Virus record (IMG/VR): IMGVR_UViG_3300024333_000003
Direction: 5' to 3' (one strand)
Source: a virus
Taxonomy: Duplodnaviria; Heunggongvirae; Uroviricota; Caudoviricetes
Length of the DNA: 64,000 bases
Part shown: in pieces, positions 1 to 64,000 of the stretch
How the letters are laid out: each line of letters begins with the position of its first letter
How positions within the stretch are numbered: the stretch's first letter is position 1
Made by a program: the position numbers and the translations under genes
The notes under the pieces: model-generated
The model's database searches: none
What the model was told of the DNA's origin: nothing
What the model saw: only the letters and a program-made list of their open reading frames with translations

Positions 1-39
1 ACAGATATAAAAGGTGTACAAAAGAATACGTTTATAGAT

Positions 40-558
40 ATGTATTCAAAAAATACACGGGTACAACAATGGAAACATTATTATGAAGTTGTACAGACCA
101 GATCCTTGGAAACTAGAAAGAGCAGGGAATTTTATTTTACGGCTATAACTAATATGCTCGCTAATAGTAAGATTCCTAGGGAACGTGCAGAAATCTACGC
201 AGAAATACCTGATGTAGAAAGTCTGTGGAAACCCTCTGCCATTTCGCATCGTGGCGCCATGGGATTATGGCAAATAATGCCTAACACTGCAAAACGATAT
301 GGGTATAAACCAAATGATATGTATGAGCCAGCAAAAGCTACACAATGCGCTATAAAATATCTGATTTTTTTGGATTCCCTATATAGTGGAGATGTTGCGG
401 CGGTACTATTCGCTTATAATGGAGGCGAAACCGGTGTTGCAACACATGCCAAAATATTTCAAACTAAGAATTTTTGGCATATAGAATTTACAAACCGAGA
501 AACATATAATTTTGCTCCAAAGGTCATAGGAGCGTGGTTGTACAATAACAAATATTAA
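40..558 (+). CDS. SLT-domain lytic transglycosylase; the reading frame is open to nt 1, so the gene may be 5'-truncated by the window edge
   Basis: VESLWKPSAISHRGAMGLWQIMPNTA matches the E-S...GLMQ catalytic motif of the SLT family. No stop codon between nt 1 and the ATG at 40. Confidence 0.6.
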   Translation: MYSKNTRVQQWKHYYEVVQTRSLETRKSREFYFTAITNMLANSKIPRERAEIYAEIPDVESLWKPSAISHRGAMGLWQIMPNTAKRYGYKPNDMYEPAKATQCAIKYLIFLDSLYSGDVAAVLFAYNGGETGVATHAKIFQTKNFWHIEFTNRETYNFAPKVIGAWLYNNKY

Positions 559-560
559 AT

Positions 561-1361
561 ATGAACGCATTAAATACCTATTTTAAAGATGTTTCAAAAT
601 ATGGGGTATTAGACGCAGATAAACAAACAGAGATGGTGCTGAGTGCACAACAGGGAGATAAAAAAGCGCAGCATCATCTCGTTGCGTCCAATCTGAAATT
701 CGTCATTTCAGTGGCTCGTCAATATGTAGGACAAGGAATACCGTTAGAAGATCTAATTGCCGAAGGAAATTTAGGTATTTTAAAAGCTATTGATCGCTTC
801 GATCCAGATCAAGGTACTAAATTCCTGACTTATGCCGCATGGTGGATCAGACAATCTATATTATTTGCTTTAGCTGAACACAATAGACAAATTCGGTTGC
901 CAGCCAATCGAATTGGTATATTACAACAATACAATAAAGCGATAATGCAGATGGAACAGGAGTTGAATAGAGAGGTGTCTTCGGGTGAAGTATTGGCAGA
1001 GTTGGGATTGGAAGCCGAAGATCTTGTGCGTCAATCAAGTGTAAGTTACCATACCATCATAGATGAGGGTACTATGCTTATTGATTTGCTACCTAATCCA
1101 GACGGCGAATCTCCTGATGCGGCTTTATTAAAAGATGCATTGAAACAAGAAATACGTCATGTGTTGGCATTGATTCCTACACGAGAACGTACTATATTAA
1201 AAATGTATTATGGTTTCGATGCACAACGAACTTATACACTGGAAGAAATAGGTGAAAAACTAGGTCTTACCAGAGAACGTATAAGACAATTAAGAAACAA
1301 AGCTATAAAAGATCTACGTAGATTAAACCGTAGACGAAAACTCGAGAATCTGAAAGATTAA
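561..1361 (+). CDS. RNA polymerase sigma-70 family factor, primary-sigma-like, with regions 1.2/2/3/4 but no region 1.1
   Basis: DLIAEGNLGILKAIDRFDPDQGTKFLTYAAWWIRQSI is near-identical to RpoD regions 2.1-2.4. TLEEIGEKLGLTRERIRQLRNKAIKDLR matches the region 4.2 HTH. Confidence 0.85.
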   Translation: MNALNTYFKDVSKYGVLDADKQTEMVLSAQQGDKKAQHHLVASNLKFVISVARQYVGQGIPLEDLIAEGNLGILKAIDRFDPDQGTKFLTYAAWWIRQSILFALAEHNRQIRLPANRIGILQQYNKAIMQMEQELNREVSSGEVLAELGLEAEDLVRQSSVSYHTIIDEGTMLIDLLPNPDGESPDAALLKDALKQEIRHVLALIPTRERTILKMYYGFDAQRTYTLEEIGEKLGLTRERIRQLRNKAIKDLRRLNRRRKLENLKD

Positions 1362-2378
1362 ATGGTACATTTTATAAAAACCACAGGGAAAGAATTCGAT
1401 GAGGCATTAACTTTTCTAAAGACTTTGAAAGTAATAAACGTAGATACAGAGACTACAGGCATTGATGCCATACGTGATAAAATATTGTTAATACAAATGG
1501 GAAATATGTATCAACAATATGTCTTTGATGTCGCACGTTTACATGATAGCATCCAGTTATTACGCCCCTTCTTTGAGAGTCAAAGCATAACGAAAATAAT
1601 GCATAACGCAAAATTTGATTATAAATTCCTAAAAAGAGACCTGGGTATAGAAACAGAAAATATATTTGATACTATGTTAGCCGAACAATTGTTACAAAAA
1701 GGGCGAAAAATGTCCGGGTTCGGATTAGATGTAGTAAGTGAAAAATATACCGGTGTTTTGTTAAATAAAACAGTACGCCAGACGTTTCAAAATATGTCTT
1801 ACGGGGATGCAATAAGTACCCCACAAGTTGAATATGCGGCAGGTGATATAAAGCATTTGGCAGCAATAATGGACGCCCAACAAAAACTTATAATTAGAGA
1901 TAATTTGCAACAGGTTATAAATACTGAGATGGGTGTTATTATGGCTACTGGTGATATGGAATTAAATGGTATGAAAATAGACCGTACCAAATGGCTAGCA
2001 GCTGAAGCTGTGGCAAAACGTGAAAGAACTGTTGCCTTAGATAAGTTAGATAAAATGCTGATACCGTATATCGAAAATGACATTTTTGGAAGACCTATTA
2101 TTAATTATAACAGCCCAAAACAGTTACTTAACGTGCTACAAACGGCTGTCGACAAAAATATCACAACGACTCGTGAAGGGGAATTGAAAGAAATTAGTCA
2201 TCCCATTATCGATGCGTTGTTATATTATCGTGGAATGGAAAAACGTGTAACTACTTATGGTGAAGCGTTTTTAAAAAATATACACGAACTAACTGGATTA
2301 ATACATACTGAATTTAATCAAGCCGAAACTGATACCGGCAGGTATAGCAGTAAAAACCCTAAAATATTGGGGGTTTAA
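1362..2378 (+). CDS. polA: Family-A DNA polymerase, 5' part (3'-5' exonuclease domain plus N-terminal polymerase). It ends inside motif A at TGRYSSKNP, so the exon probably ends at nt 2360.
   Basis: Exo motifs (VDTETTG, YAAGD). The C-terminus TGRYSSKNP matches the start of the PolI motif TGRLSSSDPNLQNIP. The ORF terminates 4 codons into the intervening sequence. Confidence 0.8.
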   Translation: MVHFIKTTGKEFDEALTFLKTLKVINVDTETTGIDAIRDKILLIQMGNMYQQYVFDVARLHDSIQLLRPFFESQSITKIMHNAKFDYKFLKRDLGIETENIFDTMLAEQLLQKGRKMSGFGLDVVSEKYTGVLLNKTVRQTFQNMSYGDAISTPQVEYAAGDIKHLAAIMDAQQKLIIRDNLQQVINTEMGVIMATGDMELNGMKIDRTKWLAAEAVAKRERTVALDKLDKMLIPYIENDIFGRPIINYNSPKQLLNVLQTAVDKNITTTREGELKEISHPIIDALLYYRGMEKRVTTYGEAFLKNIHELTGLIHTEFNQAETDTGRYSSKNPKILGV

Positions 2379-2633
2379 TGAAAATTAAACAAAAAGGTGC
2401 TAATTCGAGGAAACGCTCAAAGAGCCAATCTCGAGCTAAACTTAAGAAGATTGTTTTATCTTTGTGGAAATCTAAACACCGACTTAAGAAACGTGTAACG
2501 ACTAGTCGAAAGACGTAGCGATAAGTATCGCGAAATACACCTCACATTTGTGATGAAATAGTCTGATCTATATAGTAATATATAGCTGGAAAATATTCCG
2601 GAGGTAATTTAACGCATTACCTCGAACAAAATG
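2361..2633 (+). other. Putative self-splicing group I intron (~273 nt, no ORF) interrupting polA between ...KNP and NLQNIP...
   Basis: The 5' exon ends in U (cct) and the intervening sequence ends in G. An internal guide GGGGUU (2370-2375) can pair with the exon end AACCCU (P1). An R-like element AACGACUAGUC (2497-2507) and S-like AAAUAGUCUGA (2556-2566) give a P7 pairing GACUA/UAGUC. Joining the two parts restores the conserved TGR.SS..PNLQNIP motif. Confidence 0.6.
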
Positions 2634-3431
2634 AACTTACAAAATATACCTGTAAAAGATACATCGCTATACCGTGAAGCATTTGTTGCTCACACGGACG
2701 AAGATTTGTTAGTAGATGCTGACTACTCAAATATGGAATTGCGAATTCTCGCAGACCTTTCAAAAGAACCTAAATGGATGGAAATTTTTGAAAAGAATTT
2801 AGATATGCACTGCGAAATTGGTTCCGTAGTTATGGGAAAACCTATACGACTAAAAGGTACTAATGGGCCCGACGACCCAGGTGAAAATCTTGAATTACGC
2901 AAAATTGTAAAATCGCTTAATTTCGGAATTTCATATGGAATGGGGGCACAAAAACTCGCGAGAGAAGCAAAAATACCTTTTGCGGAGGCCCGACAAATAA
3001 TTAATAGTTATTGGGCTAGTTTCCCAAACGTCAAAAACTTCTTTGACGCATATGTTGCGAAGTGCATAACTAATAGATGTGTGCGTTCGCCATATGATAA
3101 TAGATTGCGCTGGCTAGAAGGATTCGATTTCGATTCCAATAAAGAGCGCGCTCGCGTGCGTAATATGACAATGAATTTTCCGATGCAGTCGGGAAATGCT
3201 AGTATAACAAAAATTGCTCTTACACACATACGCGAAGAAATAAAAAAAAGTAAATCAACTGCAAAGATTATTTGCACAATTCATGATGAGATTATACTAA
3301 ACGTGAAAAAATCTCAGGCTGAAGAAGCCGAAGCTATGCTTCGAAAATGCATGTTAGAAGCAGGTGAGCTTTACGTAAAAAACGTAAAAATAAAAGTTGA
3401 ATCATGCATAGCCCCCTATTGGAAGAAATAA
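2631..3431 (+). CDS. polA: Family-A DNA polymerase, 3' part (polymerase palm/fingers). The spliced exon probably starts at 2634.
   Basis: NLQNIP at the N-terminus. O-helix/motif B RKIVKSLNFGISYGMG. Motif C HDEIIL. Confidence 0.8.
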   Translation: MNLQNIPVKDTSLYREAFVAHTDEDLLVDADYSNMELRILADLSKEPKWMEIFEKNLDMHCEIGSVVMGKPIRLKGTNGPDDPGENLELRKIVKSLNFGISYGMGAQKLAREAKIPFAEARQIINSYWASFPNVKNFFDAYVAKCITNRCVRSPYDNRLRWLEGFDFDSNKERARVRNMTMNFPMQSGNASITKIALTHIREEIKKSKSTAKIICTIHDEIILNVKKSQAEEAEAMLRKCMLEAGELYVKNVKIKVESCIAPYWKK

Positions 3432-3697
3432 TGAATGGATTTCAATATTATTTCATGAAGGGATTAGAACTGACAGAAGGTACTAAATTAACAGAATATG
3501 AGCGTTACAATATAGCAACAAAATATGCGCAAGGAATGGCATTATGTGACTTAACAGATAGCTTTCGCGTATTGACTGGTGCATTAAGTTCTATACCAGC
3601 GGAGCTGAATAAGTTGAACGATCGGTATTCAAGTACCAGTCTGGCTTATATAGCAAAAGACATCGAAAATATATCAAAATTTTTCTATAAAAATTAA
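3404..3697 (+). CDS. hypothetical protein
   Basis: ORF with compatible codon usage. Overlaps the polA end by 28 nt. Confidence 0.3.
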   Translation: MHSPLLEEIMNGFQYYFMKGLELTEGTKLTEYERYNIATKYAQGMALCDLTDSFRVLTGALSSIPAELNKLNDRYSSTSLAYIAKDIENISKFFYKN

Positions 3698-4074
3698 TGC
3701 AAGAATTTAATTCAGTAAAAGACAACGGAGTACGGGAAGAGTTTGTCACTGGCTCACGGAGAGATACTCGTGAAGGTAAAGGACGTTTTGATCTAATACC
3801 CACAATACCTCTGCGTAGATTAGCAAGACATTACGAAAACGGTGCTGTAAAATATGGTGATCGTAACTGGGAAAAAGGTCAGCCATTAGGCCGTTATCTA
3901 GATAGTGCTTTCAGACACTTAATATGTGTCATGGAGGGACAAACTGACGAGGATCATGTTAGTGCAGTAAGTTGGAATATGTTCGCATATTTACATACAT
4001 TGGAACGTATCAACAATGGAGAACTGCCTGTAGAACTTGATGACATCGGACATAGTAAAAGACCTAAAGTATAA
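3697..4074 (+). CDS. putative dATP/dGTP diphosphohydrolase-like (MazG-like N-terminal domain) protein
   Basis: RFDLIPTIPLRRLARHYENGAVKYGDRNWEKG resembles the phage dNTP pyrophosphohydrolase N-terminal domain family. Confidence 0.4.
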   Translation: MQEFNSVKDNGVREEFVTGSRRDTREGKGRFDLIPTIPLRRLARHYENGAVKYGDRNWEKGQPLGRYLDSAFRHLICVMEGQTDEDHVSAVSWNMFAYLHTLERINNGELPVELDDIGHSKRPKV

Positions 4075-4080
4075 ACAATA

Positions 4081-4116
4081 AACCCCGGTAGATAACTATC
4101 GGGGTTTATTTTTTTT
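4081..4116. terminator. bidirectional rho-independent terminator between convergent gene blocks
   Basis: Hairpin aaccccg-N12-cggggtt followed by a T9 run. Confidence 0.8.
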
Positions 4117-4122
4117 ACCTAA

Positions 4123-4794
4123 TTAAGGTAATTCTATAGGTATAATTTTTGTACAGCGTACTAATGCACTTTCCATAACAATATATTGTTGTCCTTGTAT
4201 TGTCATTTGATGACTTTGAATCATGCAATTCTCTGCATAAAAAGCTGCGACCCATGGACCGGCACCTTCAGCAATTTGTGTAACAGTGTCGCTGCTTTGA
4301 TACAAAATGGCCAATCCAAAAGGTGTATTAAAGAATGATGATGCTAAGTTCATATAGAATTTACCGCCTGTTTCAACTGATGGATCCGATGCATTATATG
4401 CTTGTTCAAATCCAGGTGCATCGTCTCTAGTTGTTGGAGTAACTGCAGTTGATTTATCAGTTATAGCTCCCAACAACGAATTTCCATTGAATACTACTCT
4501 ATTCAATTGTATTTGTGCATAGGTTCGACCTGGTAACAAGTAAGGTACACGTGACCCTAATTCAAATAATTGAATAATATTTTTATTCTGCTGTATAGAC
4601 GCTGAGTCAGTAAGCCCGATTGGAACTAAGTCGGTTACGTTCCCACTAAAGACTGCCGGACCTGCGGCAAGTACTATAGATTCTGCAGAAATAAAATTAT
4701 TGAGTTTTCCATCAGGTAATAAAATATCCTGCTGTTGTGCATGCTTCGTTTTAAACTCCCATTGTGCAACGGTTGACGTTGTTTCTACTGCCAT
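4123..4794 (-). CDS. hypothetical structural protein, tail tube-like by position downstream of the sheath candidate
   Basis: 223 aa, beta-rich composition. Last gene of the operon before the terminator. Confidence 0.3.
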   Translation of the reverse strand: MAVETTSTVAQWEFKTKHAQQQDILLPDGKLNNFISAESIVLAAGPAVFSGNVTDLVPIGLTDSASIQQNKNIIQLFELGSRVPYLLPGRTYAQIQLNRVVFNGNSLLGAITDKSTAVTPTTRDDAPGFEQAYNASDPSVETGGKFYMNLASSFFNTPFGLAILYQSSDTVTQIAEGAGPWVAAFYAENCMIQSHQMTIQGQQYIVMESALVRCTKIIPIELP

Positions 4795-4808
4795 GATAAT
4801 TTATCTCC

Positions 4809-6452
4809 TTAGAATATCAAATCGATCTTAATATAATTTACTGGATATGGTGGTAATATTGTTATACTTACCAACACAGTATCCCTGCTTACAGTATCCT
4901 GTGCAACAGATGCTACAACAAAATCATTCAAAATTCCATCACGTATTAACAAGCTACCGGCGCCCTTTATCGCGATTGTAATCATATCTAATGTAGCACG
5001 ATTAATTACATATCTACCAATAAATGGCTCTACGGCACTACGTACAAATTTCGCTGTATAATCTACAGTTTTTGTAATACTTACTTCACGTTTTTCTATC
5101 GAACTCATGTCGGTCGATAACTGATGACGACATACGATAGGAGACGTGAGTTTTGATTGCTTCAAAATATAAGTTCCGCCTTGTGCGATTGTATTTAATT
5201 GTGCTTCAGTGAAATAATCGGAACTATATTTTAGTGAATTAATGTTTGCTAACGAAAGGTTCGTCATTGGTTGTTGTGGTGTATTTCCCGCAATCATGCC
5301 TGCTACTGCTGGCACACCTATTACTGAAATAGGTACTGGTACATAAGCATAAAAGAACACATCACCAGTTTCCATAGCATGCGCTCTTAATGCCAACCAT
5401 AGTGCTTCAGTTATTTCTACACCAAGTCCAGCAACTGGACGAACTGTGTAATTTCGGTAAGCTGTTTGTGAATTGGTGGCACTAAATGTTACTAATTGAT
5501 CGATGTATGCATTTACAGTTACACTATAACCGCTCGTATATAAATCACTAATATACTGGGGTCTCAATGTTGAGATATGTCTTAGTTCTCTTATAAATGC
5601 TACATCAGGGAAAACGTAAATAACGCGTTTTGCGCCTACGCCGGCCGACATTGCAGAATAAGCGGTCGCAGTAGCTGCTTTTGATGCACCCCAAGGAATC
5701 TTAGGCCCACCAAACACTATTCGCTCTTTCTTAGCTGTCGATAACGACATAGCGTTTACATGTGTTTTATAATTTGCAATAATTGCTGTATCATAAGTTA
5801 ATGGCGCTAACGCGTACACTTCTTTTGCTTCTAAATCTGTCATAGCCAACGTGTGACTTGCTGAGGCAGTTGCAATACCTGACACATTACAAGTAATAGA
5901 TGCAAAATCGTCAACAACAGTTCCGTATGCATATGTAGCTGCGTTACCGTTATTCAAAGTCTCGACCAACGCAAATCCCAACGGATTCAGCGCCGATACA
6001 TCTGTCATTTCATCTACAACGGCTTGTAAAGATTCATATAATTCTACCGACATCAGATCTGAACGTAATGCGCGATAACCGATAAACACAGAGGCGCCAT
6101 TCCAATCAGCATTAGCCGGAACGGTCACTGTGCCGGCATTCGCATCTATCGTCAGTCCACTTGCTATAATAAGACGAGATCCCACTGGATTGGTCACTGT
6201 ACCAGTAGCTTTCATAACTAGATCAACATAGACTGACGTCGAATCTAAAGCCATTCCTGCTTCAAAACCATGCAATGTATAAGTTGTCTGTGAGCCATCA
6301 AATACAGCATAATCACTGTCTTTGGTTGAATCTAATGCTTCTACATGGTACGCTGGGCCAATAACAGCCGGTACTAAATCTGGCTGAATTAGTGTTGGAG
6401 AAACTGTCTTTTGAATTTGATTTACCTCTACTTGAGGCGGATTATATGCCAT
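4809..6452 (-). CDS. putative contractile tail sheath-like protein
   Basis: 547 aa with Thr/Ser/Ala/Val-rich composition typical of sheath proteins, followed by a ~220-aa tube-sized gene. No motif-level proof. Confidence 0.35.
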   Translation of the reverse strand: MAYNPPQVEVNQIQKTVSPTLIQPDLVPAVIGPAYHVEALDSTKDSDYAVFDGSQTTYTLHGFEAGMALDSTSVYVDLVMKATGTVTNPVGSRLIIASGLTIDANAGTVTVPANADWNGASVFIGYRALRSDLMSVELYESLQAVVDEMTDVSALNPLGFALVETLNNGNAATYAYGTVVDDFASITCNVSGIATASASHTLAMTDLEAKEVYALAPLTYDTAIIANYKTHVNAMSLSTAKKERIVFGGPKIPWGASKAATATAYSAMSAGVGAKRVIYVFPDVAFIRELRHISTLRPQYISDLYTSGYSVTVNAYIDQLVTFSATNSQTAYRNYTVRPVAGLGVEITEALWLALRAHAMETGDVFFYAYVPVPISVIGVPAVAGMIAGNTPQQPMTNLSLANINSLKYSSDYFTEAQLNTIAQGGTYILKQSKLTSPIVCRHQLSTDMSSIEKREVSITKTVDYTAKFVRSAVEPFIGRYVINRATLDMITIAIKGAGSLLIRDGILNDFVVASVAQDTVSRDTVLVSITILPPYPVNYIKIDLIF

Positions 6453-6457
6453 AATAG

Positions 6458-7348
6458 TTAACTTTCTGGATTAATTAATGTTTTTGGTACATCATATGCT
6501 AGCATCTTCGCACCCATGATTGGACTAGCTAGTCCCCAGCCTAATGCTGTAGAGGTGCCTTTAAATAATTTTTTATGTAATGGTGCTGGACTTCCATCCG
6601 GATTTGTAGTCGTCGCACCCTCGAGTACACCAAAACCTATGCCTGATCCCATCCCGGCACCAAGCGCTTTACCTAACAACGAACGGCGATAACGATAACC
6701 ATCTTTTATATAATGCATGGACTCATTTGCTTCACGTCCTAAAACTTTCATTGTACGTGTTGCGACATTTCCTTTTATTCCCAATTCAGCGGCAGTCGCC
6801 GGATCTGCAATGGCCATTCCACCACGAAATGCATTACCAATTGCGCGTGTAACCGCAGATCCTTGTGGGACACTCATTTGTTGTATCGGAGCTTTTTTCG
6901 TAAATGATAACATCGGTCTATTTAGAGGACCATCTATTTTTTTAGTTGGTATTGGTCTTAAATGTTCCGGAGTTGCCCAATTTTGAGAAATATATTTTGC
7001 TGCTCCACGAACACTATCCTTTATTGTACCGCCTTCGGTTGCTAATTGCTTTAGATTATTACCTAACCCCAATATTCTTGCCGAATCCGCGCCACCTGCA
7101 CCAAATCCTGCATATGTTTTCCCGCCAAAATATCCGGCTAGCCCGCCTGCGGTCGCTCCTACTAGAAACCCTTTTGATTTTTCCCCTTCAGGCGCCTGAC
7201 TAGCGCCAAGTATTCCACCACCCAAAGCTCCGGCGGTGGAACCAACCGCTTTTGCAGTAATAGGATTAATTGCCTTTGAACTCAGATTTATTAATCTGGG
7301 GGCTATCTTACCAAAAAGTGCTGCTAAAGGATTTGCTTCTTTTATCAT
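6458..7348 (-). CDS. Gly-rich hypothetical virion protein
   Basis: Repeated GGxxG / Gly-zipper stretches (GGGILGASQAP, GATAGGLAGYFGG). Confidence 0.3.
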   Translation of the reverse strand: MIKEANPLAALFGKIAPRLINLSSKAINPITAKAVGSTAGALGGGILGASQAPEGEKSKGFLVGATAGGLAGYFGGKTYAGFGAGGADSARILGLGNNLKQLATEGGTIKDSVRGAAKYISQNWATPEHLRPIPTKKIDGPLNRPMLSFTKKAPIQQMSVPQGSAVTRAIGNAFRGGMAIADPATAAELGIKGNVATRTMKVLGREANESMHYIKDGYRYRRSLLGKALGAGMGSGIGFGVLEGATTTNPDGSPAPLHKKLFKGTSTALGWGLASPIMGAKMLAYDVPKTLINPES

Positions 7349-8172
7349 GTAATTTCTGTGGTTGTAGTGAATTCAATGTAATGCAATAATGTATCATACA
7401 TATATGGTGCACCGCTTAATGTAAACAACCTATCTATACCATTACCTGGGCCTAACTCTTCCGTTTTTTCTTGTAATGTAATACCATCTAAAAATCTTGC
7501 ATAAACTGTTAACCCTGATACTAATGGACGTGTGAACCAAATATATTGGCCAGATACAGTATACGTTGCATAATCTGCAACTTCATCATATCCGATGATC
7601 GATTGTAAGTAAGCAGTGCCAAACCCGCCTGTATAAATTCTTATATCGTAATTACCCGCTACAGTAGCTATGACACTTTGTTTCGAATAATATACTGTGA
7701 CTGGAACTACTACTGCGCGACCAATTACATCTAATCGAATTAACGATTCTTCGCCCATTTGTATATCTAACAATTGATGAATTTCATTCTTTCGAAAATC
7801 ATCTTTGTAAGCTACTAAGGCATTAAAAAGAACATCTGCAACTAAATTTGCCTCAATACCATTAGGCGAGATACATTGATAAGTCACAGATCCAACTACC
7901 AAATCGGATCTAACTTTTGTTTTGTTATCAATGCCAAGACCAGGAAACGCCTCGCGTTGATCGATGGAAGTGCGTGCCCAACGTTTAGTATTTTCGGTTA
8001 ATATTATTGCTGGATACTTTTCATTGGTGCCGGCTACAGCCGAAAATTTATCGCCTATGAAAATACCTGTTAATTTAGGATTTACGTTCCAAGTATACTT
8101 ATTTGGCACGTCCCTAAAATAATGTTGCGCAAAAGATAAAAATGTACGTTTAATGTTTAGAGATAGACTCAT
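7345..8172 (-). CDS. hypothetical structural protein
   Basis: ORF in the structural operon. Confidence 0.3.
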   Translation of the reverse strand: MSLSLNIKRTFLSFAQHYFRDVPNKYTWNVNPKLTGIFIGDKFSAVAGTNEKYPAIILTENTKRWARTSIDQREAFPGLGIDNKTKVRSDLVVGSVTYQCISPNGIEANLVADVLFNALVAYKDDFRKNEIHQLLDIQMGEESLIRLDVIGRAVVVPVTVYYSKQSVIATVAGNYDIRIYTGGFGTAYLQSIIGYDEVADYATYTVSGQYIWFTRPLVSGLTVYARFLDGITLQEKTEELGPGNGIDRLFTLSGAPYMYDTLLHYIEFTTTTEIT

Positions 8173-8318
8173 CTATCTTTTCCTCTCCAAACAACAACTC
8201 TTCCAAAGATTTTTCTTTCTTCGGTTTTATTTTATCCTCTGCTTCTTTTCGCATTTTTTGGGCCAATTGCACATCAGTTTGATGTACTTTTGGCTCCAAT
8301 CGCACTTTAATATTCATA

Positions 8319-8346
8319 TATTACGTATTATTCTGCTGATTGTCAA
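8319..8346 (-). promoter_or_regulatory. sigma-70-like promoter (TTGACA-16-TAATAT) reading leftward into the 8172 to 4123 operon
   Basis: Minus strand reads ccTATTGACAatcagcagaataatacgTAATAT. Confidence 0.4.
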
Positions 8347-8536
8347 TAGGCACTAAAAGCATATGAAAATCCTTATCCACTTGATCAACTAACGCTTTCA
8401 CTTTTGGACTATCTTCCTCGTATATATCTAATTCCAATCTCCACACATGTGTAGATTTCATGCGTTTGATGCCTACGATATTAATTTTTATAGTTTTGTC
8501 TTGAATAGTTTCTTCAGATTCTTCCGTTGATTCCAT
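8321..8536 (-). CDS. hypothetical small acidic protein
   Basis: 71-aa ORF. Confidence 0.25.
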   Translation of the reverse strand: MESTEESEETIQDKTIKINIVGIKRMKSTHVWRLELDIYEEDSPKVKALVDQVDKDFHMLLVPIDNQQNNT

Positions 8537-10521
8537 AATCCCATACTTAATCCAGTGGCTAGGTCGATACCTATACCAGTGGCTATTCCTTTTCCAATAT
8601 TTTTATTAAACTCATTTTTCGATGAGGTGGCTGCAGTTACCGCAGTACCAATTACAGGGCCAGCAACCAATGATGGTAACAAATATTCTTTTGTCATATG
8701 TTTCCAATCTATTCCGCCCGTCTTTGGCATATTTGCCAAATTATCACCCAGAATCGGTATACTATCTTCGGTTTGCATTTGTTGTGGATCGTCCGGCGGT
8801 ATACGCATTTCCTTTAATCTGGCTATGTTTAATTGCGCATCTGGTCTTGTTGGTTTAAATTTCAGTTTAATTAATCCAGTCTTAGTAAATGCTGGATGAT
8901 AATTACTCATAGAATCTCCTAATACAGGCATTGGTGCAGATGTATCGTTTAATGTAGCTGTCTGAACAGTCTTTAAACCTTTATGTATTTTTGGATCCGG
9001 TGCTTTTTTGTGAAACGGTTCAAGTAATGCAGCTTGTTTGCGTCTTGGCCAAGTTTCACTTCTAATGTCTTTGTATACAGGCATACGAAGTGCACCACTT
9101 GGTAATTTCTCCTGCGCCAGCACACGCGCTACCTGTCCTACATATTTATTTGGAAGTTCAAACATTTCTTTTCTCATTTGATCTGTGAATCCACTACCAA
9201 CCCGACCAATTTCCTCTTTACCATTGTATGAATAAGTAAATCCACCAGCAGCTTTATTTTTATATTTTCCTTCCCCCGGAAATACCGACATTATACGTAC
9301 ATCATAATCTTTGAATAATTTTGCCTTCAATGGTACCGACTTATTTAAATCATATACTACAACGCCCTCTTGTGTTAACGGATGGTTGCCAGAACGTATT
9401 TCATCTAGTAATACTTGTTTTTCATTTATAGTCGTCGCTAGCGGCGGCATTTTTAATTCTGGTATTTCTTTTGAAATATTTTTTAGTATCTCGAGTTTTT
9501 CACTATATGGATGACTACTTACATCTTTACCTTGATAACGAACCACATCAAAAACTACATGATCAAGCGGCGCGTTTTCTTGGAGTTCTCTTGAACGCCA
9601 TACATTTGACAATAATCTAGCTGCAGTGTCTCTTGATGATAAAACATTACCAGATGTTCTATCTTTTGCAAATAGTTCTCCTAATAATACTGTTTTGCCT
9701 GGCATACTCTCCGGAACTATTGCAGTATGAAGTCCAGTACGAAACGTATGATTAATTAACTTTGCAGGTCCTTTCTTGCTTGGACGATAAGAGTATATTT
9801 CAATAGGCATTCCACGTCTAAGCAAAAACGCATTCATTGCTCCATCATACTTCGGTGCTAATATCTCGGTCGACTTTGTTACATCGATGGATTCAGGCTT
9901 TATACTTTGAAATTTAGGTTTCGAAATGTTAACTTCTGGTCGAGTATCTCGCGTAGGTGTAGAGTTCATAAACAGCCAATCATCCCCACCAGTATGTATT
10001 AAAGTATATTTTTCAGTGTCGCCATTAGACTTATACACATTAAAAGATACATGATCAGGTGTACTTTTAGTAACTTCAACCTTATCCGCTGAGAATAACT
10101 TTACTGTTCCAGCGCCGTAACCTGATTTGATTTCACCAGACCATGCCGAGTACTCTGCAGTATGATCAGGTTGATGCACAGCAAGAACTTTTTCGCCTGG
10201 AAACTTAGGTAAGTTACGAGCGGCCCAACTATGTGCAATTCCGGTACGTGGATCAACAAGTCGTAAATCGAAATGTTCTCCAGCCTTATGCGCTTTATGC
10301 TGTTGCACATTAAAGTGCCAATTTTCTGGTGTAGAGAATTCGCGTGGACGTGTTTTTACGTCCCGATCAGGAATACCTAAAGCACCTGCTTTTCCTTTAT
10401 GCTTAAAATATTCAACCTGTTGAAGTCTATGTACAGCCGCTGAACGTGATGAATACGGCCCGCCCAAATTCTTGCCTTTTTCGGACAATACGTGCCAACC
10501 GTCTTTTCTATGTACTATCAT
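8488..10521 (-). CDS. LigD-type 3'-phosphoesterase (PE) domain fused to an ATP-dependent polynucleotide ligase, with a C-terminal Gly-zipper/hydrophobic tail
   Basis: N-terminus EHFDLRLV...AHSWAARNLP...YGAGTVKLFSADK matches the LigD PE signature (H.D.RLE...SWAVPKGP...YGAG). Ligase motif I KYDG in APKYDGAMNAF. Motif IV EGVVVYDL. C-terminus VAGPVIGTAVTAA...GIATGIGIDLATGLSMGLW. Confidence 0.75.
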   Translation of the reverse strand: MIVHRKDGWHVLSEKGKNLGGPYSSRSAAVHRLQQVEYFKHKGKAGALGIPDRDVKTRPREFSTPENWHFNVQQHKAHKAGEHFDLRLVDPRTGIAHSWAARNLPKFPGEKVLAVHQPDHTAEYSAWSGEIKSGYGAGTVKLFSADKVEVTKSTPDHVSFNVYKSNGDTEKYTLIHTGGDDWLFMNSTPTRDTRPEVNISKPKFQSIKPESIDVTKSTEILAPKYDGAMNAFLLRRGMPIEIYSYRPSKKGPAKLINHTFRTGLHTAIVPESMPGKTVLLGELFAKDRTSGNVLSSRDTAARLLSNVWRSRELQENAPLDHVVFDVVRYQGKDVSSHPYSEKLEILKNISKEIPELKMPPLATTINEKQVLLDEIRSGNHPLTQEGVVVYDLNKSVPLKAKLFKDYDVRIMSVFPGEGKYKNKAAGGFTYSYNGKEEIGRVGSGFTDQMRKEMFELPNKYVGQVARVLAQEKLPSGALRMPVYKDIRSETWPRRKQAALLEPFHKKAPDPKIHKGLKTVQTATLNDTSAPMPVLGDSMSNYHPAFTKTGLIKLKFKPTRPDAQLNIARLKEMRIPPDDPQQMQTEDSIPILGDNLANMPKTGGIDWKHMTKEYLLPSLVAGPVIGTAVTAATSSKNEFNKNIGKGIATGIGIDLATGLSMGLWNQRKNLKKLFKTKL

Positions 10522-10540
10522 ATCTAATAATACTAAAAAA

Positions 10541-11566
10541 TTACGACCGGCGCAATACGTTTCTCCAATAAATTAAAAGATCCTTATTTATATCATCAAG
10601 ACCTTTTGTTGGTTTCCATCCAGTAGCTTGCATAAATTTAGTACAATCGGGTATTTGTAGTGTAATATCAGTAGGCCTGATTAATGCTAAATCTATTTCT
10701 ATTTTGAAATCAGTTGGTTGTATATAACTTTTAGATATTAAATCATTTAATGCTTCACCGACAGTACATGTGTGATTGCCACCTATATTATAAACTTCGC
10801 CGACTGTACATTTATTGGCGGCTAACCAATAAGCATGTACAGCATCGTCTATATGAGCATAAGTGCGCACAGAATTAAGATTTCCCACACGAATTATATA
10901 TTTTGAATTTCCATAAGAGCGATTATTTATATCTTGTCTATACTGCATTTCGCCTTGTACAATTTGATATGCAAAACTAGATAATGCAAATTTCCTTCCC
11001 CGGCGTGCACCTTCGTGACTAAACATCCTGGTAGTTATTATTTTTAATCCAAATGCTTTATGATAATACTGTGACATCAGATCGTGTCCGACTTTTGATA
11101 TACTATATGGATTTGCCGCTCTAATTGGGTTAGTTTCTTTTATAGGCACTTCTGAAGGATCCGGCATACCATATACTTCGCTGGAACTAACACTTACTAT
11201 AATCGGATCTATACGGCCATCTAATACCGCAAGATGTATTTCATCTAATAAATTGGCAGTTCCAATGATATTTGTTTGTAAAGTATGTATCGGATAAATA
11301 AAACTCGTTTCAGGAAAACTCTGGGCGGCAAAATGCCAAATAATATCTGGTTTTGCTTTTCGCAATAACAAACTTAGACTGCCACGATCCATCAGATCCG
11401 CCTCTATGAAATTGACTCGCGGATTACCGTACAAATGTACTATATTCTCGTCACGACTGCGCCAACGTCTAGAAGCGTAAATCATGCCATCAGTATTAGC
11501 TAATAAATAATCAATCATATGTGAACCAACAAATCCAGTGGCACCGGTTATAAGATAATTAGGCAT
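10541..11566 (-). CDS. NDP-sugar 4,6-dehydratase (GDP-mannose/dTDP-glucose dehydratase family)
   Basis: GATGFVGSHMIDYL Rossmann motif. KETNPIRAANPYSISKVGHDLM matches the dehydratase TxxPxxPxSPYxxSK motif. Confidence 0.75.
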   Translation of the reverse strand: MPNYLITGATGFVGSHMIDYLLANTDGMIYASRRWRSRDENIVHLYGNPRVNFIEADLMDRGSLSLLLRKAKPDIIWHFAAQSFPETSFIYPIHTLQTNIIGTANLLDEIHLAVLDGRIDPIIVSVSSSEVYGMPDPSEVPIKETNPIRAANPYSISKVGHDLMSQYYHKAFGLKIITTRMFSHEGARRGRKFALSSFAYQIVQGEMQYRQDINNRSYGNSKYIIRVGNLNSVRTYAHIDDAVHAYWLAANKCTVGEVYNIGGNHTCTVGEALNDLISKSYIQPTDFKIEIDLALIRPTDITLQIPDCTKFMQATGWKPTKGLDDINKDLLIYWRNVLRRS

Positions 11567-12068
11567 TTCTATCCCTTTCTGATATAATAATGTTCTCTTT
11601 TGCTATCGGCCAGTAAATTCCTAGATAAGGATTAAATGGAGCTATAGTAAACTGCGACGCACGTTCATAATATGTAGTCTGCTTATAACTATACACGATA
11701 ATGTCCGTCATAGCTAGCAGACTATTGCCGAATCCTGGCGGCACTAATAACTGATAACGATTTTTGTCATTTAGTGTAAATGCTTGCCATTGATAATATG
11801 TTTTAGACTCTTTGTTATTATCAATAATAACAACGTATATACTGCCGTACACACATTGTACCAATTTCCATGTTTTAAAATCACCGTGGAATCCTCGAAG
11901 GACATGCTTGTATGAAATTGAAATATCATCTTGTATAAATTCATCTGGTACATTTAATGCTTTGTAGTTCTCTTTGTTGAAGGTCTCTAAGTATTCGCCA
12001 CGAAAATCATAGAATACCTCTGGTATAATTAATTTTGCTTTTTCAAATTTAGTGTCTATTATCTTCAT
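11559..12068 (-). CDS. RmlC-like cupin (dTDP-4-dehydrorhamnose 3,5-epimerase family)
   Basis: 169-aa cupin-like protein (FHGDFKTWKLVQCVYGSIYVVIID) located in a sugar cluster. Confidence 0.6.
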   Translation of the reverse strand: MKIIDTKFEKAKLIIPEVFYDFRGEYLETFNKENYKALNVPDEFIQDDISISYKHVLRGFHGDFKTWKLVQCVYGSIYVVIIDNNKESKTYYQWQAFTLNDKNRYQLLVPPGFGNSLLAMTDIIVYSYKQTTYYERASQFTIAPFNPYLGIYWPIAKENIIISERDRNA

Positions 12069-13047
12069 TAAAATAATTCTTTCTCTTTAAATACTCTTCT
12101 TTGTTTGCTAAAAACCATTTCCACGTATGTTCTAATCCATCGCGTAATGTAGTGATAGGTTCAAAGTTTATTAACATACGCGCTTTCGTTATATCCATAA
12201 CGCGTTTTGGAAATCCGTTTGATTTTGTTGTATCCCATTCATGATTGAAATCAATAAACTCATGTAGTGTATCAACTAAATTTTTTATTGTATAATCCTT
12301 GCCACTGCCCAAATTAATATAATTTACATCTGGCATATAATGCATTGCTTGTATAATACCCTCAGCTACATCTACATTATAAGCAAAGTCACGAATTGCT
12401 GAACCATCCCCCCATATTTTTACAGGGTTCTCGCCCGAAGCAATACGATACATCAACGAAGGCACAACCATTGCATTATTTGGATCGAAGTTATCTCCAG
12501 GACCATAGACATTACAAGGACGCAATACGACAAAATTTTTAATACCGTATTGTTCTTTATAAGCCTGTATTTGTAACTCAGCCATGCGCTTTGCCCAACC
12601 TGGATACATATCCATCGGTAGCCCTTGCGTTATACCGTCTTCGTGAAATATTTCAGCACTTTCGTATGCGCCAATAGAACTAGTGAAGGCGACTTTTTTT
12701 ACGTTATTAATACGACATGCTTCAAGTATGTTTGTATTAAATTGTAACAAGGGCACAAAAAAACTAGCTGGTTTCGTTTTTGTAACTTCAATCGATCCTT
12801 TGATACCCGCCAAATGAAATACATAATCCATTCCTTTAGTTATAAACTCTGCGGCATTGAAATATCGTAGATCCAAATATACATATTCTGCTAATCGATT
12901 TGGCTGAAGATCGTCTAATGATACCACAGTAACGATGGCGCCGGCGTTAACTAAAATATCAACAACAGGACGACCTATTAATCCTGTGCCGCCTATTACC
13001 AAAACTTTCTTTCCTCTAAATTCATCGTATTCTGATTGTCTCAACAT
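12049..13047 (-). CDS. NAD-dependent sugar epimerase/reductase. The start is trimmed to the internal Met; the track ORF extends to 13128.
   Basis: KKVLVIGGTGLIGRPVVD Rossmann motif. TAATG overlap with the upstream SDR gene at 13047. Confidence 0.65.
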   Translation of the reverse strand: MLRQSEYDEFRGKKVLVIGGTGLIGRPVVDILVNAGAIVTVVSLDDLQPNRLAEYVYLDLRYFNAAEFITKGMDYVFHLAGIKGSIEVTKTKPASFFVPLLQFNTNILEACRINNVKKVAFTSSIGAYESAEIFHEDGITQGLPMDMYPGWAKRMAELQIQAYKEQYGIKNFVVLRPCNVYGPGDNFDPNNAMVVPSLMYRIASGENPVKIWGDGSAIRDFAYNVDVAEGIIQAMHYMPDVNYINLGSGKDYTIKNLVDTLHEFIDFNHEWDTTKSNGFPKRVMDITKARMLINFEPITTLRDGLEHTWKWFLANKEEYLKRKNYFNEDNRH

Positions 13048-13778
13048 TAAAAACTCCTGCTTTCTCCGCCATCTGCGGTTATACATGCTCCATTTATTAA
13101 ACTCGCCTCTTCCGAACATAAGAAGCAAACCAAAGCGGCAACTTCTTCCGGCGTTCCCATACGCCCTAACGGTAATGTTTCCTCGAATGTACTTCTTTCT
13201 TCCGGCGTTAATTTATCCCATCCCGTCCCAGGAATTGCTATCGCACCAGGACATACCGTATTAAATGTAATATTATGTCGAACCAGTTCTTTTCGTATCG
13301 CTAACGATTTCATTAACGCAATCTCAGCTGCTTTTGCTACAGTGAACCACGGACGTCCTCCGGATTCCTTACCATAGATGGACGAAATAGTAACAACGCG
13401 GCCAAAATTATTTTGTTTCATCCACGGCAACGCGGCCAGGGTTAACTGTCGTGCCGTTTCATAATTTTTTAATATCACACCATCCCAAGATTCTTCGGGA
13501 GTTGTTAAAACATCATCTGTACCCCAACGCCCTCCACCTCCTACATTATTTATAAGAATGTCGATATGTAGATTCTTTATCTGTTCAGCAACTTTTCCTA
13601 TATCTACTGTGTTCGTAAAATCGGCTTGTATACCTTCATATACATAGGAATGAGCTAAATCATCTACATGTCGAGCAGCTATATAAATATGTTCGTTACG
13701 GTCGTCGATAGCAAATCTGTTAGCGATGGCCCATCCGATACCATGCGTTCCGCCAGTTATTAGTACATTCATCTCCAA
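13047..13778 (-). CDS. short-chain dehydrogenase/reductase (SDR)
   Basis: LITGGTHGIGWAIANRFA TGxxxGxG motif. SIYGKE...YTVAKAA YxxxK motif. Confidence 0.7.
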   Translation of the reverse strand: MEMNVLITGGTHGIGWAIANRFAIDDRNEHIYIAARHVDDLAHSYVYEGIQADFTNTVDIGKVAEQIKNLHIDILINNVGGGGRWGTDDVLTTPEESWDGVILKNYETARQLTLAALPWMKQNNFGRVVTISSIYGKESGGRPWFTVAKAAEIALMKSLAIRKELVRHNITFNTVCPGAIAIPGTGWDKLTPEERSTFEETLPLGRMGTPEEVAALVCFLCSEEASLINGACITADGGESRSF

Positions 13779-14473
13779 TTCACCTTTCTTAAATGATATT
13801 TAGATGCATTTACATCTCTAGGTATACAGTACAATAGCCCACGATAAGTTTTCTGTGGGGCTGACCATATGAATTTTAACGTATCTCTCATTTCATCGTC
13901 AAGCAACAACGGATCCATTTTACCATCTATGAAGTCTTTCTCGGTTACTATATCGCAGGCTTCTTTATAATTGGTATAAAAAGAAAATCGCGGATTTATC
14001 TTCAAAAGGTTATCACGCACTATCTCAAAATCCAAAGGTATGCCGTCATATGTAATATGGCCTAATCCGTTTCTAGTATCAAAATCATGTATTATAATGA
14101 TACAGTTATTGGATGGGGCCATTGATGCTAATTCTTGTTTTACAACAAAACGTAATTCTTTAGGTAGACTGGGATCGTAAAAATGAGCATCCAAATAATA
14201 AATGAGCGGTTCATTTAATGTTGTAGATATATATTTTAAGAATTTTGAACTATCCATGTGGAAAATTTTTATATTATGTTTATTTATAGTTCTTAACACA
14301 ACATCAGTATAAAAATCCTCAATGATTTCACATGAATAAGCGTGTTTAAAATAACGCGCCGCTATTTGTATTCCTTGTCCTCGAAATGTGCCTGTTTCTA
14401 TATATGTTTCTACTTTAAATTCCCTTGCTAACCCCTTAATTGTATTCACGGCACCATGATCAGTCCACGACAT
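13769..14473 (-). CDS. putative SAM-dependent O-methyltransferase (TylF/MycF, macrocin-O-MTase-like)
   Basis: YIETGTFRGQG resembles the TylF-family E.G.(F/Y)RG.S motif. Confidence 0.5.
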   Translation of the reverse strand: MSWTDHGAVNTIKGLAREFKVETYIETGTFRGQGIQIAARYFKHAYSCEIIEDFYTDVVLRTINKHNIKIFHMDSSKFLKYISTTLNEPLIYYLDAHFYDPSLPKELRFVVKQELASMAPSNNCIIIIHDFDTRNGLGHITYDGIPLDFEIVRDNLLKINPRFSFYTNYKEACDIVTEKDFIDGKMDPLLLDDEMRDTLKFIWSAPQKTYRGLLYCIPRDVNASKYHLRKVNWR

Positions 14474-15371
14474 TATTACTCTCCACTTTCTTTAAAAATT
14501 TATTATTGATATAAATACGATCTCCCGCTATATTACAATATTCATCTTCAAACGCATAAACATTTAATTTCTTGTCCAACCCATGTTGTAATAAAAGCGA
14601 TGCTACAATAGAGGCTAATCCACCTATTTTTGAATGTTCCTCATATACTATTAATTCTTGATATGGTTTTATGGCTTTCAGAAATTCACCCTCATCTAAT
14701 GGTTTTAATCGCTCTACACAAATGCATCCAGCCTCCGGAAAAGTATCCAATGCTTCGTGCGTTAAAGTGCCATAAGTTAAAACGGCCCGAGTTCTTCCTT
14801 GCCTCAAAACATGAACATAATTATTGGAAGTTATTGCTGGTAAGTCTGGATAAATTCCTTTGTCAAGTCGAATATACCGAGGTGTCGTTGAGTTCTTGAG
14901 AATATGTACCGAATTCCTCATACTACTTTCATCAAAAGGTACAAAAATTTCAATATTAGGTAATGTATTCAAGATTCCTATGTCTTGTGGTATATGATGT
15001 GTTAATCCATCATAACTATAACTCATCCCACCACCGATGCCTATTAACGTAACAGGTAACTTCATAGCACATAGATTTACTTTTATCTGTTCTAAGGCAC
15101 GTTGAATAAGAAATGCGGCAATAGTGTATACATATATTCTCTTACCTTCCATTGCCATGCCGGCAGCAACGTTTATGAGATTCTGTTCTGATATACCAAC
15201 ATTGACAAATTGTTTTGGATATTTTGCTTTAAATTTGTCTAATTCGGTAGCACCCATGTCGGCTGATAATATAAATACATCTTTAGATGTATCTGCCAAT
15301 AATATTAATTCATTAAAAATAGCATCACGCAAGTCCATATGATAATTCCTCCAATGCAGAAATTGTATCAC
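14460..15371 (-). CDS. transketolase, C-terminal (pyrimidine-binding) subunit of a split transketolase
   Basis: FVNVGISEQNLINVAAGMA. Confidence 0.75.
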   Translation of the reverse strand: MIQFLHWRNYHMDLRDAIFNELILLADTSKDVFILSADMGATELDKFKAKYPKQFVNVGISEQNLINVAAGMAMEGKRIYVYTIAAFLIQRALEQIKVNLCAMKLPVTLIGIGGGMSYSYDGLTHHIPQDIGILNTLPNIEIFVPFDESSMRNSVHILKNSTTPRYIRLDKGIYPDLPAITSNNYVHVLRQGRTRAVLTYGTLTHEALDTFPEAGCICVERLKPLDEGEFLKAIKPYQELIVYEEHSKIGGLASIVASLLLQHGLDKKLNVYAFEDEYCNIAGDRIYINNKFLKKVESNNVVD

Positions 15372-16104
15372 CCTTATTTGGTAATCCGTGGTGACTTGTT
15401 ACATTATTCTCCATAAAGGATATTCCTTTACCTTTTACTGTACGAGCTATATAAACTGTCGGTGTTACTATAGATGCATTTTTATAGGCTTCTATCAAAT
15501 GCAAAATATTGTGTCCATCCACAACATACGACATCCATCCAAATGCCGACCATATTTTCATTAACTGTCTATATGTGGTGTTTTTATCCACAGCATCGGT
15601 GGACTGAAATCCATTGCAATCAACAATGACTCGTAAATTTGTTAGGGCATGAACAGCTGCAAAACGTACGGCTTCCCACACTGACCCCTCATTGCACTCG
15701 CCATCTCCCATTAATACAAAAACATTGTCCGGAGTATTATTAAGTTTTTTGGCAAAAGCTATTCCTGCGCCAATACCAAGTCCATTACCTAACGATCCTG
15801 TTATAGTTATGATTCCAGGAATATGATTGTTAGGATGCTCTGATAACAAACTACCATTTTTGCAGAATGTATGTAATTCGGTGTTAGATATAATGTTACG
15901 TTCCGCAAGTACAGTATATAAAGCAATCCCAGAATGGCCTTTACTTAAAATAAATTTAGTATCATTTGTAACAATATCGCCATAATATAACGACACTAAT
16001 ATGTCCATGCATGACAACGCACCGCCAAGATGACCGCGACCAGCCCTTACCGCAGTCTCAAACATTTTCTTACGTAATTGTTTAGCCTTTAAATTCAGAT
16101 CCAT
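15325..16104 (-). CDS. transketolase, N-terminal (ThDP-binding) subunit of a split transketolase
   Basis: GHLGGALSCMDILVSLYY. ThDP motif GDGECNEGSVWEA. Confidence 0.8.
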   Translation of the reverse strand: MDLNLKAKQLRKKMFETAVRAGRGHLGGALSCMDILVSLYYGDIVTNDTKFILSKGHSGIALYTVLAERNIISNTELHTFCKNGSLLSEHPNNHIPGIITITGSLGNGLGIGAGIAFAKKLNNTPDNVFVLMGDGECNEGSVWEAVRFAAVHALTNLRVIVDCNGFQSTDAVDKNTTYRQLMKIWSAFGWMSYVVDGHNILHLIEAYKNASIVTPTVYIARTVKGKGISFMENNVTSHHGLPNKGDTISALEELSYGLA

Positions 16105-17035
16105 ACCATTTCATTGTTTTAAAAATACCCTGTGAAAATGTATGTAGCGGCTTCCATCCATAGTCAACTAATGCTTTATTATTATCTAACGCTAGAATAG
16201 TTGGAATCGCGGGTTTAGAAGTGTCATATGTTATTTTTAAATCCTTGCCTGATTGCACTATAATACTTTCAACCATTTCTTTTACAGTTATAGCTTTGCC
16301 ATAAGACACATTCACTAAATCGTATGGTTTATGTTGTAAGTTAATAGCCAAATCAATAAAATGTACTACATCGTCGACATAGATCAAATCGCGTGCTGTA
16401 TCAGTGCCATTACCCCACACCGTAATCGTGTCTCCGTACTCCGCATCCATTACTTTTCTAACCGTGGCGCCGAATACATGTGAGTGCTCATAATCATATT
16501 TATCTTGTGGTCCAAAAGTATTCGAATGTCGTATAACCATATGTTTAGTACGACCTAATCTTGAATAAAATTCACACATTTTTTCGATATATACCTTAGT
16601 CCACCCGACACCAAAATAAGCCGGTACTATTTTATCCGATTCATCATAGTCCGTTTCTTTTCTCGGCGTGTCCCCAGGTTGATACATCACCCCACAACTC
16701 AGGAATATAAACTGCGGTACACTGTGTTCATAAGCCGCACGTAATAACAATGAGTTCATTACAGCATTGTCAGTTACATGTATGTAAGGTTTTGTTGTTA
16801 TATCTTTCGATCCAGATGTTGTTGCGGCTGCTTGAATTATTACATCATATGGGCCATAACTCATCACATGATCTACGCCTTTTTGCGTTGTTAGATCGCA
16901 CGATAATAATTTTATATTATCAGGACAATTTGCTTTAGTATGAGCAACGCCCACTACTTCGTAATCGTGTCTAAAATAATACGAAATATTATACCCCATA
17001 AATCCTGTGCAACCACAAACTAATATTTTTTTCAT
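16082..17035 (-). CDS. NAD-dependent epimerase/dehydratase family protein
   Basis: MKKILVCGCTGFMGYNISYYF Rossmann N-terminus. Confidence 0.7.
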   Translation of the reverse strand: MKKILVCGCTGFMGYNISYYFRHDYEVVGVAHTKANCPDNIKLLSCDLTTQKGVDHVMSYGPYDVIIQAAATTSGSKDITTKPYIHVTDNAVMNSLLLRAAYEHSVPQFIFLSCGVMYQPGDTPRKETDYDESDKIVPAYFGVGWTKVYIEKMCEFYSRLGRTKHMVIRHSNTFGPQDKYDYEHSHVFGATVRKVMDAEYGDTITVWGNGTDTARDLIYVDDVVHFIDLAINLQHKPYDLVNVSYGKAITVKEMVESIIVQSGKDLKITYDTSKPAIPTILALDNNKALVDYGWKPLHTFSQGIFKTMKWYGSEFKG

Positions 17036-17745
17036 GTCCAGCTTCCTTTTTGCCCCTGTGATATTGTTAATAGATCATTATCCTTATAATGATCTACTGG
17101 TTTCTTTCTTTTCTGTTTCCCATATTCCCCATAAAGAAAATTTAAATACATACGATCTGCCGCACCATAATTATTTAACAATTGATGTGGCTGTGTTTCA
17201 TATGCAGCGATATCCCACAAAATTTGCACAAGTCCGCCTAATTCATAAAGACGTAATGCTCGATCCAGGTCCCAATATAATCCTATAAAATTAGTATCAA
17301 GCCCTCCGATTTCATCCGATGTTTCTCTAGATAAGAATCCATTTAAGGGCACTAACGGACTAGTCATAACATTCATATTGTAATGTTGTATACTCTCAAT
17401 ACTTATAAGATCTGCGGAGGCATATCTACCCGAAAACATTGTTTTTTTATTCGGTGCTTTTTCCCACGCGTCTACAAATCTAGCTAACATATCGTCAGGA
17501 TAACACATATCATCAGCCGTATTCATTATAAATCGACCGGTGCAGGCTCGTCTGGTAATCTCAATTGCCTGTGCGGGTTTAACCGACGTATGAATGTGTT
17601 TAAAATTATCGGGTAAAGTATATGATGGTATGTTAGGACCAGCAAATATCATTTCAAAGGAAACGCCTGCCTTGCGAAAATTCTCGTATAACTCAAGCCA
17701 AATATTAGTACGTATTGCCGCACCAAAAATACTTACCTCGATCAT
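17032..17745 (-). CDS. hypothetical protein (sugar cluster)
   Basis: ORF tightly packed with its neighbours. Confidence 0.3.
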   Translation of the reverse strand: MIEVSIFGAAIRTNIWLELYENFRKAGVSFEMIFAGPNIPSYTLPDNFKHIHTSVKPAQAIEITRRACTGRFIMNTADDMCYPDDMLARFVDAWEKAPNKKTMFSGRYASADLISIESIQHYNMNVMTSPLVPLNGFLSRETSDEIGGLDTNFIGLYWDLDRALRLYELGGLVQILWDIAAYETQPHQLLNNYGAADRMYLNFLYGEYGKQKRKKPVDHYKDNDLLTISQGQKGSWT

Positions 17746-18302
17746 GCCTCCACCTTATGATATAGATCACCGTATTCAATTAATATTGTAGACTTACCAT
17801 CTTCTCGGGTATATGCAATATAATAAGCATATAATATATCATACTTACTTTTTAATTGGACAACCTCAATTTCTCCGCGACATAATAACTTCAATGCCTC
17901 AGTATGATCCTGACAATGTTGAGGACCAGGATATAGCGGCTCGATAGCGCCGACGCTAGTTCGTATTATAATTTTAGGTTTATACCCGCCTTCGGATACT
18001 TTACGTATATTTGCCAAATGGTTAGTTATTTGATTCGCAGCTATGATTAAAAAGTCGGCTCTTGGATAAATACTGATTGGAACTATTCCTTCCAAGGCCA
18101 TACCAATACTAAGCCCCATCTGGAAATCTTCGAATACTGGTAATTCAATACGTTTTTCCATTGGCACATCTACTAAACTTTTAAATAAGGCATGACCGTC
18201 CCACACCACTGATTGTCCGATAAACTTTGTATTTGATTGTTCGCCCAAATACTTCATTGCTCGCTTTAATTCATCAAAATAGTCCATTAGAAATGTATCC
18301 AT
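17742..18302 (-). CDS. ThDP-enzyme beta subunit-like (E1-beta / transketolase pyrimidine-binding domain only)
   Basis: LPVFEDFQMGLSIGMALEG...ADFLIIAANQI resembles E1-beta/TK Pyr domains. Too short to carry the C-terminal domain. Confidence 0.55.
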   Translation of the reverse strand: MDTFLMDYFDELKRAMKYLGEQSNTKFIGQSVVWDGHALFKSLVDVPMEKRIELPVFEDFQMGLSIGMALEGIVPISIYPRADFLIIAANQITNHLANIRKVSEGGYKPKIIIRTSVGAIEPLYPGPQHCQDHTEALKLLCRGEIEVVQLKSKYDILYAYYIAYTREDGKSTILIEYGDLYHKVEA

Positions 18303-18940
18303 TTCCCTATCCCTACATGCGGATAGCGTTCACGTTTATAACTAAAATATGATATATATTTTTCGGGGGATTCAATATCTACAAATAATTCGGCCGATCG
18401 TAATTTACCCCATGCTTCCTGTGTTGGCGTATTTGTGCTTAATCCATTATCTTCTATAACAAAATGAATAGGAAGATCATTACGTACCGAATACTTCACT
18501 GCTTCGTAAAAGATACCACTTTCACTGGCCATATCACCAACAAAGCACCACACCATGCGAGTTGTGTTAAGATTTAGTTTCAGTCCAGCCGCCGCACCAA
18601 CTGCAATAGGTAGTATACCACCAACGATAGCTGACGTATAAAGATGATGTTGTGGAGATTGAAATGATATGCTTTGGCCTGCCAATATTTTATTTAATAA
18701 CTCATCTTTGGGAACTCCGTGTAATAATGCATGATAATGATTTCGCCAAGTTGTAAACACCCAGTCATCTGGATGAATAAATTGAAATAATTCGATCAAA
18801 TAATCCTCATTATTAAAAGACAGGTGAACAGGAGCTTTTATTTGCCCTTGTTCCCATCGAGCAGCGACATCACTTTCAAAATCAATGAGCTCTTGTTTTG
18901 TAATAGTTATTTCTCTTTGTTTTTCTCTAAATAATTCCAT
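18287..18940 (-). CDS. ThDP-dependent E1 alpha-like subunit (acetoin/pyruvate dehydrogenase E1-alpha family, short form)
   Basis: ThDP-binding motif GDMASESGIFYEAVKYSVRNDLPIHFVIEDN (GD-x28-N). Confidence 0.6.
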   Translation of the reverse strand: MELFREKQREITITKQELIDFESDVAARWEQGQIKAPVHLSFNNEDYLIELFQFIHPDDWVFTTWRNHYHALLHGVPKDELLNKILAGQSISFQSPQHHLYTSAIVGGILPIAVGAAAGLKLNLNTTRMVWCFVGDMASESGIFYEAVKYSVRNDLPIHFVIEDNGLSTNTPTQEAWGKLRSAELFVDIESPEKYISYFSYKRERYPHVGIGKWIHF

Positions 18941-18942
18941 AA

Positions 18943-20304
18943 TTATGCTAATTTAAAAATTCTGTTTTCTATACTATACTTGTAATACTTATCTCTGACA
19001 AATATAAATAATTTATTAGGTTTTATATAGCGTATAAGTAATTTCATACACGCGCGTAATGGATTAGGTAATTTAGCCGCAAAACTTCCAAGTAAGAAAA
19101 TATTATAGCGTATTTCTTTTTCACGTTCAGAAAAAGACTTGTACGGGGATTTCTTTGAACAGTCTGTCATATCTCCTACATATGTTGGATCAAGAATACC
19201 TTTTTGTAAACTATATTCATAAAGTTTGGTACCATTCATTGGTACTGTAGTTGAACAGGCCAAATATGTAACCTTACCTTTATAACCAAAATCAATGATA
19301 TCCATATCATCTTTCACCGTAGATTCAGGAGCCGCCAACATAAAATTAACCCACGTGCGTATTCCTGTATCTGCGATCATACGCGCTGTTTTCGTTACAT
19401 CGATCTTTTGCATATGTCGTCCCAATACTGCTTCGCGCACATGTTCTGACATACTGTCAACGGATAGATGAACGGAGTAGCAATTGGCGGACTTCAACAT
19501 AGCAAGTAAATCTTTATCTACGTGGTCAATGCGTAAATAGCAATTGAACGGCAAATCTACTTCCTTCTTATATCTACGGGTAAACGCATCAAGCCAACTA
19601 TCTGCTTTTAATGCGAAAAGATCGTCCCCGAATTTTATGAACTCTGTGCGATAATTTTTACGAACACGTTGTATTTCATCAATAATTCGATCTGGTGAAA
19701 ACCGTCTAGCAGATTTACCCTTCCCTTTATACAAAGCACGATACGCGCTATTTGCACAATAATGACAAAAGAACGGGCATCCCCTTGTAGCGTAAAAGGT
19801 TTTTTTAGGAGTATTCTTTAAGAAGGAATTATTCAACACCAAATCCCTGTCCGCTTCGGGCAAAATATTTAAGTCACTAATGAGTGGTCGTATAGGATTT
19901 ATCTTTTCTTTTGTTATTATATTTAAAACATTGTCGTAGGATTCATTATTTTCTACACATTTAAGAAAGTCATCAAATACAAGATCTCCCTCGCCAACAC
20001 AGAAAGCGTCGATGGCCGTGTTTTCGAAATCTTGCGGTGCAAAAGTAATCTGAGGCCCACCAGCTATAGATAAAAAATTGTGTTTTGTTTTCGCTAATTT
20101 ATGTGCATCAATCATTTCTTTATATCCATAAACATTTAAAGAATAAGCTACAATGTCCGGTTTATATGAATTCAAAACAGTTGGATAATCTGTTAAAGCA
20201 CAGAAAAATGTCTGATGATCACGTTTTTTAGCAATAGCGGATAAGTGCGCTATCGCTATATGATCAGCATAATCCAATTCATATATACAGAACAAAATTT
20301 TCAT
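18943..20304 (-). CDS. B12-binding radical SAM enzyme (class B radical-SAM methyltransferase-like). The start is trimmed to MKILF; the track ORF extends to 20382.
   Basis: CxxxCxxC radical-SAM motif in RGCPFFCHYCANSAY, preceded by an N-terminal B12-binding-like domain. ATGA overlap with the upstream gene. Confidence 0.7.
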   Translation of the reverse strand: MKILFCIYELDYADHIAIAHLSAIAKKRDHQTFFCALTDYPTVLNSYKPDIVAYSLNVYGYKEMIDAHKLAKTKHNFLSIAGGPQITFAPQDFENTAIDAFCVGEGDLVFDDFLKCVENNESYDNVLNIITKEKINPIRPLISDLNILPEADRDLVLNNSFLKNTPKKTFYATRGCPFFCHYCANSAYRALYKGKGKSARRFSPDRIIDEIQRVRKNYRTEFIKFGDDLFALKADSWLDAFTRRYKKEVDLPFNCYLRIDHVDKDLLAMLKSANCYSVHLSVDSMSEHVREAVLGRHMQKIDVTKTARMIADTGIRTWVNFMLAAPESTVKDDMDIIDFGYKGKVTYLACSTTVPMNGTKLYEYSLQKGILDPTYVGDMTDCSKKSPYKSFSEREKEIRYNIFLLGSFAAKLPNPLRACMKLLIRYIKPNKLFIFVRDKYYKYSIENRIFKLA

Positions 20305-21149
20305 ACAGTAAATTCTTCTAATGTAAATGGAGACGCGCCCCATGTGGCGGCGTTCTTGGTAGCACCTGCATTTATTAAACAACCGTAGATGTCATTTATT
20401 CGTGAGCCGGTTCCACCGAAACCATATCCCGGATGACTCATATGCATGGTAGCGATATCAAAACATGGTTTTACGGGATATCCTGCGAGAATAGCTTTCT
20501 TATTTAAATTACTATCAGTGTACCCTTTATAAAAATATTCTTCTTCATAACCACGTATTTCAAATAAAACGTCTTTATGAAAAAACTGAAAATCACCACA
20601 ACAATCAAGGATAGACCACACATCACCAGCGCAGGCCCCACTAAAACCGTGCCCACCATATCTTGGTAGATTTTCCCTAAAATACCTTTGAACAACTTCT
20701 ATATCTTTAGCATTAAATTGTTTTAATTCCGCAAAATCTACATCATGCCTAGAAATGACCCAACCTATTTTTGGGTCTGCGGTTAATTTTTCAAATGATG
20801 CTCGATCGGGTACAATCGAATCTAATGATGTTATTAATATCCAGTCTCCTGTGGACCTACGTATTGCCATATTATTACCTAGTAACCCACAACTTGCCGG
20901 CGCACCAGGATCGTTCTTTGTGACTTGATCTGTTTGTGCCTTATTTACTTTTAATACTCGTAATTTACCTGTTTTATTTATGGCATCTCCAAGCGCTGTT
21001 ATCAAGTCTATACCTGACGGTGAATTCCAATCAACATAAATTACTTCATCGAATGTGGCGGTCAATGCATTAATACTAAATGGTACTCGTAAATGTAAAT
21101 CACCCCGATAACCATCATTTCTACAAGTTGCGACGGCAGTTAATTTCAT
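20301..21149 (-). CDS. hypothetical protein, possible GT-A glycosyltransferase
   Basis: EVIYVDWNSPSG weakly resembles the GT2 hhVVDDGS motif. Confidence 0.3.
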   Translation of the reverse strand: MKLTAVATCRNDGYRGDLHLRVPFSINALTATFDEVIYVDWNSPSGIDLITALGDAINKTGKLRVLKVNKAQTDQVTKNDPGAPASCGLLGNNMAIRRSTGDWILITSLDSIVPDRASFEKLTADPKIGWVISRHDVDFAELKQFNAKDIEVVQRYFRENLPRYGGHGFSGACAGDVWSILDCCGDFQFFHKDVLFEIRGYEEEYFYKGYTDSNLNKKAILAGYPVKPCFDIATMHMSHPGYGFGGTGSRINDIYGCLINAGATKNAATWGASPFTLEEFTV

Positions 21150-21631
21150 TTGTCGCCTTTAAATATATTCCAATTACCGAACTCCTGAATTAACCCTGCA
21201 GCCAGCGCATCTATTTTTAAGTCTACACGCTCTCCGCGTTCACGCGAAATAACATTCTTAGCTGTATTACGTACACCATTTATCGAGTGCGTCAATTTTA
21301 AAAGTTTATCTTGTTCTGAACCACCAGCACGCGCCTTGCTTTCGTTCTCCCATATATACCTATTGGTTAGCATAACTATTAATATAGCACGAATCATATC
21401 AGCACTAACTGACGGTGTTGTAGTTAATAACATATTGATATCGGCCATGATAAGTTTTTGTTCTTCTTCGTATGCTGCAGAATTCTCAGATGCGAATATT
21501 GACTTCAAGATAACTATACTAAGACGATCTATAAGTTCGGCAAAAGTAGGTACATAGTAACGTGTTTGAGCCTCCATTAATTTATCCTTTGTTTTAAAGT
21601 GGTAAAAAAGTCTCCAATTAAATGAGACCAT
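21146..21631 (-). CDS. hypothetical protein
   Basis: ORF. Confidence 0.3.
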   Translation of the reverse strand: MVSFNWRLFYHFKTKDKLMEAQTRYYVPTFAELIDRLSIVILKSIFASENSAAYEEEQKLIMADINMLLTTTPSVSADMIRAILIVMLTNRYIWENESKARAGGSEQDKLLKLTHSINGVRNTAKNVISRERGERVDLKIDALAAGLIQEFGNWNIFKGDK

Positions 21632-22419
21632 TTAAATTTATTTACAATCACTAAGCGTTCATTTTCATCCATTGGTCGCGGGGTATCTTTTAGAATTTCA
21701 ACTAATTGTTCTACTATATCTTTGTCCTTGACTATTGTATATGCATGTTCCCGATACCAATCATAAGTTGGATCATCTGGTATAATCGGGCGTGCCCCGC
21801 AAAACAAGCCTTCAATTGCCATTAATTCGAAGCCTTCAATAAAACGTAACGCTGATATATATTGTGTGCCATTAAGTACCTCAGCGAACTCATTATCTGG
21901 CATATAATCTAAGTATCTGTAGAATCGTTTGTCCCATCCAAAATTTTGTCCGGTATGATATAAAGTTTGTTTTAATTGTTTGACTGCTTCATATACTTTA
22001 TCTATGGCCTCAGTTTCAGCGATATGCCCCGTAGCAATTACTTTAATGGCACGATTACCCGTATTTGTGCGACAAAAAACATTATCGTCTGCACCCCATG
22101 GCATACCATAATAAGGGATATCTTTATCAGTATATTTACGTAAGTCATGAAATGAAACGGCCATAATAGATTGTGCCCAATATTTTGCGTAATCTATTTC
22201 ATGCGCACTGGCGGTAAAATAACAATGTTGAATCACCACTTTCGGTTTAGGCATCTCTAATGCAGGAATTTCTCCGCCTCCAACTACATGAACAATCATA
22301 ATGTCACAATTTTCATAGTTGGTCCATTCGACCCAATCAGGCGCATACCTATGCAACGCATCTGAAATGCGTTTAAAAGCTATACCCCATTCATTTCTAC
22401 GAAATTCAAATATCTTCAT
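21577..22419 (-). CDS. hypothetical protein (first gene of the sugar cluster)
   Basis: ORF. Confidence 0.3.
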   Translation of the reverse strand: MKIFEFRRNEWGIAFKRISDALHRYAPDWVEWTNYENCDIMIVHVVGGGEIPALEMPKPKVVIQHCYFTASAHEIDYAKYWAQSIMAVSFHDLRKYTDKDIPYYGMPWGADDNVFCRTNTGNRAIKVIATGHIAETEAIDKVYEAVKQLKQTLYHTGQNFGWDKRFYRYLDYMPDNEFAEVLNGTQYISALRFIEGFELMAIEGLFCGARPIIPDDPTYDWYREHAYTIVKDKDIVEQLVEILKDTPRPMDENERLVIVNKFKWSHLIGDFFTTLKQRIN

Positions 22420-22700
22420 AATGTCTTAAATTTCACTTTCTTTATTTTATTACTTTTCTTTAAATTGCATCGCTCACACGTAATTTGTAAATTACGAACA
22501 CCATTCATACGAAAGGGAGTACGTTTTTTGGAATACCGTGATACTGGTATTATATGATCAAAATGGTATATCTCGTGTTCTATTTGCTGTTTGCATATTT
22601 CGCATGTCAATACTCCGTATTTGTTTATATTGTCACTTTTAACTTTCTCGAGCACAGATGTAAATATTTTAGTGCGCTTTATGTGCCTATCTCCATCCAT
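22416..22700 (-). CDS. HNH endonuclease
   Basis: CEICKQQ...HFDHIIPVS...NLQITCERCNLKKSNK matches the HNH motif. Confidence 0.7.
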   Translation of the reverse strand: MDGDRHIKRTKIFTSVLEKVKSDNINKYGVLTCEICKQQIEHEIYHFDHIIPVSRYSKKRTPFRMNGVRNLQITCERCNLKKSNKIKKVKFKTL

Positions 22701-23086
22701 CTTTGTACATTTTTATGGTGTTGTGGATTTTCTTTTTCCAACAATTCAGGTGTAATTTCTTTATAAACAAAACCTATTACTATACACACTTCAGTACCAG
22801 TCTTCGTAATTTGTGCTTTGAGCCCTTCACCATTTGGACCAATATGATCCACAGCGTTGGCCACTGTTTGCAATATATCTTCTTTTAGTAATGGGCGTTC
22901 ATCTACTTCGCCCCAAAAAGACATTGAATCACCTTTTAATTGGGTAAAAACTGTTATTAATTCTTTTGTGATTTTTGGATTGACTTGTTTAAAAGCATGT
23001 AGTATAGATGTTGAAATGAATTCAAGTGGCTTATCTTTTGATAATAATTCGTCTTGTTTTATTGTAAATAATGCAGACTTTAACAT
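22679..23086 (-). CDS. hypothetical protein
   Basis: ORF. Confidence 0.3.
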   Translation of the reverse strand: MLKSALFTIKQDELLSKDKPLEFISTSILHAFKQVNPKITKELITVFTQLKGDSMSFWGEVDERPLLKEDILQTVANAVDHIGPNGEGLKAQITKTGTEVCIVIGFVYKEITPELLEKENPQHHKNVQRWMEIGT

Positions 23087-23095
23087 GTTTTTTCC

Positions 23096-23104
23096 GGTAT
23101 AAGA
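23096..23104 (+). promoter_or_regulatory. GGTATAAGA promoter element (-10-like TATAAG)
   Basis: One of 13 same-strand intergenic copies of this 9-mer. Confidence 0.5.
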
Positions 23105-23156
23105 TAGTTATAATTTAGAAGCTTTCTTCAAACAAAAACTCTAAAAAAGGAGAACT

Positions 23157-23351
23157 ATGGCTAAACGTCGTAGAAAGAAAAAGTTTTCTAATTTTCATAT
23201 AAAAGCACTACAGTCGTATAAGGTTTTACCTAGTGAAGATACAATAACACTTGCGAACTTGCGCGATCCAAGACTAACAAGAACAGATGGTGGACAAGTA
23301 CGTCCTGTATTTTATGATGAAAATCTAAATGTAGCCTTTGGGTCAAATTAG
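23157..23351 (+). CDS. small highly basic protein (MAKRRRKKK...), lone + strand cassette
   Basis: RBS aaaggag 7 nt upstream. Own promoter and terminator. Confidence 0.45.
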   Translation: MAKRRRKKKFSNFHIKALQSYKVLPSEDTITLANLRDPRLTRTDGGQVRPVFYDENLNVAFGSN

Positions 23352-23385
23352 TTTTGGGTCCGAAAGGACCTAAAACTTTTTTTAC
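23350..23385 (+). terminator. rho-independent terminator
   Basis: 12-bp stem agttttgggtcc/ggacctaaaact (one G-U pair), GAAA loop, T7 run. Confidence 0.8.
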
Positions 23386-23386
23386 T

Positions 23387-24169
23387 TTACCAAGAAATAG
23401 GAAAAGAATATACGATATTGTCAATTTCTACCTGTCTAACTTGTGCCTGCTGTGATATCAAAAACATTGCTTTATTAACTGTTTTTATAGTTACTACACG
23501 CCATCTGACACCTAATCTATCGACGATTATATCGGTGGGACTTAAAACAGGGGTGTTACTCATCGTTATTATAGCATCACTATCCTGCCAGTCACCATAT
23601 GTTGTTAACACATGTCTGGGAGGATTATTATTCATTTGAGCTCTGAACCTGTGTGGAAGATAATAACCTCCAGTATACTTGGTATCAAAGCAAACTGTGC
23701 ATTTAGAGTCAGATTGACGCTGCAAAGTCTCATCATAACATGCGGTGCAAAAAGTTCCAAAAGTCTTGCGTTTTAATAATATAAAATCTGCACCACTTAA
23801 TCGATTAAGCACCAATTCACGATGTTTAATAATATACCTAGCATCGTTGTCGGATGTTACTGAAAGACCCTTTGGCAAAGAATAAACAGTCTCTTCAGTA
23901 GTATTATTTATTACGGCTATTTTATAATTGTATGTGGCGTACTTTGTAGTTAGACCAGAAATGGTTATATCATTATACGATCCATGATAATACGGAGAAA
24001 TACCTGACGCAACTAAATCATAATCCGCTGCTTGCAGGGAAGGTAATTCGCTTCTATAAATATCAATATGATAATCTAAGAAACTTTCAGTTGTTGGTTC
24101 CAATGTCCAACTAACAGTTATAAACGACGGCGACACTTGCGCCAATGCGGTATCAAGAATCTTTATCAT
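23387..24169 (-). CDS. hypothetical structural protein
   Basis: ORF after the capsid gene. Confidence 0.3.
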   Translation of the reverse strand: MIKILDTALAQVSPSFITVSWTLEPTTESFLDYHIDIYRSELPSLQAADYDLVASGISPYYHGSYNDITISGLTTKYATYNYKIAVINNTTEETVYSLPKGLSVTSDNDARYIIKHRELVLNRLSGADFILLKRKTFGTFCTACYDETLQRQSDSKCTVCFDTKYTGGYYLPHRFRAQMNNNPPRHVLTTYGDWQDSDAIITMSNTPVLSPTDIIVDRLGVRWRVVTIKTVNKAMFLISQQAQVRQVEIDNIVYSFPISW

Positions 24170-24645
24170 TAATATACGTCAAAAGAAAATGGAGAACTAA
24201 AACCGCCATAAGCTTGATTAACATTAAAGCGAATTTTTGCAGTCTCCACTGCTTTCTCAAATTTTGGTCTCATTACATTATAATAATTAATATAACGTCC
24301 CCATTTATCGTGATGGCTTATTTGTACTCCACCAGCATCAGAAAAAGCCAGCATATTTCTAGCCGAGCTGATTCCCTTTGCGGTCAGTAATTCTAATATA
24401 GCTCCTAATCTAACTGTACTCCAAGGCATATAGCCATTCTCACCTGGTTCAACTACCACATCTGCGATAGTCCAATAAGTAATTGGTGAAAATTCCATGT
24501 TGATGGTGTTTAAAGATTGTTTTATAAAATCAGCTAACTCATCATCAGTGGATTCAAAATCTTCGTCTAATTCGTTGAGTTGTGGCTGATCGTTCAGATA
24601 GCGTCTTAATGCTTTTGCAGCTTCTTCGTAAGTTGTATATGCCAT
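24169..24645 (-). CDS. hypothetical structural protein
   Basis: ORF. Confidence 0.3.
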   Translation of the reverse strand: MAYTTYEEAAKALRRYLNDQPQLNELDEDFESTDDELADFIKQSLNTINMEFSPITYWTIADVVVEPGENGYMPWSTVRLGAILELLTAKGISSARNMLAFSDAGGVQISHHDKWGRYINYYNVMRPKFEKAVETAKIRFNVNQAYGGFSSPFSFDVY

Positions 24646-24653
24646 AGTGCCTC

Positions 24654-25034
24654 TTAATGTGTACGACGAACAATCCTATTGGTAAATAACTTGCCATTCT
24701 CCACCATATACTTTTCGCCGGAGTCTAAGTTGATATGTATATCATAATAATATACACTGGCTCCATCCATTAATAGCGACACAGTGGGCTCTGCAATAAA
24801 TTGTAATTGTGCTGAACCGTCAGCGTTATTTGTAACCTCACCTATACCCGAGGCTGTCGTATACCTTGTTATATGAATTGAAAATACAGCATCTACATCA
24901 GGAAGATCAACATCAGATTTAACGGTCCAGAAAGCATCTGTTACAATATGGCTGCCAGGCACTGTACTCAACGTGCGGGTTAAAGAATACGTGTCACCAA
25001 TAGTAAAATCATCGATATTTTTAATATCTTGCAT
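24654..25034 (-). CDS. hypothetical structural protein
   Basis: ORF. Confidence 0.3.
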   Translation of the reverse strand: MQDIKNIDDFTIGDTYSLTRTLSTVPGSHIVTDAFWTVKSDVDLPDVDAVFSIHITRYTTASGIGEVTNNADGSAQLQFIAEPTVSLLMDGASVYYYDIHINLDSGEKYMVENGKLFTNRIVRRTH

Positions 25035-25077
25035 TTGTTCTCCTATTAATATACTAAAAAATTATATAAATGTCAAC

Positions 25078-25107
25078 TAATAAAAAAGGCCAACAAATCT
25101 GTTGGCC
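25078..25107 (-). terminator. rho-independent terminator after the candidate capsid gene
   Basis: Minus strand reads GGCCAACAgattTGTTGGCC followed by TTTTTTATT. Confidence 0.8.
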
Positions 25108-25137
25108 TTTAAAATAATGTACCGCTTTTACCAAATG

Positions 25138-26052
25138 TTATGCATTTGACCAAGTTAATTTTGCAACTGCCTTGTTGTTGATAATAGCCATACCAATGGT
25201 CTCATATGCGGACCACTTAATCAGGTTACGTTTCTTCTCTATCCAGAATTTAACATCGTTTAGGACATAGAATTTACCCATAAATTCCTGAGGTGCGAAC
25301 GCATACATTGTGCCTTCTGGAACCAAATCGCCCTTAATTGTCGTTACGAACTTTTTGCCCAAAATTGTTGCGTATTTAAAACCGTTAATATACACTTCAC
25401 TTGCAGCCGGCGAACCTACTGTCGTTGCAGGTAGTGTAGCTAGTTTATTGTAATCTGCTTGGTTCATTAACACTACATCAACTACCAATGGATTTGTTCC
25501 AGTTGTGGAATCTTCCATCTTGTTGAATAGTTTTGTGAACATGTTCAACTCCATAATTCCTGAAGTTGTGGTTGTGTACGTTACCGTCTTACTCGAAGCT
25601 GCAACTGCTGCTGCTACTGCAGTCATGAATGCTGTATCTTCAATCTTCATGATCTCTTTTACTGCATTACGTTCAACTAGTTCAGTTATTGGCATTTCAT
25701 ATGCTAATAGCTCTTCTTCAACCTTTTGGAATTCTTTCGAACTAATACCAAAGAAAGAAACCTCTGCACGGTCGCCTTCAACGTATTGAACGTCTGGTTG
25801 TCCGCGTAGAGTAATCATCATTGCACCTGCATCCGGTTCGATGTCAACGATTTTAACTAATTGCTCGTGTAATGTAGTACGCTGTAAATCAGCCTTAGTT
25901 ACATATTGTGGGTTAATAATTTTGCGAGAAAATGCGTTCTCACGCAATTTGGTACGAATATACTGACCAACCTCTTGTGCCACCTTCTCTAATTCAGTAT
26001 CAAGGCGGTTAACGAAAATTTCGTTCAATGCTTTAGTGTTTACACTTTCCAT
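25138..26052 (-). CDS. putative major capsid protein (HK97-fold size class)
   Basis: 304 aa. Immediately followed by a strong terminator, the typical position and expression context for an MCP. No motif proof. Confidence 0.4.
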   Translation of the reverse strand: MESVNTKALNEIFVNRLDTELEKVAQEVGQYIRTKLRENAFSRKIINPQYVTKADLQRTTLHEQLVKIVDIEPDAGAMMITLRGQPDVQYVEGDRAEVSFFGISSKEFQKVEEELLAYEMPITELVERNAVKEIMKIEDTAFMTAVAAAVAASSKTVTYTTTTSGIMELNMFTKLFNKMEDSTTGTNPLVVDVVLMNQADYNKLATLPATTVGSPAASEVYINGFKYATILGKKFVTTIKGDLVPEGTMYAFAPQEFMGKFYVLNDVKFWIEKKRNLIKWSAYETIGMAIINNKAVAKLTWSNA

Positions 26053-26064
26053 TTTCTAATCTCC

Positions 26065-26508
26065 TTAGACAGTCTGAATATCGATAACGGTATACGTTGT
26101 TCCGAGGTACGTGAGTGAATACGGGGCTTTCACGCAAAAAGCCACAATGTGATCTGTTCCTAAAGTTGCTGTTGCAAGTTTTCCACCCGCGCCAGTCTTT
26201 AGAGGATCACCTAAACTTGGAGTTGATAAATATTGATCTGTCGTTGCAAATACTTTACCAACAATGACAGTCACTTTTTTGGTGTTAACCACATCTGGTG
26301 TCCAGCCTACTAAGCCGGTTCGATATGATTCGTTCCAAATAGGCCATGCTAATCCTGTGGCAGCTTGTGTCAGGGTCGCTTCATTACTAGCGTTTAGTGT
26401 AACCCATGATCCCTGAACACCCGAAGATAACACTTGACCAGCGCCTGATTGTGATAATGTTAATTCTTTTCTAAGAACTAACGAAATATCGCTGAATATT
26501 TTAAACAT
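26065..26508 (-). CDS. hypothetical head protein
   Basis: ORF. Confidence 0.3.
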   Translation of the reverse strand: MFKIFSDISLVLRKELTLSQSGAGQVLSSGVQGSWVTLNASNEATLTQAATGLAWPIWNESYRTGLVGWTPDVVNTKKVTVIVGKVFATTDQYLSTPSLGDPLKTGAGGKLATATLGTDHIVAFCVKAPYSLTYLGTTYTVIDIQTV

Positions 26509-26510
26509 AG

Positions 26511-26843
26511 TTAATTACTGTCTCCATATAATAAATAATAAGTTAGATTGTCTATTTGACCTCCGGGAGCTGGTGTTTCAGTAAGCGATCCTAACTTTAA
26601 TGTACCGCCTTTTATCATGTCAAGCGCTTTTATCGCTGTCTCCAACTCTTCCAGAGCCATTTGCTTGAACTCAGAAACCTTTTGCAAAACATCACTTGCT
26701 TCAAATTCCTGAGTAGTCAACAACTTTCGAATCAGCTCCTCCGCCTTTTCATATCGTGCAAGTTTTTGAATCGCTTCATTACGTTCACGACTTAAAGTAC
26801 GTAAAGTGTTCGCTGCAGTTTTAAGTAGTTGTTTGTCGACCAT
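26511..26843 (-). CDS. hypothetical coiled-coil protein
   Basis: ORF. Confidence 0.3.
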   Translation of the reverse strand: MVDKQLLKTAANTLRTLSRERNEAIQKLARYEKAEELIRKLLTTQEFEASDVLQKVSEFKQMALEELETAIKALDMIKGGTLKLGSLTETPAPGGQIDNLTYYLLYGDSN

Positions 26844-27027
26844 TATACTTTCCTTCTAAATAATCGGCTACAACTGCTAATTCTGCTAACTTGTCTAGCA
26901 GCGTGTCTTCTTCAGCAAATGCTTCCAAAGCTTCTGCTAGTTTCTCTACATCTTCGTCTGGTGTAGAGGCAAGAGGTTGAGGTTTAGCCTCGGCTGACTT
27001 GCGGATAATTTGTTGCAAGTCTATCAT
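26821..27027 (-). CDS. hypothetical acidic small protein
   Basis: ORF. Confidence 0.25.
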   Translation of the reverse strand: MIDLQQIIRKSAEAKPQPLASTPDEDVEKLAEALEAFAEEDTLLDKLAELAVVADYLEGKYNGRQTTT

Positions 27028-27358
27028 TTAAATCCCTCTTGTATTGATAATAACCAAAACCCGCTGCACCCAAACCAAGAGCAGCTGCAGTACCTAATAG
27101 ATTTTTATTTTTCTTCTCTTGTTCCTCGATAACCTTGCTTCTTTGTACAAAAGTTGGTGTCTCATTTAATTCCTTTTGCACTTCATTTATAAAAGTTTGT
27201 ACTTTACCTTTTACTTTTTGTTGCTTTGCAGCGGCAACATCCGCTATCGTACCGAATACTCGAGTTTTAAATAAATTCCATTTAGGTCCAGCTGTTTTTT
27301 CAAATTCCTGAAAAAAGGCCTTTACTATAACGGCTTCTTGATTTTCTACAGAAAGCAT
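26984..27358 (-). CDS. hypothetical protein with C-terminal TM/Gly segment
   Basis: ORF. Confidence 0.3.
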   Translation of the reverse strand: MLSVENQEAVIVKAFFQEFEKTAGPKWNLFKTRVFGTIADVAAAKQQKVKGKVQTFINEVQKELNETPTFVQRSKVIEEQEKKNKNLLGTAAALGLGAAGFGYYQYKRDLNDRLATNYPQVSRG

Positions 27359-27360
27359 GA

Positions 27361-27660
27361 TTACTTACCTTCTTTTGTTACTTCCTCAACAAAAGCACGT
27401 GCCATGATGCGACCTGCTTCTTCGAGTTCGGCAACCTTCTGTTGCTCTTCCTCAACCTGTAAATCATGGTTGATCATGAGTTCAGTTAATTGCGCAACAT
27501 CTTCGTCAGTATGATCCTTTGGATAATTCTGGACCATAAGATCTTTAGCAGCAGATGCGTATTTCTCAATAATACGTACGCGCTCTTCGGCTAATTTTGT
27601 CTGTTGTTCTTTTTCTGCTGCTTCTTTCAGCATCTGTTCGTGAACTTGAAGTAAACCCAT
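27361..27660 (-). CDS. scaffold-like coiled-coil protein. The start is trimmed to MGLLQVHEQ with a GGAGG RBS; the track ORF extends to 27792.
   Basis: Shares an EEQQKVAELEEAGRIMARAF module with the upstream gene. Confidence 0.35.
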   Translation of the reverse strand: MGLLQVHEQMLKEAAEKEQQTKLAEERVRIIEKYASAAKDLMVQNYPKDHTDEDVAQLTELMINHDLQVEEEQQKVAELEEAGRIMARAFVEEVTKEGK

Positions 27661-27661
27661 A

Positions 27662-28228
27662 TTAGTTACCTCCGAAAAACTTGTTATAAACGGCCGTGAT
27701 AATTTTTGCACTTGCATTCTTTGATTGATCATATGCAGTTGGATGTTCTTCAACTGGCAATTCAGGTGCGGTTGGTACTGTTGGTTGACCATTTACTTGG
27801 ATGTAGCCCTCGGGTCCTTTTAGTCTTTCACCCGCAGTTAGTTGCTGAATAATAGAAACTGCTTTCATCGCATTTTCTTGTCTCTCTGGTTTCAAAGAAA
27901 TTTGCGCTGGACTGGCTGGATCTTCGGCTTTGGTTTCAACATATCCATGTGCGCCGACTGCCAATTTATACAGTTCATCGTGAAATGCACGTGCCATTAC
28001 TCGGCCTGCTTCGTCCATCTCTGCTGCAACTTTCTGTTGTTCTTCTAAAGTTGGTTCTGTTACAGCTGGTGCCGGTACTGGTGCTGGTGTTGCCGCCGGT
28101 ACAACTGGTGCCGGCTCCGCAACTACTGGTGCTGGCTCTGTTGCTGCTGGTACTGGTTCAGGAACTGCTTCTTGCGCATTCTTTTCTAAAGTGATGCGAT
28201 TGATGATTTCTTGTAAATCGATAGGCAT
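27662..28228 (-). CDS. scaffold-like protein with a Pro/Ala/Val-rich tandem repeat
   Basis: PAPVVAEPAPVVPAATPAPVPAPAV repeat. EEQQKVAAEMDEAGRVMARAF module. RBS AGGAGA. Confidence 0.4.
   Translation of the reverse strand: MPIDLQEIINRITLEKNAQEAVPEPVPAATEPAPVVAEPAPVVPAATPAPVPAPAVTEPTLEEQQKVAAEMDEAGRVMARAFHDELYKLAVGAHGYVETKAEDPASPAQISLKPERQENAMKAVSIIQQLTAGERLKGPEGYIQVNGQPTVPTAPELPVEEHPTAYDQSKNASAKIITAVYNKFFGGN
28055..28165 (-). repeat. short tandem nucleotide repeat (ggtgcYggYWc units) encoding the (P/A)APV repeats
   Basis: Visible tandem periodicity in the sequence. Confidence 0.5.
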
Positions 28229-28261
28229 AGTAGAAAGTTCTCCTAATTAAATTGTGTTAAA

Positions 28262-28289
28262 TATTAACGAAAAATTTACTTAATGTCAA
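28262..28289 (-). promoter_or_regulatory. sigma-70-like promoter TTGACA-16-TTAATA with an SD-containing leader
   Basis: Minus strand reads ccctaTTGACAttaagtaaatttttcgTTAATA...aggagaactttctATG. Confidence 0.45.
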
Positions 28290-30042
28290 TAGGGATGTAA
28301 TCTATAACGTCGTTGTAAAATTTTTCTAGTTTGTCTGGCTTCAATCCCAAGATAAGACGATCTATTGCATCCAAAGAGTATTCGGATGTTTTTGCCATGA
28401 CCCCGATAGGGGGCATTTTCATTATCTTGTGAAGCTGGCCTAGGGTAAATGTGCCGCCCGCGCCAGCTAGAAATGGATGACGTCGTACGAAGTCTCCAAA
28501 TTCAGTTATCGGCTCACCTTTCTGAAGTTTTGCTTCTTGTGATCCAGCATAGATATACGATGCTGGCACAGCCATAAGCAAACGTTTCAAAAAATGTGGA
28601 CGTATGATAGCCGCGGTCTTATTAAACATAAGATCTTGGATTCCAACAGTGCCGGCTGCTGCCGCACCCAACACGATAGGAATAAGCCATGGTTTTGATA
28701 GGAGAAATTTTTCAAAGTTTCCCGTTTCCGCAAGAGTTTTTCCAGTCAGCCCAATCTTATCCATCAAGGCATTGTAACCAATATACAATGCGCCCAAACC
28801 CAATAACGGCATCAACGGATTTTTTATAGGAGCAAAAGTAGATTCCGCCGGACGTTTCAAGGTTGGGGCATGAACTCCTGGATTAATAGTAATTGCTACG
28901 GGCGATGACTCTGTAGTGAGTTCGGCCCGTTTTATCAAAACACGTTTTATAACATGAGGAACTGTTAATGACATACCTGGTGCCCAATGAGCAATTTTTT
29001 GGGCTAGTTCGTCATTAAAGTTTTGAAGTGATATATCATTTGGAAATTCAGGATCTTCATCCATATCCATTAATGATATGTTAGAGTCGTAACACGACTC
29101 GGCTAATTTTTCTTGCCCGCCCTTTGATAGAATAATGTATTGAAATTCTGTCGGAGTCGGAACTATACGCATACCCAACATAGTCGAAAGAATTTCATTA
29201 GATGCATATTTTGCTACTACTTCTTTTAATTCTTCTTTAGGCATCGGTTGTTGTGATGCGTATATTAAACGCTTCGGATCCGCATCAACAGCCGCTATTG
29301 TACCATCAACCAATTTATTTATAGCTGATTCTTTTACACCTGATTCTTTGAAGAACTGTTGCGCTATTACTGCTGATGGAATTTCAGCTTGTACAGATGC
29401 AATTTTACTAAGTACACTAGCGGTACGATCGGCTGGAATTCGTACAAAACTAATATCAAAAAATTTCAAATCAGTATCATTTATAGCGTAAATTTTTTGA
29501 CCGTCTGGTAATGTAATGCCCATTTGATTTTTTAAATGATCACAATAGTCAGACACGCGCTTGCTTTTTTTCTTACATATACTGCATGTGTCAAAGGGAA
29601 CTTTTACCCCCATAGACACTGCTGGATATTCGCCTTTTTCTATACGATCAAGAATTTCTTTTGCCCGTTCATTGTCAAGCTCAAGCACTAGTTCGACACG
29701 ATGCATATCGGGATTGAATACCGCGATCTTTACCTGACCAAAACTTTTCAAGGGATCTTTGTTCACATGATGCTTGTATGCGTGCCCAAGTTTTTCAAAT
29801 GTCTTGTGATCACGACATAACGACAAGTCGGGGAAATAATCGCCATTGCGATTTGGACCCCAGAATTCGCCAGATCCCATTGCGTTAACAAGCACATACG
29901 TCTTGCTTGCTTTCTTTTCGAGCCCTTTTACACGATCACGGAGTTCTTGTGAATATTCAGCAGTCTTCGTTAACGAGTCTGACCAGAATTGAATAAAAGT
30001 TCCGGAATCGTTATGTAAATCAAAACTTGTAAATTTTATCAT
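28276..30042 (-). CDS. large head-morphogenesis protein (portal and/or prohead protease candidate)
   Basis: 588 aa. Position between the terminase and the scaffold genes. Confidence 0.3.
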   Translation of the reverse strand: MIKFTSFDLHNDSGTFIQFWSDSLTKTAEYSQELRDRVKGLEKKASKTYVLVNAMGSGEFWGPNRNGDYFPDLSLCRDHKTFEKLGHAYKHHVNKDPLKSFGQVKIAVFNPDMHRVELVLELDNERAKEILDRIEKGEYPAVSMGVKVPFDTCSICKKKSKRVSDYCDHLKNQMGITLPDGQKIYAINDTDLKFFDISFVRIPADRTASVLSKIASVQAEIPSAVIAQQFFKESGVKESAINKLVDGTIAAVDADPKRLIYASQQPMPKEELKEVVAKYASNEILSTMLGMRIVPTPTEFQYIILSKGGQEKLAESCYDSNISLMDMDEDPEFPNDISLQNFNDELAQKIAHWAPGMSLTVPHVIKRVLIKRAELTTESSPVAITINPGVHAPTLKRPAESTFAPIKNPLMPLLGLGALYIGYNALMDKIGLTGKTLAETGNFEKFLLSKPWLIPIVLGAAAAGTVGIQDLMFNKTAAIIRPHFLKRLLMAVPASYIYAGSQEAKLQKGEPITEFGDFVRRHPFLAGAGGTFTLGQLHKIMKMPPIGVMAKTSEYSLDAIDRLILGLKPDKLEKFYNDVIDYIPIDIK

Positions 30043-30045
30043 AGG

Positions 30046-30618
30046 TTATTGAAAATCATGATACGTCATAAAACTTGGCACTGATTTACTCGGTGCCTCA
30101 GTCAAACCGCTTAATACTGAACCTAGTATTGATGGTGGTGCATTCTTTTTTGCTTCCATAGTTTGTTTTTGTATCTGTGTTAGTTCACCAACACTTGCCG
30201 GTAATGGACCTCCTGCAACATGATCATATTGCAGTGCTTGTCGAATGTATGCACCAGCGGTAAGTGGGTTCTGTGCAACAGCCGGTGAAAAGTGTATCAA
30301 TGCTTCAAAATATAATTTGGCACGTTCTTTATTACTGGTTAAATCAGGATGTAGTTTTAATACTTCTTTAAAGAGGGTATCTTTTTGAGATTCAATAACA
30401 CTTTTTTCATAAAGTCCTATACCAATCTTTGCCGCACCTGCTGCTAATCCTAGTCCAGTACTTACTGCCAATCCAGTGGCCAGATAACGTAAAAAGGTCG
30501 ATATGTCTGGTGTCGCAACTTTTTCTAGTTCCTCTTTAAATGCAGCTGCCTTCGCCATTGTGCTTGGGCGAATTTTTCCGGCTTTATATAATTCAATAAA
30601 TTTTCCTAGTGCTGACAT
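30046..30618 (-). CDS. hypothetical protein with Gly-zipper segment
   Basis: LATGLAVSTGLGLAAGAAKIGIGLY. Confidence 0.3.
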   Translation of the reverse strand: MSALGKFIELYKAGKIRPSTMAKAAAFKEELEKVATPDISTFLRYLATGLAVSTGLGLAAGAAKIGIGLYEKSVIESQKDTLFKEVLKLHPDLTSNKERAKLYFEALIHFSPAVAQNPLTAGAYIRQALQYDHVAGGPLPASVGELTQIQKQTMEAKKNAPPSILGSVLSGLTEAPSKSVPSFMTYHDFQ

Positions 30619-30619
30619 A

Positions 30620-31567
30620 TTATCCTCGATAGTTTACTGGAATATTGTGTAACGGGCTATTTTCTCGTTTTATTGTTTCCTTAGCCACAACTGGAAGTGC
30701 TAATGCGCCTATTCCAGTACCAACAGCTAGACCAGTACCAAATACTGCTGGGTGCTTTAAAACTTTTTTCACTGTCTCACCAATTACTCCACCAAGTTTA
30801 TAAAGTTCCCATTCTTCGTATAGTTGTGCAAGTTTATCTTGCAGTGTTTTATACTCATTAGCAATCTTTATTAACAATAACGATTGTTGAAACAAAGGAT
30901 GGCGTGTGTTTACCGGATGTGTATAAGCCACATCCGCTGTTTTTGTCATAGATCCAATCGGCATATTGGAAGTTAACCTGGTTTCCACTTCCTTTAACGT
31001 TTCAACAAATATCGGGTCATTATTTATACTAAGTGCCGCACTAATATCGTTATAACTTGTGCCACCAAGTACTGCTTGTTTTATCATGTCTTCCAGAACG
31101 CACGCTTCCTTTGCAAACAATAATTGACCATCAGTAATCATTCCCAATATAGTTGCTTCAGCTGCCTTAAAACGCCAATAGTCTTTTAACTTAGCATCTG
31201 CAGCTTCTTGCGGCTGAGTTTCTGCGACCTTTTCAAAAATAGGTGCAAACTCAGGAACTTCGTATTCTGGAGCTTCGTAATAATCGATATTATAATTTTT
31301 AGTTTCGGCCGTCTTTGTCGATGTAGTTGCGGCCTGAATAGCTATTGGATCTGCAGTATCAAATTGTATATATTTCTCATCACTCTTGTTAAATAAATTC
31401 ATATACACATCGGTGTTGGCAGCTTCGATTACCCTAGCTACTTGTGCTTGATTTAATCCATTATCCGCCGCAATTTTTATGATCGACTCATTTAGCGACT
31501 TTCCGTCTTTCAGGTACTCTGTTGCTGCTTGTTTAGCAAAGAGTTCTAATTCATAACTTGATACCAT
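30620..31567 (-). CDS. hypothetical protein with C-terminal Gly-zipper
   Basis: GTGLAVGTGIGALALPVV. Confidence 0.3.
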   Translation of the reverse strand: MVSSYELELFAKQAATEYLKDGKSLNESIIKIAADNGLNQAQVARVIEAANTDVYMNLFNKSDEKYIQFDTADPIAIQAATTSTKTAETKNYNIDYYEAPEYEVPEFAPIFEKVAETQPQEAADAKLKDYWRFKAAEATILGMITDGQLLFAKEACVLEDMIKQAVLGGTSYNDISAALSINNDPIFVETLKEVETRLTSNMPIGSMTKTADVAYTHPVNTRHPLFQQSLLLIKIANEYKTLQDKLAQLYEEWELYKLGGVIGETVKKVLKHPAVFGTGLAVGTGIGALALPVVAKETIKRENSPLHNIPVNYRG

Positions 31568-31603
31568 GTAATTGATTCTCCTATAGTAGATTATACAAAA
31601 ATC

Positions 31604-31981
31604 TTAACTCTCAGTCAAGACCTTAAGTAATTCTGTTTTGAATGCAGCGATCTTGCTTGCATTTATACCTTTAAACCCGGGAGCAGTGCGTTTCATACCA
31701 ATAGCATTAATACAGCCAGGAGTAGTACGATTATTACTACCTATTTTTTCGACACCTGCGTATGAAAATACCACTTTTTTTGCTACTTCCCGTTCTTCGG
31801 GGTTTAAGTTGTGAAATACGTTAGCTATTTGTTTAGCTGACTCTAGCACTGTTTTAGGAGTAGCTAATGGTTGATGCGCTTCGGTCCTTTTTGTGTTTAG
31901 ATAAAGTTTAGTTAATCTTTCATTTACCGCGTTGCCGGAAGTATCGGTAAGCCTTGAAAAACGTTTAATAGGTGTCTTCAT
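31604..31981 (-). CDS. hypothetical protein
   Basis: ORF. Confidence 0.3.
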   Translation of the reverse strand: MKTPIKRFSRLTDTSGNAVNERLTKLYLNTKRTEAHQPLATPKTVLESAKQIANVFHNLNPEEREVAKKVVFSYAGVEKIGSNNRTTPGCINAIGMKRTAPGFKGINASKIAAFKTELLKVLTES

Positions 31982-31992
31982 ATAGTTCTTTA

Positions 31993-34653
31993 TTAATTAT
32001 TAAATGCAGAGGCACGGTAATATAATTCTGCAGCCAGGTCTCCATACAAAATGCTATGGAAGGTGTCGTCGGCGGCAGACTTAATATATCTGTACGTGTT
32101 CTTTTCTTCGTTATATTCAATCGCAATAGCCAGTATATCTTTCGCATAATATTGAAAGTCACTCCATTGCGGGAAAACGATCTTCCGCTGTTTTATCTTA
32201 GTAAATAAATCAGTCATCACGGTGTTGCGAGATAAGGTATATGCCTGAATATGCCCATTGAACTGACCACGTTGTTTTTGATTCGGCACATGTTGAAATG
32301 CTATTAATCTGGTTTTATCATTTATACGATTTCGTACTTCAGCATTCACTGCCTCACCAAAACCGGCATCAGCTCCTATTAATGCACAGCCCCATCTGTA
32401 ATATTCTGCCGGTATATGCTCATGTAGATAAGCATAATCAGCTTCTTTACCTTCATACTTATGTAGGTAGATTATTTCTGTAACATCACCGCGACGTTGC
32501 GAAATTGTCATCAACGTTTTTGACATTTCGCTGTTAATTGGCCCCCAGTCCATTCCCATAAACGTGGGATAATCTCTGGTGCGACGATCTGGTTCCTGAA
32601 TCATTGGCCCACCAGTGCAACATGCTTTAATTTCCTCTTCGGTTACTGGAGCGACACCGGCATCATATGGTAGCCCTAGATACTCGTTAAAAAATACGCC
32701 TTTGGATTTTGTTTGAAATGGTATATAAACATCCGTCTGCCAATTTACCCAAGGCGCGTGGGCAAACATTAAAACACTAACTCTAAACCCCTCAAACAAG
32801 TACGATCCATCATGAATAGATTTGTCTGATTCGGGATTTGTACGCACCCATTGTCCGTTGCGCGCGTCTAGAGACATTTTGCAATATCTACAAGCAAGCC
32901 CCCATGGTTGAATGTTTTCTTCGTCAAGAAAGTTTTGTTTCTCACAATGCTGGCATTTTGCAATCCATTCATTTCTAGTAGTCTGACGCCATCGATTTGC
33001 TAATGGCCCGATAATATGTTTTGGAGTTCCTGCATATATCGAATGTTTGTAAAATGATCGCGCCATTGTTTGTTCAATGACATCGATGTTATCATCGGGA
33101 ATATCTTGGATTTCGTCCAGACACTGATGACACACTATAGGTAACTTTTCTATCGCATCTCTTACAAAAATCAAGTGATTCTTTACGCCGACACAATAAA
33201 CTGGTCCAATGTAATCTATATATTCGATGCGCGAATTATTTGTATATCCGTTCCAAAATATTATGCTGTCTTTTTTATAGCGTCCGACGTTATATAAAAT
33301 TGTTCCGTTATATGCTGGTTTTCGACTTCTAATACTACAAAGATACCCCAAGCGAAGCCATGCCTCCTGTACTGTATTTGCTAACTCGATTGATGCTGTA
33401 ACTAACTGTCCCCCGTTATGACCGAAGTCTTGTACATGCATGGCATCTCCTTTATATAAGGCATTTAAAAGGTCCGGTAGATATTGTATGTAATTTAATA
33501 ATTCCCTAGGTATATATTTATCATGCGAGGTGCCCAAAGCATATAAGTATCTAGATAAAGCAGCGTTTGCAAAGTAAAATGTATTACATACAGCATTTTT
33601 ATTATGTCTGGCAACAACGCCCCATTTAACTCCCATTGCTGTTAAGCAATGTCGAATTTCGTCTGAGTATGCACCTTCGTTTTGTATTATACGTATTTGT
33701 CCCGCAGGAGATATATACCCCTCAGCTAAAAACCACCCCATAAATTGCATGAAAATTTTCAATGGCGCTGAAAAACTGGGTATCTTTTTGGGATATTTAT
33801 ACGGAGATCCGTCTAACTTATTTGCAACAATTTGTTCAGGTAATTTAAAATCGACGGGATTGGCTGACTCCCAATTTCCCCTAACACCTAATTTAAAATT
33901 TTTTCCTGCTAACTGTTGTGCTTTTATATTAAACCAGCCTTTAACTTTTGGATTCTGATAGTAACCAGTACTTAATTCCTGTGATACGTTCATTATATGA
34001 TCAGGGGTCACGCAAAGATTAAAACTGCGCTGCGTAAATTTAACTAGTTTACCTTGATATGCTTTTTGGATATACATATCGGGTAAATGATATTCTACCA
34101 TTCCCGTTTTGTCATTTACTGTAGCAACTCTTTCATCGTCGAGAAGATTTTTAAATAATTTCCAACCATTCTCGGTGAGAATTTCTGTATTTGCATCAAA
34201 ACAATTCATGTCAGCAGATATACCACGAATACGATCGGCAGTTGCAGATCCATAACGTAAATAAATAACACTACCATTAAGGAAACGTTTTTGGAATACG
34301 TTTTGAATTGTGGAACTACTTACAAAATATTTTTTAAATATCGGGCTTTGTTCTATAACAGTATCAACACGATCATATGAAAATACGCGTACCTGTTCAA
34401 CAGTGGGCGATACTGCCAAAATTTTAAATCCACCCTTATGCCTGTTGCTAACATATGGCATTAAAATACATTTAGCTAACATGAAATTTGACAGCGTGGT
34501 AGATTTAGCGACTTGGCGACTCGTATGTAAACACAACTTCATTGGATCAATATCATAAATCAATTTCATGTGTGGATAGTCATCCAAACTGAATGGTTCA
34601 TTATTAAGATAAAAAAACTTTTGTACGAAGTCTGATAATTTAAATTGTAACAT
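31993..34653 (-). CDS. terL: terminase large subunit interrupted by an intein (extein ~526 aa)
   Basis: N-terminal deviant Walker A TSRQVAKST. A Walker-B-like LDE is reconstituted across the intein. C-terminal nuclease-sized domain. Confidence 0.7.
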   Translation of the reverse strand: MLQFKLSDFVQKFFYLNNEPFSLDDYPHMKLIYDIDPMKLCLHTSRQVAKSTTLSNFMLAKCILMPYVSNRHKGGFKILAVSPTVEQVRVFSYDRVDTVIEQSPIFKKYFVSSSTIQNVFQKRFLNGSVIYLRYGSATADRIRGISADMNCFDANTEILTENGWKLFKNLLDDERVATVNDKTGMVEYHLPDMYIQKAYQGKLVKFTQRSFNLCVTPDHIMNVSQELSTGYYQNPKVKGWFNIKAQQLAGKNFKLGVRGNWESANPVDFKLPEQIVANKLDGSPYKYPKKIPSFSAPLKIFMQFMGWFLAEGYISPAGQIRIIQNEGAYSDEIRHCLTAMGVKWGVVARHNKNAVCNTFYFANAALSRYLYALGTSHDKYIPRELLNYIQYLPDLLNALYKGDAMHVQDFGHNGGQLVTASIELANTVQEAWLRLGYLCSIRSRKPAYNGTILYNVGRYKKDSIIFWNGYTNNSRIEYIDYIGPVYCVGVKNHLIFVRDAIEKLPIVCHQCLDEIQDIPDDNIDVIEQTMARSFYKHSIYAGTPKHIIGPLANRWRQTTRNEWIAKCQHCEKQNFLDEENIQPWGLACRYCKMSLDARNGQWVRTNPESDKSIHDGSYLFEGFRVSVLMFAHAPWVNWQTDVYIPFQTKSKGVFFNEYLGLPYDAGVAPVTEEEIKACCTGGPMIQEPDRRTRDYPTFMGMDWGPINSEMSKTLMTISQRRGDVTEIIYLHKYEGKEADYAYLHEHIPAEYYRWGCALIGADAGFGEAVNAEVRNRINDKTRLIAFQHVPNQKQRGQFNGHIQAYTLSRNTVMTDLFTKIKQRKIVFPQWSDFQYYAKDILAIAIEYNEEKNTYRYIKSAADDTFHSILYGDLAAELYYRASAFNN
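33124..34203 (-). mobile_element. intein (360 aa) with a LAGLIDADG homing-endonuclease domain inside terL
   Basis: Block A CFDANTEILTENG. Block B CVTPDHIMNVS. LAGLIDADG-like FMGWFLAEGYIS and LLNALYKGDAMH. Block F VYCVGVKNHLIFV. Block G LPIVCHQ followed by +1 Cys (C-terminal Gln instead of Asn). Confidence 0.6.
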
Positions 34654-34655
34654 AA

Positions 34656-34931
34656 TTATTTTCTATTTATAAACGTACCGCCAACACTATTCCATTCTGA
34701 CACACCGTCTGTGCCATATAGCTTTTTTTGTCGGACTTTATTTTCACCTTGTCGTTTTACAAAATCAGGGCCTAATAATGTTTTAATCTCGCGGTCCAAC
34801 GCTTTATCTTGTGCTTTACGAAAAAGCCGCATCTGCCGTTTATTACCTATTCGCTGAGCCTTTAAAAAAGCACGCTCATATAATTCTGAACTTAACGCTA
34901 ATTTCTCCATTACAATCTCTGCTTTTGTCAT
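34656..34931 (-). CDS. hypothetical protein
   Basis: ORF. Confidence 0.3.
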   Translation of the reverse strand: MTKAEIVMEKLALSSELYERAFLKAQRIGNKRQMRLFRKAQDKALDREIKTLLGPDFVKRQGENKVRQKKLYGTDGVSEWNSVGGTFINRK

Positions 34932-34932
34932 A

Positions 34933-35442
34933 TTATCTCCTTGCCAATGATTTAGTACGTGTATCTATAAATTTTCTTGCGTCAGCGTCAGCGATTTCAT
35001 CAACCCATTGCTCGCGATTTATCAGATGTGGATAACGTTTTATTGCCGGTTCTCTTCGAAATAATCTATGAGTGATATTACCTTTCTCATCGGTGCCAAA
35101 AACATTAATGTGGAACTCTTTACCGGCCTCAGCTGTGTCTACAGCAAGATCTTTGAATTTTAATGTGGTGTCATTCATACTTGATTTCAGTTCGTCCATG
35201 AATCCTGCATATAACGGATGTTCTTTAGAAATCCAGCGAACGCCTGATTTGGATGAAAATGTATTCATGAGTTCAGGTATTTTATGTGAACCCATGAGTT
35301 TCTCAACTATTGGCGCAAATAATTTCTTGGTAAACTGCGCTTTTGCCGGATTGGCAGCTAGTGCTGCCGCTAATCCTAAAGTAATGGCCTTAGATTTAAG
35401 ACCGGCGTCTTTATTAATGTTTAACTGATTTGCGTCTTCCAC
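34933..35442 (-). CDS. hypothetical protein
   Basis: ORF. Confidence 0.3.
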   Translation of the reverse strand: MEDANQLNINKDAGLKSKAITLGLAAALAANPAKAQFTKKLFAPIVEKLMGSHKIPELMNTFSSKSGVRWISKEHPLYAGFMDELKSSMNDTTLKFKDLAVDTAEAGKEFHINVFGTDEKGNITHRLFRREPAIKRYPHLINREQWVDEIADADARKFIDTRTKSLARR

Positions 35443-35546
35443 CCTGTCCCCGATATTTACAAATACTGCCTTTATGCCGACCTATTTTTGTAAATGTACC
35501 AGCTCCTTGACGAGTATTTTTCTTACTTCCGCCTTTATATGGAGCG

Positions 35547-35918
35547 TTACTTTGCTTTATCATTACTTCCTTCGAGAATCTTGTTTAGTTGCACTTTAGT
35601 TGCTTCTAAAAAGTCAATACGTTTCTTAACTTCCTCTAAACGTTCGCGATGACGTTGCTTTGCCTTGCCTGAGTCGATTAAATCCAACAATTCATTTTTC
35701 TCTTTTTTCAGTAACGAAACTTCGAGGTCACCATTAGCTATTTTTAACGATGCTATATTTGTATCAAGTTTAAGTTCTAATCGTTTAACTTCTTGTGCCA
35801 TTACTTCGGGAGTTACTAAAAAATTTGTATACGTCGTTGCTACAATAAATCCAAAGGCAATGAATGAAATTATTAGCGTCCATTTTTTACCGATATATTT
35901 TTTTATTTCGTCAAACAT
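35547..35918 (-). CDS. membrane-anchored coiled-coil protein
   Basis: N-terminal TM helix plus coiled coil. Confidence 0.3.
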   Translation of the reverse strand: MFDEIKKYIGKKWTLIISFIAFGFIVATTYTNFLVTPEVMAQEVKRLELKLDTNIASLKIANGDLEVSLLKKEKNELLDLIDSGKAKQRHRERLEEVKKRIDFLEATKVQLNKILEGSNDKAK

Positions 35919-36645
35919 GGGTGCTTTCCTTGTTTTTTATATATTCGCCAGGCACTTTAGCTGATCGCCCATAATTACGATTACGCAACACAATCTGCGC
36001 ATATCGTTTCCACACAGCTTTTTGTTTATCTACCGCCATATTTCTGGTCAAAGCTTTTACTAAGGGGTCACCTGAGGCAATTGTATATTCAAGTGATGTA
36101 TATTTATTTTCTTTTTTAGCCGCTATTTTTAATCTTTGTTCTGCGTCCATAATTGTACCTTTGTCTATAGGAAATCTATTTTTACGTTCTTCAAACCAAT
36201 CCTTAAAGGATTTATTAGTAAGTCCTTTGGCCCGATTCACTCCATACCAATCTGCTATGGCCTCTAATTTGTATTTTGTCGGTACATCCTTTGGATGTTT
36301 ATGTAATGCCCGCCAATGATGAGGATTTCGATGATAATGTTGTTGTACTACATCACGCCATTGCATATATAACTTAGGATCCTTGGCCCCTTGTAATCCT
36401 TCTGGTCCATTGAACCATGCAGAATAAGCAGACCACTCGGATGGACGAAATTTAGTACTGTCATGTGTTATAGCCTGCACTAACGGCAAATTCATCTCGA
36501 GCATAGCTTTTCCCGTGTACCATTTATGTGGAAGCAAATATCCAGCATAGCCGACGTGTTGTTTGATCTTATCTCTGTTGGCGTAACCAAACCCAGCACC
36601 TATTAAAAAACCAGCTGCTGCTGCTGGAAGAATGTATTTATTCAT
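35911..36645 (-). CDS. hypothetical protein with N-terminal Gly-zipper
   Basis: AAAAGFLIGAGFGYAN. Confidence 0.3.
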   Translation of the reverse strand: MNKYILPAAAAGFLIGAGFGYANRDKIKQHVGYAGYLLPHKWYTGKAMLEMNLPLVQAITHDSTKFRPSEWSAYSAWFNGPEGLQGAKDPKLYMQWRDVVQQHYHRNPHHWRALHKHPKDVPTKYKLEAIADWYGVNRAKGLTNKSFKDWFEERKNRFPIDKGTIMDAEQRLKIAAKKENKYTSLEYTIASGDPLVKALTRNMAVDKQKAVWKRYAQIVLRNRNYGRSAKVPGEYIKNKESTHV

Positions 36646-36866
36646 ACCTTCACCAATAATGTTTGAATATTACCTGTGCGTAAAAACAAATTTCGTGCTA
36701 ACATAGCTGCTCGTAATTGTATTTTTGTAAATGCCTTAAACCGTGTAGCAGTTATTGCTGAACCAGTGAATGTTCGAGCTGGATATTTTGGCATTTCGTG
36801 CCAACCACCTCCGTGATATTGATAATATTTATTTAATTCGCTTTGCGATGTAATCGGTATTATCAT
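36642..36866 (-). CDS. hypothetical small protein
   Basis: ORF. Confidence 0.25.
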   Translation of the reverse strand: MIIPITSQSELNKYYQYHGGGWHEMPKYPARTFTGSAITATRFKAFTKIQLRAAMLARNLFLRTGNIQTLLVKV

Positions 36867-37567
36867 CCAACCAGGTCTTTCAGTAATTTGCCGTACGGTC
36901 CGCGTGATAGAAGTTTAAATATTACGTGATCTTCTTCTTTATTAGGAGTGCCTGCACCCCATCTATATGCGTCCTTAGAATCTTCGTCTATACGTTTAAA
37001 AAACCTTTGCAAGGTTTTAAGCGATGTGAGCGCCTTATCATAGTCTTTATTTCGGATGGCCGTACGCACACTATCAATTTCACTTTCGATCATAATCATC
37101 ATCATTTTAACATACGCAATTTCACTTGCGTACTCGACTTCAGGGTCTTTTATTTTATCATATGGTGTGGGGCGTTTTAACCAACGATCAGTCATAAGAT
37201 CATAAGCGCCTAGTGATCGCTCCCACCCGCGGGTAATTTTATCTGGGGGTATATATTCAATAAAGAAAAATTGTAGTGGGTGGTTAGTGCCCGGCAGTAA
37301 TACTTCCTGCCGATTAAATTCTTTAAATAAAGGATGCCACTTATCAAACTCTTCTTCCTTGGTAGACATAATTTGTACATCAATATCGGAATCATCGCTA
37401 TACTGCAATGTCACATTACTACCCTGCATAACGGCATTATATAATTTAGTGAGAGGGAAGAAAGTTGATAAATGATCAAATATCCATTCTTTTACTTCAG
37501 GACGAACAGTCTCGTTTTCGAATATATATGGATTTAAAACATGTCGTGGAGGATCTAGTATTCCCAT
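36863..37567 (-). CDS. hypothetical protein
   Basis: ORF. Confidence 0.3.
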   Translation of the reverse strand: MGILDPPRHVLNPYIFENETVRPEVKEWIFDHLSTFFPLTKLYNAVMQGSNVTLQYSDDSDIDVQIMSTKEEEFDKWHPLFKEFNRQEVLLPGTNHPLQFFFIEYIPPDKITRGWERSLGAYDLMTDRWLKRPTPYDKIKDPEVEYASEIAYVKMMMIMIESEIDSVRTAIRNKDYDKALTSLKTLQRFFKRIDEDSKDAYRWGAGTPNKEEDHVIFKLLSRGPYGKLLKDLVG

Positions 37568-37576
37568 AATATTAAT

Positions 37577-38473
37577 TTATTCAAATTTTAATTTATCTAA
37601 AGCTATACTGGTGCCACCAGTGCCACGTTTGGGCAACTCGACGGGAACTTCGCTAATGTCGGTTATTTTGGACTCAGTTTTATCAGAAGTATTTTCTACG
37701 ACCAGTTTAATTTTAAGTTCATCCAATAAGTTATGACTTTCCTTCTTGCGCGCATCGCTTGAATCTAATCGATCGGCTATCTTTAATGCTAATTGTGCAA
37801 ACTTCTGCGCATCATCCGGACGTAAACGTACATTTTCTTTAAAGGTAAAATATGCATCAGACAACATATCAGAAAATACTTGTTCTAATGACATATGAGG
37901 ATCGGTGCCAAGACCTAACTTCCATACCAAATAATGTCTGTCACCCTTTAATGCTGCTTTCTTTAGAATCATTTTGAATTCAGCGTCACGCTGAGACTCT
38001 ACAAAAAATTCTCGGTCAGCATAACCCCATTCTTCGAAGTTAGCAAAATATTTTAAGAAGTTTTGAAAATCAGGCGAGTCGTGTGACACTTCATAGCGGC
38101 CGTTTACCAGTAATTCAATATCCATGGGATTAATTCCAGATAACGCCAGTGCTGTAATAATTTTTCGTAATCTAGAATCTGCTAATATTTCAAAAGCTCC
38201 CTCGCACCCGTCGATACTGGTCTTAGCCGGTGCTGGTTTTTTAAAGCGATAATAATACATCGGAGATAACTGCAAATCTTCAAGCTCGATATCATCGAAT
38301 TGTAAATTCGCAGAAGTCTCGCGGAGCTGATCTACAATAGGTGCTAAAGTTGCTAAGTCTAACTCTATATTATGCAATTTACAATCTTCCAACACCATCT
38401 CAGGCTTGAATCCTCCTGCGATTAATGTTTGTATATAAAGCTTTTCAGGTACACGTATAATTTTCTTTACCAT
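37577..38473 (-). CDS. hypothetical protein
   Basis: ORF. Confidence 0.3.
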   Translation of the reverse strand: MVKKIIRVPEKLYIQTLIAGGFKPEMVLEDCKLHNIELDLATLAPIVDQLRETSANLQFDDIELEDLQLSPMYYYRFKKPAPAKTSIDGCEGAFEILADSRLRKIITALALSGINPMDIELLVNGRYEVSHDSPDFQNFLKYFANFEEWGYADREFFVESQRDAEFKMILKKAALKGDRHYLVWKLGLGTDPHMSLEQVFSDMLSDAYFTFKENVRLRPDDAQKFAQLALKIADRLDSSDARKKESHNLLDELKIKLVVENTSDKTESKITDISEVPVELPKRGTGGTSIALDKLKFE

Positions 38474-38931
38474 AAGTTTTTCACGTCTTGTATAGTGACT
38501 GGTTTGGGTTTACGTTTTAACTTTCCTTCTTTTCTCAGCTTAACTTCGTAATTGGTACGATTCCCAAGCCAATAGGGTCTCTTTTCTCCCATGAGGTATC
38601 TACGAACAAAATTAACAAACTTGCTAAGCGGAATGCCATGCTTTTGCGCCATGCCTTTGTACGTACATTCCCGCAGTTCTTTAAAAAATGCTTCCTTACC
38701 AATTGTATTATAGTATTCTAACAATTTTTTATTTTCAGAACTCTGTGGTTGACGACGCAAAACACCGGGACATCTACGACCCCATCTTGGTTTTGGATGC
38801 CACTTCTGATCTTGAAATATAACGTCTTTCACATACTGTAACGAAATCAACGGATCGCCGGCTTCCTCCACTATCTGTTCGGGAGTGTAACCTTTGTCTT
38901 TTTGGATTAAAACATATGCACTCCATTTCAT
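38467..38931 (-). CDS. hypothetical basic, possibly DNA-binding protein (first gene of the head/packaging operon)
   Basis: ORF preceded by a leaderless promoter. Confidence 0.3.
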   Translation of the reverse strand: MKWSAYVLIQKDKGYTPEQIVEEAGDPLISLQYVKDVIFQDQKWHPKPRWGRRCPGVLRRQPQSSENKKLLEYYNTIGKEAFFKELRECTYKGMAQKHGIPLSKFVNFVRRYLMGEKRPYWLGNRTNYEVKLRKEGKLKRKPKPVTIQDVKNLW

Positions 38932-38965
38932 AGAGAAATTTACGCATATTTAATATAAATGTCAA
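38932..38965 (-). promoter_or_regulatory. sigma-70-like promoter TTGACA-17-TAAATT with the ATG 5 nt downstream (leaderless)
   Basis: Minus strand reads TTGACAtttatattaaatatgcgTAAATTtctctATG. Confidence 0.55.
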
Positions 38966-38971
38966 TAGTAT

Positions 38972-38980
38972 GGTATAAGA
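38972..38980 (+). promoter_or_regulatory. GGTATAAGA promoter element, back-to-back with the divergent minus-strand promoter
   Basis: aTGGTATAAGAt upstream of gene 39007. Confidence 0.5.
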
Positions 38981-39006
38981 TATACAGTTTATAGAAAGGA
39001 GACTAT

Positions 39007-39279
39007 ATGTATTTATACGAATTAAAAGGTCCGGCCAGAATTCGCGTCCTAGAAGATGTCGTGACACCAATAGGCGCATTACCTATATATAAAGGAATGG
39101 TACTGAATTTTTATCATCTCGATGGCATGTATTCTGTTTGTGCTACATATGACGGAACAATCTATCATGCAAGCGCACATACAAAAGTTGAAGTTCTTCG
39201 GGGCGAACCATCGTCGCAAAAAAGATTAAAATTTAAATTAAAAGGAAAATATAATGACGCGAAAAGTAAGAGTTATTGA
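39007..39279 (+). CDS. hypothetical protein
   Basis: RBS aaaggag. Confidence 0.35.
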   Translation: MYLYELKGPARIRVLEDVVTPIGALPIYKGMVLNFYHLDGMYSVCATYDGTIYHASAHTKVEVLRGEPSSQKRLKFKLKGKYNDAKSKSY

Positions 39280-39313
39280 ACCACATTCATACTTATATAG
39301 AGTTTAGTTTAGC

Positions 39314-39553
39314 ATGAAACCAATATGTTTTAAAGGATGTAACTGCATTTACGCTAAAGACCAGCCTGAGTACCTGCCTCTGCATGTACATAAAAAATTA
39401 GATGGCGAAGTTATTAGCTGTTGGGAATTTAATTGGCGTGACCGCCTGAAAATATTGTTTGGTGCAAAGTTATATTGGCACCAGTTAACGTTTAATAAAC
39501 CATTACAACCCGTTAGAGCGGAATTAGAATTTAATATACATGATCAAACATAA
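39314..39553 (+). CDS. hypothetical protein
   Basis: ORF. Confidence 0.3.
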   Translation: MKPICFKGCNCIYAKDQPEYLPLHVHKKLDGEVISCWEFNWRDRLKILFGAKLYWHQLTFNKPLQPVRAELEFNIHDQT

Positions 39554-39773
39554 AAAACAATTCGGAGTATACCATTGGGATACATTCGATAATGAAACCA
39601 TTCTAATCACAAAGGATTGGCGCACTTTAGAAATGGCAGAATTTGATACGATACTAGAAGCCGACGCATTTGTACAAGAACAATATGCCGGGTGTATAAG
39701 TGATCAAGGCGCGGATCAGGTAGATATTGTAGATCTACAAGGAAACGTAGTTCAATCTTATAGGGTTTGCTAA
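39540..39773 (+). CDS. hypothetical protein
   Basis: ORF. Confidence 0.3.
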   Translation: MIKHKKQFGVYHWDTFDNETILITKDWRTLEMAEFDTILEADAFVQEQYAGCISDQGADQVDIVDLQGNVVQSYRVC

Positions 39774-39933
39774 CGAATGATCCGCAAAATTCGTAATAAG
39801 GCGAAAGCCTTTTGGAAACATGGAAAACATAAAAACCTGTACGAAATAAATATTTTGAATAATAGGAAAAAAATAATTAGAAGTACAGATATGGTTGATA
39901 GTATTAAAACGCTCTTTGCTAAAAAGGTGGTAA

Positions 39934-40251
39934 ATGATAAAGCTACGTGATATATTTGACGACAAGGTAGAATTGCCCAAGACTTATAAAGGAATAAACC
40001 TTTATAAAAGTGATTGGACACATAGTGCTTTGCGTTCTATTACCTGTTCAATAGTTGGAGCAGAGATCTTAGATTTCACTATTATACAAACTGAATATGG
40101 CTTCCGTGCTTGGTGTTATAAAACTTCGTATTATACAAATCCCGTAATTTCAACTAATTTTTATTCTCCAGACACATTGTTAGAAGAAGTGCTAGAGACG
40201 TTCATTCGTTGTTTCACAAAGATAAGTCAGGCGATAAATGATATTCATTAA
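39934..40251 (+). CDS. hypothetical protein
   Basis: ORF. Confidence 0.3.
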   Translation: MIKLRDIFDDKVELPKTYKGINLYKSDWTHSALRSITCSIVGAEILDFTIIQTEYGFRAWCYKTSYYTNPVISTNFYSPDTLLEEVLETFIRCFTKISQAINDIH

Positions 40252-40346
40252 AGAAGATGTCATGATTAGCGGGTATACTAGTATGCCACAAGTGATAAAA
40301 GTAATAAATTGGCATATGACCTTTAAACATTGGAAAAGGTGTATTT

Positions 40347-40829
40347 ATGAACTTATTATTTTTAGACATTGACGGTGTATTAATTAACGCACGTGGTTGT
40401 ATTGCGCACGATCTACATGATATTGGACAACCGAGTCGTGCAACAGATGTTAATTTTGATCCGACATCAGTAAAATTGCTTCAGCGGGTGTGTGAAATAT
40501 GCGACTTAAAAATATTCATACACAGTACGTGGTGGCATGACGGTATATACGACACTGAATATTTTGTTGCTGCGTTAGAGAAATATGGGTGGGCAAATGC
40601 TCCGGTTATTGGCGGTATCGATGTACGTGGGCGCAAAAATCGCGTCAATTATGGACTGCTAACATTTCAACCAGAAAGATGGATTATCTTGGATGATGCC
40701 TGTATGAAAGAAGAGTATGGTAGTAATATGCTTTGTATAAATCCAATGGAAGGCATAACATTTGCTGATTATGCATATATACTTACATACTTTGGCAAAG
40801 CCGATAAAATAGGTTGTTTCTTCTTTTAA
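40347..40829 (+). CDS. HAD-superfamily phosphatase-like protein
   Basis: Motif I LFLDIDGVL (DxDG). Motif III-like IILDD. Confidence 0.5.
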   Translation: MNLLFLDIDGVLINARGCIAHDLHDIGQPSRATDVNFDPTSVKLLQRVCEICDLKIFIHSTWWHDGIYDTEYFVAALEKYGWANAPVIGGIDVRGRKNRVNYGLLTFQPERWIILDDACMKEEYGSNMLCINPMEGITFADYAYILTYFGKADKIGCFFF

Positions 40830-40834
40830 TTTAT

Positions 40835-40843
40835 GGTATAAGA
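40835..40843 (+). promoter_or_regulatory. GGTATAAGA promoter element
   Basis: aTGGTATAAGAat with a possible -35 TTGTTT 17 nt upstream. Confidence 0.5.
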
Positions 40844-40905
40844 ATTTTACTTTTAAGATAGGGTTTTATTACTTATGTGTTCGACTTCCTATCTTAGTCG
40901 AACTG

Positions 40906-41541
40906 TTGTTAATATTTAAGGAGATTCACATGAGTCAACTTCCGTTAGTTCCCACACAATTGGTGGCCGAATTTCGGGCTTTCGCGCGCGTGCATGATAT
41001 GCGAAGGCAAGAACTGAAAAAAGCCTTGCTCACCAATGTGTACTCGAGTCTTGATAAGCGCCGCATTGTTGTGGTGTTGAAGGATCGAGTTGCACCTGGA
41101 TCAGATCGCCGTAAATTTTACCCAGAGGTAAAAGGAGCAACATTACATATCCAAGCAAATGAGTGCGGACCATTTTCCAAGGGTTCGGGATCATTTGCAC
41201 AGGTTGTAACAGATCTCGAAGGAAACAAATTAAGGCCAATCGTAGATTTCGCCAAAGTAAAAGGCGGATACGTAGCTCCCGGCGGACATCGTGCGATTTT
41301 TGATGCCCCAACATTAATGGTATTAAAGGCCTACCAAGACCAAAATGTGGTTACGATAAGCAAACTCACACCATATGTTGATGGTGAAGAAGCATGGATC
41401 CATGAAGATGCCATGTGCGTAGTGCCAAAAAATCAGGCATTGCCACCCGAATGGGAAAAATATACACCGGCTTTTCAGGCGTTATTGGTACGACTACATA
41501 AGGTCGCCACTATTGAATTACATTATGGTATCATAGGATAG
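40906..41541 (+). CDS. hypothetical protein
   Basis: RBS aaggag. Confidence 0.35.
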   Translation: MLIFKEIHMSQLPLVPTQLVAEFRAFARVHDMRRQELKKALLTNVYSSLDKRRIVVVLKDRVAPGSDRRKFYPEVKGATLHIQANECGPFSKGSGSFAQVVTDLEGNKLRPIVDFAKVKGGYVAPGGHRAIFDAPTLMVLKAYQDQNVVTISKLTPYVDGEEAWIHEDAMCVVPKNQALPPEWEKYTPAFQALLVRLHKVATIELHYGIIG

Positions 41542-41545
41542 TAAT

Positions 41546-41761
41546 ATGCTTACCCCGAAAGACTTAGAAGCGCTTAATAAAACACACAACGATTTTTTGG
41601 TGCTACCTGATCGAGTGGTTGGGTCGACCTATTTATGTTTGCCTGAAACTGATCAATGCGGCAACAGTAAGAAACCGTATCTATCTGCAGAAGAATCACG
41701 TAAACAACTTGCATTGCTGGAATCAGACCGAATTCGTGAATTATGTAGTAAACCGCGCTAG
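41546..41761 (+). CDS. hypothetical protein
   Basis: ORF. Confidence 0.3.
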   Translation: MLTPKDLEALNKTHNDFLVLPDRVVGSTYLCLPETDQCGNSKKPYLSAEESRKQLALLESDRIRELCSKPR

Positions 41762-41768
41762 AAACTAA

Positions 41769-41803
41769 AAGACCCGAGATGATGACCCGGGTCTTTTTTT
41801 TTA
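41769..41803 (+). terminator. rho-independent terminator
   Basis: aagacccg-N10-cgggtctt followed by a T9 run. Confidence 0.8.
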
Positions 41804-42310
41804 CTGTTTCAATCGTTTATGCGCTTTATCTGGTCCAAATATTTTTAGACCTAATCCGATATCTGGATACATCGGGGCTATAATAGGAGGTTGTGGTTGG
41901 TTACGATAAGGAGCGGCCATTTTTTGTATCTCATCATTTCTGGCACGTAATACCGTTAGAAATTGTGGTAAGGTACGTTGACCTTTTAAACTATTACAAG
42001 CCGGGCATATAATATTTAAATTATCAGTATTATGTATATTACCACGGTATCGTTTATAGTACGATCGAGGAACTTTGTGATCGATCGTCAGGGCATCCCA
42101 CGTCATTGGCATGCCGCATGTCTCGCAGGCTATAAAATTGCCTGGGAGTAATAATTGCTTGAGTCGATTGTAAAGCCATTCTTCAGTGATGTTACTTTTA
42201 CCGTTACGTTTCGAAATATCGTCACTGAATCTTTTTATTTTATTTGTTACGAGAGCCTTCAATGAAAATCGAAAGCCATTGTTACCATTAGTTTGTTTTT
42301 GTTTGGTCAT
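41801..42310 (-). CDS. HNH endonuclease
   Basis: CETCGMP...IDHKVPRS...NLNIICPACNSLKGQ. Confidence 0.65.
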   Translation of the reverse strand: MTKQKQTNGNNGFRFSLKALVTNKIKRFSDDISKRNGKSNITEEWLYNRLKQLLLPGNFIACETCGMPMTWDALTIDHKVPRSYYKRYRGNIHNTDNLNIICPACNSLKGQRTLPQFLTVLRARNDEIQKMAAPYRNQPQPPIIAPMYPDIGLGLKIFGPDKAHKRLKQ

Positions 42311-42851
42311 AATTTATCGACACCGGTGCGTCAGGCGGTCTATCTGTATTATCAGTAAATATTAATGGAGGGTACATGTATAATTTGTTTGTAGATGGTA
42401 ATGGATTAAACTGCGCTTGTGCGGCGTTGAATTCTAAGTATAATTCATTATAAAATATTATTTTTTCTATTACTACGATAGCCTCGGGTGCTTCAGCAGA
42501 TGTTTTTGGAAAACGAATATCAAAACAAGACGTTTGATCGTAAGCTTCGTAGTATTTTAGTATCTCTGCCGGAGATACTGCATAAATATCTTTATTTATT
42601 ACCCGTTGAAAAAGTTTTTCCGGAAACAGCTTTTCGATATAATTAGTGGCTTCATCTTTTGTAAGAAGTCTGGAAGAAAATTTATAAAATGTATTTCGAG
42701 CTATTATAACACGGCCCTTAAATAATGTATTTAATACCAATAAAACCTGACGGCCTTTTTCTCTTAAATCAGCGGTCAAAGAAATACCAGTATTTATACT
42801 ATATATATTACCACTTAATATCGGACTGCCAAGAGAAGGTGTACTCATCAT
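42288..42851 (-). CDS. hypothetical protein
   Basis: ORF. Confidence 0.3.
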   Translation of the reverse strand: MMSTPSLGSPILSGNIYSINTGISLTADLREKGRQVLLVLNTLFKGRVIIARNTFYKFSSRLLTKDEATNYIEKLFPEKLFQRVINKDIYAVSPAEILKYYEAYDQTSCFDIRFPKTSAEAPEAIVVIEKIIFYNELYLEFNAAQAQFNPLPSTNKLYMYPPLIFTDNTDRPPDAPVSINYDQTKTN

Positions 42852-43077
42852 CGATCTTTAAAGTGTCTGGATAGTTTGCGGTGTTGTATTGTTTTTGAAA
42901 AATACGCACGATCCGACTAGCAACCGCTCTGCTAAAAATTTTATCTGTAACGTGTCGTACATTGTTTTGAATACATAATATCTTACCAGCATCGTATTGC
43001 ATATTGACATATTGTGATATTTCCGACGCAATTCGAGTAGTGGCTAATAATTCTAAATCGTCTATAGTTACTGGCAT
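42808..43077 (-). CDS. hypothetical protein
   Basis: ORF. Confidence 0.3.
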   Translation of the reverse strand: MPVTIDDLELLATTRIASEISQYVNMQYDAGKILCIQNNVRHVTDKIFSRAVASRIVRIFQKQYNTANYPDTLKIDDEYTFSWQSDIKW

Positions 43078-43080
43078 TAT

Positions 43081-43089
43081 GGTATAAGA
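43081..43089 (+). promoter_or_regulatory. GGTATAAGA promoter element
   Basis: aTGGTATAAGAt. Confidence 0.5.
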
Positions 43090-43144
43090 TATTTGTTATG
43101 CATTTACATATATAATATACATAAAATTTAGGAGAAAAGCAAAT

Positions 43145-43531
43145 ATGAAGGCATTTAGTATACCAGCATTAAATGCAGCTAAGAGACTAGCTCAGCTGTA
43201 TCGAGATCTTACATGCGTACAAGTAGAGAACGCGTTTAAGACTTATGGTGTTAAAGATGTCGCTAGGGCGTTAACAGGGTTTGGTGATACCAATGAATGT
43301 ATAATTTGTGCTATTGCGGACACATGTATAGATTGCTTTTACATGCAAGTAGCTGAAGAACATTGCACAGCGGGTGTTAATGAGAAAACTTATCGTGCAA
43401 TCGCCAGCGCAGATACACCAGAAAAATTATACTTGGCCTATAAAGCAAGAATGAACTATATACAACAACTTATTGAAAGGTGCGAATATGAAATGGATGA
43501 TGATGTTAGTGGTAAGTATGCTATTATATAG
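43145..43531 (+). CDS. Cys-rich small protein (paralog of 44007-44396)
   Basis: CIICAIADTCIDC...TPEKLYLAYKARMNYIQQL. Confidence 0.35.
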   Translation: MKAFSIPALNAAKRLAQLYRDLTCVQVENAFKTYGVKDVARALTGFGDTNECIICAIADTCIDCFYMQVAEEHCTAGVNEKTYRAIASADTPEKLYLAYKARMNYIQQLIERCEYEMDDDVSGKYAII

Positions 43532-43802
43532 CTGCGGATTGTTAGAAGCTCCTGCTCCATCAAAGAATGATCCAAAAATCCAAATACAAAATTTACGAAT
43601 AACCATGGGGGCCGACCATGTCCTTGTGTCCGGTGAAGCAAAGAATCTCAAAGATACCGCAGTAAGTGTTCAAATAAATATAACACTTAATGGTATAAGC
43701 GGTGGTACAGAAGTATACTTTGGAATGTATACTATGCGCGAGTTCTCGATCAAGTACCCAGGTGTTACTGAAATAAGAAAGGTGGAAATAGAATGTTTAT
43801 AG
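43488..43802 (+). CDS. small lipoprotein (start trimmed to MKWMMM)
   Basis: Signal peptide with lipobox LLYSC. Confidence 0.4.
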   Translation: MKWMMMLVVSMLLYSCGLLEAPAPSKNDPKIQIQNLRITMGADHVLVSGEAKNLKDTAVSVQINITLNGISGGTEVYFGMYTMREFSIKYPGVTEIRKVEIECL

Positions 43803-44017
43803 TAGTAATGGATCGATGTCGCCGTCCAGCAGTTATTAACGTTGATAAAATTATATCGATTGAAATCCATGAAAACTCAGCAGACAAACATGTTGTATTT
43901 TATTTGGACAATAATAACCAACTGCACTGTCATGTTGCAGAAGACATTAATAAAATTATGGTATTATTAGAAAAAGAAACAATGCTGTTAAAAACGGAAG
44001 GTGTAAATGCATCCTAA
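43793..44017 (+). CDS. hypothetical protein
   Basis: ORF. Confidence 0.3.
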   Translation: MFIVVMDRCRRPAVINVDKIISIEIHENSADKHVVFYLDNNNQLHCHVAEDINKIMVLLEKETMLLKTEGVNAS

Positions 44018-44396
44018 AAATATAACGGCTGCAAGACAGTTAATGAAGTTTTATAAAACTGTGACATTAGAAACTATAAAAGATGTTTGGAACGCGCATT
44101 GTTATGAATGTTCCATAATTATAGATGGAGAGCTGATTGCTCGAAAATTAATTGGATTTAATAGATATCATTCATGTAGTTTATGTAAAGCCGTAAACAG
44201 CCAATGTGCCTTATGTATATATGCCCCCAAGAATGGACCAAAAAATGCATATATGAAAGCTTATTGTGGAAATTCTTCTACTTATAAGAACATCAAGTCT
44301 GCAAAAACACCTGAGGAGTTGTTAACGGCATTTCGAAAACGCGCTACATTTATACAAAGGAGATTAAATGCAATCGCTAAACGTGAAAGAGTTTAA
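44007..44396 (+). CDS. Cys-rich small protein (paralog of 43145-43531)
   Basis: CSLCKAVNSQCALC...TPEELLTAFRKRATFIQRRL. Confidence 0.35.
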   Translation: MHPKNITAARQLMKFYKTVTLETIKDVWNAHCYECSIIIDGELIARKLIGFNRYHSCSLCKAVNSQCALCIYAPKNGPKNAYMKAYCGNSSTYKNIKSAKTPEELLTAFRKRATFIQRRLNAIAKRERV

Positions 44397-44733
44397 CGAA
44401 AAAATTTATAATGTGTCCGGTGTTAATACTGGATTTTCAGGATTAGTGCCGGCGTTAATTTTGTTTTATATACCGTGTTCATTTATGAAATCTACTGTTG
44501 ATATGTTAGAAAATATTTCACAAAAATATACTGGTAAATTAAATTTATATGGAGTAGATGTTAGTGATGCTGGTTATGAATTAGCTGAGATGCTTGGTAT
44601 ACGTGCACTGCCGTCATTACTGATCATATCTATGACCGGAGAACCGATGTTTTTAATGGGACGAATGGAGACAAGCAAGATGTTAGAAAATATATTATCA
44701 AAATTGGGTATAGGGAGTAAAATAATTTTATGA
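44368..44733 (+). CDS. thioredoxin-fold protein with a degenerate, single-Cys active site
   Basis: LILFYIPCSFMKS...KLNLYGVDVSDAGYELAEMLGIRALPSLLI matches the Trx layout, but CxxC is reduced to CSFM. Confidence 0.4.
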   Translation: MQSLNVKEFNEKIYNVSGVNTGFSGLVPALILFYIPCSFMKSTVDMLENISQKYTGKLNLYGVDVSDAGYELAEMLGIRALPSLLIISMTGEPMFLMGRMETSKMLENILSKLGIGSKIIL

Positions 44734-45035
44734 ATGTATCACGTAAAAGTTGGAAGTATGCTATTTCAAAAAGTGTATTTCCGGACCTGGAGAAAACAGC
44801 CGTTACAAAATATCAATCGAGGCTGCTATTTGCGGGTGCGTTACTCATAATGACGGTAACAATTGTAGTTTATGGAGGCATGGCGGGATTAATTCTGTAT
44901 GTTGTTTTATTATGTCCTTGGCTAATTCGGATTATTATAATTAGTATAACCATTGTAATAGCAGTAATAATATATTTAGTAACTATTTATAAAAGGCTGT
45001 CAAACAAAGAAGAACCGATAATTTATAAGGATTAG
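44730..45035 (+). CDS. small membrane protein (2 TM)
   Basis: Hydrophobic helices. Confidence 0.3.
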   Translation: MNVSRKSWKYAISKSVFPDLEKTAVTKYQSRLLFAGALLIMTVTIVVYGGMAGLILYVVLLCPWLIRIIIISITIVIAVIIYLVTIYKRLSNKEEPIIYKD

Positions 45036-45041
45036 TAATAG

Positions 45042-45251
45042 ATGGCAATCATTAACAAAAAAGTTAAACCACAAAAGATAAAAGCTAAGGCCAGTTTGAA
45101 AATTGTGTGCGATATTGAATTAGAAGCTGGGATATCTATAGAGGAAGTTTGCAAAAACATTACAACAGGACTCGAGCACTTCTTAAGTGAAACAGGCTGT
45201 GCCTTGGTTCATGGAGAGGTAACATTAGATGACAATCATCGAAAATCATAA
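45042..45251 (+). CDS. hypothetical protein
   Basis: ORF. Confidence 0.3.
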   Translation: MAIINKKVKPQKIKAKASLKIVCDIELEAGISIEEVCKNITTGLEHFLSETGCALVHGEVTLDDNHRKS

Positions 45252-45615
45252 TCCTAATATACATGCTTATTATGGATACTGGCGCGGAGAAGATGACAAA
45301 GACAGCACCTATTTCATATATCGTTTTCCAATAATAGGGTATCGTGTGGAGGATTCCGAGGCAATTGTACTATTGGATGACGGACGTATAGGAAGTGCAG
45401 TTGGATCTATATACACTGGTGAATATCCCGGAAAAGAAGTCTTATTACGACAAGCAAGTTGCTTCGAGGAAGTAGACGAAAGTGAAATCAACTTAGTACT
45501 CGAGAATAGTTTAATATTATCAATGGTTATGGAGAAAAAAAATGTGCTTCTATCCGAAATCGCCGGCAAAACCGAAGAGGGCCTGGTGGCCAATAAAAGT
45601 TGTAAAAGCAATTAA
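45229..45615 (+). CDS. hypothetical protein
   Basis: ORF. Confidence 0.3.
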   Translation: MTIIENHNPNIHAYYGYWRGEDDKDSTYFIYRFPIIGYRVEDSEAIVLLDDGRIGSAVGSIYTGEYPGKEVLLRQASCFEEVDESEINLVLENSLILSMVMEKKNVLLSEIAGKTEEGLVANKSCKSN

Positions 45616-45994
45616 AATTGTGGATGGGATATGGTATACCGCGGCGCTGAAAGTCCAGATTAAGCCAGGCGTAACACAGCGCCCTGAAGTTAAAGTAAAT
45701 TATAAAGAAACTGTACATTATGCCGAAGAGGGTTGGATTCATAGTTACCTGTACGCCGCAGAAAAAGGGGACAAGTTTTGTTGTCATTTTAAAATTCGTA
45801 ATATTTTTTATCGTGATGTAATGGCAGTTATACCATTTGGCGCGTTTTATTTAAAAAATGATACAGAGGTAATATCATCCAAATTAAAAATTGGAAAAAA
45901 ATTAATACCGTGCGCCCATGAGCCGGAAAAACCAAAAAATCCCTTATATAGGCAAATAATTCAAAAATTAAAAAATTTTGGGAGAACCTGTTGA
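45542..45994 (+). CDS. hypothetical basic protein
   Basis: ORF. Confidence 0.3.
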   Translation: MCFYPKSPAKPKRAWWPIKVVKAIKIVDGIWYTAALKVQIKPGVTQRPEVKVNYKETVHYAEEGWIHSYLYAAEKGDKFCCHFKIRNIFYRDVMAVIPFGAFYLKNDTEVISSKLKIGKKLIPCAHEPEKPKNPLYRQIIQKLKNFGRTC

Positions 45995-46808
45995 CTTTGA
46001 TTCACCACATACTAGCATCCTTGAACACGAAAGACCGGAATCACGGGTTGAGGCTCATTTTATGATTGCATTAACTAGCGACGAAGCACGTGAATTTTTA
46101 ACTGAATTTGGTTTCGATATAATAGCTAAATATATATACACCGAACAGCACTCAAGTCCACTAAATGTCACATTCACAGATCTATCTGATTCAGCTATAG
46201 CATCGGGAGCCATACAATACTTCGAAGAGTACTCTGCGCTAAAATTGCACAAAGTATTAAATAAGTACGGACTAGACGCATATAACGTATTAACACGTAA
46301 TAACAAGGCAGATAGTATCACCGTTAAAGACATACTTGAATCAAGCATGTATACATACAGCACACAGTACAAGTTATTAAATAGTTTCGGTGTATTTGCC
46401 ACCACGATATTAAATGCAGATCATGAACGTATATTGACCCCCGCTGCTTTTATGATAATTCAAGATCGAATAGCTGGCGTTGATGAAAATCTATTTAAAT
46501 TATTTGAAGCTTATGTAAATTCGGCACCATTATTTTCAATTGCACCAATTCTCGAATGTGTGCCCCGTACATTGCACGCATCTGATCTAAAATTTAGCGC
46601 TATATATCATCCAAGAGCGCTGCCCATATTTGTTCAGATGTTACAAACAATCGATCCGACTATATTAAATACACATCGCGATAATTTTAATAACTGGTTA
46701 ATTACAAATGTACCGAGCAGTCAATTCGAAGCTTTTGGTGTTGTTGCTGCTGGAGCGTTACAAAGTTTTTATGACAATTTACTCGAAAAGAGTGATTGGC
46801 CAAAATAG
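45978..46808 (+). CDS. hypothetical protein
   Basis: ORF. Confidence 0.3.
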   Translation: MGEPVDFDSPHTSILEHERPESRVEAHFMIALTSDEAREFLTEFGFDIIAKYIYTEQHSSPLNVTFTDLSDSAIASGAIQYFEEYSALKLHKVLNKYGLDAYNVLTRNNKADSITVKDILESSMYTYSTQYKLLNSFGVFATTILNADHERILTPAAFMIIQDRIAGVDENLFKLFEAYVNSAPLFSIAPILECVPRTLHASDLKFSAIYHPRALPIFVQMLQTIDPTILNTHRDNFNNWLITNVPSSQFEAFGVVAAGALQSFYDNLLEKSDWPK

Positions 46809-46831
46809 CTCAGAACATGGGCTATTTTTTT

Positions 46832-47065
46832 TTATTTTCTTGAGGATGAGGGGATATATTTTTTTGATTTATTTTTGGCGAATGTAATGTGCTTTAGGGC
46901 TGAAGGAAGTAATGCGGTATAAGAACATAGAAGGATTAGATGTCCTCTTTCTAACCGACACCGTGCACGGTTTTTGTCACAAAGGGAAGGCGAGTAACTA
47001 TCGCCACCTTCTCTTTTACATAAATGAAAAAGGGCAGCCTCAGCCACCCTTTTCATAATTTTCAA
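46832..47065 (-). CDS. hypothetical small protein
   Basis: ORF. Confidence 0.25.
   Translation of the reverse strand: MKIMKRVAEAALFHLCKREGGDSYSPSLCDKNRARCRLERGHLILLCSYTALLPSALKHITFAKNKSKKYIPSSSRK
46916..46924 (+). promoter_or_regulatory. GGTATAAGA promoter element. It shares a 17-nt identity (ggtataagaacatagaa) with the copy at 57340 and is followed by a short palindrome plus T5.
   Basis: cGGTATAAGAACATAGAAgg. Downstream accgtgcacggt followed by ttttt at about 46961-46977. Confidence 0.4.
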
Positions 47066-47222
47066 TTTGTGAGTATATGTATTTTTGTCTATTTTTTAAT
47101 CGCCATGTGATTTTAAATTTATAACCACATCCTTCGCAAGTTGCTTCATCCGTTGCTACTGATTCAGTAGTACAGATAAGTTCCAACCTAAACTTCTTTT
47201 GATTGCATTTGGGACACCACAT
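47040..47222 (-). CDS. zinc-ribbon small protein
   Basis: CPKCN...CEGCG. Confidence 0.35.
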   Translation of the reverse strand: MWCPKCNQKKFRLELICTTESVATDEATCEGCGYKFKITWRLKNRQKYIYSQIENYEKGG

Positions 47223-47412
47223 CGTCTTTTGCTTCTATTAACGATTCCAATATTTCGTTGCAAAGCTCGTTGTATAACTCAAAAAAATCTTTTGTGGTTA
47301 CTACTCCGCCAGGCACGGTAAGCTGGATTAATTGCGCCGCTAACTCTGCAATTTGCATCTTCATATCAACTTCTTGATGTACAAGAGCTAGTTTTATATC
47401 ATTTAATTTCAT
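47188..47412 (-). CDS. hypothetical small protein
   Basis: Leaderless promoter immediately upstream. Confidence 0.35.
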   Translation of the reverse strand: MKLNDIKLALVHQEVDMKMQIAELAAQLIQLTVPGGVVTTKDFFELYNELCNEILESLIEAKDDVVSQMQSKEV

Positions 47413-47446
47413 GGTATAATATACGAAATTATTTAAACAAAGTCAA
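47413..47446 (-). promoter_or_regulatory. sigma-70-like promoter TTGACT-17-TATATT with the ATG 5 nt downstream (leaderless)
   Basis: Minus strand reads TTGACTttgtttaaataatttcgTATATTataccATG. Confidence 0.5.
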
Positions 47447-47451
47447 ATAGT

Positions 47452-47460
47452 GGTATAAGA
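47452..47460 (+). promoter_or_regulatory. GGTATAAGA promoter element. An additional TGGTATAAT extended -10 lies at 47412-47420.
   Basis: gTGGTATAAGAg upstream of gene 47563. Confidence 0.45.
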
Positions 47461-47562
47461 GAATATGAGCAATTTACCCGGATTGTTCACAATAAATCAA
47501 TAACAATCGGCCTACCTGGGCCATTGCAACGGGTATGCATAAACAGGTAAAGGAGTAATAAT

Positions 47563-48168
47563 ATGTTACACGCTTTATTAAATAGTGGCATTATGCTTGC
47601 CCTAAAAGCGATCACAATCGCAGCTGCGCCATTATCCTGGATTAAAGATGGCGGCATTCACAAACTTGGTGCTTTTGTAAATTACAGTGCTAAATGGAGC
47701 AAGCCGCAATATCCAAAAGGTAATCCCGATGATGTCCTCAAGGTCATGTGCGATACACTGCCCGACAAAATCGTGCGGTTACACGTGCAACACGAAGGGA
47801 TGCTTCGATTGCTCGATGAGGGAGTAATAAGTAAACGCTGGCATGGGGGATATGATGAGTCAGACGCAGTGGTGTTAGCAAAAGTCACTAAGATATATGC
47901 TGACGATCATATAATTCATTTTGAAGCTGTTGCCGAAGGTGACGTTGAGAATTGCATTATCACTGACTCCGACGACAAGCCATATAACTTGCTCCTTACT
48001 TTCAACGAAATCGATGCTATCGAAATTCTTGACCCCTCAAAGGTCCTGCAGATCGAAAATGATGAGGATGAGAGTGAGGATGAGGACGAGAATAAATCAA
48101 TCGCCGATCAGGTAAAAGCTCTTTCAAGTAAAGAGCCAGCCGCATCAAAGGAAAATAAAGAGTCATAA
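47563..48168 (+). CDS. protein with an extremely acidic C-terminal tail (ENDEDESEDEDEN)
   Basis: RBS aaaggag. Confidence 0.4.
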   Translation: MLHALLNSGIMLALKAITIAAAPLSWIKDGGIHKLGAFVNYSAKWSKPQYPKGNPDDVLKVMCDTLPDKIVRLHVQHEGMLRLLDEGVISKRWHGGYDESDAVVLAKVTKIYADDHIIHFEAVAEGDVENCIITDSDDKPYNLLLTFNEIDAIEILDPSKVLQIENDEDESEDEDENKSIADQVKALSSKEPAASKENKES

Positions 48169-48197
48169 ACCAGAGAACACTGGCTGATATAAATGAG

Positions 48198-48228
48198 AAA
48201 AGCCTGATTAATCTCAGGCTTTTTCTTT
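48198..48228. terminator. rho-independent terminator (bidirectional)
   Basis: agcctga-ttaatc-tcaggct followed by TTTTCTTT. Confidence 0.75.
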
Positions 48229-49374
48229 ACGTTCTATAAGTGCAGTGCTACCTACAACGGTAGATGTAGCTATTGCTTTAATGCCTGCTGTAACTTTAGT
48301 ATCGCGACCAGTTACTTTTTTGTACAAATTGTGGGCAGTATTTGGACGATAATTGACTGTTAGTATCGCGGGATCTAAATTACCGCTTTGATCATTTATT
48401 TCTACTATCCGTGTTTTGCCTTTCACATCTTTAATGACATCAGCACCAAGCAAGAAACTGCGTTCTTTGAATACTTTTGGATTAGCTTTTACTATCCTTT
48501 GTAATGATCCCATAGTTGATGATATAAATTTTTTATCTGCATGAGATTTATTTATTGGTATTACCCCACCAGCCCAATCTGCGTTACGTCCGGTAATATT
48601 AACCGGACTAACTTTATTCTTATGTACAGAAAACTCAACTCTAAATTCGTGTCTTGGTTTACCTTTATCCATACCACTACTAATTCTTTCGTAATCGACC
48701 TCAGGCTGTATAACATATTTAGACTGATTCTTAAATAAGTGTCCGACTGCTTTACGATATTGTTTTGGGACTTCGCCTGTTAATTTATAATGCTCTTGAA
48801 TCTCACTAATAACTGATGACGGAAAATGTCCTTCTTGTCTGGATGCATAATCAACAGTAGGTTTAATATAATGCTTATTACGAATCTTACTGAATGCTTC
48901 CAAAAATTTTGCCTTTGATTTAGGCGAACCAACTGCTTCACTAAATGCACGACCTGGCACGATACTGTGTGTTGGATCTTTAAGTCTTGAAAACTCTATT
49001 TTGTTTTGTAATTTCTCACGAATAATATGTGATGCCGTATTAAGACCAATATCGGCTTTAGGTAAATTTGGTGTTTTGCCTAATACATCAATGTCTGCGT
49101 ACAACGCACCTTCAACTTTTTTTACATTCTTGAGCTTATCAACAGATGTAACATCAATGTCGCCGTAGAATATATTCTTTAATGTTCTACTTAGTGGATT
49201 TTTACCGCTCATTATTTTTCGCGTGCCTGCGTCACTAACCCAGGTAAGTTTACCCTTTGATGCTCGTTGTAATGCTGTAGGATTCCATGCTTTACGTGCT
49301 ACAGCATAAGTTGCAGCGCCTACGGCTGCGGCTAATCCGGGAATAATATATTTATTCTTTTCGTTTTTTGGCAT
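48214..49374 (-). CDS. hypothetical tail-module protein with N-terminal Gly-zipper
   Basis: IIPGLAAAVGAATYAV. Confidence 0.3.
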   Translation of the reverse strand: MPKNEKNKYIIPGLAAAVGAATYAVARKAWNPTALQRASKGKLTWVSDAGTRKIMSGKNPLSRTLKNIFYGDIDVTSVDKLKNVKKVEGALYADIDVLGKTPNLPKADIGLNTASHIIREKLQNKIEFSRLKDPTHSIVPGRAFSEAVGSPKSKAKFLEAFSKIRNKHYIKPTVDYASRQEGHFPSSVISEIQEHYKLTGEVPKQYRKAVGHLFKNQSKYVIQPEVDYERISSGMDKGKPRHEFRVEFSVHKNKVSPVNITGRNADWAGGVIPINKSHADKKFISSTMGSLQRIVKANPKVFKERSFLLGADVIKDVKGKTRIVEINDQSGNLDPAILTVNYRPNTAHNLYKKVTGRDTKVTAGIKAIATSTVVGSTALIERKEKA

Positions 49375-50107
49375 GATCTAATGCAAACCCTAATGCACCT
49401 AATGCTACAGCAGGAGCTACGACATACTTTAATAATGATTTATTTGATGCTGGTAGATGTGTTTCTACTTTCTTTAGTTCTGCTACTAATGTAAATTTTT
49501 TTGGATTGGTGAAATCTTTTGGCATAGCAATTGATTTATTGACTTTGAATAATCGCTGTGGTAAATGTTTGGCTGGAGCATTACTGCAAAAATCTCCTTC
49601 ACACTTTATATTTTTTAATCCAAATGAGTTCGCTAGATACGCTTTTATAGCAGCGGGAGAGCTGTATGAAGACTTAGTATAACGTTTATTTACACCCTTT
49701 AAGAAATTTTTGCGCTCAGTATCAGTAATGTGAGGACGCCATGCTTCATGTGCTTCTTCAGTGAGTGCTTGTCGTAAATCTTTTTTGGTTGTATCTCCGC
49801 CCGGCTGTTGATGACGTAATAAAAATTCGGAATATTGCCCCTTGCCAGTATATACACCAATATGATAAACAGGTTTATTGCGATTTAGAAATGTATCAAA
49901 ACCTTTTTCCCATGGACCCTTGTCGTACGCCCCAGTTAGTAACACGTCGCCAGGTTTCAACTTGGATATAAATTTTTCTTTTTCCAGTGCTGAAATATGT
50001 ACTGGCTTACTGACCTTCGGCAGACTAGAACGTCCATATGTATAAGCTATCCCACCACCGGTGCCTAATGCTACACCAGTTAGTGTGTTATTATTTTCCT
50101 TTGCCAA
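49352..50107 (-). CDS. hypothetical tail-module protein with N-terminal Gly-zipper
   Basis: LTGVALGTGGGIAYTYG. Confidence 0.3.
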   Translation of the reverse strand: MAKENNNTLTGVALGTGGGIAYTYGRSSLPKVSKPVHISALEKEKFISKLKPGDVLLTGAYDKGPWEKGFDTFLNRNKPVYHIGVYTGKGQYSEFLLRHQQPGGDTTKKDLRQALTEEAHEAWRPHITDTERKNFLKGVNKRYTKSSYSSPAAIKAYLANSFGLKNIKCEGDFCSNAPAKHLPQRLFKVNKSIAMPKDFTNPKKFTLVAELKKVETHLPASNKSLLKYVVAPAVALGALGFALDHAKKRKE

Positions 50108-50339
50108 ATAAAACCTTCATTGTTTGTTTACCACGCTTGGTTGTTGCAATAAATGCACCCGTTGCACCTCCCATGATTGCACCACCTAATACTCCGGCAA
50201 TTGGGGTGTCATTGAATGTGTTTGCTCCCAAAATTCCACCAGTTAATGCACCAATCGCACCCCCAGCTAAATTGGGATTTTTTGCTAAGTGTTTCGCAAC
50301 TGGTGTAAATAATTCACCTATACTAGATTGTTTTACCAC
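50091..50339 (-). CDS. small Gly-zipper membrane protein
   Basis: GGAIGALTGGILGAN...GGAIMGGATGAFIA. Confidence 0.35.
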   Translation of the reverse strand: MVKQSSIGELFTPVAKHLAKNPNLAGGAIGALTGGILGANTFNDTPIAGVLGGAIMGGATGAFIATTKRGKQTMKVLFGKGK

Positions 50340-50342
50340 AAC

Positions 50343-50750
50343 TTATCCTTTCACTACTCTAAACCCTTCTACGCCGGGAATAGCTGAATCTACTGGTTTC
50401 TGTTGTTTCTTTAAATTAAGTAAGCGTTTATCGTGTGCCTGTGCATTTTGCGCATGCTGAATTCGATTCATACGCAATTCTTTTTCAGACAAAGCTATAT
50501 TAGCCATGGAAGGCACGGTTTCACGTACTTTATTAACTAAGGGTGTTATTGCTTTATTAAATTTAGCACCAAATGCCACGCCTGCTCCAGTACCAAATGC
50601 GGTGCCCACAATAGTACCACGTGCATTACCATCATCGATAACATTGCCTCCAACGGCCCCCACTGCACCGCCAGCAATTCCCGTAGTTGTGCGAGGAAAT
50701 TGTCTTACTTTGTTAATTGCTTTTGCAAATAAGTTAGCTATTTCGTTCAT
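50343..50750 (-). CDS. Gly-zipper protein
   Basis: GIAGGAVGAVGG...GTAFGTGAGVAFGA. Confidence 0.35.
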   Translation of the reverse strand: MNEIANLFAKAINKVRQFPRTTTGIAGGAVGAVGGNVIDDGNARGTIVGTAFGTGAGVAFGAKFNKAITPLVNKVRETVPSMANIALSEKELRMNRIQHAQNAQAHDKRLLNLKKQQKPVDSAIPGVEGFRVVKG

Positions 50751-52477
50751 TTTAATCCCTTTACTCCACGTAATATTTCAATTATATCTAACAAACCAAA
50801 CATTACTTTGCGCAATGCGCCTTCATCTACTAACTGTACACCAATTCTTGCTTTCATAATCATTTCTGCTAACGCTGCCACAGCATTTTCAAATAACGGG
50901 ATTGAGTCTATAAATACCGCAATTGTATCTTTGTTAACAAAATTTAGTGCTAACACTTTATCAACAGTAGGTACATCAGGTATAGCGCTTGCTTCTTTAA
51001 CATAATTTCGAGATACTCTTTGGATATCACTTAATTCTTTTGCAACAATACTGTCATACTCAAATGCTATCTTTTCAATGGACGAAACTGGTTCAGTAAA
51101 TTCGTATTCAAACTCTAAGGCTTCACCATCCCGTAACGATCCAAGTTTTTTTACATCATCCTCTAGTGCACCTTTCTGAATTAACGTCCAAATGCCATCA
51201 TGTAGGTTGACTGGTGTTGCACCATCTATTGATAATTCAGTAGCTGTTTTAATAACACGATGTTTTATATTTTTTACTTTCTTTTCTGTGCATTGTTCAC
51301 AACCTAACTTAACAAATGCATTTTCTGGCACCCATGTCCACCCATCAACATTTGCAGTCTTTTCAATACCACTATACACCGCAAACTTGGCTCCATTATT
51401 TGCATACACATACTGTATATCACGCATAGCAAGTAATCGATCTACGGTTAATACATCGCTATATGTACCATCTCCGTATTTAAACATACCGGATTTATGT
51501 AATTCAGGCGGCTGTCCAGGAGGTTCCATTGATATTTTTACCGGTGCATCTACATACATGTGATTAGGTATACGAACATAGTCACCATTTTCAAGTAACA
51601 CAATTGACGTGTCACTATTTTTAATTGGTAGTATTACTACAGGCTTAGATTGCTGTTTAGCTTCTAATGTTTTGGCTTTCGCACATTTAATAAGCTGTCC
51701 TTTAAATGCGGCAACATCTGCTTCGGTCATGTTATCAAATGTAATTGCAGTATCGGCAACCTTACTATTCCCGAATGTACCATGATATGAAAACTCACCA
51801 TTTTTATAAATGTACCAAATATCACGGTCGAGTAAATCATTTACACGTGCTGCAGTTTTCTCGAGAACCACATCTTCGTGCGATTCACTGGCAATCTTAA
51901 CTACACACGACGCTGTGCCGTTCATACGATAACCTTCAGTTACTTGCTCGTTTTCAATTTCTGTCAAAATCTTTTCACGTTCGGCCTTTGTTGTTAAAGG
52001 CAATACTTTATCTAATAATGATTCGTCTGCACCAGCAGTTTTGTAGGTTTCGATTGGTGCCTCTCTCATATATCCCAATCCGCCTGAACTAAATAACAAT
52101 GTAGTGATATCACCTGTTTCTCGTTTCACCGTTTTCAGGAACGGAGTTTTACCTGCAATATATGTATTGATTGTATAATCAGTTAATGGTATAACTTGTC
52201 CATTAATTAAGCAAACGTCAAATGGATACAATTCACGATTTTTAATAACGATGGGCACTGCGACACCTCCACCATTTTCAACAATGATTGCACCAATTGC
52301 ATATCCTTTTTGTTCATCTTTTTGTTTGAATTCTACTCTGACCGGATAATTAATAAAATAAGGAAATGCCACATAGAACTGTTCCATTACATCTCTAGTC
52401 CATTCAGTAGGATTTTCACTTACTCGTAGGTATGCAGTCTTTTCAAATTCTAATGGTTTAATAAATAGATCTGTCAT
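50747..52477 (-). CDS. large tail/baseplate structural protein
   Basis: 576-aa ORF. Confidence 0.3.
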   Translation of the reverse strand: MTDLFIKPLEFEKTAYLRVSENPTEWTRDVMEQFYVAFPYFINYPVRVEFKQKDEQKGYAIGAIIVENGGGVAVPIVIKNRELYPFDVCLINGQVIPLTDYTINTYIAGKTPFLKTVKRETGDITTLLFSSGGLGYMREAPIETYKTAGADESLLDKVLPLTTKAEREKILTEIENEQVTEGYRMNGTASCVVKIASESHEDVVLEKTAARVNDLLDRDIWYIYKNGEFSYHGTFGNSKVADTAITFDNMTEADVAAFKGQLIKCAKAKTLEAKQQSKPVVILPIKNSDTSIVLLENGDYVRIPNHMYVDAPVKISMEPPGQPPELHKSGMFKYGDGTYSDVLTVDRLLAMRDIQYVYANNGAKFAVYSGIEKTANVDGWTWVPENAFVKLGCEQCTEKKVKNIKHRVIKTATELSIDGATPVNLHDGIWTLIQKGALEDDVKKLGSLRDGEALEFEYEFTEPVSSIEKIAFEYDSIVAKELSDIQRVSRNYVKEASAIPDVPTVDKVLALNFVNKDTIAVFIDSIPLFENAVAALAEMIMKARIGVQLVDEGALRKVMFGLLDIIEILRGVKGLK

Positions 52478-53214
52478 TTTGTTTTCTTTATATAAGGTAT
52501 AATTTTTAATTCGTTGAGCGCCTCTTTGGAACGATTAACAAAATAATTTACATAATTTAGTTTATCTTGTAATTGTGCTGGAGCCAATGCTGTCGTTCTT
52601 ATTGCGTTAGCTCCTTCAGATGCAGGCGCTTTTTCTGCGGTCATCTTTTGTATTAGATTAGACCCCTGTGATATATTACGTTTCAATAATTGTTTTGTTA
52701 ATGGTACATTGCCGTTTAAAATCAATTCGTTTGTTGTGGTAATTCGTTTATCCAATGCCTGTCGTAATGCTTTAGGACTAACGGCAGCCATTTTATTATA
52801 TGTGCTTTCAGCAATACGTGCCTTTTTACCAGCAGACCATTCTGGGTGTTCGCGTTTTAATGCACGATATATTTCTTTTACCTTTTCAGGACGATCCTGG
52901 CTGGTGAATGACGGCATGTCTTTTGCGGTCTTTTGAAATCCTAGTTCTTGCATTTTTTTACCTTCACGATATCTATCCCATTCATCTGCAAAATATTTAC
53001 GATTTACCGTATTGGCAATTAATGCAGATCCTGCGCCAATACCCGCACCTATTAATGCGTCTTTCCATCCTACATTGCGCCCACGTGCTAACTGATATAA
53101 TATAGCCATGGGTATACCGTAAGCTGCACCTAAACTAACTGCGGGCAGTAGTGGTGTTTGTGGATCACTTATTTTTTCGTTGAAGTATGTCTTTGGTAAT
53201 TCCATAGAGTGCAA
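52474..53214 (-). CDS. hypothetical protein with Gly-zipper
   Basis: LIGAGIGAGSALIAN. Confidence 0.3.
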   Translation of the reverse strand: MHSMELPKTYFNEKISDPQTPLLPAVSLGAAYGIPMAILYQLARGRNVGWKDALIGAGIGAGSALIANTVNRKYFADEWDRYREGKKMQELGFQKTAKDMPSFTSQDRPEKVKEIYRALKREHPEWSAGKKARIAESTYNKMAAVSPKALRQALDKRITTTNELILNGNVPLTKQLLKRNISQGSNLIQKMTAEKAPASEGANAIRTTALAPAQLQDKLNYVNYFVNRSKEALNELKIIPYIKKTK

Positions 53215-53482
53215 ATGATAGAGCTGAAGCAGGTGCTACTTTAAGCATTTTTACACCGGCTCCAGAAAAAAATCCTTTGGGGCCACCTATGTAATACATT
53301 TCTTTTATCTGCGCCGGAATAGTTTTTGACATAAGTTTATGTCCTAAAAATGTACCAGCGCGACGTGAATCTGCGATTGCATCAATAGGGGCGACAACTA
53401 AATTAGCCAAGGCACCTGCGGTACCACCAGCTATTAAGTCATCTGTTCTTTTCTTTTCAAATCCGAGTTTATTTAGATTCAT
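53165..53482 (-). CDS. small Gly-rich membrane protein, leaderless
   Basis: Promoter places the ATG 5 nt after the -10. Confidence 0.35.
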   Translation of the reverse strand: MNLNKLGFEKKRTDDLIAGGTAGALANLVVAPIDAIADSRRAGTFLGHKLMSKTIPAQIKEMYYIGGPKGFFSGAGVKMLKVAPASALSFALYGITKDILQRKNK

Positions 53483-53516
53483 ACGTAATATTACTCAAAT
53501 AATCTGAGTATGTCAA
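53483..53516 (-). promoter_or_regulatory. sigma-70-like promoter TTGACA-17-TAATAT with the ATG 5 nt downstream (leaderless)
   Basis: Minus strand reads ctaTTGACAtactcagattatttgagTAATATtacgtATG. Confidence 0.55.
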
Positions 53517-53521
53517 TAGTA

Positions 53522-53773
53522 TTAACTGATTGTTCCTTTTATTGTAATAGGTGCCGCATTTTGTTGTGCTGACGGACTACCTGCTACCATGATTTCACCA
53601 ATATTAGCTGTTACTGACACGACGGTGTTGGCTGTTAAGTAATCAATAATAGCTTTTGCAATGGCTTCAAACATTTCATCATTAGTATAATTATCACGTA
53701 ATTTTATTTTTTGTTTTTTCTTGTCGACCTCAGCTTTTATCTTAACCACAAGATCGCTCGCACTTAATGACAT
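53522..53773 (-). CDS. hypothetical small protein
   Basis: ORF. Confidence 0.3.
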   Translation of the reverse strand: MSLSASDLVVKIKAEVDKKKQKIKLRDNYTNDEMFEAIAKAIIDYLTANTVVSVTANIGEIMVAGSPSAQQNAAPITIKGTIS

Positions 53774-55044
53774 TATTCTGCCCTCGTTGTATTTGTAAAT
53801 TGATTTGAACTGCTGTCTGAGCCTGGTGAATATATACTCATATCTAATGGAAAAGGTGTACTTGTAGGTGATGCCGGGCCTTGTGCTTGATGTTGATGCT
53901 TAGCGTACTCGTCCTTGACCCAACTTTCTGTCACTAATCGCTGTTCATTACCGGATCCACCAATCTTAATTGTACCGTCCGCTTTAATCGTAACATCACC
54001 GCTAGCGGTAACAGTAATTACACATTTACCATTATCTAATATAATACCACCATCACTGGCAATATCTAATTTAACTTTATCATCGGCTAGACGTAGTATT
54101 AATGCACTTGAACCCGTGCCCATTGCTAATGAATATTTCTTACTTGCACCTTCGCCACTACCAATAATACTAAATTGATTGTCCACTGATGAATCCAGTA
54201 TTAGATCAACTTTAGCTTTAGCATCGTTGAAGGTCAGTGTGCTTATCAATGACTTCTCATCAAACTTCCACTGAACATTATTTTTTGTGTCAGTGTTTTT
54301 TACAGAATATAATAATGCACCATCGGTTGTCCATGTAATATCTGATGTAATTTTTAAATCTGTCTCAGCAAACGACAAAGCAATAATATTTTTGTCGCCT
54401 ATTGTACCAGTTAATGAATATATGGAAGATCCAGTTGAATCATAATTTTCTTTTATCCAAAAGTTAACAGTGCCTTTAGCTTCATCTGATTTACCAATAT
54501 CGATTATAAAATTATCTGGCTTAGTATCTGTTTTGTGTGTAGGTAATGCGGTAAGATCTTGATCCTTGGCATAATAGAATCGGTATATACCAGGTCTGAT
54601 ACTATTACTGCCTGTCCAATATTTAAAGGTTACATTTTTGAATTGTCCAAATAACGATTCAGCTCGTGGCTCTAATACTAATTGTGAATATTCAGATGTA
54701 TATAAACTTAATGATCCGTCACCGAATGCTTTAACATGTGTATTATCTGCACTAGCTAATACAAATCCACCAGGTTCAGATCTAGTAATTTCTCGCGCAA
54801 AACTACCTGGAACAAACCCCAGGATAAAAACCATATATGCAGAATCTTTAAAACATACAGCATATAAATTATCGCATTTACTAGCACCAGCACGAAATCC
54901 AGCACCTCGTCCTGTTGGCATCATAGACAGTACTGTTGCTACTTCAGCTAATGACGCTTCGCTCCTTTCAACTGCATTCATACGCTTGACCTTGAATCGA
55001 TAATCGTCCAGCTGTTCTAATACCTTAGCATAAAAAGTTTCCAT
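53773..55044 (-). CDS. tail/baseplate structural protein
   Basis: 423 aa, beta-rich. First gene of the operon. Confidence 0.3.
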   Translation of the reverse strand: METFYAKVLEQLDDYRFKVKRMNAVERSEASLAEVATVLSMMPTGRGAGFRAGASKCDNLYAVCFKDSAYMVFILGFVPGSFAREITRSEPGGFVLASADNTHVKAFGDGSLSLYTSEYSQLVLEPRAESLFGQFKNVTFKYWTGSNSIRPGIYRFYYAKDQDLTALPTHKTDTKPDNFIIDIGKSDEAKGTVNFWIKENYDSTGSSIYSLTGTIGDKNIIALSFAETDLKITSDITWTTDGALLYSVKNTDTKNNVQWKFDEKSLISTLTFNDAKAKVDLILDSSVDNQFSIIGSGEGASKKYSLAMGTGSSALILRLADDKVKLDIASDGGIILDNGKCVITVTASGDVTIKADGTIKIGGSGNEQRLVTESWVKDEYAKHQHQAQGPASPTSTPFPLDMSIYSPGSDSSSNQFTNTTRAE

Positions 55045-55078
55045 ACAAGAATATACGAAAGTATATTCAAAAATGCAA
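55045..55078 (-). promoter_or_regulatory. sigma-70-like promoter TTGCAT-17-TATATT with the ATG 5 nt downstream (leaderless)
   Basis: Minus strand reads TTGCATttttgaatatactttcgTATATTcttgtATG. Confidence 0.5.
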
Positions 55079-55087
55079 GGTATAAGA
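55079..55087 (+). promoter_or_regulatory. GGTATAAGA promoter element, abutting the divergent -35 box
   Basis: aGGTATAAGAat upstream of gene 55131. Confidence 0.45.
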
Positions 55088-55130
55088 ATATGATAACTAA
55101 TATACCCACTATACTTAGAAAGGATAAATC

Positions 55131-56246
55131 ATGATTCTTATCGGAATCGTTATTATTGCAATTGCTGAAGCAGTTTGTTTTGTGTTTTTTAAAGACAAAA
55201 TGTCTTGGCAGAAATATGTAATACTACTGAATATTGGGTTTATAATTTTATTCGGTAGTCAATTAATAGCTACATATGGAACAGCTTTAGAAACTGAATA
55301 TATCGGCGAATATGCGTTAGCATGTGATTACTATGAACCATGGAATGAATGGCATCATGATATGTGTTCACGCGACATTCCTTCGGGGACTGATTCAGAC
55401 GGTAATATTACATATACCACATATTACTATGATTGTTCACATGTGGATAGTCATGGACCTAGTTATAAAATAACTACAAATCTCGGTAAAAATTATGACG
55501 TAGATTTGGGTATGTATAACTACTTAACCAAGATATGGAAAAATAAACAATACATAGACCTAGGCCGAAATTATTATACACAGGATGGTGATAAATATAC
55601 TACACATTGGAATAACGATGATCATACTATTATTCCATATATTAGTACACAACTATACACTAATAAAACACGACATGCGCCAAGTGTATTTAAATTCTAT
55701 CAGCCTGATACAGCACATATAAAATTGTTTAATTATCCGAAAGTGATAAATAACACCTGTCCTTCGATATTGCAAGAAGGGAATATAATGGATTATACTC
55801 AAGCAGATCAGCTGCTGACAAATTACAATGGCTTAATCGGATCAGTAAAACAAGTACGTATGTGGTTATTAATATTCCACGACCGGCCAGATGGATACGC
55901 TGTTCATCAAGAAAGCTATTGGAAAGGTGGTAATAAGAACGAAGTAGTTGTATGTGTAAGTATTAACGATACGGCCAAAATACAGTGGGCTAAAGTCTTC
56001 TCATGGACTAAACGGAATGATATGAAAGAAGATATACAAGCTATGATATTAGCTCAAAGTAAATTCGATCCATTGACTACGGTGACTAATCTTAAAGATA
56101 TAGTGGCCCAAAAATTTGAGCGGCGGCAATTTAAGGAATTTGACTATTTGACTGTAGAAATAGAACCAATCATACAAATACTTATTCTTTCATTATTGTT
56201 AATGGTACTAATAATAACTATTATATTTTTCACAATAAGGAATTAA
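55131..56246 (+). CDS. membrane protein (N- and C-terminal TM helices)
   Basis: RBS aaaggat. Hydrophobic ends. Confidence 0.35.
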   Translation: MILIGIVIIAIAEAVCFVFFKDKMSWQKYVILLNIGFIILFGSQLIATYGTALETEYIGEYALACDYYEPWNEWHHDMCSRDIPSGTDSDGNITYTTYYYDCSHVDSHGPSYKITTNLGKNYDVDLGMYNYLTKIWKNKQYIDLGRNYYTQDGDKYTTHWNNDDHTIIPYISTQLYTNKTRHAPSVFKFYQPDTAHIKLFNYPKVINNTCPSILQEGNIMDYTQADQLLTNYNGLIGSVKQVRMWLLIFHDRPDGYAVHQESYWKGGNKNEVVVCVSINDTAKIQWAKVFSWTKRNDMKEDIQAMILAQSKFDPLTTVTNLKDIVAQKFERRQFKEFDYLTVEIEPIIQILILSLLLMVLIITIIFFTIRN

Positions 56247-56248
56247 TT

Positions 56249-56647
56249 ATGATTATCAAACTTTTCCATTCTGCGTTGCAGTCCGCGTCTACAATATCGG
56301 CGTATCGTGTTTTATGTCCATGCTGTGCTGAAGGTGTACTAGGTTGCATACGGAATGATAGTGCGAAATTAACTAATTATGATTTTTGTCAAGAATGCGG
56401 CCAACAGTACCAATACCTGGATACTGCGATAAACGAAGAAGTGTTAGTAAAACATACAAATATACCAATTGAAACGTGTGTTATATGTCATACCAAAAAT
56501 GCGCACACTGTCACAAATGTAGGCTACCTACCAAGTCTCAGTATTTACATAGACTTACAGCTATTACCTAAAAAATATATAAGCGACATCCCCCTAAGTC
56601 TTTGTGAAAAATGTGCACGTAGTTACGACCGCGAATTTCACTCATAA
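56249..56647 (+). CDS. Cys-rich zinc-finger protein
   Basis: CPCC...CQEC...CVIC...CEKC. Confidence 0.35.
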   Translation: MIIKLFHSALQSASTISAYRVLCPCCAEGVLGCIRNDSAKLTNYDFCQECGQQYQYLDTAINEEVLVKHTNIPIETCVICHTKNAHTVTNVGYLPSLSIYIDLQLLPKKYISDIPLSLCEKCARSYDREFHS

Positions 56648-56657
56648 TCGCCACCTA

Positions 56658-56692
56658 AATATTTGCCTGGACTGACCCTCCAGGCAAATATT
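56658..56692. repeat. perfect 13-bp inverted repeat (aatatttgcctgg-N9-ccaggcaaatatt), terminator-like without an adjacent U-tract
   Basis: Seen directly in the sequence. Confidence 0.5.
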
Positions 56693-57339
56693 GAAAAGTA
56701 CATTTTTTACTTTTCAAAAAAACTTTTTACCCAAAAAATCCGAAAAAATTTTCCTTCGCAAAAAATTCTCATTTTGATACACTTTTTTGGTCAAAAACCC
56801 CAATGATTTTGCAACAAAAAATGACCGGTGCAGCAGCGGACCCGCATAAACAGGGGCCAGAAAAATTTTTTTCAAAATCAACTTCGACCGGTCCCATGAA
56901 AAATCGCATTTCCGATCAATGAAATCAGCTTAAAGTAAATTGTGAACTCAGAATTAGACCTATTTATATTTATTTTTAGTAAAAGTAATAATATTCTAAA
57001 GTTGAAATAAAATTGATTTTCAAATATTAAAAAACGACCCCTAAAAATGAGGATCGATATTACGCTAAAACCCTCATTTTTATTTAAGATTTTACTTTAG
57101 CGTGGTGTGCTAAGTGCTTAATTTATAAGAACTTAATCCCTCAAAAACGCGAAAAACGCGACCGGTCCCTAAACGGCGATTTTGTTCCAAAATCGCTAAT
57201 TTCAAAACGTAAGTTTAAAGGCCTTCAATCAACTGCTTAAAATACACCAAAACGGCCATTTAATTTTGTCACGCGACTTTGTCAAAAATATGATAAAATG
57301 ACGAAAAAATCTGCTTGTGGTCCCATAGCCATTCACCGT
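56693..57339. other. ORF-free A-tract-rich region, a candidate replication origin or regulatory hub
   Basis: Multiple A5-7 tracts. GACCGGTCC appears twice. AAAAACGCG is repeated directly. Divergent promoter-like elements. Confidence 0.35.
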
Positions 57340-57348
57340 GGTATAAGA
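57340..57348 (+). promoter_or_regulatory. GGTATAAGA promoter element
   Basis: gTGGTATAAGAACATAGAAaggag upstream of gene 57368. Confidence 0.5.
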
Positions 57349-57367
57349 ACATAGAAAGGAGTATATT

Positions 57368-57910
57368 ATGAAATACGCAATATTACTCATTAGCACGATT
57401 CTTTTATATAACGTGATAGATTCCAGCACATTACCAAAAATTACGTCTATACAGGAACTGTGCGAAATTAGACAGGTGTCCTATAGTATGATCAAACGAC
57501 AAATATTCCGTGAGTCGTCTTATCGACCACATGTTATCAGCCATAAAGGCGCGGTAGGATTAATGCAGGTGTTGCCATCAACTGCCAGCGATTTCTGTCA
57601 ATATTCAATAACTATCGAAATGTTGAAAGATAAATTATTCAACGTAACTATAGGAATACGCTACTTATTGCATTTGCGTGGATTTTATATTTATCTAGGA
57701 TATGATTCGAGCAAAGCAATGCAGTTAGCCATGTGTTCATACTATGAAGGACCCGGTGCTACTATATCTAGGCACTTCAAGGGTAAGCTTTGTAAGGCAA
57801 CAAAAAAAGCTTACTATAGATATTATGTATTTAATAAAACACCAAAACCATTAACCAATTTGCCTAAAGTTAAATTAAACTCTTACGCAAAATTTATTGT
57901 CGGAGTATAA
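57368..57910 (+). CDS. SLT-domain lytic transglycosylase with an N-terminal signal/SAR-like hydrophobic segment
   Basis: FRESSYRPHVISHKGAVGLMQVLPSTA. N-terminus MKYAILLISTILLYNV. Confidence 0.65.
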   Translation: MKYAILLISTILLYNVIDSSTLPKITSIQELCEIRQVSYSMIKRQIFRESSYRPHVISHKGAVGLMQVLPSTASDFCQYSITIEMLKDKLFNVTIGIRYLLHLRGFYIYLGYDSSKAMQLAMCSYYEGPGATISRHFKGKLCKATKKAYYRYYVFNKTPKPLTNLPKVKLNSYAKFIVGV

Positions 57911-58445
57911 TATGAATATAGCGATTCACTTTGCCGACTTCAATGCATATGGGTGTCCGCAATGCGGGTGTTCTTCCGCTACTGGTTATCTTTCTGGGAA
58001 TGGGACAACTTGCGTACAATGCCTTGAATGCAAGGAAGCTTTTTATATTGTTTCGGATCATCTATCAGTATCTACCATAGGTCATGGTGATCCTGCCGTA
58101 TTTCCAGAGGTATCACCACATCCACGTGCGCATGTTCCAGCACATAATTTGGTAGTGCCAGACAACCCACCTCCCGAGGGGGAATATTTTGCGCCCAGAG
58201 GTGTTGGTTATGATTTGGCTGGATTTGTAAGATGTAAGCAAGCCGGAGAACGAATAGTTCAAATGTTTACAGAGATACTACGGTGTAAACCAAAAACTTT
58301 TCTTGATTATCGTCCAAATGAACCACTGTGGATTCAGGTTAAGGTAAAAGCTGAAGATCATATAGATCTTGAAAAACTTAACGAACTTACGCAAAACGGA
58401 ATCATTACAAAACAAAAGATACAGCAATGTTTAATTCAGGTATAA
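57897..58445 (+). CDS. Cys-rich (zinc-ribbon) protein
   Basis: CPQCGC...CVQCLEC. Confidence 0.3.
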   Translation: MSEYNMNIAIHFADFNAYGCPQCGCSSATGYLSGNGTTCVQCLECKEAFYIVSDHLSVSTIGHGDPAVFPEVSPHPRAHVPAHNLVVPDNPPPEGEYFAPRGVGYDLAGFVRCKQAGERIVQMFTEILRCKPKTFLDYRPNEPLWIQVKVKAEDHIDLEKLNELTQNGIITKQKIQQCLIQV

Positions 58446-58447
58446 GA
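58439..58447 (+). promoter_or_regulatory. GGTATAAGA promoter element
   Basis: aGGTATAAGAt, followed by a ~460-nt ORF-free region. Confidence 0.45.
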
Positions 58448-58448
58448 T

Positions 58449-58903
58449 AATAAGTACCAAAGCTATCATTATATGGAAGGCGCATACCAACCATATTAAT
58501 GATTAAATCATGTTACTCTAATCTGCGGACGTGAGTGTGGTTCTAAATAGTAGTATGCTAACGCGAAGCATATACTAAAAGGGACCGTTGGAAGATAACA
58601 ACGTATTATCTCCAAACTGGTGATGACTATGCAAAAGTCGTTGCTTGGGTGATGATAAAAGCAGGTACTCTTTTCAGCCTATTCAATGTATGACTGAAGG
58701 GTATGCGCGAACAAAAAATTCATCCAACCTACATTGGGTCTATGCATCTACATAGGGTTGGGTCGAACTGGACTATTACTAGGATAGCCGAGGGGTACCG
58801 GCGAAAAGGTACAGTGTGTACATCGAAATACATACTTCTGAATACTAGATGATTCAGCCAAGAACAAAATCTGGAGGATCGTCCTAGCGGATCCTCCATT
58901 TTA
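58449..58903 (+). ncRNA. candidate non-coding RNA (a promoter-to-terminator unit with no ORF of 30 aa or more). Function unknown.
   Basis: Bounded by the promoter at 58439 and the terminator at 58873. Locally higher GC. Several hairpins, e.g. gtatgct-N7-agcatac. Confidence 0.3.
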
Positions 58904-58905
58904 AA
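58873..58905 (+). terminator. stem-loop terminator
   Basis: ggaggatc-N9-gatcctcc followed by ATTTT. Confidence 0.55.
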
Positions 58906-58915
58906 GGAGTAATTT

Positions 58916-59104
58916 ATGAGCTGGAGAAATGTTTTTTGTTCTGCCCATGTTCGTTGGGAAGGTATATTGTCTGTTCAAAGAGTAGCAAGAGCGAGTGGTT
59001 ATGAGTTCTATACCTGGAACGATAAAGTATATCGTACAGATGATAATAAATACAAACCACATGCTATAATTAATGGCGATGATTTTGAAATAGGTGTACC
59101 ATGA
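58916..59104 (+). CDS. hypothetical protein
   Basis: RBS aaaggag. Confidence 0.35.
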   Translation: MSWRNVFCSAHVRWEGILSVQRVARASGYEFYTWNDKVYRTDDNKYKPHAIINGDDFEIGVP

Positions 59105-59496
59105 TCACAATTCGAGAATCATTAACACCATCATTATGTATGGAAGGAATATGTCCAAACGATGCCGCCATATATCTATTCAATCGTAGAGCCCATACAT
59201 TGGCACGGTTGATATATGTATCTCCTGAAAAAATAGTTCTTCAAGGAACTGTAATGCCTAAGTATCTTCATTTACAAATAGCCGCGACCGGCGCTCCAAT
59301 GCCGATGTCGTTATTGTTACATATGTTTGCAGAGATCGAATTTAATAATAAAGTATTAATAGGATCTCTATCAGATTTCAAACACCATTTTTTCAGGGCT
59401 TGGGGCATGCCTGTGCCTGAACAACCACCTGAAAGCTTTTTTAAAGAACGATTAGATCAATGTATTTTACAACAGCTTACTCCTATCCCATTGTAG
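59101..59496 (+). CDS. hypothetical protein
   Basis: ORF. Confidence 0.3.
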   Translation: MITIRESLTPSLCMEGICPNDAAIYLFNRRAHTLARLIYVSPEKIVLQGTVMPKYLHLQIAATGAPMPMSLLLHMFAEIEFNNKVLIGSLSDFKHHFFRAWGMPVPEQPPESFFKERLDQCILQQLTPIPL

Positions 59497-59582
59497 CCCG
59501 ATGCCCAGAACCATTAGGTTACTTCTTTCCTGAACCGGCAGCACAACATACTGTCGGTTCAGTAGTTAATTTGGAGATCATT

Positions 59583-59741
59583 ATGAAAATAAATAATTTT
59601 GTTAAGATTGCAGTAATATGTTTAGTGACATCTCTTTTTTGTATATGTTGGTGCGCCATCCTTAATCCCGAAGGAATATTTTTCTTCTCGCTTACTGCTG
59701 GAGCCGCGTTTTTAATAATCTCGCAAGGAAATAAAACATGA
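59583..59741 (+). CDS. small 2-TM membrane protein, a holin candidate (start trimmed to MKINNF)
   Basis: RBS ggag. IAVICLVTSLFCICWCAIL...FFFSLTAGAAFLII. Confidence 0.3.
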   Translation: MKINNFVKIAVICLVTSLFCICWCAILNPEGIFFFSLTAGAAFLIISQGNKT

Positions 59742-59965
59742 GTACCAAAGATATAATTTATACGGGCATACTTATTCTTTTTGCCGTAATATTATTTGAA
59801 CAACAGCTACAGATAAATGATAATTACACTGAAGCACAAATGCGACAACTAGATTATGTAGCTGAGAAAGCAAAAATTAAGGATCGTATGAAACAAATGC
59901 AAAAGACAATCGACAGTTTAAAGATATCTTCTGATTCTATAAAAACTTATTATCTATATCATTAA
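59738..59965 (+). CDS. small membrane protein with 1 TM plus coiled coil, a holin/spanin candidate
   Basis: IIYTGILILFAVILF followed by a charged coiled coil. Confidence 0.3.
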   Translation: MSTKDIIYTGILILFAVILFEQQLQINDNYTEAQMRQLDYVAEKAKIKDRMKQMQKTIDSLKISSDSIKTYYLYH

Positions 59966-59974
59966 AGGAGCATT

Positions 59975-60136
59975 ATGCAAAATGTTAATATTTATGCTGT
60001 AATTGGTTTTATTGTAGCGTTGTTATTAGATTTTTTGGCGATACAATTAATACTATTCAAAAATAAGCGCTGGGGGCTAGTCCTACACATATTTTGTATG
60101 ATTCTAGCTTTCATCTCGGGATTTTATCTTCTATGA
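59975..60136 (+). CDS. small 2-TM membrane protein (53 aa, below the ORF-track threshold)
   Basis: RBS aaaggag 5 nt upstream. ATGA overlap with the next gene. Confidence 0.35.
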   Translation: MQNVNIYAVIGFIVALLLDFLAIQLILFKNKRWGLVLHIFCMILAFISGFYLL

Positions 60137-60624
60137 TACGCCTCGGAATAGTACCTATAGATGAGGTATTCACACAGATTTATGACGGCCGAGGGCGTCC
60201 AGATCGATTAATCTGTGGACAATGGATACACATGGAGTCAATACGTTATAAGGTATTTCGTCAAAGCCTAAGCTGTAAACACTGCGGACTACGTGGAGAA
60301 TATTTTGCTGTGGAAAAACATATTCACGGGTACGATGCCAGTGTTGAGAACACCAGATATCATCTTAATTTATACGCACGTGTTGGTGATGAAGAAATAT
60401 TATTTACTAAAGATCATATATTACCCAAGTCACTGGGCGGCAAAGATGACCTAGAAAATTTGCAGACATTATGTGTTAAATGCAACCATAAAAAAGGTAA
60501 CAATATAATAAAGGACCAGCATTTGATTCCTTGGCCAAGTAAACGAATTAAGATGAAAATGATTGCAGAAGCTGTTAAACAAAAGAAAGGAGTAGTCTAT
60601 GGCGGTATATGTAATGTGTTCTAA
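60133..60624 (+). CDS. HNH endonuclease (start trimmed to MIRLG)
   Basis: HILPKSLGGKDDLENLQTLCVKCNHKKGN. Confidence 0.65.
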   Translation: MIRLGIVPIDEVFTQIYDGRGRPDRLICGQWIHMESIRYKVFRQSLSCKHCGLRGEYFAVEKHIHGYDASVENTRYHLNLYARVGDEEILFTKDHILPKSLGGKDDLENLQTLCVKCNHKKGNNIIKDQHLIPWPSKRIKMKMIAEAVKQKKGVVYGGICNVF

Positions 60625-60829
60625 ACACGGAGAATGCAAAAATGCACATCCAGGCGATCCGTGTCCTAGGTGCGGAAAGCCTGTGATTCAAACCGTGTTA
60701 ACGTCAAAGCCAACACATATTCCCCGTGATCTAGGGAATCAAGTTGGTAGTATAAGTCATCGTACCCATAGCGACTATGAGCATGTTTCTATGGGAGGTC
60801 GAATTCTACCACATCGTATCATTAATTAA
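60599..60829 (+). CDS. small zinc-ribbon protein
   Basis: C..HGEC...CPRCGKP. Confidence 0.3.
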   Translation: MAVYVMCSKHGECKNAHPGDPCPRCGKPVIQTVLTSKPTHIPRDLGNQVGSISHRTHSDYEHVSMGGRILPHRIIN

Positions 60830-60860
60830 CATATTAACCACATTTTTTAAGGAGTAATTT

Positions 60861-61820
60861 ATGCTTGTATTTATCGGAATATTGGGATGTATTGGTATGG
60901 CTTATGGTATAATTGGTATTGTAAACAAAAAGAATCCGGAGTTTCGATTACGCGCTCCTCGTACCATACTCGCCATTGGATTTATAGTTTTCATTGCTAT
61001 CATCAATTTCAAGATTGTTAACGGACAAAAAGTTGGTGTGTTATTTAAACCTAGTGGTATTGATACGGTAGCAGTTCAGTCCGGCTGGCGCTTTGTACCA
61101 ATATGGTATGATCTTTTTCTTATGGATAAAACTGTACAGGTATACACATTTTCAAATAAGCATAATGAGGGCGCAAAAAGTGAGTATGACGCTATATGGG
61201 CTCCTACCAAAGATGGTATCAAGATGGGATTTAATCTTACCGTACCTTGGCGTATAGATCCAAATTATGCACCATGGATTTATGCCAATGTAAGTGAACA
61301 AGATGGTAAAGATCGGTTTGAGTGGATCGAAGAAAACATTATCCGACCAATGGCAGTTGCGGCTCTACAAATGTCGGCCAATGATTTTACCCCTGTTGAA
61401 CTGTATGGTGAACGTCGTAAAGATTTACAGGCAGCGGCTTGGAAAAAAATGCAAGCTAGTTTCCGTGAATATCATATTCTTTGCGATGGCATATCTCTTA
61501 GAGAGGTATTTTATAATGAAGCATATGAAGCCATGATAAACAAGAAAAAACTTGAAGAACAAGAAAAGCTACGTCTTGAGGTTGTAACACAGCAAAAAAT
61601 CGAACTCAAGAAACAAGCCGATATAGATAAATCGATTGCAATAGTCGGAGCTGAGGGGCGGGCGCGTGCATTGCAAATCGAGGGGCAATCTGTTACTAAC
61701 AATCCAAAAATAGTAGCACTAAAATGGATCGAAAGGTGGAATGGGCAACCTCCACAAACATATGTAGGTGGAGCTGGAAAAGAGCCGATGTTTATATTGG
61801 ATTTGAAAGACACTAAGTAA
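60861..61820 (+). CDS. SPFH/band-7 (stomatin/prohibitin/HflKC-like) membrane protein
   Basis: N-terminal TM helices. SPFH-like core VGVLFKPSGIDTVAVQSGWRFVPIW. C-terminal coiled coil. Confidence 0.55.
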   Translation: MLVFIGILGCIGMAYGIIGIVNKKNPEFRLRAPRTILAIGFIVFIAIINFKIVNGQKVGVLFKPSGIDTVAVQSGWRFVPIWYDLFLMDKTVQVYTFSNKHNEGAKSEYDAIWAPTKDGIKMGFNLTVPWRIDPNYAPWIYANVSEQDGKDRFEWIEENIIRPMAVAALQMSANDFTPVELYGERRKDLQAAAWKKMQASFREYHILCDGISLREVFYNEAYEAMINKKKLEEQEKLRLEVVTQQKIELKKQADIDKSIAIVGAEGRARALQIEGQSVTNNPKIVALKWIERWNGQPPQTYVGGAGKEPMFILDLKDTK

Positions 61821-61821
61821 C

Positions 61822-61830
61822 GGTATAAGA
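61822..61830 (+). promoter_or_regulatory. GGTATAAGA element
   Basis: aCGGTATAAGAat. Confidence 0.35.
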
Positions 61831-61878
61831 ATATAAGTACACGATACCCTCCCTTTCGTGTATCTAAGCCTTCCTAAT

Positions 61879-61916
61879 GCACGAGTTTCTGACTGGTTAC
61901 TCGTGCATTTTTTTTA
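61879..61916 (+). terminator. rho-independent terminator
   Basis: gcacgagt-N12-actcgtgc followed by a T9 run. Confidence 0.8.
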
Positions 61917-61918
61917 CG

Positions 61919-61927
61919 GGTATAAGA
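61919..61927 (+). promoter_or_regulatory. GGTATAAGA promoter element
   Basis: cGGGTATAAGAt upstream of gene 61953. Confidence 0.45.
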
Positions 61928-61952
61928 TTAAATAACGAAAGGAGAACCAGTC

Positions 61953-63170
61953 ATGGAAAAAGATTATGATATGATCGTAAAACGACGATCAAGAAAAAAG
62001 ATTCGTAAATTTATTCAGCACAACCTTGTTGGTGATGCTAAGAATAAAAAAGTATTATTTCTTCCAGGGGTCACCGCGTATGATGTATTTGAAATTTTTG
62101 ATCCATTAGGGTTCAAGAGGGAAAACTTATATGGTTTAGAATGTAATCCTTCGCTGTATCCTCAAGTACAAAAAATTGCGCAACAGTTAAAATTTAATCT
62201 ATTACCAAGGACTACCTATGCTGATTTCGCAACAATCACCACTCAGGTATTTGATGTAATGTGGCTTGATTTTCAAGGACAATTTACACAAATTGGTGGC
62301 ACGTCCCCTAATATCTTAGCCAAAGATGGTATTGTAATCACTAATTTTTTGGGAGCACGTGAAAACGGATTTTCTGCCGAAACCTACGCTTTTATGAAAA
62401 ATATCTATAAAGATTTAAACAAAGAGGCGCTTGTCAGTGTTTTTGTATTAAGCATGTTTTCCGAGAATTACCCTTGTAATGCAGTCGATTTTGTGACCGG
62501 TATGAATAAAGAGGAATTCGATAATTCATTTCACGAACGGATATCAGCAACAAGTACAAATAATGTAATCTCCGAGGATACATGGGAATGTATAGAAGAG
62601 GATGCCGTAAACATGACACGTAGATATTGTCAAGATTTATTAAAAGAATTCCTCAAAGCTGCTGATCATAACATTCCCTATGAGGCGCTTGCAAAATTCT
62701 TGTGGGCAGCCAAAGTTCAGCCACGTCGTGTGATGGATCACTCTGCATTTAAGTACAATAGTAATCCTAGCCCCATGTTCATTGATATGTTTTCATTTGC
62801 TCCAATAATGATAAATATGCATATTCCAGCAACCATACAGACATTAGAGCAAGCCTTAAAAGATATTGTAGATCATGGAACAGCAGCATTAGTGTCCACC
62901 ATATGTGAAGCGCTAGATTGGTTTATAGATCGAAACGTAGTTCCCACAATACAAGCCCGTATTGATCTGGGAAAAGAAAAAGAGGCGGAAAGGAGAATAC
63001 TTATGGATTCAATACGAGTTCATTTAAAAGCAGGCGACAAAATGCAGGCGGCGAAGGTCTTAGTAGAAAAAAATCCTACTATGTCTTCAAACGCTATTGC
63101 TAAGTTGACCGGCACCAAGAAAATGGCCGTTGCGGGACTTAAGGCACATAGAACCCGACGGCTAGGTTAA
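61953..63170 (+). CDS. hypothetical protein (405 aa) with a C-terminal HTH-like segment
   Basis: RBS aaaggag. Confidence 0.35.
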   Translation: MEKDYDMIVKRRSRKKIRKFIQHNLVGDAKNKKVLFLPGVTAYDVFEIFDPLGFKRENLYGLECNPSLYPQVQKIAQQLKFNLLPRTTYADFATITTQVFDVMWLDFQGQFTQIGGTSPNILAKDGIVITNFLGARENGFSAETYAFMKNIYKDLNKEALVSVFVLSMFSENYPCNAVDFVTGMNKEEFDNSFHERISATSTNNVISEDTWECIEEDAVNMTRRYCQDLLKEFLKAADHNIPYEALAKFLWAAKVQPRRVMDHSAFKYNSNPSPMFIDMFSFAPIMINMHIPATIQTLEQALKDIVDHGTAALVSTICEALDWFIDRNVVPTIQARIDLGKEKEAERRILMDSIRVHLKAGDKMQAAKVLVEKNPTMSSNAIAKLTGTKKMAVAGLKAHRTRRLG

Positions 63171-63178
63171 TAAGTAAA

Positions 63179-63207
63179 ATGTGACGAATATCCGTCACAT
63201 TTTTTTA
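63179..63207 (+). terminator. rho-independent terminator
   Basis: atgtgacg-aatatc-cgtcacat followed by a T7 run. Confidence 0.85.
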
Positions 63208-63214
63208 CTATTTT

Positions 63215-63223
63215 GGTATAAGA
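63215..63223 (+). promoter_or_regulatory. GGTATAAGA promoter element
   Basis: tTGGTATAAGAat. Confidence 0.45.
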
Positions 63224-63283
63224 ATCATGTTTCCAAGAACGGGAGCGGCATCGGAGATGCGGTGGTAGGAGGGTGGGGATTTT

Positions 63284-63292
63284 GGTATAAGA
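63284..63292 (+). promoter_or_regulatory. GGTATAAGA promoter element
   Basis: tTGGTATAAGAt. Confidence 0.45.
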
Positions 63293-63621
63293 TTATAGTC
63301 CAGTAATATAACTAGCTAGTTTGTAGAACCAGTAAAAAAATGTCAAAGATATTAACATAACTTGATTTGTTAACTTCGGGTTTTAATACATTTATGGAGT
63401 CGACGACTCTAGCTGCCTGGTGAAGATATATTATGTGTCATATAAGGACCTTGTGTAAACCCAATAACCCCTAAGACGGGAAGGAGAGACTCGGGTAGAT
63501 AATGTGATAGGACACCAAGGCTGCCGGGGCTTATCTCCGGCAGCTAATTATTCGAAACTGGTAAATAACTGATGAATGTAGTTCAGTATAACTCCAAATC
63601 ACAGGCCAGTATCCCTGGCCT
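63293..63621 (+). ncRNA. candidate structured leader or ncRNA (ORF-free, two strong hairpins)
   Basis: gctgccgg-N9-ccggcagc at about 63513-63537. 10-bp stem cacaggccag-N5-ctggcctgtg at about 63599-63623. Confidence 0.25.
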
Positions 63622-63999
63622 GTGCACCGAAAGGAAGGTATTATCATGTTTGAAAACACCATAGACACGATGTCAACGTTAGTCGGTGTTTGTTTAGAAA
63701 TAGAATTTCCAAATCACCTTGTTGATTTTCCCGACTTCCGTGTAATTCGCTCATTTCCATTTTGTACTGAACTAGGGGGATCCCAGCTAAAAATTTGTGG
63801 TCATGTCGCTGATCAATTGCTACTGGCACGCCGAGCTATATTAATGGCTCCTCCCAACAGTCTGTTACACAGTTTAGCGATAAAGATTGAACACGATATC
63901 GTTCGTACAGCGGCAATGTATATGGGCTGTGCTCCACAGTCCTTAGTTTTACGCAGACACCCTCAAGAGACTCAAACAATTGTAGTTGTCAGGTTATAA
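63622..63999 (+). CDS. hypothetical protein, 3'-truncated by the window edge
   Basis: RBS aaggaagg. ORF runs to the end of the window. Confidence 0.35.
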   Translation: MHRKEGIIMFENTIDTMSTLVGVCLEIEFPNHLVDFPDFRVIRSFPFCTELGGSQLKICGHVADQLLLARRAILMAPPNSLLHSLAIKIEHDIVRTAAMYMGCAPQSLVLRRHPQETQTIVVVRL

Positions 64000-64000
64000 C

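Follow-up and report, generated by a model that had tools for sequence, protein, structure and literature searches.

The large terminase gene of this phage is interrupted in frame by 360 codons that very probably encode a genuine intein, a mobile element of class-1 type that carries a homing endonuclease and is predicted to splice itself out of its host protein. The interrupted gene, which lies in the window (the whole 64,000-nucleotide stretch of DNA analysed), encodes an 886-aa precursor of a gpA-type large terminase (TerL), and the insert makes up precursor residues 151–510 (Table 1). Its N-terminal end is CFDANTEILTENG and its C-terminal end is PIVCHQ, followed by CLDEIQD (CFDANTE...IVCHQ|CLDE); the codons at the two junctions are AAT|TGT and CAT CAG|TGT. 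A LAGLIDADG intein in the TerL ATPase core had been proposed from a sequence-only reading, whose coordinates for the insert proved exact; its strand had to be corrected to minus, the plus-strand translation of the insert being full of stops. Blocks A, B and F and the two LAGLIDADG motifs named in that reading were all found in the segment, and its IVCHQ end with a following Cys is what the C-terminal junction codons spell. The insert frame holds 360 stop-free codons at 36% GC, for which the chance estimate is ~1e-11; because of this estimate, and with 6138 homologous cluster representatives besides (E ≤ 1e-3), the frame is not a chance feature.

Table 1. Positions in the window of the terminase gene, its intein and their motifs.
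Feature	Position	Strand	Basis
Large terminase (gpA-type TerL) precursor ORF, intein included, 886 aa	31993-34653	minus	ORF list; Pfam GpA_ATPase; phrog_675
N-extein, aa 1-150, end ...GISADMN	34204-34653	minus	sequence; spliced model
Walker A / P-loop SRQVAKST, within N-extein	34498-34521	minus	invariant residues; spliced model
Intein, 360 aa, predicted Hint splicing domain + nested LAGLIDADG homing endonuclease	33124-34203	minus	homolog absence; family profile; AF2/Foldseek
Block A CFDANTEILTENG, Cys1 = N-terminal nucleophile (predicted)	34165-34203	minus	motif; alignment
Block B VTPDHIMN, Thr66 = B:7, His69 = B:10	33988-34011	minus	T66, H69 invariant (30-intein alignment)
LAGLIDADG motif 1 FMGWFLAEGYIS, acidic Glu161	33709-33744	minus	motif; alignment; model helix
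LAGLIDADG motif 2 LLNALYKGDAMH, acidic Asp253	33436-33471	minus	motif; alignment; Pfam; model helix 239-253
Block F VYCVGVKNHLIFV, F:4 = Cys337 instead of Asp	33163-33201	minus	motif; C337 nearly invariant (30-intein alignment)
Block G PIVCHQ, penultimate His359 (CAT), terminal Gln360 (CAG, 33124-33126)	33124-33141	minus	codons; family register
C-extein, aa 511-886 + stop, nuclease half of TerL after Walker B	31993-33123	minus	sequence; spliced model
+1 Cys codon TGT, first of C-extein	33121-33123	minus	codons read
Walker B end, C-L-D-E	33112-33123	minus	invariant Asp-Glu; spliced model

The host protein is a gpA-type large terminase. Its ORF matches the terminase large subunit family phrog_675 (E = 6e-53) and, above the cut-off, the Pfam model GpA_ATPase (PF05876), and it has a Walker A motif, the Walker B Asp-Glu pair, the TerL fold and a C-terminal nuclease. 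With the insert deleted, GpA_ATPase scored 42.9 bits instead of 29.7 (cut-off 25.6), and its match became continuous over residues 39–217. As had been read earlier, the remaining TerL is 526 aa long with the junction ...GISADMN-CLDEIQD. A structural model of this spliced protein (pLDDT 89) matched T4 gp17, Sf6 gp2, HK97 TerL and D6E TerL in Foldseek; a TerL profile run against PDB sequences gave no real match, and the fold relationship came from the fold search. The Walker A region of the model runs from strand 39–44 through a loop to helix 50–68, and R46, Q47, K50 and S51 are invariant among the 29 TerL homologs aligned. A second predicted strand, 149–153, ends at D153-E154 (spliced numbering), both invariant across TerL homologs, which bears out the earlier placement of the insert at Walker B. 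The insertion point, Asn150/Cys151, falls in the middle of this Walker B beta-strand, two residues ahead of the invariant catalytic Asp-Glu.

Alignment with intein-free terminases, the check suggested by the sequence-only reading, gave precise boundaries. The 360 residues are missing, exactly, from many TerL homologs of 519–537 aa, including close ones (up to 86% amino-acid identity in the alignment), and the segment is not a native domain of homologous terminases. The intein-free P0003 is 83% identical by BLASTP (86% of amino acids in the alignment, 78% at the DNA level) and reads ...ADTN|LIDEVQD at the insertion site; other intein-free alleles, of the P0006 type, contain Cys. Spliced TerL has the same length as its intein-free homologs, and the junction aligns without an indel. 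The phage itself is uncultured, large and tailed; P0002, the public gene call for its terminase, lies on a 214,965-bp contig of which the window is a part. That gene call is wrong, because its start lies inside the intein.

To recognise the insert as an intein, a family profile was required. As a single sequence it matched Pfam LAGLIDADG_3 (PF14528) at residues 246–311 (28.1 bits, cut-off 22.5), but not the Pfam Hint and Intein_splicing models; NCBIfam intein_Nterm scored 16.2 bits, under its cut-off of 24.5, and single-sequence phmmer against PDB found nothing. The family profile matched PI-PkoII (E = 3e-16), VMA inteins (E = 1e-15) and the AceL NrdHF mini-intein (E = 1e-7); its matches to Mtu RecA mini-inteins were weak (E ~7e-3). 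An AF2 model of the intein (pLDDT 93.3, pTM 0.92) predicts a Hint fold. Its top Foldseek matches, TliVMA, PhoVMA, PI-SceI, PI-PfuI and PI-PkoII, are all intein-endonucleases (E = 4e-15 to 4e-9), on which the whole model superposes with the Hint domains included, and it also matches the structures of I-DmoI and I-SceI. The Hint and LAGLIDADG similarity on which the sequence-only reading depended is present in LAGLIDADG_3, in the family profile against solved inteins and in the AF2 model. The closest solved structures, archaeal and yeast VMA inteins and PI-PkoII / PI-PfuI (PDB 7qsu, 7qss, 1vde, 2cw7, 1dq3), share the Hint domain and the nested two-motif LAGLIDADG endonuclease. They are only 10–16% identical in sequence, reside in other host proteins and, unlike the TerL intein, mostly end in the canonical His-Asn and carry Asp at F:4.

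The residues expected to carry out splicing and cleavage are conserved. In an alignment of 30 inteins, block A residues C1, L9, T10, G13 and W14 are invariant, and the first residue is Cys in 215 of 218 family members. Both LAGLIDADG helices end in an acidic residue, FMGWFLAEG in E161 and LYKGDA in D253; in the same alignment G162 of motif 1 is invariant and G156 nearly so, this motif closing model helix 148–161, and G252 and D253 of motif 2 are invariant. With both helices and the LAGLIDADG_3 match, the nested domain is a two-motif monomeric LAGLIDADG homing endonuclease, whose activity we infer. At F:4, where Asp is the commonest residue of inteins, at least 162 of 212 members have Cys; the block G register is consistent with 218 homologous inteins, and at the penultimate position, here His359, the family consensus is Gly. 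Relative to a sister intein at the same site (P0001, 63% amino-acid identity), pN was 0.24–0.28 and pS 0.68–0.84, a constraint similar to that on the exteins, endonuclease part included; it is given as pN versus pS only, a proper dN/dS not being computable because synonymous sites are saturated. No further copy of the intein was found in the 64-kb window, a 7-kb megablast query matched none of the INPHARED phages, and tblastn matches were limited to remote TerLs and remote inteins, such as those of Lak megaphages. Intein-free homologs, profile, fold and catalytic residues together support the proposal of a LAGLIDADG intein in the TerL ATPase core.

The insert does end in His-Gln (CAT CAG), with Gln360 in place of Asn and the +1 Cys present. 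The strict His-Asn motif is absent, and the ending conforms to the accepted variant, Gln being a functional substitute on record (PMC4031507). Gln-terminated inteins known to splice include those of P. abyssi (Pab) and P. horikoshii (Pho) PolII (PMC4031507, PMC8175363) and, as cited in PMC4031507, that of the Chilo iridescent virus (CIV) ribonucleotide reductase (RNR). The terminal Gln had been called atypical, which holds for inteins generally but not for this site: 12 of the 18 TerL lineages at the Walker B site (site A) end in Gln, whereas 9 of 195 do in the rest of the family. The Pfam check of Gln-ended site-A lineages took in all 10 from the representative library; each had a GpA_ATPase match with E ≤ 2e-5, and in nine the score exceeded the curated cut-off. 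Gln and Asn ends are interleaved in a neighbour-joining tree of the inteins, which is rough and unbootstrapped and was used solely for this point. It is conceivable, though rather unlikely, that the inteins at the TerL Walker B site form a natural Gln-preferring clade with at least four Gln/Asn switches, that the same alternation occurs in an unrelated NAD-dependent epimerase (C-extein start C-h-D-E), and that the extein context (Cys+1, Walker-B-like Asp-Glu) selects glutarimide-forming inteins.

Absence of the canonical Asn might instead mark a degenerate intein, dead for splicing through Asn-to-Gln or other drift, the terminase copy then being a pseudogene or complemented by another terminase gene. 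The Pab and Mma PolII inteins do splice more slowly with Gln (PMC4031507), and, with 64 kb of the ~215-kb contig in view, a second intact terminase could lie elsewhere. However, the 886-codon frame is unbroken, non-synonymous constraint in the intein matches that in the exteins, every other catalytic residue is kept, and the window holds no second copy of the intein. Moreover, most of the 18 independent TerL lineages with an intein here have Gln, and the gene is essential. We consider loss of splicing very unlikely.

A splicing-competent class-1-type intein would act as follows. Until it is spliced, the ATPase active site of the 886-aa precursor, which has a mass of about 102 kDa, would be split and the protein presumably inactive in DNA packaging. 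Cys1 would form the N-terminal thioester (step 1), and the N-extein would be transferred to Cys+1 (step 2). Gln360 would then cyclise to an aminoglutarimide, where Asn would give a succinimide, and release the intein, of about 41 kDa (step 3), probably with help from His359, the penultimate residue, and from the His of block F; in characterised PolII inteins this step is slower with Gln (PMC4031507). An S-to-N acyl shift (step 4) would yield the 526-aa TerL, ...ADMN-CLDE.... For homing, the endonuclease would cleave terminase alleles that lack the intein in co-infecting relatives, so that the intein is copied in; the intein-free L001 (P0003 allele) is a candidate target, with the sequence ...GAT ACA AAT|TTA ATA GAC GAA....

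A different first step, in which the attack on the N-terminal junction would come from block F Cys337 (F:4) and not from Cys1, by a class-3-like route, appears highly improbable. The prevalence of Cys at F:4 in the family and the profile match to the class 3 AceL NrdHF intein would suit it, as would the reports that class 3 inteins have a presumed phage origin and occupy the Walker B site of mycobacteriophage TerL (PMC4031507, PMC5050341). But class 3 inteins lack Cys1, which is present here and nearly universal in the family, and at F:4 Cys ranks second in frequency in class 1 inteins (PMC4031507). Of the class 3 triad Trp(B:12)-Cys(F:4)-Thr(G:5) only the Cys fits, B:12 being Met71 and G:5 Cys358, and we reject the class 3 assignment on the presence of Cys1 and the lack of both Trp and Thr. 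A native accessory domain, an in-frame free-standing endonuclease or a group I intron, which could be argued from the LAGLIDADG part alone passing the single-sequence Pfam threshold, is effectively refuted by the close homologs that precisely lack the segment, by ends that bear Cys1, His-Gln|Cys and blocks A, B, F and G, by superposition of the entire model on intein-endonucleases with Hint domains, by homologous elements with the same boundaries in dozens of unrelated host proteins and, for the intron, by an Rfam scan of 31500–35500 that found neither intron nor other RNA.

Inteins in TerL ATPase motifs, Walker B among them, splice in reporter assays (PMC5050341). Like the mycobacteriophage TerL inteins, especially the Walker B insertion TerL1-e (Kelley et al. 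2016, PMC5050341), the class-1-type intein described here is mobile and sits in a phage TerL ATPase domain; those inteins are likewise sporadic among related phages, with splicing needed for active-site assembly, as predicted here. Their hosts are terminase_1-type TerLs of actinophages, whereas the present host is the gpA-type TerL of a phage that is uncultured and has 37% GC. TerL1-e groups with class 3 inteins, whereas the present intein has the Cys1 class-1 signature; its C-terminal Gly/His-Gln contrasts with their His-Asn, and a close sequence relation is not detectable. The Pab and Pho PolII inteins share with it Cys1, the penultimate block G His, a Gln at the C terminus and Cys+1, and Gln-cyclisation splicing has been shown experimentally for them (PMC4031507, PMC8175363), whereas for the TerL intein we infer it. 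They are endonuclease-less mini-inteins of 166–185 aa from hyperthermophilic archaea, not sequence relatives of the TerL intein, and their Gln splicing is slow and temperature-dependent. According to the account in PMC4031507 (citing Amitai et al. 2004), the CIV RNR intein is viral and natively Gln-ended, like the TerL intein, and splices better when it ends in Gln than when it ends in Asn; it offers a precedent for an adapted rather than a defective Gln, though in a eukaryotic virus, another host protein and another lineage.

With this intein, the well-known targeting of terminase ATPase motifs by inteins is recorded in one more phage, large and uncultured, and for annotation the true terminase of the phage is predicted to be the 526-aa spliced product. 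The census of Gln ends at the site is useful, yet unsurprising for intein specialists. With Gln-ended inteins outnumbering Asn-ended ones, the Walker B site offers a natural panel for studying Gln cyclisation, usable also for engineering slow or conditional inteins. If the extein context does select Gln, one possible benefit would be a slower or gated step 3 that restricts terminase activity to late infection.

The 886-aa terminase precursor ORF matched Pfam GpA_ATPase and PHROG 675 (terminase large subunit, E = 6e-53). The sequence-only reading placed a 360-aa insertion in this large terminase (TerL); its coordinates proved exact but its strand did not, the gene being on the minus strand, and the plus-strand translation of the same interval has stops throughout. 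The insert begins with CFDANTEILTENG and finishes with PIVCHQ, followed by CLDEIQD, and every motif named in that reading was found in it: block B (VTPDHIMN), two LAGLIDADG motifs (FMGWFLAEGYIS and LLNALYKGDAMH) and block F (VYCVGVKNHLIFV). The junction codons (AAT|TGT at the N-terminal end, CAT CAG|TGT at the C-terminal end) bear out the HQ ending before Cys, and deletion of the insert reproduced the 526-aa protein reading ...GISADMN-CLDEIQD. The chance probability of 360 stop-free codons was estimated at ~1e-11 from base composition (36% GC). The surrounding genes fit a tailed-phage structural module; no close relative of the phage was found in INPHARED. A partial gene call identical to this gene, P0002, comes from a metagenome contig of 214,965 bp. 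This public JGI call (window 31993-33741) has only 582 aa and begins at Met155 of the intein (MGWFLAEG...), and the terminase was therefore mis-called in the source annotation.

Features in the window, and intein sites in the TerL Walker B strand numbered with the insert removed (spliced)
Feature	Position	Strand	Remark
TerL precursor ORF, 886 aa	31993-34653	(-)	ORF list
Insert, residues 151-510 of ORF	33124-34203	(-)	exact mapping
TerL P-loop	34498-34521		uninterrupted
Prohead-protease-like gene	28276-30042	(-)	tailed-phage structural module
Major head protein	25138-26052		tailed-phage structural module
Tail sheath	4809-6452		tailed-phage structural module
Walker B intein site RGx|S	spliced 145/146		
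Walker B intein site N|ChDE (site A)	spliced 150/151		occupied in window
Walker B intein site hhDE|CQD	spliced 154/155		

Exactly this segment is missing from many TerL homologs of 519-537 aa, which argues against a native terminase domain. The intein-free homolog P0003 is 83% identical to the spliced TerL by BLASTP (86% in the alignment), and its gene, at the related locus L001, shares 78% DNA identity with the spliced window gene and runs through the junction without an indel (...GAT ACA AAT|TTA ATA GAC GAA..., ADTN|LIDE). Homologs of the segment numbered 6138 cluster representatives at E<=1e-3, in many unrelated hosts (RNR, PolB, MCM, NAD-dependent epimerases and others) and with constant boundaries, Cys ... 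[NQ]|[CST]. Pfam and NCBIfam Hint models run on the single sequence stayed below threshold. This sole weak point is outweighed by the family profile and the fold, which did reveal the Hint/LAGLIDADG similarity. A profile built from 30 family members and run against solved structures matched PI-PkoII (E = 3e-16), archaeal VMA inteins (E = 1e-15), the AceL NrdHF intein (E = 1e-7) and PI-PfuI, and weakly the Mtu RecA inteins (E ~7e-3). The AlphaFold model of the insert (pLDDT 93.3, pTM 0.92) had as its top PDB matches full-length intein-endonucleases without exception, followed by I-DmoI and I-SceI, both LAGLIDADG enzymes, with mini-inteins ranking below them. C1, T66 (B:7), H69 (B:10), G252 and D253 are invariant in the family alignment, and C337 (F:4) nearly so. 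In a codon-by-codon comparison with the same-site sister intein P0001 (locus L003, 63% aa identity), non-synonymous divergence was 0.24-0.28 in the intein and 0.18-0.21 in the exteins, synonymous divergence was 0.68-0.84 with sites saturated, and the endonuclease part was as constrained as the rest of the intein. No RNA intron family matched the insert region. These results demonstrated the anatomy, conservation and fold of the TerL intein, together with its intein-free alleles, and supported its interpretation as a LAGLIDADG intein. An unannotated region of Prevotella phage Lak-A1 (MK250015-MK250018, ~504197-505309) is 28% identical to the intein portion of the query (aa 141-498; E = 2e-22); this similarity suggests that Lak megaphage genomes contain a member of the family.

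Removing the insert raised the GpA_ATPase score from 29.7 to 42.9 bits, with the match unbroken over the junction (residues 39-217). Across the spliced protein and 28 intein-free homologs, R46, Q47, K50 and S51 of the P-loop SRQVAKST were invariant, as were D153 and E154. Modelled with AlphaFold, the spliced protein (pLDDT 89.2) matches the terminases T4 gp17, Sf6 gp2, HK97, D6E and P74-26. In this model residues 149-153 (M-N-C-L-D) form a beta-strand ending at D153-E154, as in a Walker B motif; the intein thus interrupts the Walker B strand after N150 and before C151, in agreement with the placement first proposed.

Homologous inteins occupy three sites within 9 residues of this strand in relatives (P0005, P0011, P0023, P0028, P0031, P0033; window 33100-34230 equivalent). 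P0005 carries two full inteins with five extein residues (SVDKI) between them, and P0031 carries three inteins. A P-loop intein of another kind (SRQVAK|C...THN|ST) is present in relatives from the same TerL family (P0009, P0016, P0025, P0026 and P0034). Some intein-free TerL alleles (P0006, P0007, P0008, P0014, P0038 and P0039) have Cys at +1 of site A (ADMN-C-IDE), of site B (DE-C-QD) or of both; these alleles may be traces left by the precise loss of an intein, or targets pre-adapted for homing. In the related phage L001 the TerL intein is absent, and a ~372-aa insert (HAYKHH|C...HN|CNKDP) lies in the prohead-protease-like gene (L001:11345-14227), whose 78-82% identical homolog in the window has no insert. 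Intein distribution between the two is reciprocal and patchy.

The C-terminal register was fixed both by the spliced length, which equals the intein-free length, and by agreement with 218 homologous inteins. Across the family the terminal residue is overwhelmingly Asn and the penultimate one is Gly, not His, in 200/212 members; the query is unusual in that His precedes its terminal Gln. The Gln had been called atypical. It is real and uncommon among inteins overall, but at TerL site A (N|C-h-D-E) it is the majority state (12/18 intein lineages, query included), compared with 9/195 at all other family sites together (Fisher p=3e-10, phylogeny ignored). Pfam scans of ten of the Gln-ended lineages gave a GpA_ATPase match in every case (E<=2e-5), and nine of these matches exceeded the curated cut-off. 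A rough NJ tree intermixes Gln and Asn, which implies at least 4 switches. The query ends His-Gln (CAT CAG) and its nearest relative Lys-Asn (AAA AAT); Asn to Gln requires two nucleotide changes. Terminal Gln has precedents and is not confined to this phage. Gln cyclisation lets such inteins splice, slowly in the PolII inteins of Pab, Pho and Mma, and in the CIV RNR intein Gln gives better splicing than Asn (PMC4031507, PMC8175363). The query's combination of penultimate His, terminal Gln and +1 Cys also occurs in the Pab and Pho PolII inteins. A related intein in NAD-dependent epimerase/dehydratase (P0061-P0068, P0071-P0078; RS|CYDEGKR) occurs in both Gly-Asn and Gly-Gln forms, and its C-extein begins C-Y-D-E. 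A C-h-D-E C-extein common to this polymorphic intein and TerL site A might, from the sequences, be linked to Gln. Other Gln-ended family members are followed by SDKE, CGVD and THQED.

From established intein chemistry (PMC4031507), we infer that splicing would start with an N-to-S acyl shift at Cys1, after which trans-thioesterification would move the N-extein to Cys+1. With the help of His359 and of the block F His, Gln360 would then cyclise to aminoglutarimide, and an S-to-N shift would yield the 526-aa TerL with its Walker B strand intact. A class 3 route was weighed because F:4 is Cys (in at least 162/212 family members), and was rejected: the intein has Cys1, with Met at B:12 and Cys at G:5, and thus lacks the class 3 signature. 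Efficient splicing is reported for mycobacteriophage TerL inteins at ATPase motifs, Walker B included, and cleavage of intein-free alleles for some of the endonucleases they carry (PMC5050341). Since the intein here retains both LAGLIDADG acidic residues, homing activity is likely.

Terminase inteins, Walker B insertions, LAGLIDADG inteins and Gln-terminated inteins are already described. A literature search of limited coverage returned no paper joining "terminase" with a C-terminal Gln intein, a weak sign of novelty. TerL site A as a natural reservoir of Gln-terminated inteins is a modestly interesting by-product of this analysis.

Follow-up and report, generated by a model that had tools for sequence, protein, structure and literature searches.

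Four minus-strand sites within 16 kb of an uncultivated giant (jumbo) phage genome were best read as genuine sigma-70-type promoters that probably produce leaderless mRNAs. The DNA analysed was a stretch of 64,000 nt (hereafter, the window) from IMGVR_UViG_3300024333_000003, and its source was a novel, lytic-looking large myophage of ~215 kb. The geometry of the sites, their statistical excess, the gene starts behind them and their conservation across relatives were observed directly in the DNA, and we infer the transcription start point and leaderless translation. Leaderless expression is an already known mode; what is new here is the phage group.

Geometry and statistical excess of the four sites

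Each site consisted of a -35 hexamer, a 17-nt spacer, a -10 hexamer and a 5-nt gap before an ATG. Site 1 (38932..38965) had TTGACA (38965-38960), TAAATT (38942-38937) and the gap tctct before the ATG at 38931. Site 2 (47413..47446) had TTGACT (47446-47441), TATATT and atacc before the ATG at 47412. Site 3 (53483..53516), which occupied the entire 39-nt gap after the upstream gene, had TTGACA (53516-53511), TAATAT and tacgt before the ATG at 53482. Finally, site 4 (55045..55078) had TTGCAT (55078-55073), TATATT and cttgt before the ATG at 55044. The -35 elements matched TTGACA at 6/6, 5/6, 6/6 and 3/6 positions (TTG only at site 4), respectively, and the first T of the -10 was at -11 relative to the start codon in all four cases. 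Thus, the arrangement of -35, 17 nt, TAnAnT, 5 nt and ATG described in the first-pass annotation was read at every one of the four sites. Each ATG was also the first possible start, namely the first ATG, GTG or TTG after an in-frame stop, and opened an ORF of 154, 74, 105 or 423 aa. At site 3, an in-frame TGA was located 15 nt upstream of the ATG and the Pfam domain of the product began at residue 13. No Shine-Dalgarno (SD)-like sequence was seen ahead of any of the four ATGs, in agreement with the same annotation.

The strict pattern TTGACW-N17-TAWWWT-N5-ATG had 3 matches in the window versus 0.02 expected, and none of 100 shuffles reached 3. All matches were on one strand and every one was at an ORF start. 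Site 4 fell outside this pattern because its -35 matched only TTG. The significance was limited to the full geometry and did not extend to its parts: scanning the region loosely for sigma-70 sites gave no enrichment (86 found versus 83.9 expected in shuffles), and TAnnnT alone at the leaderless offset (-11) was not enriched over all 105 ORFs.

Conservation in metagenomic relatives

The comparative set comprised the window and its metagenomic relatives (contigs labelled L0xx), with 169 kb in total for the strict promoter scan. Three of the four genes (sites 1, 3 and 4) had orthologues in distant relatives at protein identities of 18-50 %, and these had the same hexamers, a gap of mostly 5-6 nt, diverged spacers and N-termini that aligned from the first Met. 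For the 74-aa ORF behind site 2 no orthologue was found, and this site was therefore without comparative support. Overall, hexamers and spacing were kept at orthologous positions in at least 10 divergent contigs, with varying spacers.

At site 1, TTGACA-17-TAnAnT-5-ATG was kept entirely in L014/L009, L012 and L010 with different spacer and gap sequences, at only 24-32 % protein identity to the window protein; L010 kept the promoter despite a co-directional upstream gene. At site 3, TTGACW-17-TAnAAT was directly upstream in all six fetched homologues, with a gap of 5 nt in L018, L019, L022 and L023, 6 nt in L021 and 12 nt in L020; an alternative reading gives the L021 orthologue a 27-nt leader with AGAGG. 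At site 4, the -10 was located 6 nt before the ATG in three orthologues, namely tcttataccTTGCAT-17-TATATT-6-ATG in L022, tcttataccTTGTAA-17-TATAAT-6-ATG in L019 and TATAAT-6-ATG in L021. The L022 copy also retained the unusual TTGCAT of site 4, fused to tcttatacc. Thus, the fixed 5-nt gap proposed earlier was true of the window but not of the relatives, where the 6-nt gaps (sites 3 and 4) and the 12-nt gap (site 3) showed that it was not strictly fixed.

Among 15 window and orthologue cases, the start codon was ATG in all, the first T of the -10 was at -11 or -12 in 14, and the base at -1 was a pyrimidine in all 15, versus 58 % for other genes. The strict scan returned 25 matches in the window and relatives, 21 of them with an ORF behind. 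Spacing between the -10 and the ORF was bimodal: 11 cases at 5-6 nt, all of them lacking an SD, and 9 cases at 12-38 nt, 8 of which had AGGAG-type sites. The spacer was 17 in all 25 compiled sites and positions 1, 2 and 6 of the -10 were invariantly T, A and T. Additional conserved features were a G just before the -10 (16/25), a T-rich patch and, in several sites, CTA before the -35.

We propose that the sites are genuine sigma-70-family promoters with a TTGACW -35, an invariant 17-bp spacer, a TAWAWT -10 and often a G before the -10. With 5 nt (in relatives, 5-6 nt) between the -10 and a pyrimidine-preceded ATG, RNA polymerase should start at or within 1 nt of the A. Bacterial RNA polymerase prefers a pyrimidine at -1 and a purine at +1, and the pyrimidine found at -1 in every case fits this preference. 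The earlier placement of the start on the A of the ATG was supported as a start on that A or immediately beside it, and the geometry behind it was conserved at the orthologous sites 1, 3 and 4. An mRNA with neither a 5' UTR nor an SD would have to be translated via direct recognition of its 5'-terminal AUG. The 5' AUG was unpaired in six of seven predicted 5' ends, although structure at these ends did not fall significantly below that of shuffled sequences.

Leadered promoters of the same class

Promoters of the same class were also found on the minus strand with leaders. TTGACT-17-TATAAT at 31590..31618 preceded the gene 30620..31567 with a 22-nt leader and AGGAG; it served as a positive control, and in L005 and L006 its hexamers were conserved and its spacer had diverged. 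TTGACA-17-TAATAT at 28261..28289 had a 32-nt leader with AGGAG, TTGACA-17-TATATT at 25048..25076, near the major head gene, had a 13-nt leader with AGGAG, and TTGACA-17-TAATAT at 8318..8346 was separated from the gene at 8172 by a long leader. Since one promoter class also drives leadered AGGAG mRNAs, leaderless status would belong to particular genes rather than to the class.

These promoters also bear on the suggestion that the four sites head structural operons, which we did not confirm. A structural annotation was lacking for every protein encoded immediately behind the four sites, and no structural match in Pfam, PHROG or NCBIfam was obtained for the 154-, 74-, 105- and 423-aa proteins or those adjacent to them. 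Instead, the promoters ending at 31618, 28289 and 25076 were the ones within the head/packaging module, with leaders of 13-32 nt and AGGAG.

The first-pass annotation had also assigned strong AGGAG sites to plus-strand genes. Behind a promoter, on whichever strand, the first gene did have AGGAG, the exceptions outside the four sites being the genes at 43077 and 23086. As a strand property it did not stand, because about half of the 105 ORFs had no SD at their start, including many internal genes on both strands.

A divergent promoter-like element

Three of the four sites faced a plus-strand 9-mer, GGTATAAGA. This 9-mer combined a -10-like core with the lack of a -35 and appeared to be a phage-specific promoter-like element. 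The window contained 13 copies, every one of them on the plus strand, versus 0.59 expected. The element lay ahead of plus-strand genes that have an SD. The copies next to sites 1, 2 and 4 were 6, 5 and 0 nt from the respective -35: 38972..38980, upstream of the gene at 39007 (AAGGAG SD); 47452..47460, upstream of the gene at 47563; and 55079..55087, upstream of the gene at 55131. Thus, the three cases previously described as a -35 abutting or lying within 6 nt of an opposite-strand element were all recovered. Moreover, the back-to-back layout recurred in relatives at 0-16 nt with the exact 9-mer conserved.

Several of the other copies also preceded plus-strand genes: 23096..23104, inside the minus-strand structural block, was upstream of a small gene (23157..23351); 57340..57348 of an SLT-domain gene at 57368; 61919..61927 of a gene at 61953; and 43081..43089 of a gene at 43145, with the complement of this copy ending 3 nt short of the ATG that opens the minus-strand gene at 43077. 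The copy at 40835..40843 was between plus-strand genes, 63215..63223 and 63284..63292 formed a tandem pair, and a further copy was at 58439..58447. The copy at 46916..46924 had no clear ORF downstream and faced the 3' end of the site-2 unit, and that at 61822..61830 was followed by a hairpin with a T-run and no ORF.

Judging from this distribution, GGTATAAGA is a putative second promoter serving the plus strand. By analogy, it resembled the T4 late promoter TATAAATA, read by gp55, which is short, nearly invariant and -10-like, lacks a -35 and is repeated in many copies in one orientation to the genes. It differed from TATAAATA in sequence and in preceding small, SLT-domain (lysozyme-like) and uncharacterised genes, not virion genes. 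The predicted starts of each divergent pair were ~50-55 bp apart, so two polymerases should not be able to share a pair simultaneously, and each pair would accommodate one polymerase at a time. Footprints that overlap in this way make it reasonable to suppose that early and late transcription may be coupled or antagonised, as the first-pass annotation suggested.

Alternative readings

The sigma factor that reads these promoters may be the phage's own. The window encoded a SigA/RpoD-like sigma factor (561..1361, plus strand) with regions 2, 3 and 4, a candidate reader of TTGACA-17-TAnAnT. It was ~33-37 % identical to the RpoD-like sigmas of Microcystis phage MaAM05 and Acinetobacter phage MD-2021a, which are likewise sigma-70-family proteins of large phages; this comparison covers the sigma proteins. 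We consider it a tenable, though tentative, proposal that this protein rather than the host primary sigma reads the sites, which would then form a middle/late class used after the GGTATAAGA-driven plus-strand genes, the sigma gene included. In its favour, region 4.2 retained the -35-reading motif TRERIRQ, and the protein differed at residues facing the upstream edge of the -10 and the extended -10 (WWIRQSILF versus WWIRQAITR and PANRIG versus PVHMVE). The extra conserved features of the promoter class and its restriction to the strand with the terminase, head and tail genes pointed in the same direction, as did the fact that the genes for the sigma and the DNA polymerase lie on the plus strand, which GGTATAAGA serves; within the window, no GGTATAAGA was seen upstream of these two genes. 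However, a near-consensus TTGACA-17-TATAAT should also suit the host primary sigma, and the extra conserved positions may simply mirror host promoter preferences. Reading by the phage sigma is compatible with leaderless mRNAs.

It is unlikely, in our judgement, that the promoters are real while their mRNAs are not functionally leaderless. Transcription would then start a few nt from the A, at the G of the ATG or further upstream, and longer read-through transcripts, translated without an SD as for many internal genes, would be the main source of the proteins. In E. coli, the modal start favours position 7-8 after the -10, and the 5-nt gap puts the A one position nearer to the -10. The G of the ATG was therefore also a plausible start, and such a transcript would lack the AUG. 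SD-independent translation from read-through transcripts was evidently possible, given the many internal genes without an SD, and site 3 was itself internal to the unit starting at site 4. The 12-nt gap in L020 and the alternative SD-like reading in L021 can be counted on the same side. Nevertheless, sites 1, 2 and 4 each faced a divergent plus-strand gene and had no immediate same-strand upstream gene to supply read-through, and every other first gene behind a promoter carried AGGAG, apart from the two exceptions given above. Moreover, 14 of 15 orthologous cases had retained the spacing of 5-6 nt to a pyrimidine-preceded ATG at protein identities of only 18-50 %, and without a link between start point and ATG this would be difficult to account for. 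Leaderless mRNAs thus remained the best reading.

A chance likeness to the promoter consensus in AT-rich intergenic DNA, with which the two null scans would agree, was effectively refuted by the comparative data and further opposed by the one-stranded strict matches at ORF starts, and we regard it as extremely improbable.

Relation to known systems

Lambda PRM, the promoter of cI, is a sigma-70 promoter that starts transcription at the A of the AUG with a 6-nt gap and no SD, and it is divergent from PR. It is weak and activator-dependent, and serves a single repressor gene in a temperate phage. The window sites were similar in their predicted start at the A of the AUG, the lack of an SD and the back-to-back placement with a putative divergent promoter of the opposite programme. 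They differed in that there were four of them, three with near-consensus -35s, in that their products were not evidently repressors, and in that the partner was a -35-less phage-specific 9-mer. The cI mRNA has been described as leaderless (PMC9031893).

In bacteria, leaderless (TA-led) genes have been recognised by a TANNNT whose first T is ~12 nt upstream of the start codon (PMC3160421), and the position of -11 at the window sites agreed with this criterion. The TA-led genes of low-GC Firmicutes such as Lactococcus similarly have TANNNT ~11-12 nt before the start and no SD. They are host genes with mapped starts, whereas the phage genes were assigned on a comparative basis; moreover, the -35 is often absent in Lactococcus and was much closer to consensus here. 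Leader lengths measured in Lactococcus cremoris are bimodal, either ~0 nt or longer than ~12-14 nt (PMC10986495), and the spacing from the -10 to the ATG in the phage set matched this distribution.

Among very large phages, the phiKZ transcription map contained no leaderless transcript (PMC8244752), and the 5' UTRs of AR9 were 26-491 nt (PMC5312081). Like the phage described here, both have short phage-specific promoter motifs. However, they use multisubunit phage RNA polymerases, whereas in the window there were sigma-70-type promoters and a gene for a sigma factor.

Genes behind the four sites

The 154-aa gene behind site 1 (38467..38931, minus strand), whose ATG was 5 nt after the -10, was the first gene of a conserved module upstream of the terminase, and site 1 headed a block running to the terminase. 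Its product was basic and all-helical with two helix-turn-helix-like segments, and its orthologues began with MKWS, MYWS or MNWS. A fold search with an AF2 model (pLDDT 68.5) gave no significant match.

The acidic, helical 74-aa ORF at the leaderless distance behind site 2 (47188..47412, minus strand) had no family matches in domain searches. It was followed by a 60-aa zinc-ribbon gene (47040..47222, minus strand), the second gene of a transcription unit of ~385 nt that ended at a terminator-like hairpin (47027..47054, minus strand). In L014 and L010, the zinc-ribbon homologues were first genes with their own promoter, and the L014 copy also had an SD.

Site 4 preceded, at the leaderless distance, a gene for a 423-aa beta-rich protein (53773..55044, minus strand). 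The N-termini of its orthologues aligned within 1-2 residues, and the AF2 model of this protein was unusable. The minus-strand unit starting at sites 4 and 3 ended at a bidirectional terminator-like hairpin (48197..48224).

The 105-aa gene at the leaderless distance behind site 3 (53165..53482, minus strand) encoded a mitochondrial-carrier (SLC25/PF00153) homologue (Pfam E = 9.3e-14, 51 bits, cut-off 22). A canonical carrier was rejected as its identity, since three tandem ~100-aa repeats (six helices) were not found. The protein and its six phage homologues were 105-144 aa long with one repeat each, and the family profile matched the bovine AAC 1okc (E = 7.6e-23) and aligned to each of its three repeats. 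From these alignments we classify the protein as a single-repeat homologue of the carrier repeat, and it may be more novel than the leaderless promoters.

Gene content of the phage

The window gave no nucleotide match to 50,697 phage records when DNA similarity was searched in near and distant modes. Among its genes were those of a major head protein, a tail sheath and a large terminase that contained an intein-like LAGLIDADG insert, as well as those of SLT lysozymes, a ligase, a sigma-70-family sigma factor and a family-A DNA polymerase in two pieces. Identity of the head protein to its counterparts in Salmonella phage Arash, some Vibrio phages and Bacillus phage G was no higher than 26-33 %. 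Genes identical to those of the window were found on contigs as long as 215,168 bp, and the source was therefore taken to be a myophage, so far uncultivated, with a genome of at least about 215 kb. Samples containing this phage included the sources of SRR35384740, SRR7616076 and JGI 3300045117. Low G+C content, AAGGAG ribosome sites and a sigma factor closest to Firmicute SigA structures hinted weakly at a Bacillota host. A tRNA scan found nothing, and there was no Rfam match at gathering thresholds.

In the terminase (31993..34653, minus strand, 886 aa), residues ~163-511 formed an insert of some 350 aa that contained a LAGLIDADG domain. It was missing from the 527-aa orthologues of two related loci (L005 and L006) and occupied another position in L014; it was probably a mobile intein. 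The DNA polymerase was encoded by two plus-strand ORFs (1362..2378 and 2631..3431), the first covering the exonuclease and polymerase positions 29-128 and the second polymerase positions 127-380. The 252-nt gap separating them contained a 46-codon ORF and had no intron match in Rfam, and the arrangement could represent either a split gene or an intervening element.

Geometry of the minus-strand promoters

Four promoters on the minus strand, at 38932-38965, 47413-47446, 53483-53516 and 55045-55078 (sites 1-4), preceded genes starting at 38931, 47412, 53482 and 55044. In this order, their -35 hexamers were TTGACA, TTGACT, TTGACA and TTGCAT, and their -10 hexamers were TAAATT, TATATT, TAATAT and TATATT. 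The spacer was exactly 17 nt and the gap from the -10 hexamer to the ATG exactly 5 nt in every case, and each ATG was the earliest possible start codon of its ORF (154, 74, 105 and 423 codons). An out-of-frame ATG with a GGAG lay 16 nt inside the site-1 ORF; since it opened an ORF of only 2 codons, it was discarded as an alternative start.

The pattern TTGACW-N17-TAWWWT-N5-ATG had three matches vs 0.02 expected; site 4 fell outside this strict pattern, its -35 matching at TTG only. Neither a loose sigma-70 consensus scan (86 vs 83.9) nor TAnnnT alone at the -11 offset across all 105 ORFs was enriched, so the signal resided in the complete geometry. No further ORF combining such geometry with a good -35 emerged when both strands were scanned without constraints. 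A possible weak fifth site, with the same spacing, preceded the DNA ligase gene (10521, minus strand; TTGCGC-17-TATTAT-5-ATG); it lay inside an operon and was set aside for its poor -35.

Conservation of the promoters among relatives

Metagenomic relatives were collected through the terminase (loci L005-L011), through a profile of the 154-aa protein behind site 1 (matches P0003-P0007, leading to L012-L017), and through an exhaustive HMMER search with the 105-aa protein behind site 3 (L018-L023). Neither the 423-, 371- and 576-aa proteins nor profiles A3 and A6 found anything when scanned against IMG/VR. Word-indexed protein searches with the 423- and 105-aa queries, limited by the method, returned only the self-match, and homologues of the 423-aa protein were obtained by BLAST of the loci fetched around the 105-aa homologues.

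Orthologues of the site-1 protein (L014/L009, L012 and L010) were only 24-32 % identical to it and began with MKWS, MYWS or MNWS. Upstream of each was TTGACA-17-TA(A/T)A(A/C)T-5-ATG, in which neither the spacer nor the gap sequences were related. In L010 the preceding gene was co-directional, and the promoter had thus been retained without a divergent partner.

The site-3 promoter preceded all six homologues of the 105-aa protein. Its gap was 5 nt in L018, L019 and L023, and also in L022 when measured to an in-frame ATG that preceded the gene caller's start by 12 nt. In L021 the gap was 6 nt to an in-frame ATG, the alternative being a 27-nt leader with AGAGG, and in L020 it was 12 nt. Behind site 4, the L022 orthologue (30 % identity, E = 4e-46) followed tcttataccTTGCAT-17-TATATT-6-ATG, the L019 orthologue followed tcttataccTTGTAA-17-TATAAT-6-ATG, and that of L021 followed TATAAT-6-ATG with a poor -35; the four N-termini aligned to within two residues. 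No homologue was found for the 74-aa ORF of site 2. The zinc-ribbon gene behind it had homologues in L014 and L010 that were the first genes after a promoter of the same class, the one in L014 also having a Shine-Dalgarno (SD) sequence.

Distances between the -10 and the ORF at the strict sites were bimodal (5 nt in ten cases, 6 nt in one, and 12-38 nt in the rest), and an SD was present at 8 of the 9 sites with the longer distances. The site-4 orthologues added three further 6-nt cases. The base preceding the ATG was a pyrimidine in 15 of 15 cases vs 58 % for other genes. Finally, L007 had a back-to-back pair, tcttatacc and TTGACT-17-TATAAT, that served a non-homologous gene with a leader of about 95 nt containing GGAGG, indicating that the promoter architecture predated the leaderless wiring of any single gene.

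Probable leaderless expression

Holoenzymes with sigma-70 start transcription about 6-8 nt past the -10 hexamer and prefer a purine after a pyrimidine, and a 5'-terminal AUG can be initiated on by 70S ribosomes. An in-silico criterion for leaderless genes is a TANNNT whose first T precedes the start codon by about 12 nt (PMC3160421); here this T was at -11 or -12. In the low-GC Firmicute L. cremoris, about 13 % of mRNAs are leaderless and leader lengths are bimodal, with none of 4-14 nt (PMC10986495), and the same bimodality was seen in these phages. Expression from leaderless mRNAs was therefore the most likely reading for the four genes, and we hold it with reasonable confidence. That confidence was lowered because the 5-nt gap placed the A one position nearer than the E. 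coli mode, because the G of the ATG was a competing start, because L020 and L021 were exceptions, because about half of the phage ORFs lacked an SD anyway, and because folding of the predicted 5' ends gave no significant lack of structure. The first-pass annotation had proposed both the promoters and the leaderless starts, and the sequence evidence supported it in this respect through the geometry at all four sites, the 3 matches vs 0.02 expected and the conservation among relatives.

The same annotation had placed these promoters ahead of structural operons, which the gene content did not show: the products behind the sites were without annotation and the promoters of the structural module were leadered. 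It had also contrasted the SD-less genes behind the four sites with SD-bearing genes on the plus strand. Such a contrast existed, but it followed gene position and was not a property of the strand. About half of the 105 ORFs in the whole window had no recognisable SD at their start; these were mostly operon-internal and either were preceded by A/T-rich sequence or had a start codon that overlapped a stop codon, and AAGGAG was present at first genes behind promoters. Further minus-strand TTGACW-17-TAnnnT promoters at 31618, 28289, 25076 and 8346 had leaders of at least 13 nt. The first three led directly into a gene and carried AGGAG, and gene 8172 behind the last had GGAG.

Two probable promoter classes on opposite strands

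Intergenic strict TTGACW-17-TAnnnT sites occurred on the minus strand only. The 25 compiled -35/-10 sites gave the consensus TTGAC(a/t)tt......aaatTT..G-TAtAaT, with a spacer of 17 in all of them. The promoter-like 9-mer GGTATAAGA had 13 copies in the window vs 0.59 expected, all 13 on the plus strand, and in all relatives examined it was restricted to the strand opposite the terminase. It was without a conserved -35 region, and in the six clearest cases it lay 19-55 nt upstream of an SD-bearing plus-strand ATG. Published mentions of GGTATAAGA as a phage motif were sought, and only primer matches came up.

The back-to-back arrangement described in the first-pass annotation was real, GGTATAAGA being separated from the -35 by 6 nt at site 1, 5 nt at site 2 and 0 nt at site 4. 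Since the predicted start points of each pair would be only about 50-55 bp apart, their simultaneous occupancy appeared unlikely.

Several copies of GGTATAAGA had no ORF behind them (regions 61822-61918, 63215-63292, 46916-46924 and 58439-58447). The one at 61822 was followed about 60-90 nt downstream by a hairpin with a T-run, those at 63215 and 63284 formed a tandem pair preceding a long G-rich stretch, and the one at 46916 was directed into the 3' end of the site-2 unit. These copies may produce small or antisense RNAs; Rfam gave no match at them. A 12-codon plus-strand ORF (MSNLPGLFTINQ, 47465-47503) started 5 nt after the TATAAG core of GGTATAAGA at 47452, within the leader of about 100 nt of gene 47563, and may be a chance occurrence or a leader peptide. 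On the minus strand, TCTTATACC, which is the complement of GGTATAAGA, ended 3 nt ahead of the first gene at 43077 and 9 nt ahead of the first gene at 23086, and neither gene had an SD. The element TCTTATACCAT(A/T)AATG recurred ahead of the HNH gene in L014 (8533) and L012 (3687).

Sigma factor and a possible two-programme system

The phage sigma factor (561..1361, plus strand, 266 aa) had regions 2, 3 and 4, no region 1.1, and was closest to SigA, RpoD and RpoS; RpoD-like genes about 35 % identical to it were present in other large phages. Its region 4.2 kept the -35-reading motif TRERIRQ. Compared with SigA, it had WWIRQSILF vs WWIRQAITR beside the -12 contact, and PANRIG vs PVHMVE in region 3.0, where the H/E pair was altered. 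Given the retained motif and these two differences, this factor could recognise the -35/-10 class and may have a preference of its own for a G ahead of the -10. The host primary sigma should be able to use such sites too. GGTATAAGA, in which a G replaced the invariant -7 T, appeared to be a target for a dedicated factor.

The gene content fitted a cascade in which the plus-strand genes, including those for sigma, DNA polymerase and many small ORFs, would be expressed first and the minus-strand -35/-10 genes for packaging, head and tail later. A much broader proposal, which we consider improbable as a whole, is that the sites are one half of a strand-segregated two-class promoter system conserved in a deep clade of uncultivated jumbo phages. 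In such a system, the SigA-like phage sigma would drive the TTGACA-17-TAnAnT promoters. Selected operon-leading genes, including that of the single-repeat SLC25-carrier homologue, would start at the AUG and so would use SD-independent 70S-type initiation while host initiation was being remodelled. Overlap with the GGTATAAGA promoters would provide a switch by which the two programmes exclude each other.

Relation to known systems

Leaderless mRNAs from sigma-70 promoters are well known from lambda cI, from Actinobacteria and their phages, and from Lactococcus. The AR9 paper describes phage transcripts as "often leaderless" (PMC5312081). Among mapped jumbo phages, phiKZ (PMC8244752) and AR9 (PMC5312081) had no leaderless transcripts, whereas they were predicted for the present phage. 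Confirmation would make this a clear case of leaderless expression conserved through evolution in a jumbo phage lineage. The comparative support was unusually clean, and the interest is moderate and lies mainly in annotation of the clade. The practical value is also moderate, the mechanism itself being textbook. The TTGACA-17-TAnAnT motif and GGTATAAGA can be used directly for annotating transcription units and correcting start codons in the clade; for genes of L022, gene-caller starts fell upstream or downstream of the leaderless ATG.

Proteins behind the sites

The 154-aa protein of site 1 was modelled by AF2 with a pLDDT of 68.5. Foldseek returned nothing significant, its list being headed by HTH, sigma and paired-domain proteins at E > 0.4. 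For the 423-aa protein of site 4, the AF2 model was unusable (pLDDT 34), and profile searches against PDB and Pfam gave nothing. Its C-terminal HxH and beta-rich segment may resemble tail-spike proteins, a likeness on which no conclusion was based.

The 105-aa protein of site 3 (53165..53482, minus strand) was a homologue of mitochondrial (SLC25) carriers that comprised one repeat (PF00153, E = 9e-14). It may outweigh the promoter finding in value and merits separate study, touching as it does on the open question of the origin of the SLC25 family, which a 2026 preprint described as being without known prokaryotic homologues. It had no counterpart among 50,697 sequenced phages. Its small family consisted of single-repeat proteins of 105-144 aa on phage contigs, with homologues in L018 (164-508), L019 (4001-4372), L020 (508-879), L021 (4001-4324), L022 (3989-4435) and L023 (36-422). 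The phage protein, which presumably functions as a homotrimer, could represent a repeat that was captured or a form that preceded triplication. The family profile matched the bovine ADP/ATP carrier (1okc) with E = 7.6e-23 and aligned to all three of its repeats.

Follow-up and report, generated by a model that had tools for sequence, protein, structure and literature searches.

The gene-free stretch and its surroundings

The 64-kb window, by which we mean the whole stretch of DNA that was analysed, comes from the genome of an uncultivated tailed phage. Its genes include those for a tail sheath protein (4809-6452), a major head protein (25138-26052) and a large terminase (31993-34653), together with a DNA ligase, a sigma-70-family protein of the phage itself (561-1361) and a family-A DNA polymerase that is split over two open reading frames (ORFs; 1362-2378 and 2631-3431). 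Metagenome contigs from several samples, the longest of 215,168 bp, carry identical proteins, which puts the genome at 215 kb or more. The closest cultured phages, Vibrio phage D69 and Salmonella phage Arash, are very distant, with 27-44% identity over parts of the protease and the terminase. The strong AGGAG-type ribosome-binding sites (RBSs) and the GC content of 37% suggest a Firmicutes-like host.

Within this window, a 720-bp gap (56648-57367) lies between two plus-strand genes, extending from the stop codon of the upstream gene (56249-56647) to the ATG of the downstream gene (57368-57910). The upstream gene, which encodes a 132-aa protein with four CxxC pairs, closes a two-gene transcription unit (55131-56647, plus strand) having its own GGTATAAGA promoter at 55079. 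The downstream gene encodes a 180-aa SLT-domain transglycosylase.

We found that all six frames of the gap are interrupted by a mixture of TAA, TAG and TGA, so that the recoding of one stop codon opens no gene, and a hidden gene of this kind was rejected. Small ORFs with an RBS inside the gap were also examined and rejected, as was a tRNA or tmRNA, and no coding signal was detected in 56648-57367. Gene calling on five independent assemblies placed nothing in the gap except for a 39-aa ORF (56803-56922), called in two of the five, which supports the description of the region as ORF-free in the first-pass annotation. The minus-strand ORF 57229-57429, regarded there as spurious, overlaps a promoter and the start of the SLT gene and was called by no gene caller, in agreement with that view. 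The remaining large gaps between ORFs, at 39.1-39.9 kb and 46.8-47.6 kb, hold plausible small ORFs; thus 56648-57367 is most likely the longest non-coding stretch of the window, as had been proposed.

Relatives of the region were sought at both the nucleotide and protein levels. A megablast and blastn comparison of the region with 50,697 phage records returned only AT-rich chance matches. When the SLT protein was searched against 5.8 billion protein clusters, the sole match was its own shorter call, 100% identical, and the 132-aa CxxC protein had no family match, its database copies being only those with at least 99% identity. A scan of IMG/VR with the neighbouring 371-aa protein gave no match. 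The relatives of this protein show at most 45% identity, and the contigs that carry them (L006-L009) have no second gene in common with the window and no gap comparable to 56648-57367. Two strain variants (L002 and L004) show 0.07-0.12% divergence from the window; the absence of any change in the 720 bp, as compared with about 0.8 expected, is therefore uninformative on constraint.

Inverted repeats, A-tracts and palindromic boxes

The left end of the gap carries two abutting stem-loops. Beginning 11 nt past the upstream stop codon, a perfect inverted repeat, AATATTTGCCTGGA / TCCAGGCAAATATT (56658-56692, plus strand), has 14-bp arms (56658-56671 and 56679-56692) and a 7-nt loop. The first-pass annotation had located this repeat correctly, while giving its arms as 13 bp and missing the repeat that adjoins it. 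The window has no longer perfect inverted repeat, and none of 1000 dinucleotide shuffles equalled it. The second perfect repeat, TTGAAAAGTA / TACTTTTCAA (56691-56717, plus strand), has 10-bp arms (56691-56700 and 56708-56717), likewise with a 7-nt loop, and is followed by an A7 run. The two hairpins folded jointly gave a minimum free energy of -26.1 kcal/mol (z = -8.6). The clear terminators of this phage, at 46802, 48197, 61876 and 63176, are composed of an A-run, a stem and a T-run. The stem-loops at 56658-56717 have excellent stems and lack the T-run, and we therefore suggest, without certainty, that they may either end or stabilise the upstream mRNA.

Perfect inverted repeats with arms of at least 8 bp number four in the region, compared with a mean of 0.46 (sd 0.69) per 720 bp, which is the highest density of the window; three have arms of at least 10 bp, as against 13 across the whole window. 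The third in order along the region is a perfect 11-bp repeat, TAAAAATGAGG / CCTCATTTTTA (57042-57082), whose 19-nt loop holds GATATTAC. The flanks downstream of it are T-rich on both strands (TTTAAGATTTT on the plus strand; GGGGTCG followed by TTTTTT on the minus strand), and its fold has a z of about -3 on either strand. This hairpin resembles a two-way terminator, with a loop length atypical for a terminator. Using bases common to it, a smaller minus-strand hairpin, CGATCCTCATTTTTAGGGGTCG followed by TTTTTT (57035-57056), passes a terminator scan and, read from 57056 to 57035, ends exactly at the edge of the AT-rich core described below. The fourth is a perfect 9-bp repeat, GCGATTTTG / CAAAATCGC, with a 3-nt loop (57176-57196), and its word AAAATCGC is also present at 56900, after the first of the palindromic boxes.

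The 720 bp carry 20 A5+ or T5+ runs, the highest density of the 64 kb, as compared with a window mean of 4.6 (sd 2.7) per 720 bp and with 14.0 +/- 2.5 in dinucleotide shuffles of the region itself; expressed per 100 bp, the value is 2.78 here versus 0.2-2.2 in 11 other intergenic stretches. Eleven runs of at least 5 nt are packed into a block at 56703-56872, which is C-rich and G-poor on the plus strand and contains the strongest predicted bend of the window, at about 56789. In the wedge model, the three highest curvature peaks of the 64 kb all fell in the region, at 56789, 57296 and 57147 in rank order, and the 120-bp segment 56715-56835 was the second most curved of the window. In a cross-check of the wedge parameters by a parameter-free A-tract phase sum, the region ranked second to sixth in the window, according to the helical repeat assumed.

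To the right of this block lies an AT-rich core (56931-57030) with 16% GC, which resembles a DNA-unwinding element and has CGACCGGTCCC boxes on both sides. Among the 100-bp segments of the window it ranks second for low duplex stability, and at 50 bp the lowest stability of the 64 kb is reached within it, at 56961-57010 (10% GC; z = 3.5). The computed curvature and stability profiles support the earlier suggestion, made from a series of A-tracts, that the region holds bent or unwinding DNA.

The boxes share the 11-mer CGACCGGTCCC, with the palindromic core GACCGGTC, and occur at 56885-56895 and 57159-57169; no further exact copy was found in the 64 kb. Two copies of GACCGGTCC had been noted before, and both are exact: one starts at 57160, as given, and the other at 56886, 20 nt away from the position of about 56906 given for it. 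A copy with one mismatch, GACCGGTGC (56823-56831), lies with the first box in a GC-richer island (56823-56895), and a degenerate copy, CGACCCC, occurs at 57035. The spacing is irregular, at 63 and 274 bp. Shuffling produced an exact direct repeat of 11 nt or longer with six or more G/C in 3 of 1000 cases, and a repeated 8-bp palindrome with at least four G/C in 4 of 1000, the exact probabilities, as in the other tests against chance, to be read loosely because the tests were chosen after viewing the sequence. A scan of IMG/VR for two boxes 255-285 nt apart yielded 15 loci, all attributable to chance; these were mostly in GC-rich sequence, many of them in collagen-like Gly-X-Y repeats.

Two tandem copies of AAAAACGCG (57143-57160, plus strand) run straight into the second box and coincide with the third-ranked bend (57147), which agrees with the direct repeat reported earlier at about 57143. 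A tandem search of the region found only this 9-mer, at 2.1 copies. The gapped self-alignment score of 20-22 lies within the shuffle range of 19-30, indicating that there is no iteron array, and neither self-alignment nor the tandem search revealed a regular array of at least three to four iterons in the region. Words of the central ~550 bp do not recur elsewhere in the window beyond chance.

Predicted promoters at the right edge

Two promoter elements precede the SLT gene. The first is a sigma-70-like promoter, TTGTCA-17-TATGAT (57266-57299, plus strand), which agrees with the consensus at 10 of 12 positions and overlaps an extended -10 element, TGaTAAAAT (57291-57299). A-runs in partial phase (57284-57310) overlap this promoter and continue just past it, and the second-ranked bend (57296) is located there. 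About 47 bp downstream, the promoter word GGTATAAGA (57340-57348, plus strand) matches at all nine positions with a matrix score of 21.0, and it is this word that underlies the motif marked at 57340 in the first-pass annotation. It ends 6 nt before the RBS AAAGGAG (57355-57361), the distance being 7 nt to the start of the RBS and 20 nt to the SLT ATG at 57368. A promoter word belonging to the SLT gene itself thus ends 6 nt short of the RBS, and the region is therefore not simply a long 5' leader, the alternative that had been set against a special role for it.

In the 64 kb, GGTATAAGA was counted 13 times, always on the plus strand, as compared with 0.79 expected. With a weight matrix, the 13 sites scored 18.0-23.4, and everything else in the window scored 15.8 or less. 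Most of the sites are found after canonical terminators and 20-70 nt before a plus-strand ORF with an AGGAG-type RBS, and the word resembles an extended -10 element (TGgTATAAG). We infer from sequence and placement that GGTATAAGA has promoter activity and represents a class of phage promoters that the sigma protein of the phage perhaps recognises. A cluster of such promoters inside the region was considered and rejected, as there is a single site, at the right edge.

Promoters of the TTGACA-17-TATATT type precede several minus-strand genes of the window, which implies that host-type promoters are in use in this phage. Sigma-70-like promoters showed no general enrichment, with 84 found in 44-64 kb versus 80.7 expected. 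Of the divergent promoter-like elements proposed for the right end, that on the minus strand, TTGACA-17-TAAATG, is indeed present (57285-57257) and points towards the AT core, 220 bp off; its -35 is good, but its -10 is poor and lacks the conserved final T.

Control region, replication origin and other readings

The reading that we tentatively favour, and regard as quite possible rather than probable, is that 56648-57367 is a transcription-unit boundary and control region with a structurally extreme, probably protein-bound central spacer. The upstream two-gene unit finishes in the two abutting stem-loops, and read-through would probably be stopped at the two-way terminator-like hairpin at 57042-57082. 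The ~550 bp between the edges would then act as a structural, protein-binding spacer, composed of bent A-tract DNA and an easily melted AT core. The CGACCGGTCCC boxes that flank this core would most simply be sites for a putative dimeric DNA-binding protein controlling the promoters, and the bound protein might loop across the flexible AT core. The downstream unit starts with the SLT gene and would be served by the host-type sigma-70-like promoter and then by the phage GGTATAAGA promoter. The tandem stem-loops after the upstream stop codon and the two promoters before the SLT gene support, at the edges of the region, the regulatory hub suggested in the first-pass annotation.

Only these edges can be accounted for, the left one by a transcription unit that ends there and the right one by the promoters that open the following unit. 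The terminator and promoter elements cover only about 130-170 of the 720 bp, and promoter control does not normally require a spacer of 550 bp. This spacer, the lack of a T-run behind the left stem-loops, and the fact that the same physical features are expected of an origin were counted against the control-region reading.

In large lytic phages, terminator-promoter intergenic regions with curved A-tract DNA upstream of promoters are known from the early promoters of Bacillus phages SP82 and SPO1 and from the early/late switch of phi29. Like those regions, the present one has a stem-loop after the upstream stop codon, host-type and phage-specific promoters in tandem before the next gene, and partly phased A-runs upstream of the second promoter. 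Unlike them, it contains about 550 bp of extra spacer, stem-loops without T-runs, and palindromic boxes to which no binding protein is assigned; moreover, its strongest bend is placed 450-550 bp upstream of the promoters, beyond the reach of an UP element.

An alternative reading, which we consider possible but doubtful, is that the AT core (56931-57030) is an unwinding element and the region a replication origin, or one of several, as had been proposed from its tracts and repeats. An origin of this type would dispense with an iteron array and with DnaA; its GACCGGTC boxes would bind an unrecognised initiator, and the bent A-tract DNA and hairpins would aid melting. A promoter nearby would supply the transcription that activates or primes synthesis by the family-A polymerase, in the manner of T7, T4 or ColE1-type origins, and the primer transcript would perhaps end at the edge of the core, in a jumbo-phage lineage previously undescribed. 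In accordance with this, no 50-bp duplex in the 64 kb is less stable, and no predicted bend stronger, than those found here; the region also has the densest perfect inverted repeats of the window and the repeated GC-rich palindromic boxes, whose exact copies are limited to the region within the 64 kb. Promoters are present within 250 bp, the minus-strand terminator-like hairpin ends at the AT-core edge, and the phage encodes a family-A polymerase. However, the boxes comprise only two exact and one or two degenerate copies, irregularly spaced, and the one promoter aimed at the core is that with the poor -10 (TAAATG). No DnaA box (TTATCCACA, up to one mismatch) was found in 55582-60214, and the window-wide count is that expected by chance. 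Nor did Pfam and PHROG, in the search for initiator proteins suggested in the first-pass annotation, reveal a replication initiator, helicase or primase domain among the genes at 47-68 kb, most of which have no family match at all. Within 10 kb there is no recognisable gene of these types, the polymerase genes being 53 kb off, and the two genes that border the region share one strand. The GC skew, likewise suggested as a check and computed over the 64-kb window, simply follows gene orientation and does not change sign at the region; the nearest sign change is at 55.04-55.13 kb, where the divergent gene pair 55044/55131 accounts for the local minimum.

Comparison with known origins is similarly divided. 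The T7 primary origin, T4 oriF and oriG, ColE1 RNA II and the lactococcal c2 ori are activated by transcription or primed by a transcript, and lactococcal phages c2, sk1 and phi31 offer similar non-coding cases. As in the T7, T4, ColE1 and c2 systems, promoters are located here beside an easily melted AT segment, a family-A polymerase is encoded, and a transcript 3' end is predicted at the AT-core edge; unlike in those systems, the sole core-directed promoter is weak and the strong promoters point away. In the Vibrio satellite PLE, a 2.7-kb non-coding region with repeats holds a proven RepA_N-type origin (PMC7145576); the same study applied a read-coverage profile to ICP1. With this origin, lambda ori and P1 oriR, the region shares an AT-rich core beside repeated GC-containing boxes, intrinsic bending, inverted repeats around poly-A and the character of a long non-coding site. 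It differs from them in having no regular array of at least three iterons and no adjoining initiator gene, and in not lying between divergent operons. The physical profile as a whole, namely the core, bend, hairpins, boxes and promoters, fits an origin, and it also fits a protein-bound regulatory spacer.

The other readings appear less probable. It is unlikely that the region encodes one or more small non-coding RNAs, for example one of ~220 nt on the minus strand, from about 57254 to the terminator at 57056-57029, or a plus-strand RNA or long 3' UTR ending at the 57042-57082 hairpin. Such RNAs would account for a minus-strand terminator-like hairpin with T6 in the middle of a region that has no minus-strand gene on either side, and for the T-rich tail of the 57042-57082 hairpin on the plus strand; the plus-strand fold of the whole region, which is slightly more stable than that of shuffles (z = -2.7, from only 20 shuffles), and the short promoter-terminator units that seem to be made elsewhere in the phage, such as 61823-61915, also point in this direction. 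The candidate transcripts, however, fold like shuffles (z = -1.7, -0.3 and +0.6), and neither terminator is fed by a GGTATAAGA or a good sigma-70-like promoter. Rfam 15 gave no match at gathering score in the window, and, even with E-values up to 10, the best scores in the region were 15-22 bits, as compared with gathering scores of 45-186. With 66% A+T and long homopolymer runs, the region also differs from neighbouring gene-free stretches that appear structured (z = -4.8 and -3.3). Also rather improbable is that the central part is functionless, the decayed remnant of a lost gene or of a mobile-element insertion that has drifted to AT-rich, low-complexity sequence, with its repeats and hairpins as leftovers. 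This would be consistent with the want of any homologue or coding signal, with the SLT gene, whose only relative in the database is its own shorter, 100%-identical call and which may be a recent acquisition, and with the lack of a comparable gap on the contigs that carry relatives of the upstream 371-aa gene. Phage genomes are, on the other hand, otherwise tightly packed; five independent extremes (non-coding length, tract density, curvature, inverted repeats and duplex instability) coincide here, and perfect 14-, 11-, 10- and 9-bp inverted repeats with an exact GC-rich 11-mer are unlike the leftovers of drift. We consider it very improbable that the region is a pac or cos packaging start, a terminal-repeat junction or a T5-type injection stop signal. 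In being non-coding, palindrome- and repeat-rich and having rightward promoters at one edge, the region is reminiscent of the T7 concatemer junction and of the T5 injection stop signal region. Nevertheless, the large terminase gene (31993-34653) is 22 kb away, and five assemblies from different samples cross the region unbroken and 100% identical, although collapsed terminal repeats would look alike; the contig ends of the assemblies fall elsewhere, at window positions 50363, 50421, 54927 and 55136. The genome end envisaged in the first-pass annotation thus found no positive evidence.

If the control-region reading is right and the region is nothing more, its main value would be one of annotation, in that a transcription-unit boundary is fixed. 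If the central part is an origin, it would offer the first handle on the start of replication in an isolated lineage of uncultivated phages with genomes of at least 215 kb, and a fragment for initiator-binding work. Under either reading the region is a useful landmark rather than a surprise, and its analysis contributed to the recognition of the GGTATAAGA promoter family, with which transcription units can be mapped genome-wide.

The GGTATAAGA word and the phage sigma protein

The invariant 9-mer GGTATAAGA was found 13 times on the plus strand of the window and not once on the minus strand, at positions 23096, 38972, 40835, 43081, 46916, 47452, 55079, 57340, 58439, 61822, 61919, 63215 and 63284. 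Most of the copies are placed 3' of terminators and directly upstream of plus-strand genes, and the sites have no conserved -35 element. Judged from the sequence, GGTATAAGA looks like a phage-specific promoter class. The related word GTATAAGA, at 1279 within the sigma gene, is probably a chance occurrence. This gene (561-1361, plus strand) encodes a 266-aa protein of the sigma-70 family, in which regions 2, 3 and 4 were matched with Pfam E-values of 6e-20 to 5e-7, and its product is a candidate for reading one of the phage promoter classes.

Structured gene-free stretches downstream of GGTATAAGA

A plus-strand stretch of 464 nt without genes (58452-58915; GC, 40%) lies 3' of a GGTATAAGA promoter. 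Its folding was far above that of shuffled sequences (z = -4.8), and it ends in the hairpin GGAGGATC...GATCCTCC followed by TTTT, immediately upstream of the ribosome-binding site of a 62-aa gene (58916). An Rfam match was sought for this stretch and none was found; it looks like a structured leader of the attenuator type or an unknown RNA. Further along the same strand, in 63215-63625, there is a pair of GGTATAAGA promoters (63215 and 63284) with a spacing of 69 nt, and downstream of the pair about 330 nt are gene-free and structured (z = -3.3). This stretch contains several hairpins that are long and GC-rich, and it precedes an ORF at 63622. At 61822-61915 (plus strand), a GGTATAAGA promoter is followed, after about 80 nt, by a canonical terminator, AATGCACGAGT...ACTCGTGCATT with a T-run, and the unit, a candidate small RNA, directly adjoins the next GGTATAAGA promoter (61919).

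The 57042-57082 hairpin and strain variation

HUH rolling-circle Rep proteins recognize the nick site NANTATTAC, with the core TATTAC. The word GATATTAC, present in the 19-nt loop (57053-57071) of the hairpin at 57042-57082, is similar to this core, a likeness that is likely due to chance. Within the gene of the 132-aa CxxC protein, five substitutions in 47 bp (56476-56522) are common to the strain variants L002 and L004, which outside this segment have just 2-11 differing positions over about 10-14 kb; the segment is either a patch of local variability or a tract of recombination.

Other genes of the window

The window holds a second SLT-domain transglycosylase gene (40-558, plus strand; 172 aa; Pfam E-value 3e-23), at a distance of 57 kb from the SLT gene beside the 56648-57367 spacer. 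The family-A polymerase (1362-3431, plus strand) is represented by two ORFs with a 252-bp gap between them. The large terminase (31993-34653, minus strand; 886 aa) has an insert at roughly aa 140-500, for which matches to sequence of Lak phages and to a thymidylate-synthase PHROG were obtained; the insert may thus represent an intein or a mobile insertion. The 371-aa protein encoded upstream of the spacer (55131-56246, plus strand) belongs to PHROG 2087, of unknown function, and has relatives at 30-45% identity. Both of the longer contigs examined, L006 and L007, carry such a relative together with T4-type RNA ligase genes, and in L006 the ligase gene directly adjoins it. The presence of these ligase genes on the contigs of its relatives hints at a role of the 371-aa protein in RNA repair.
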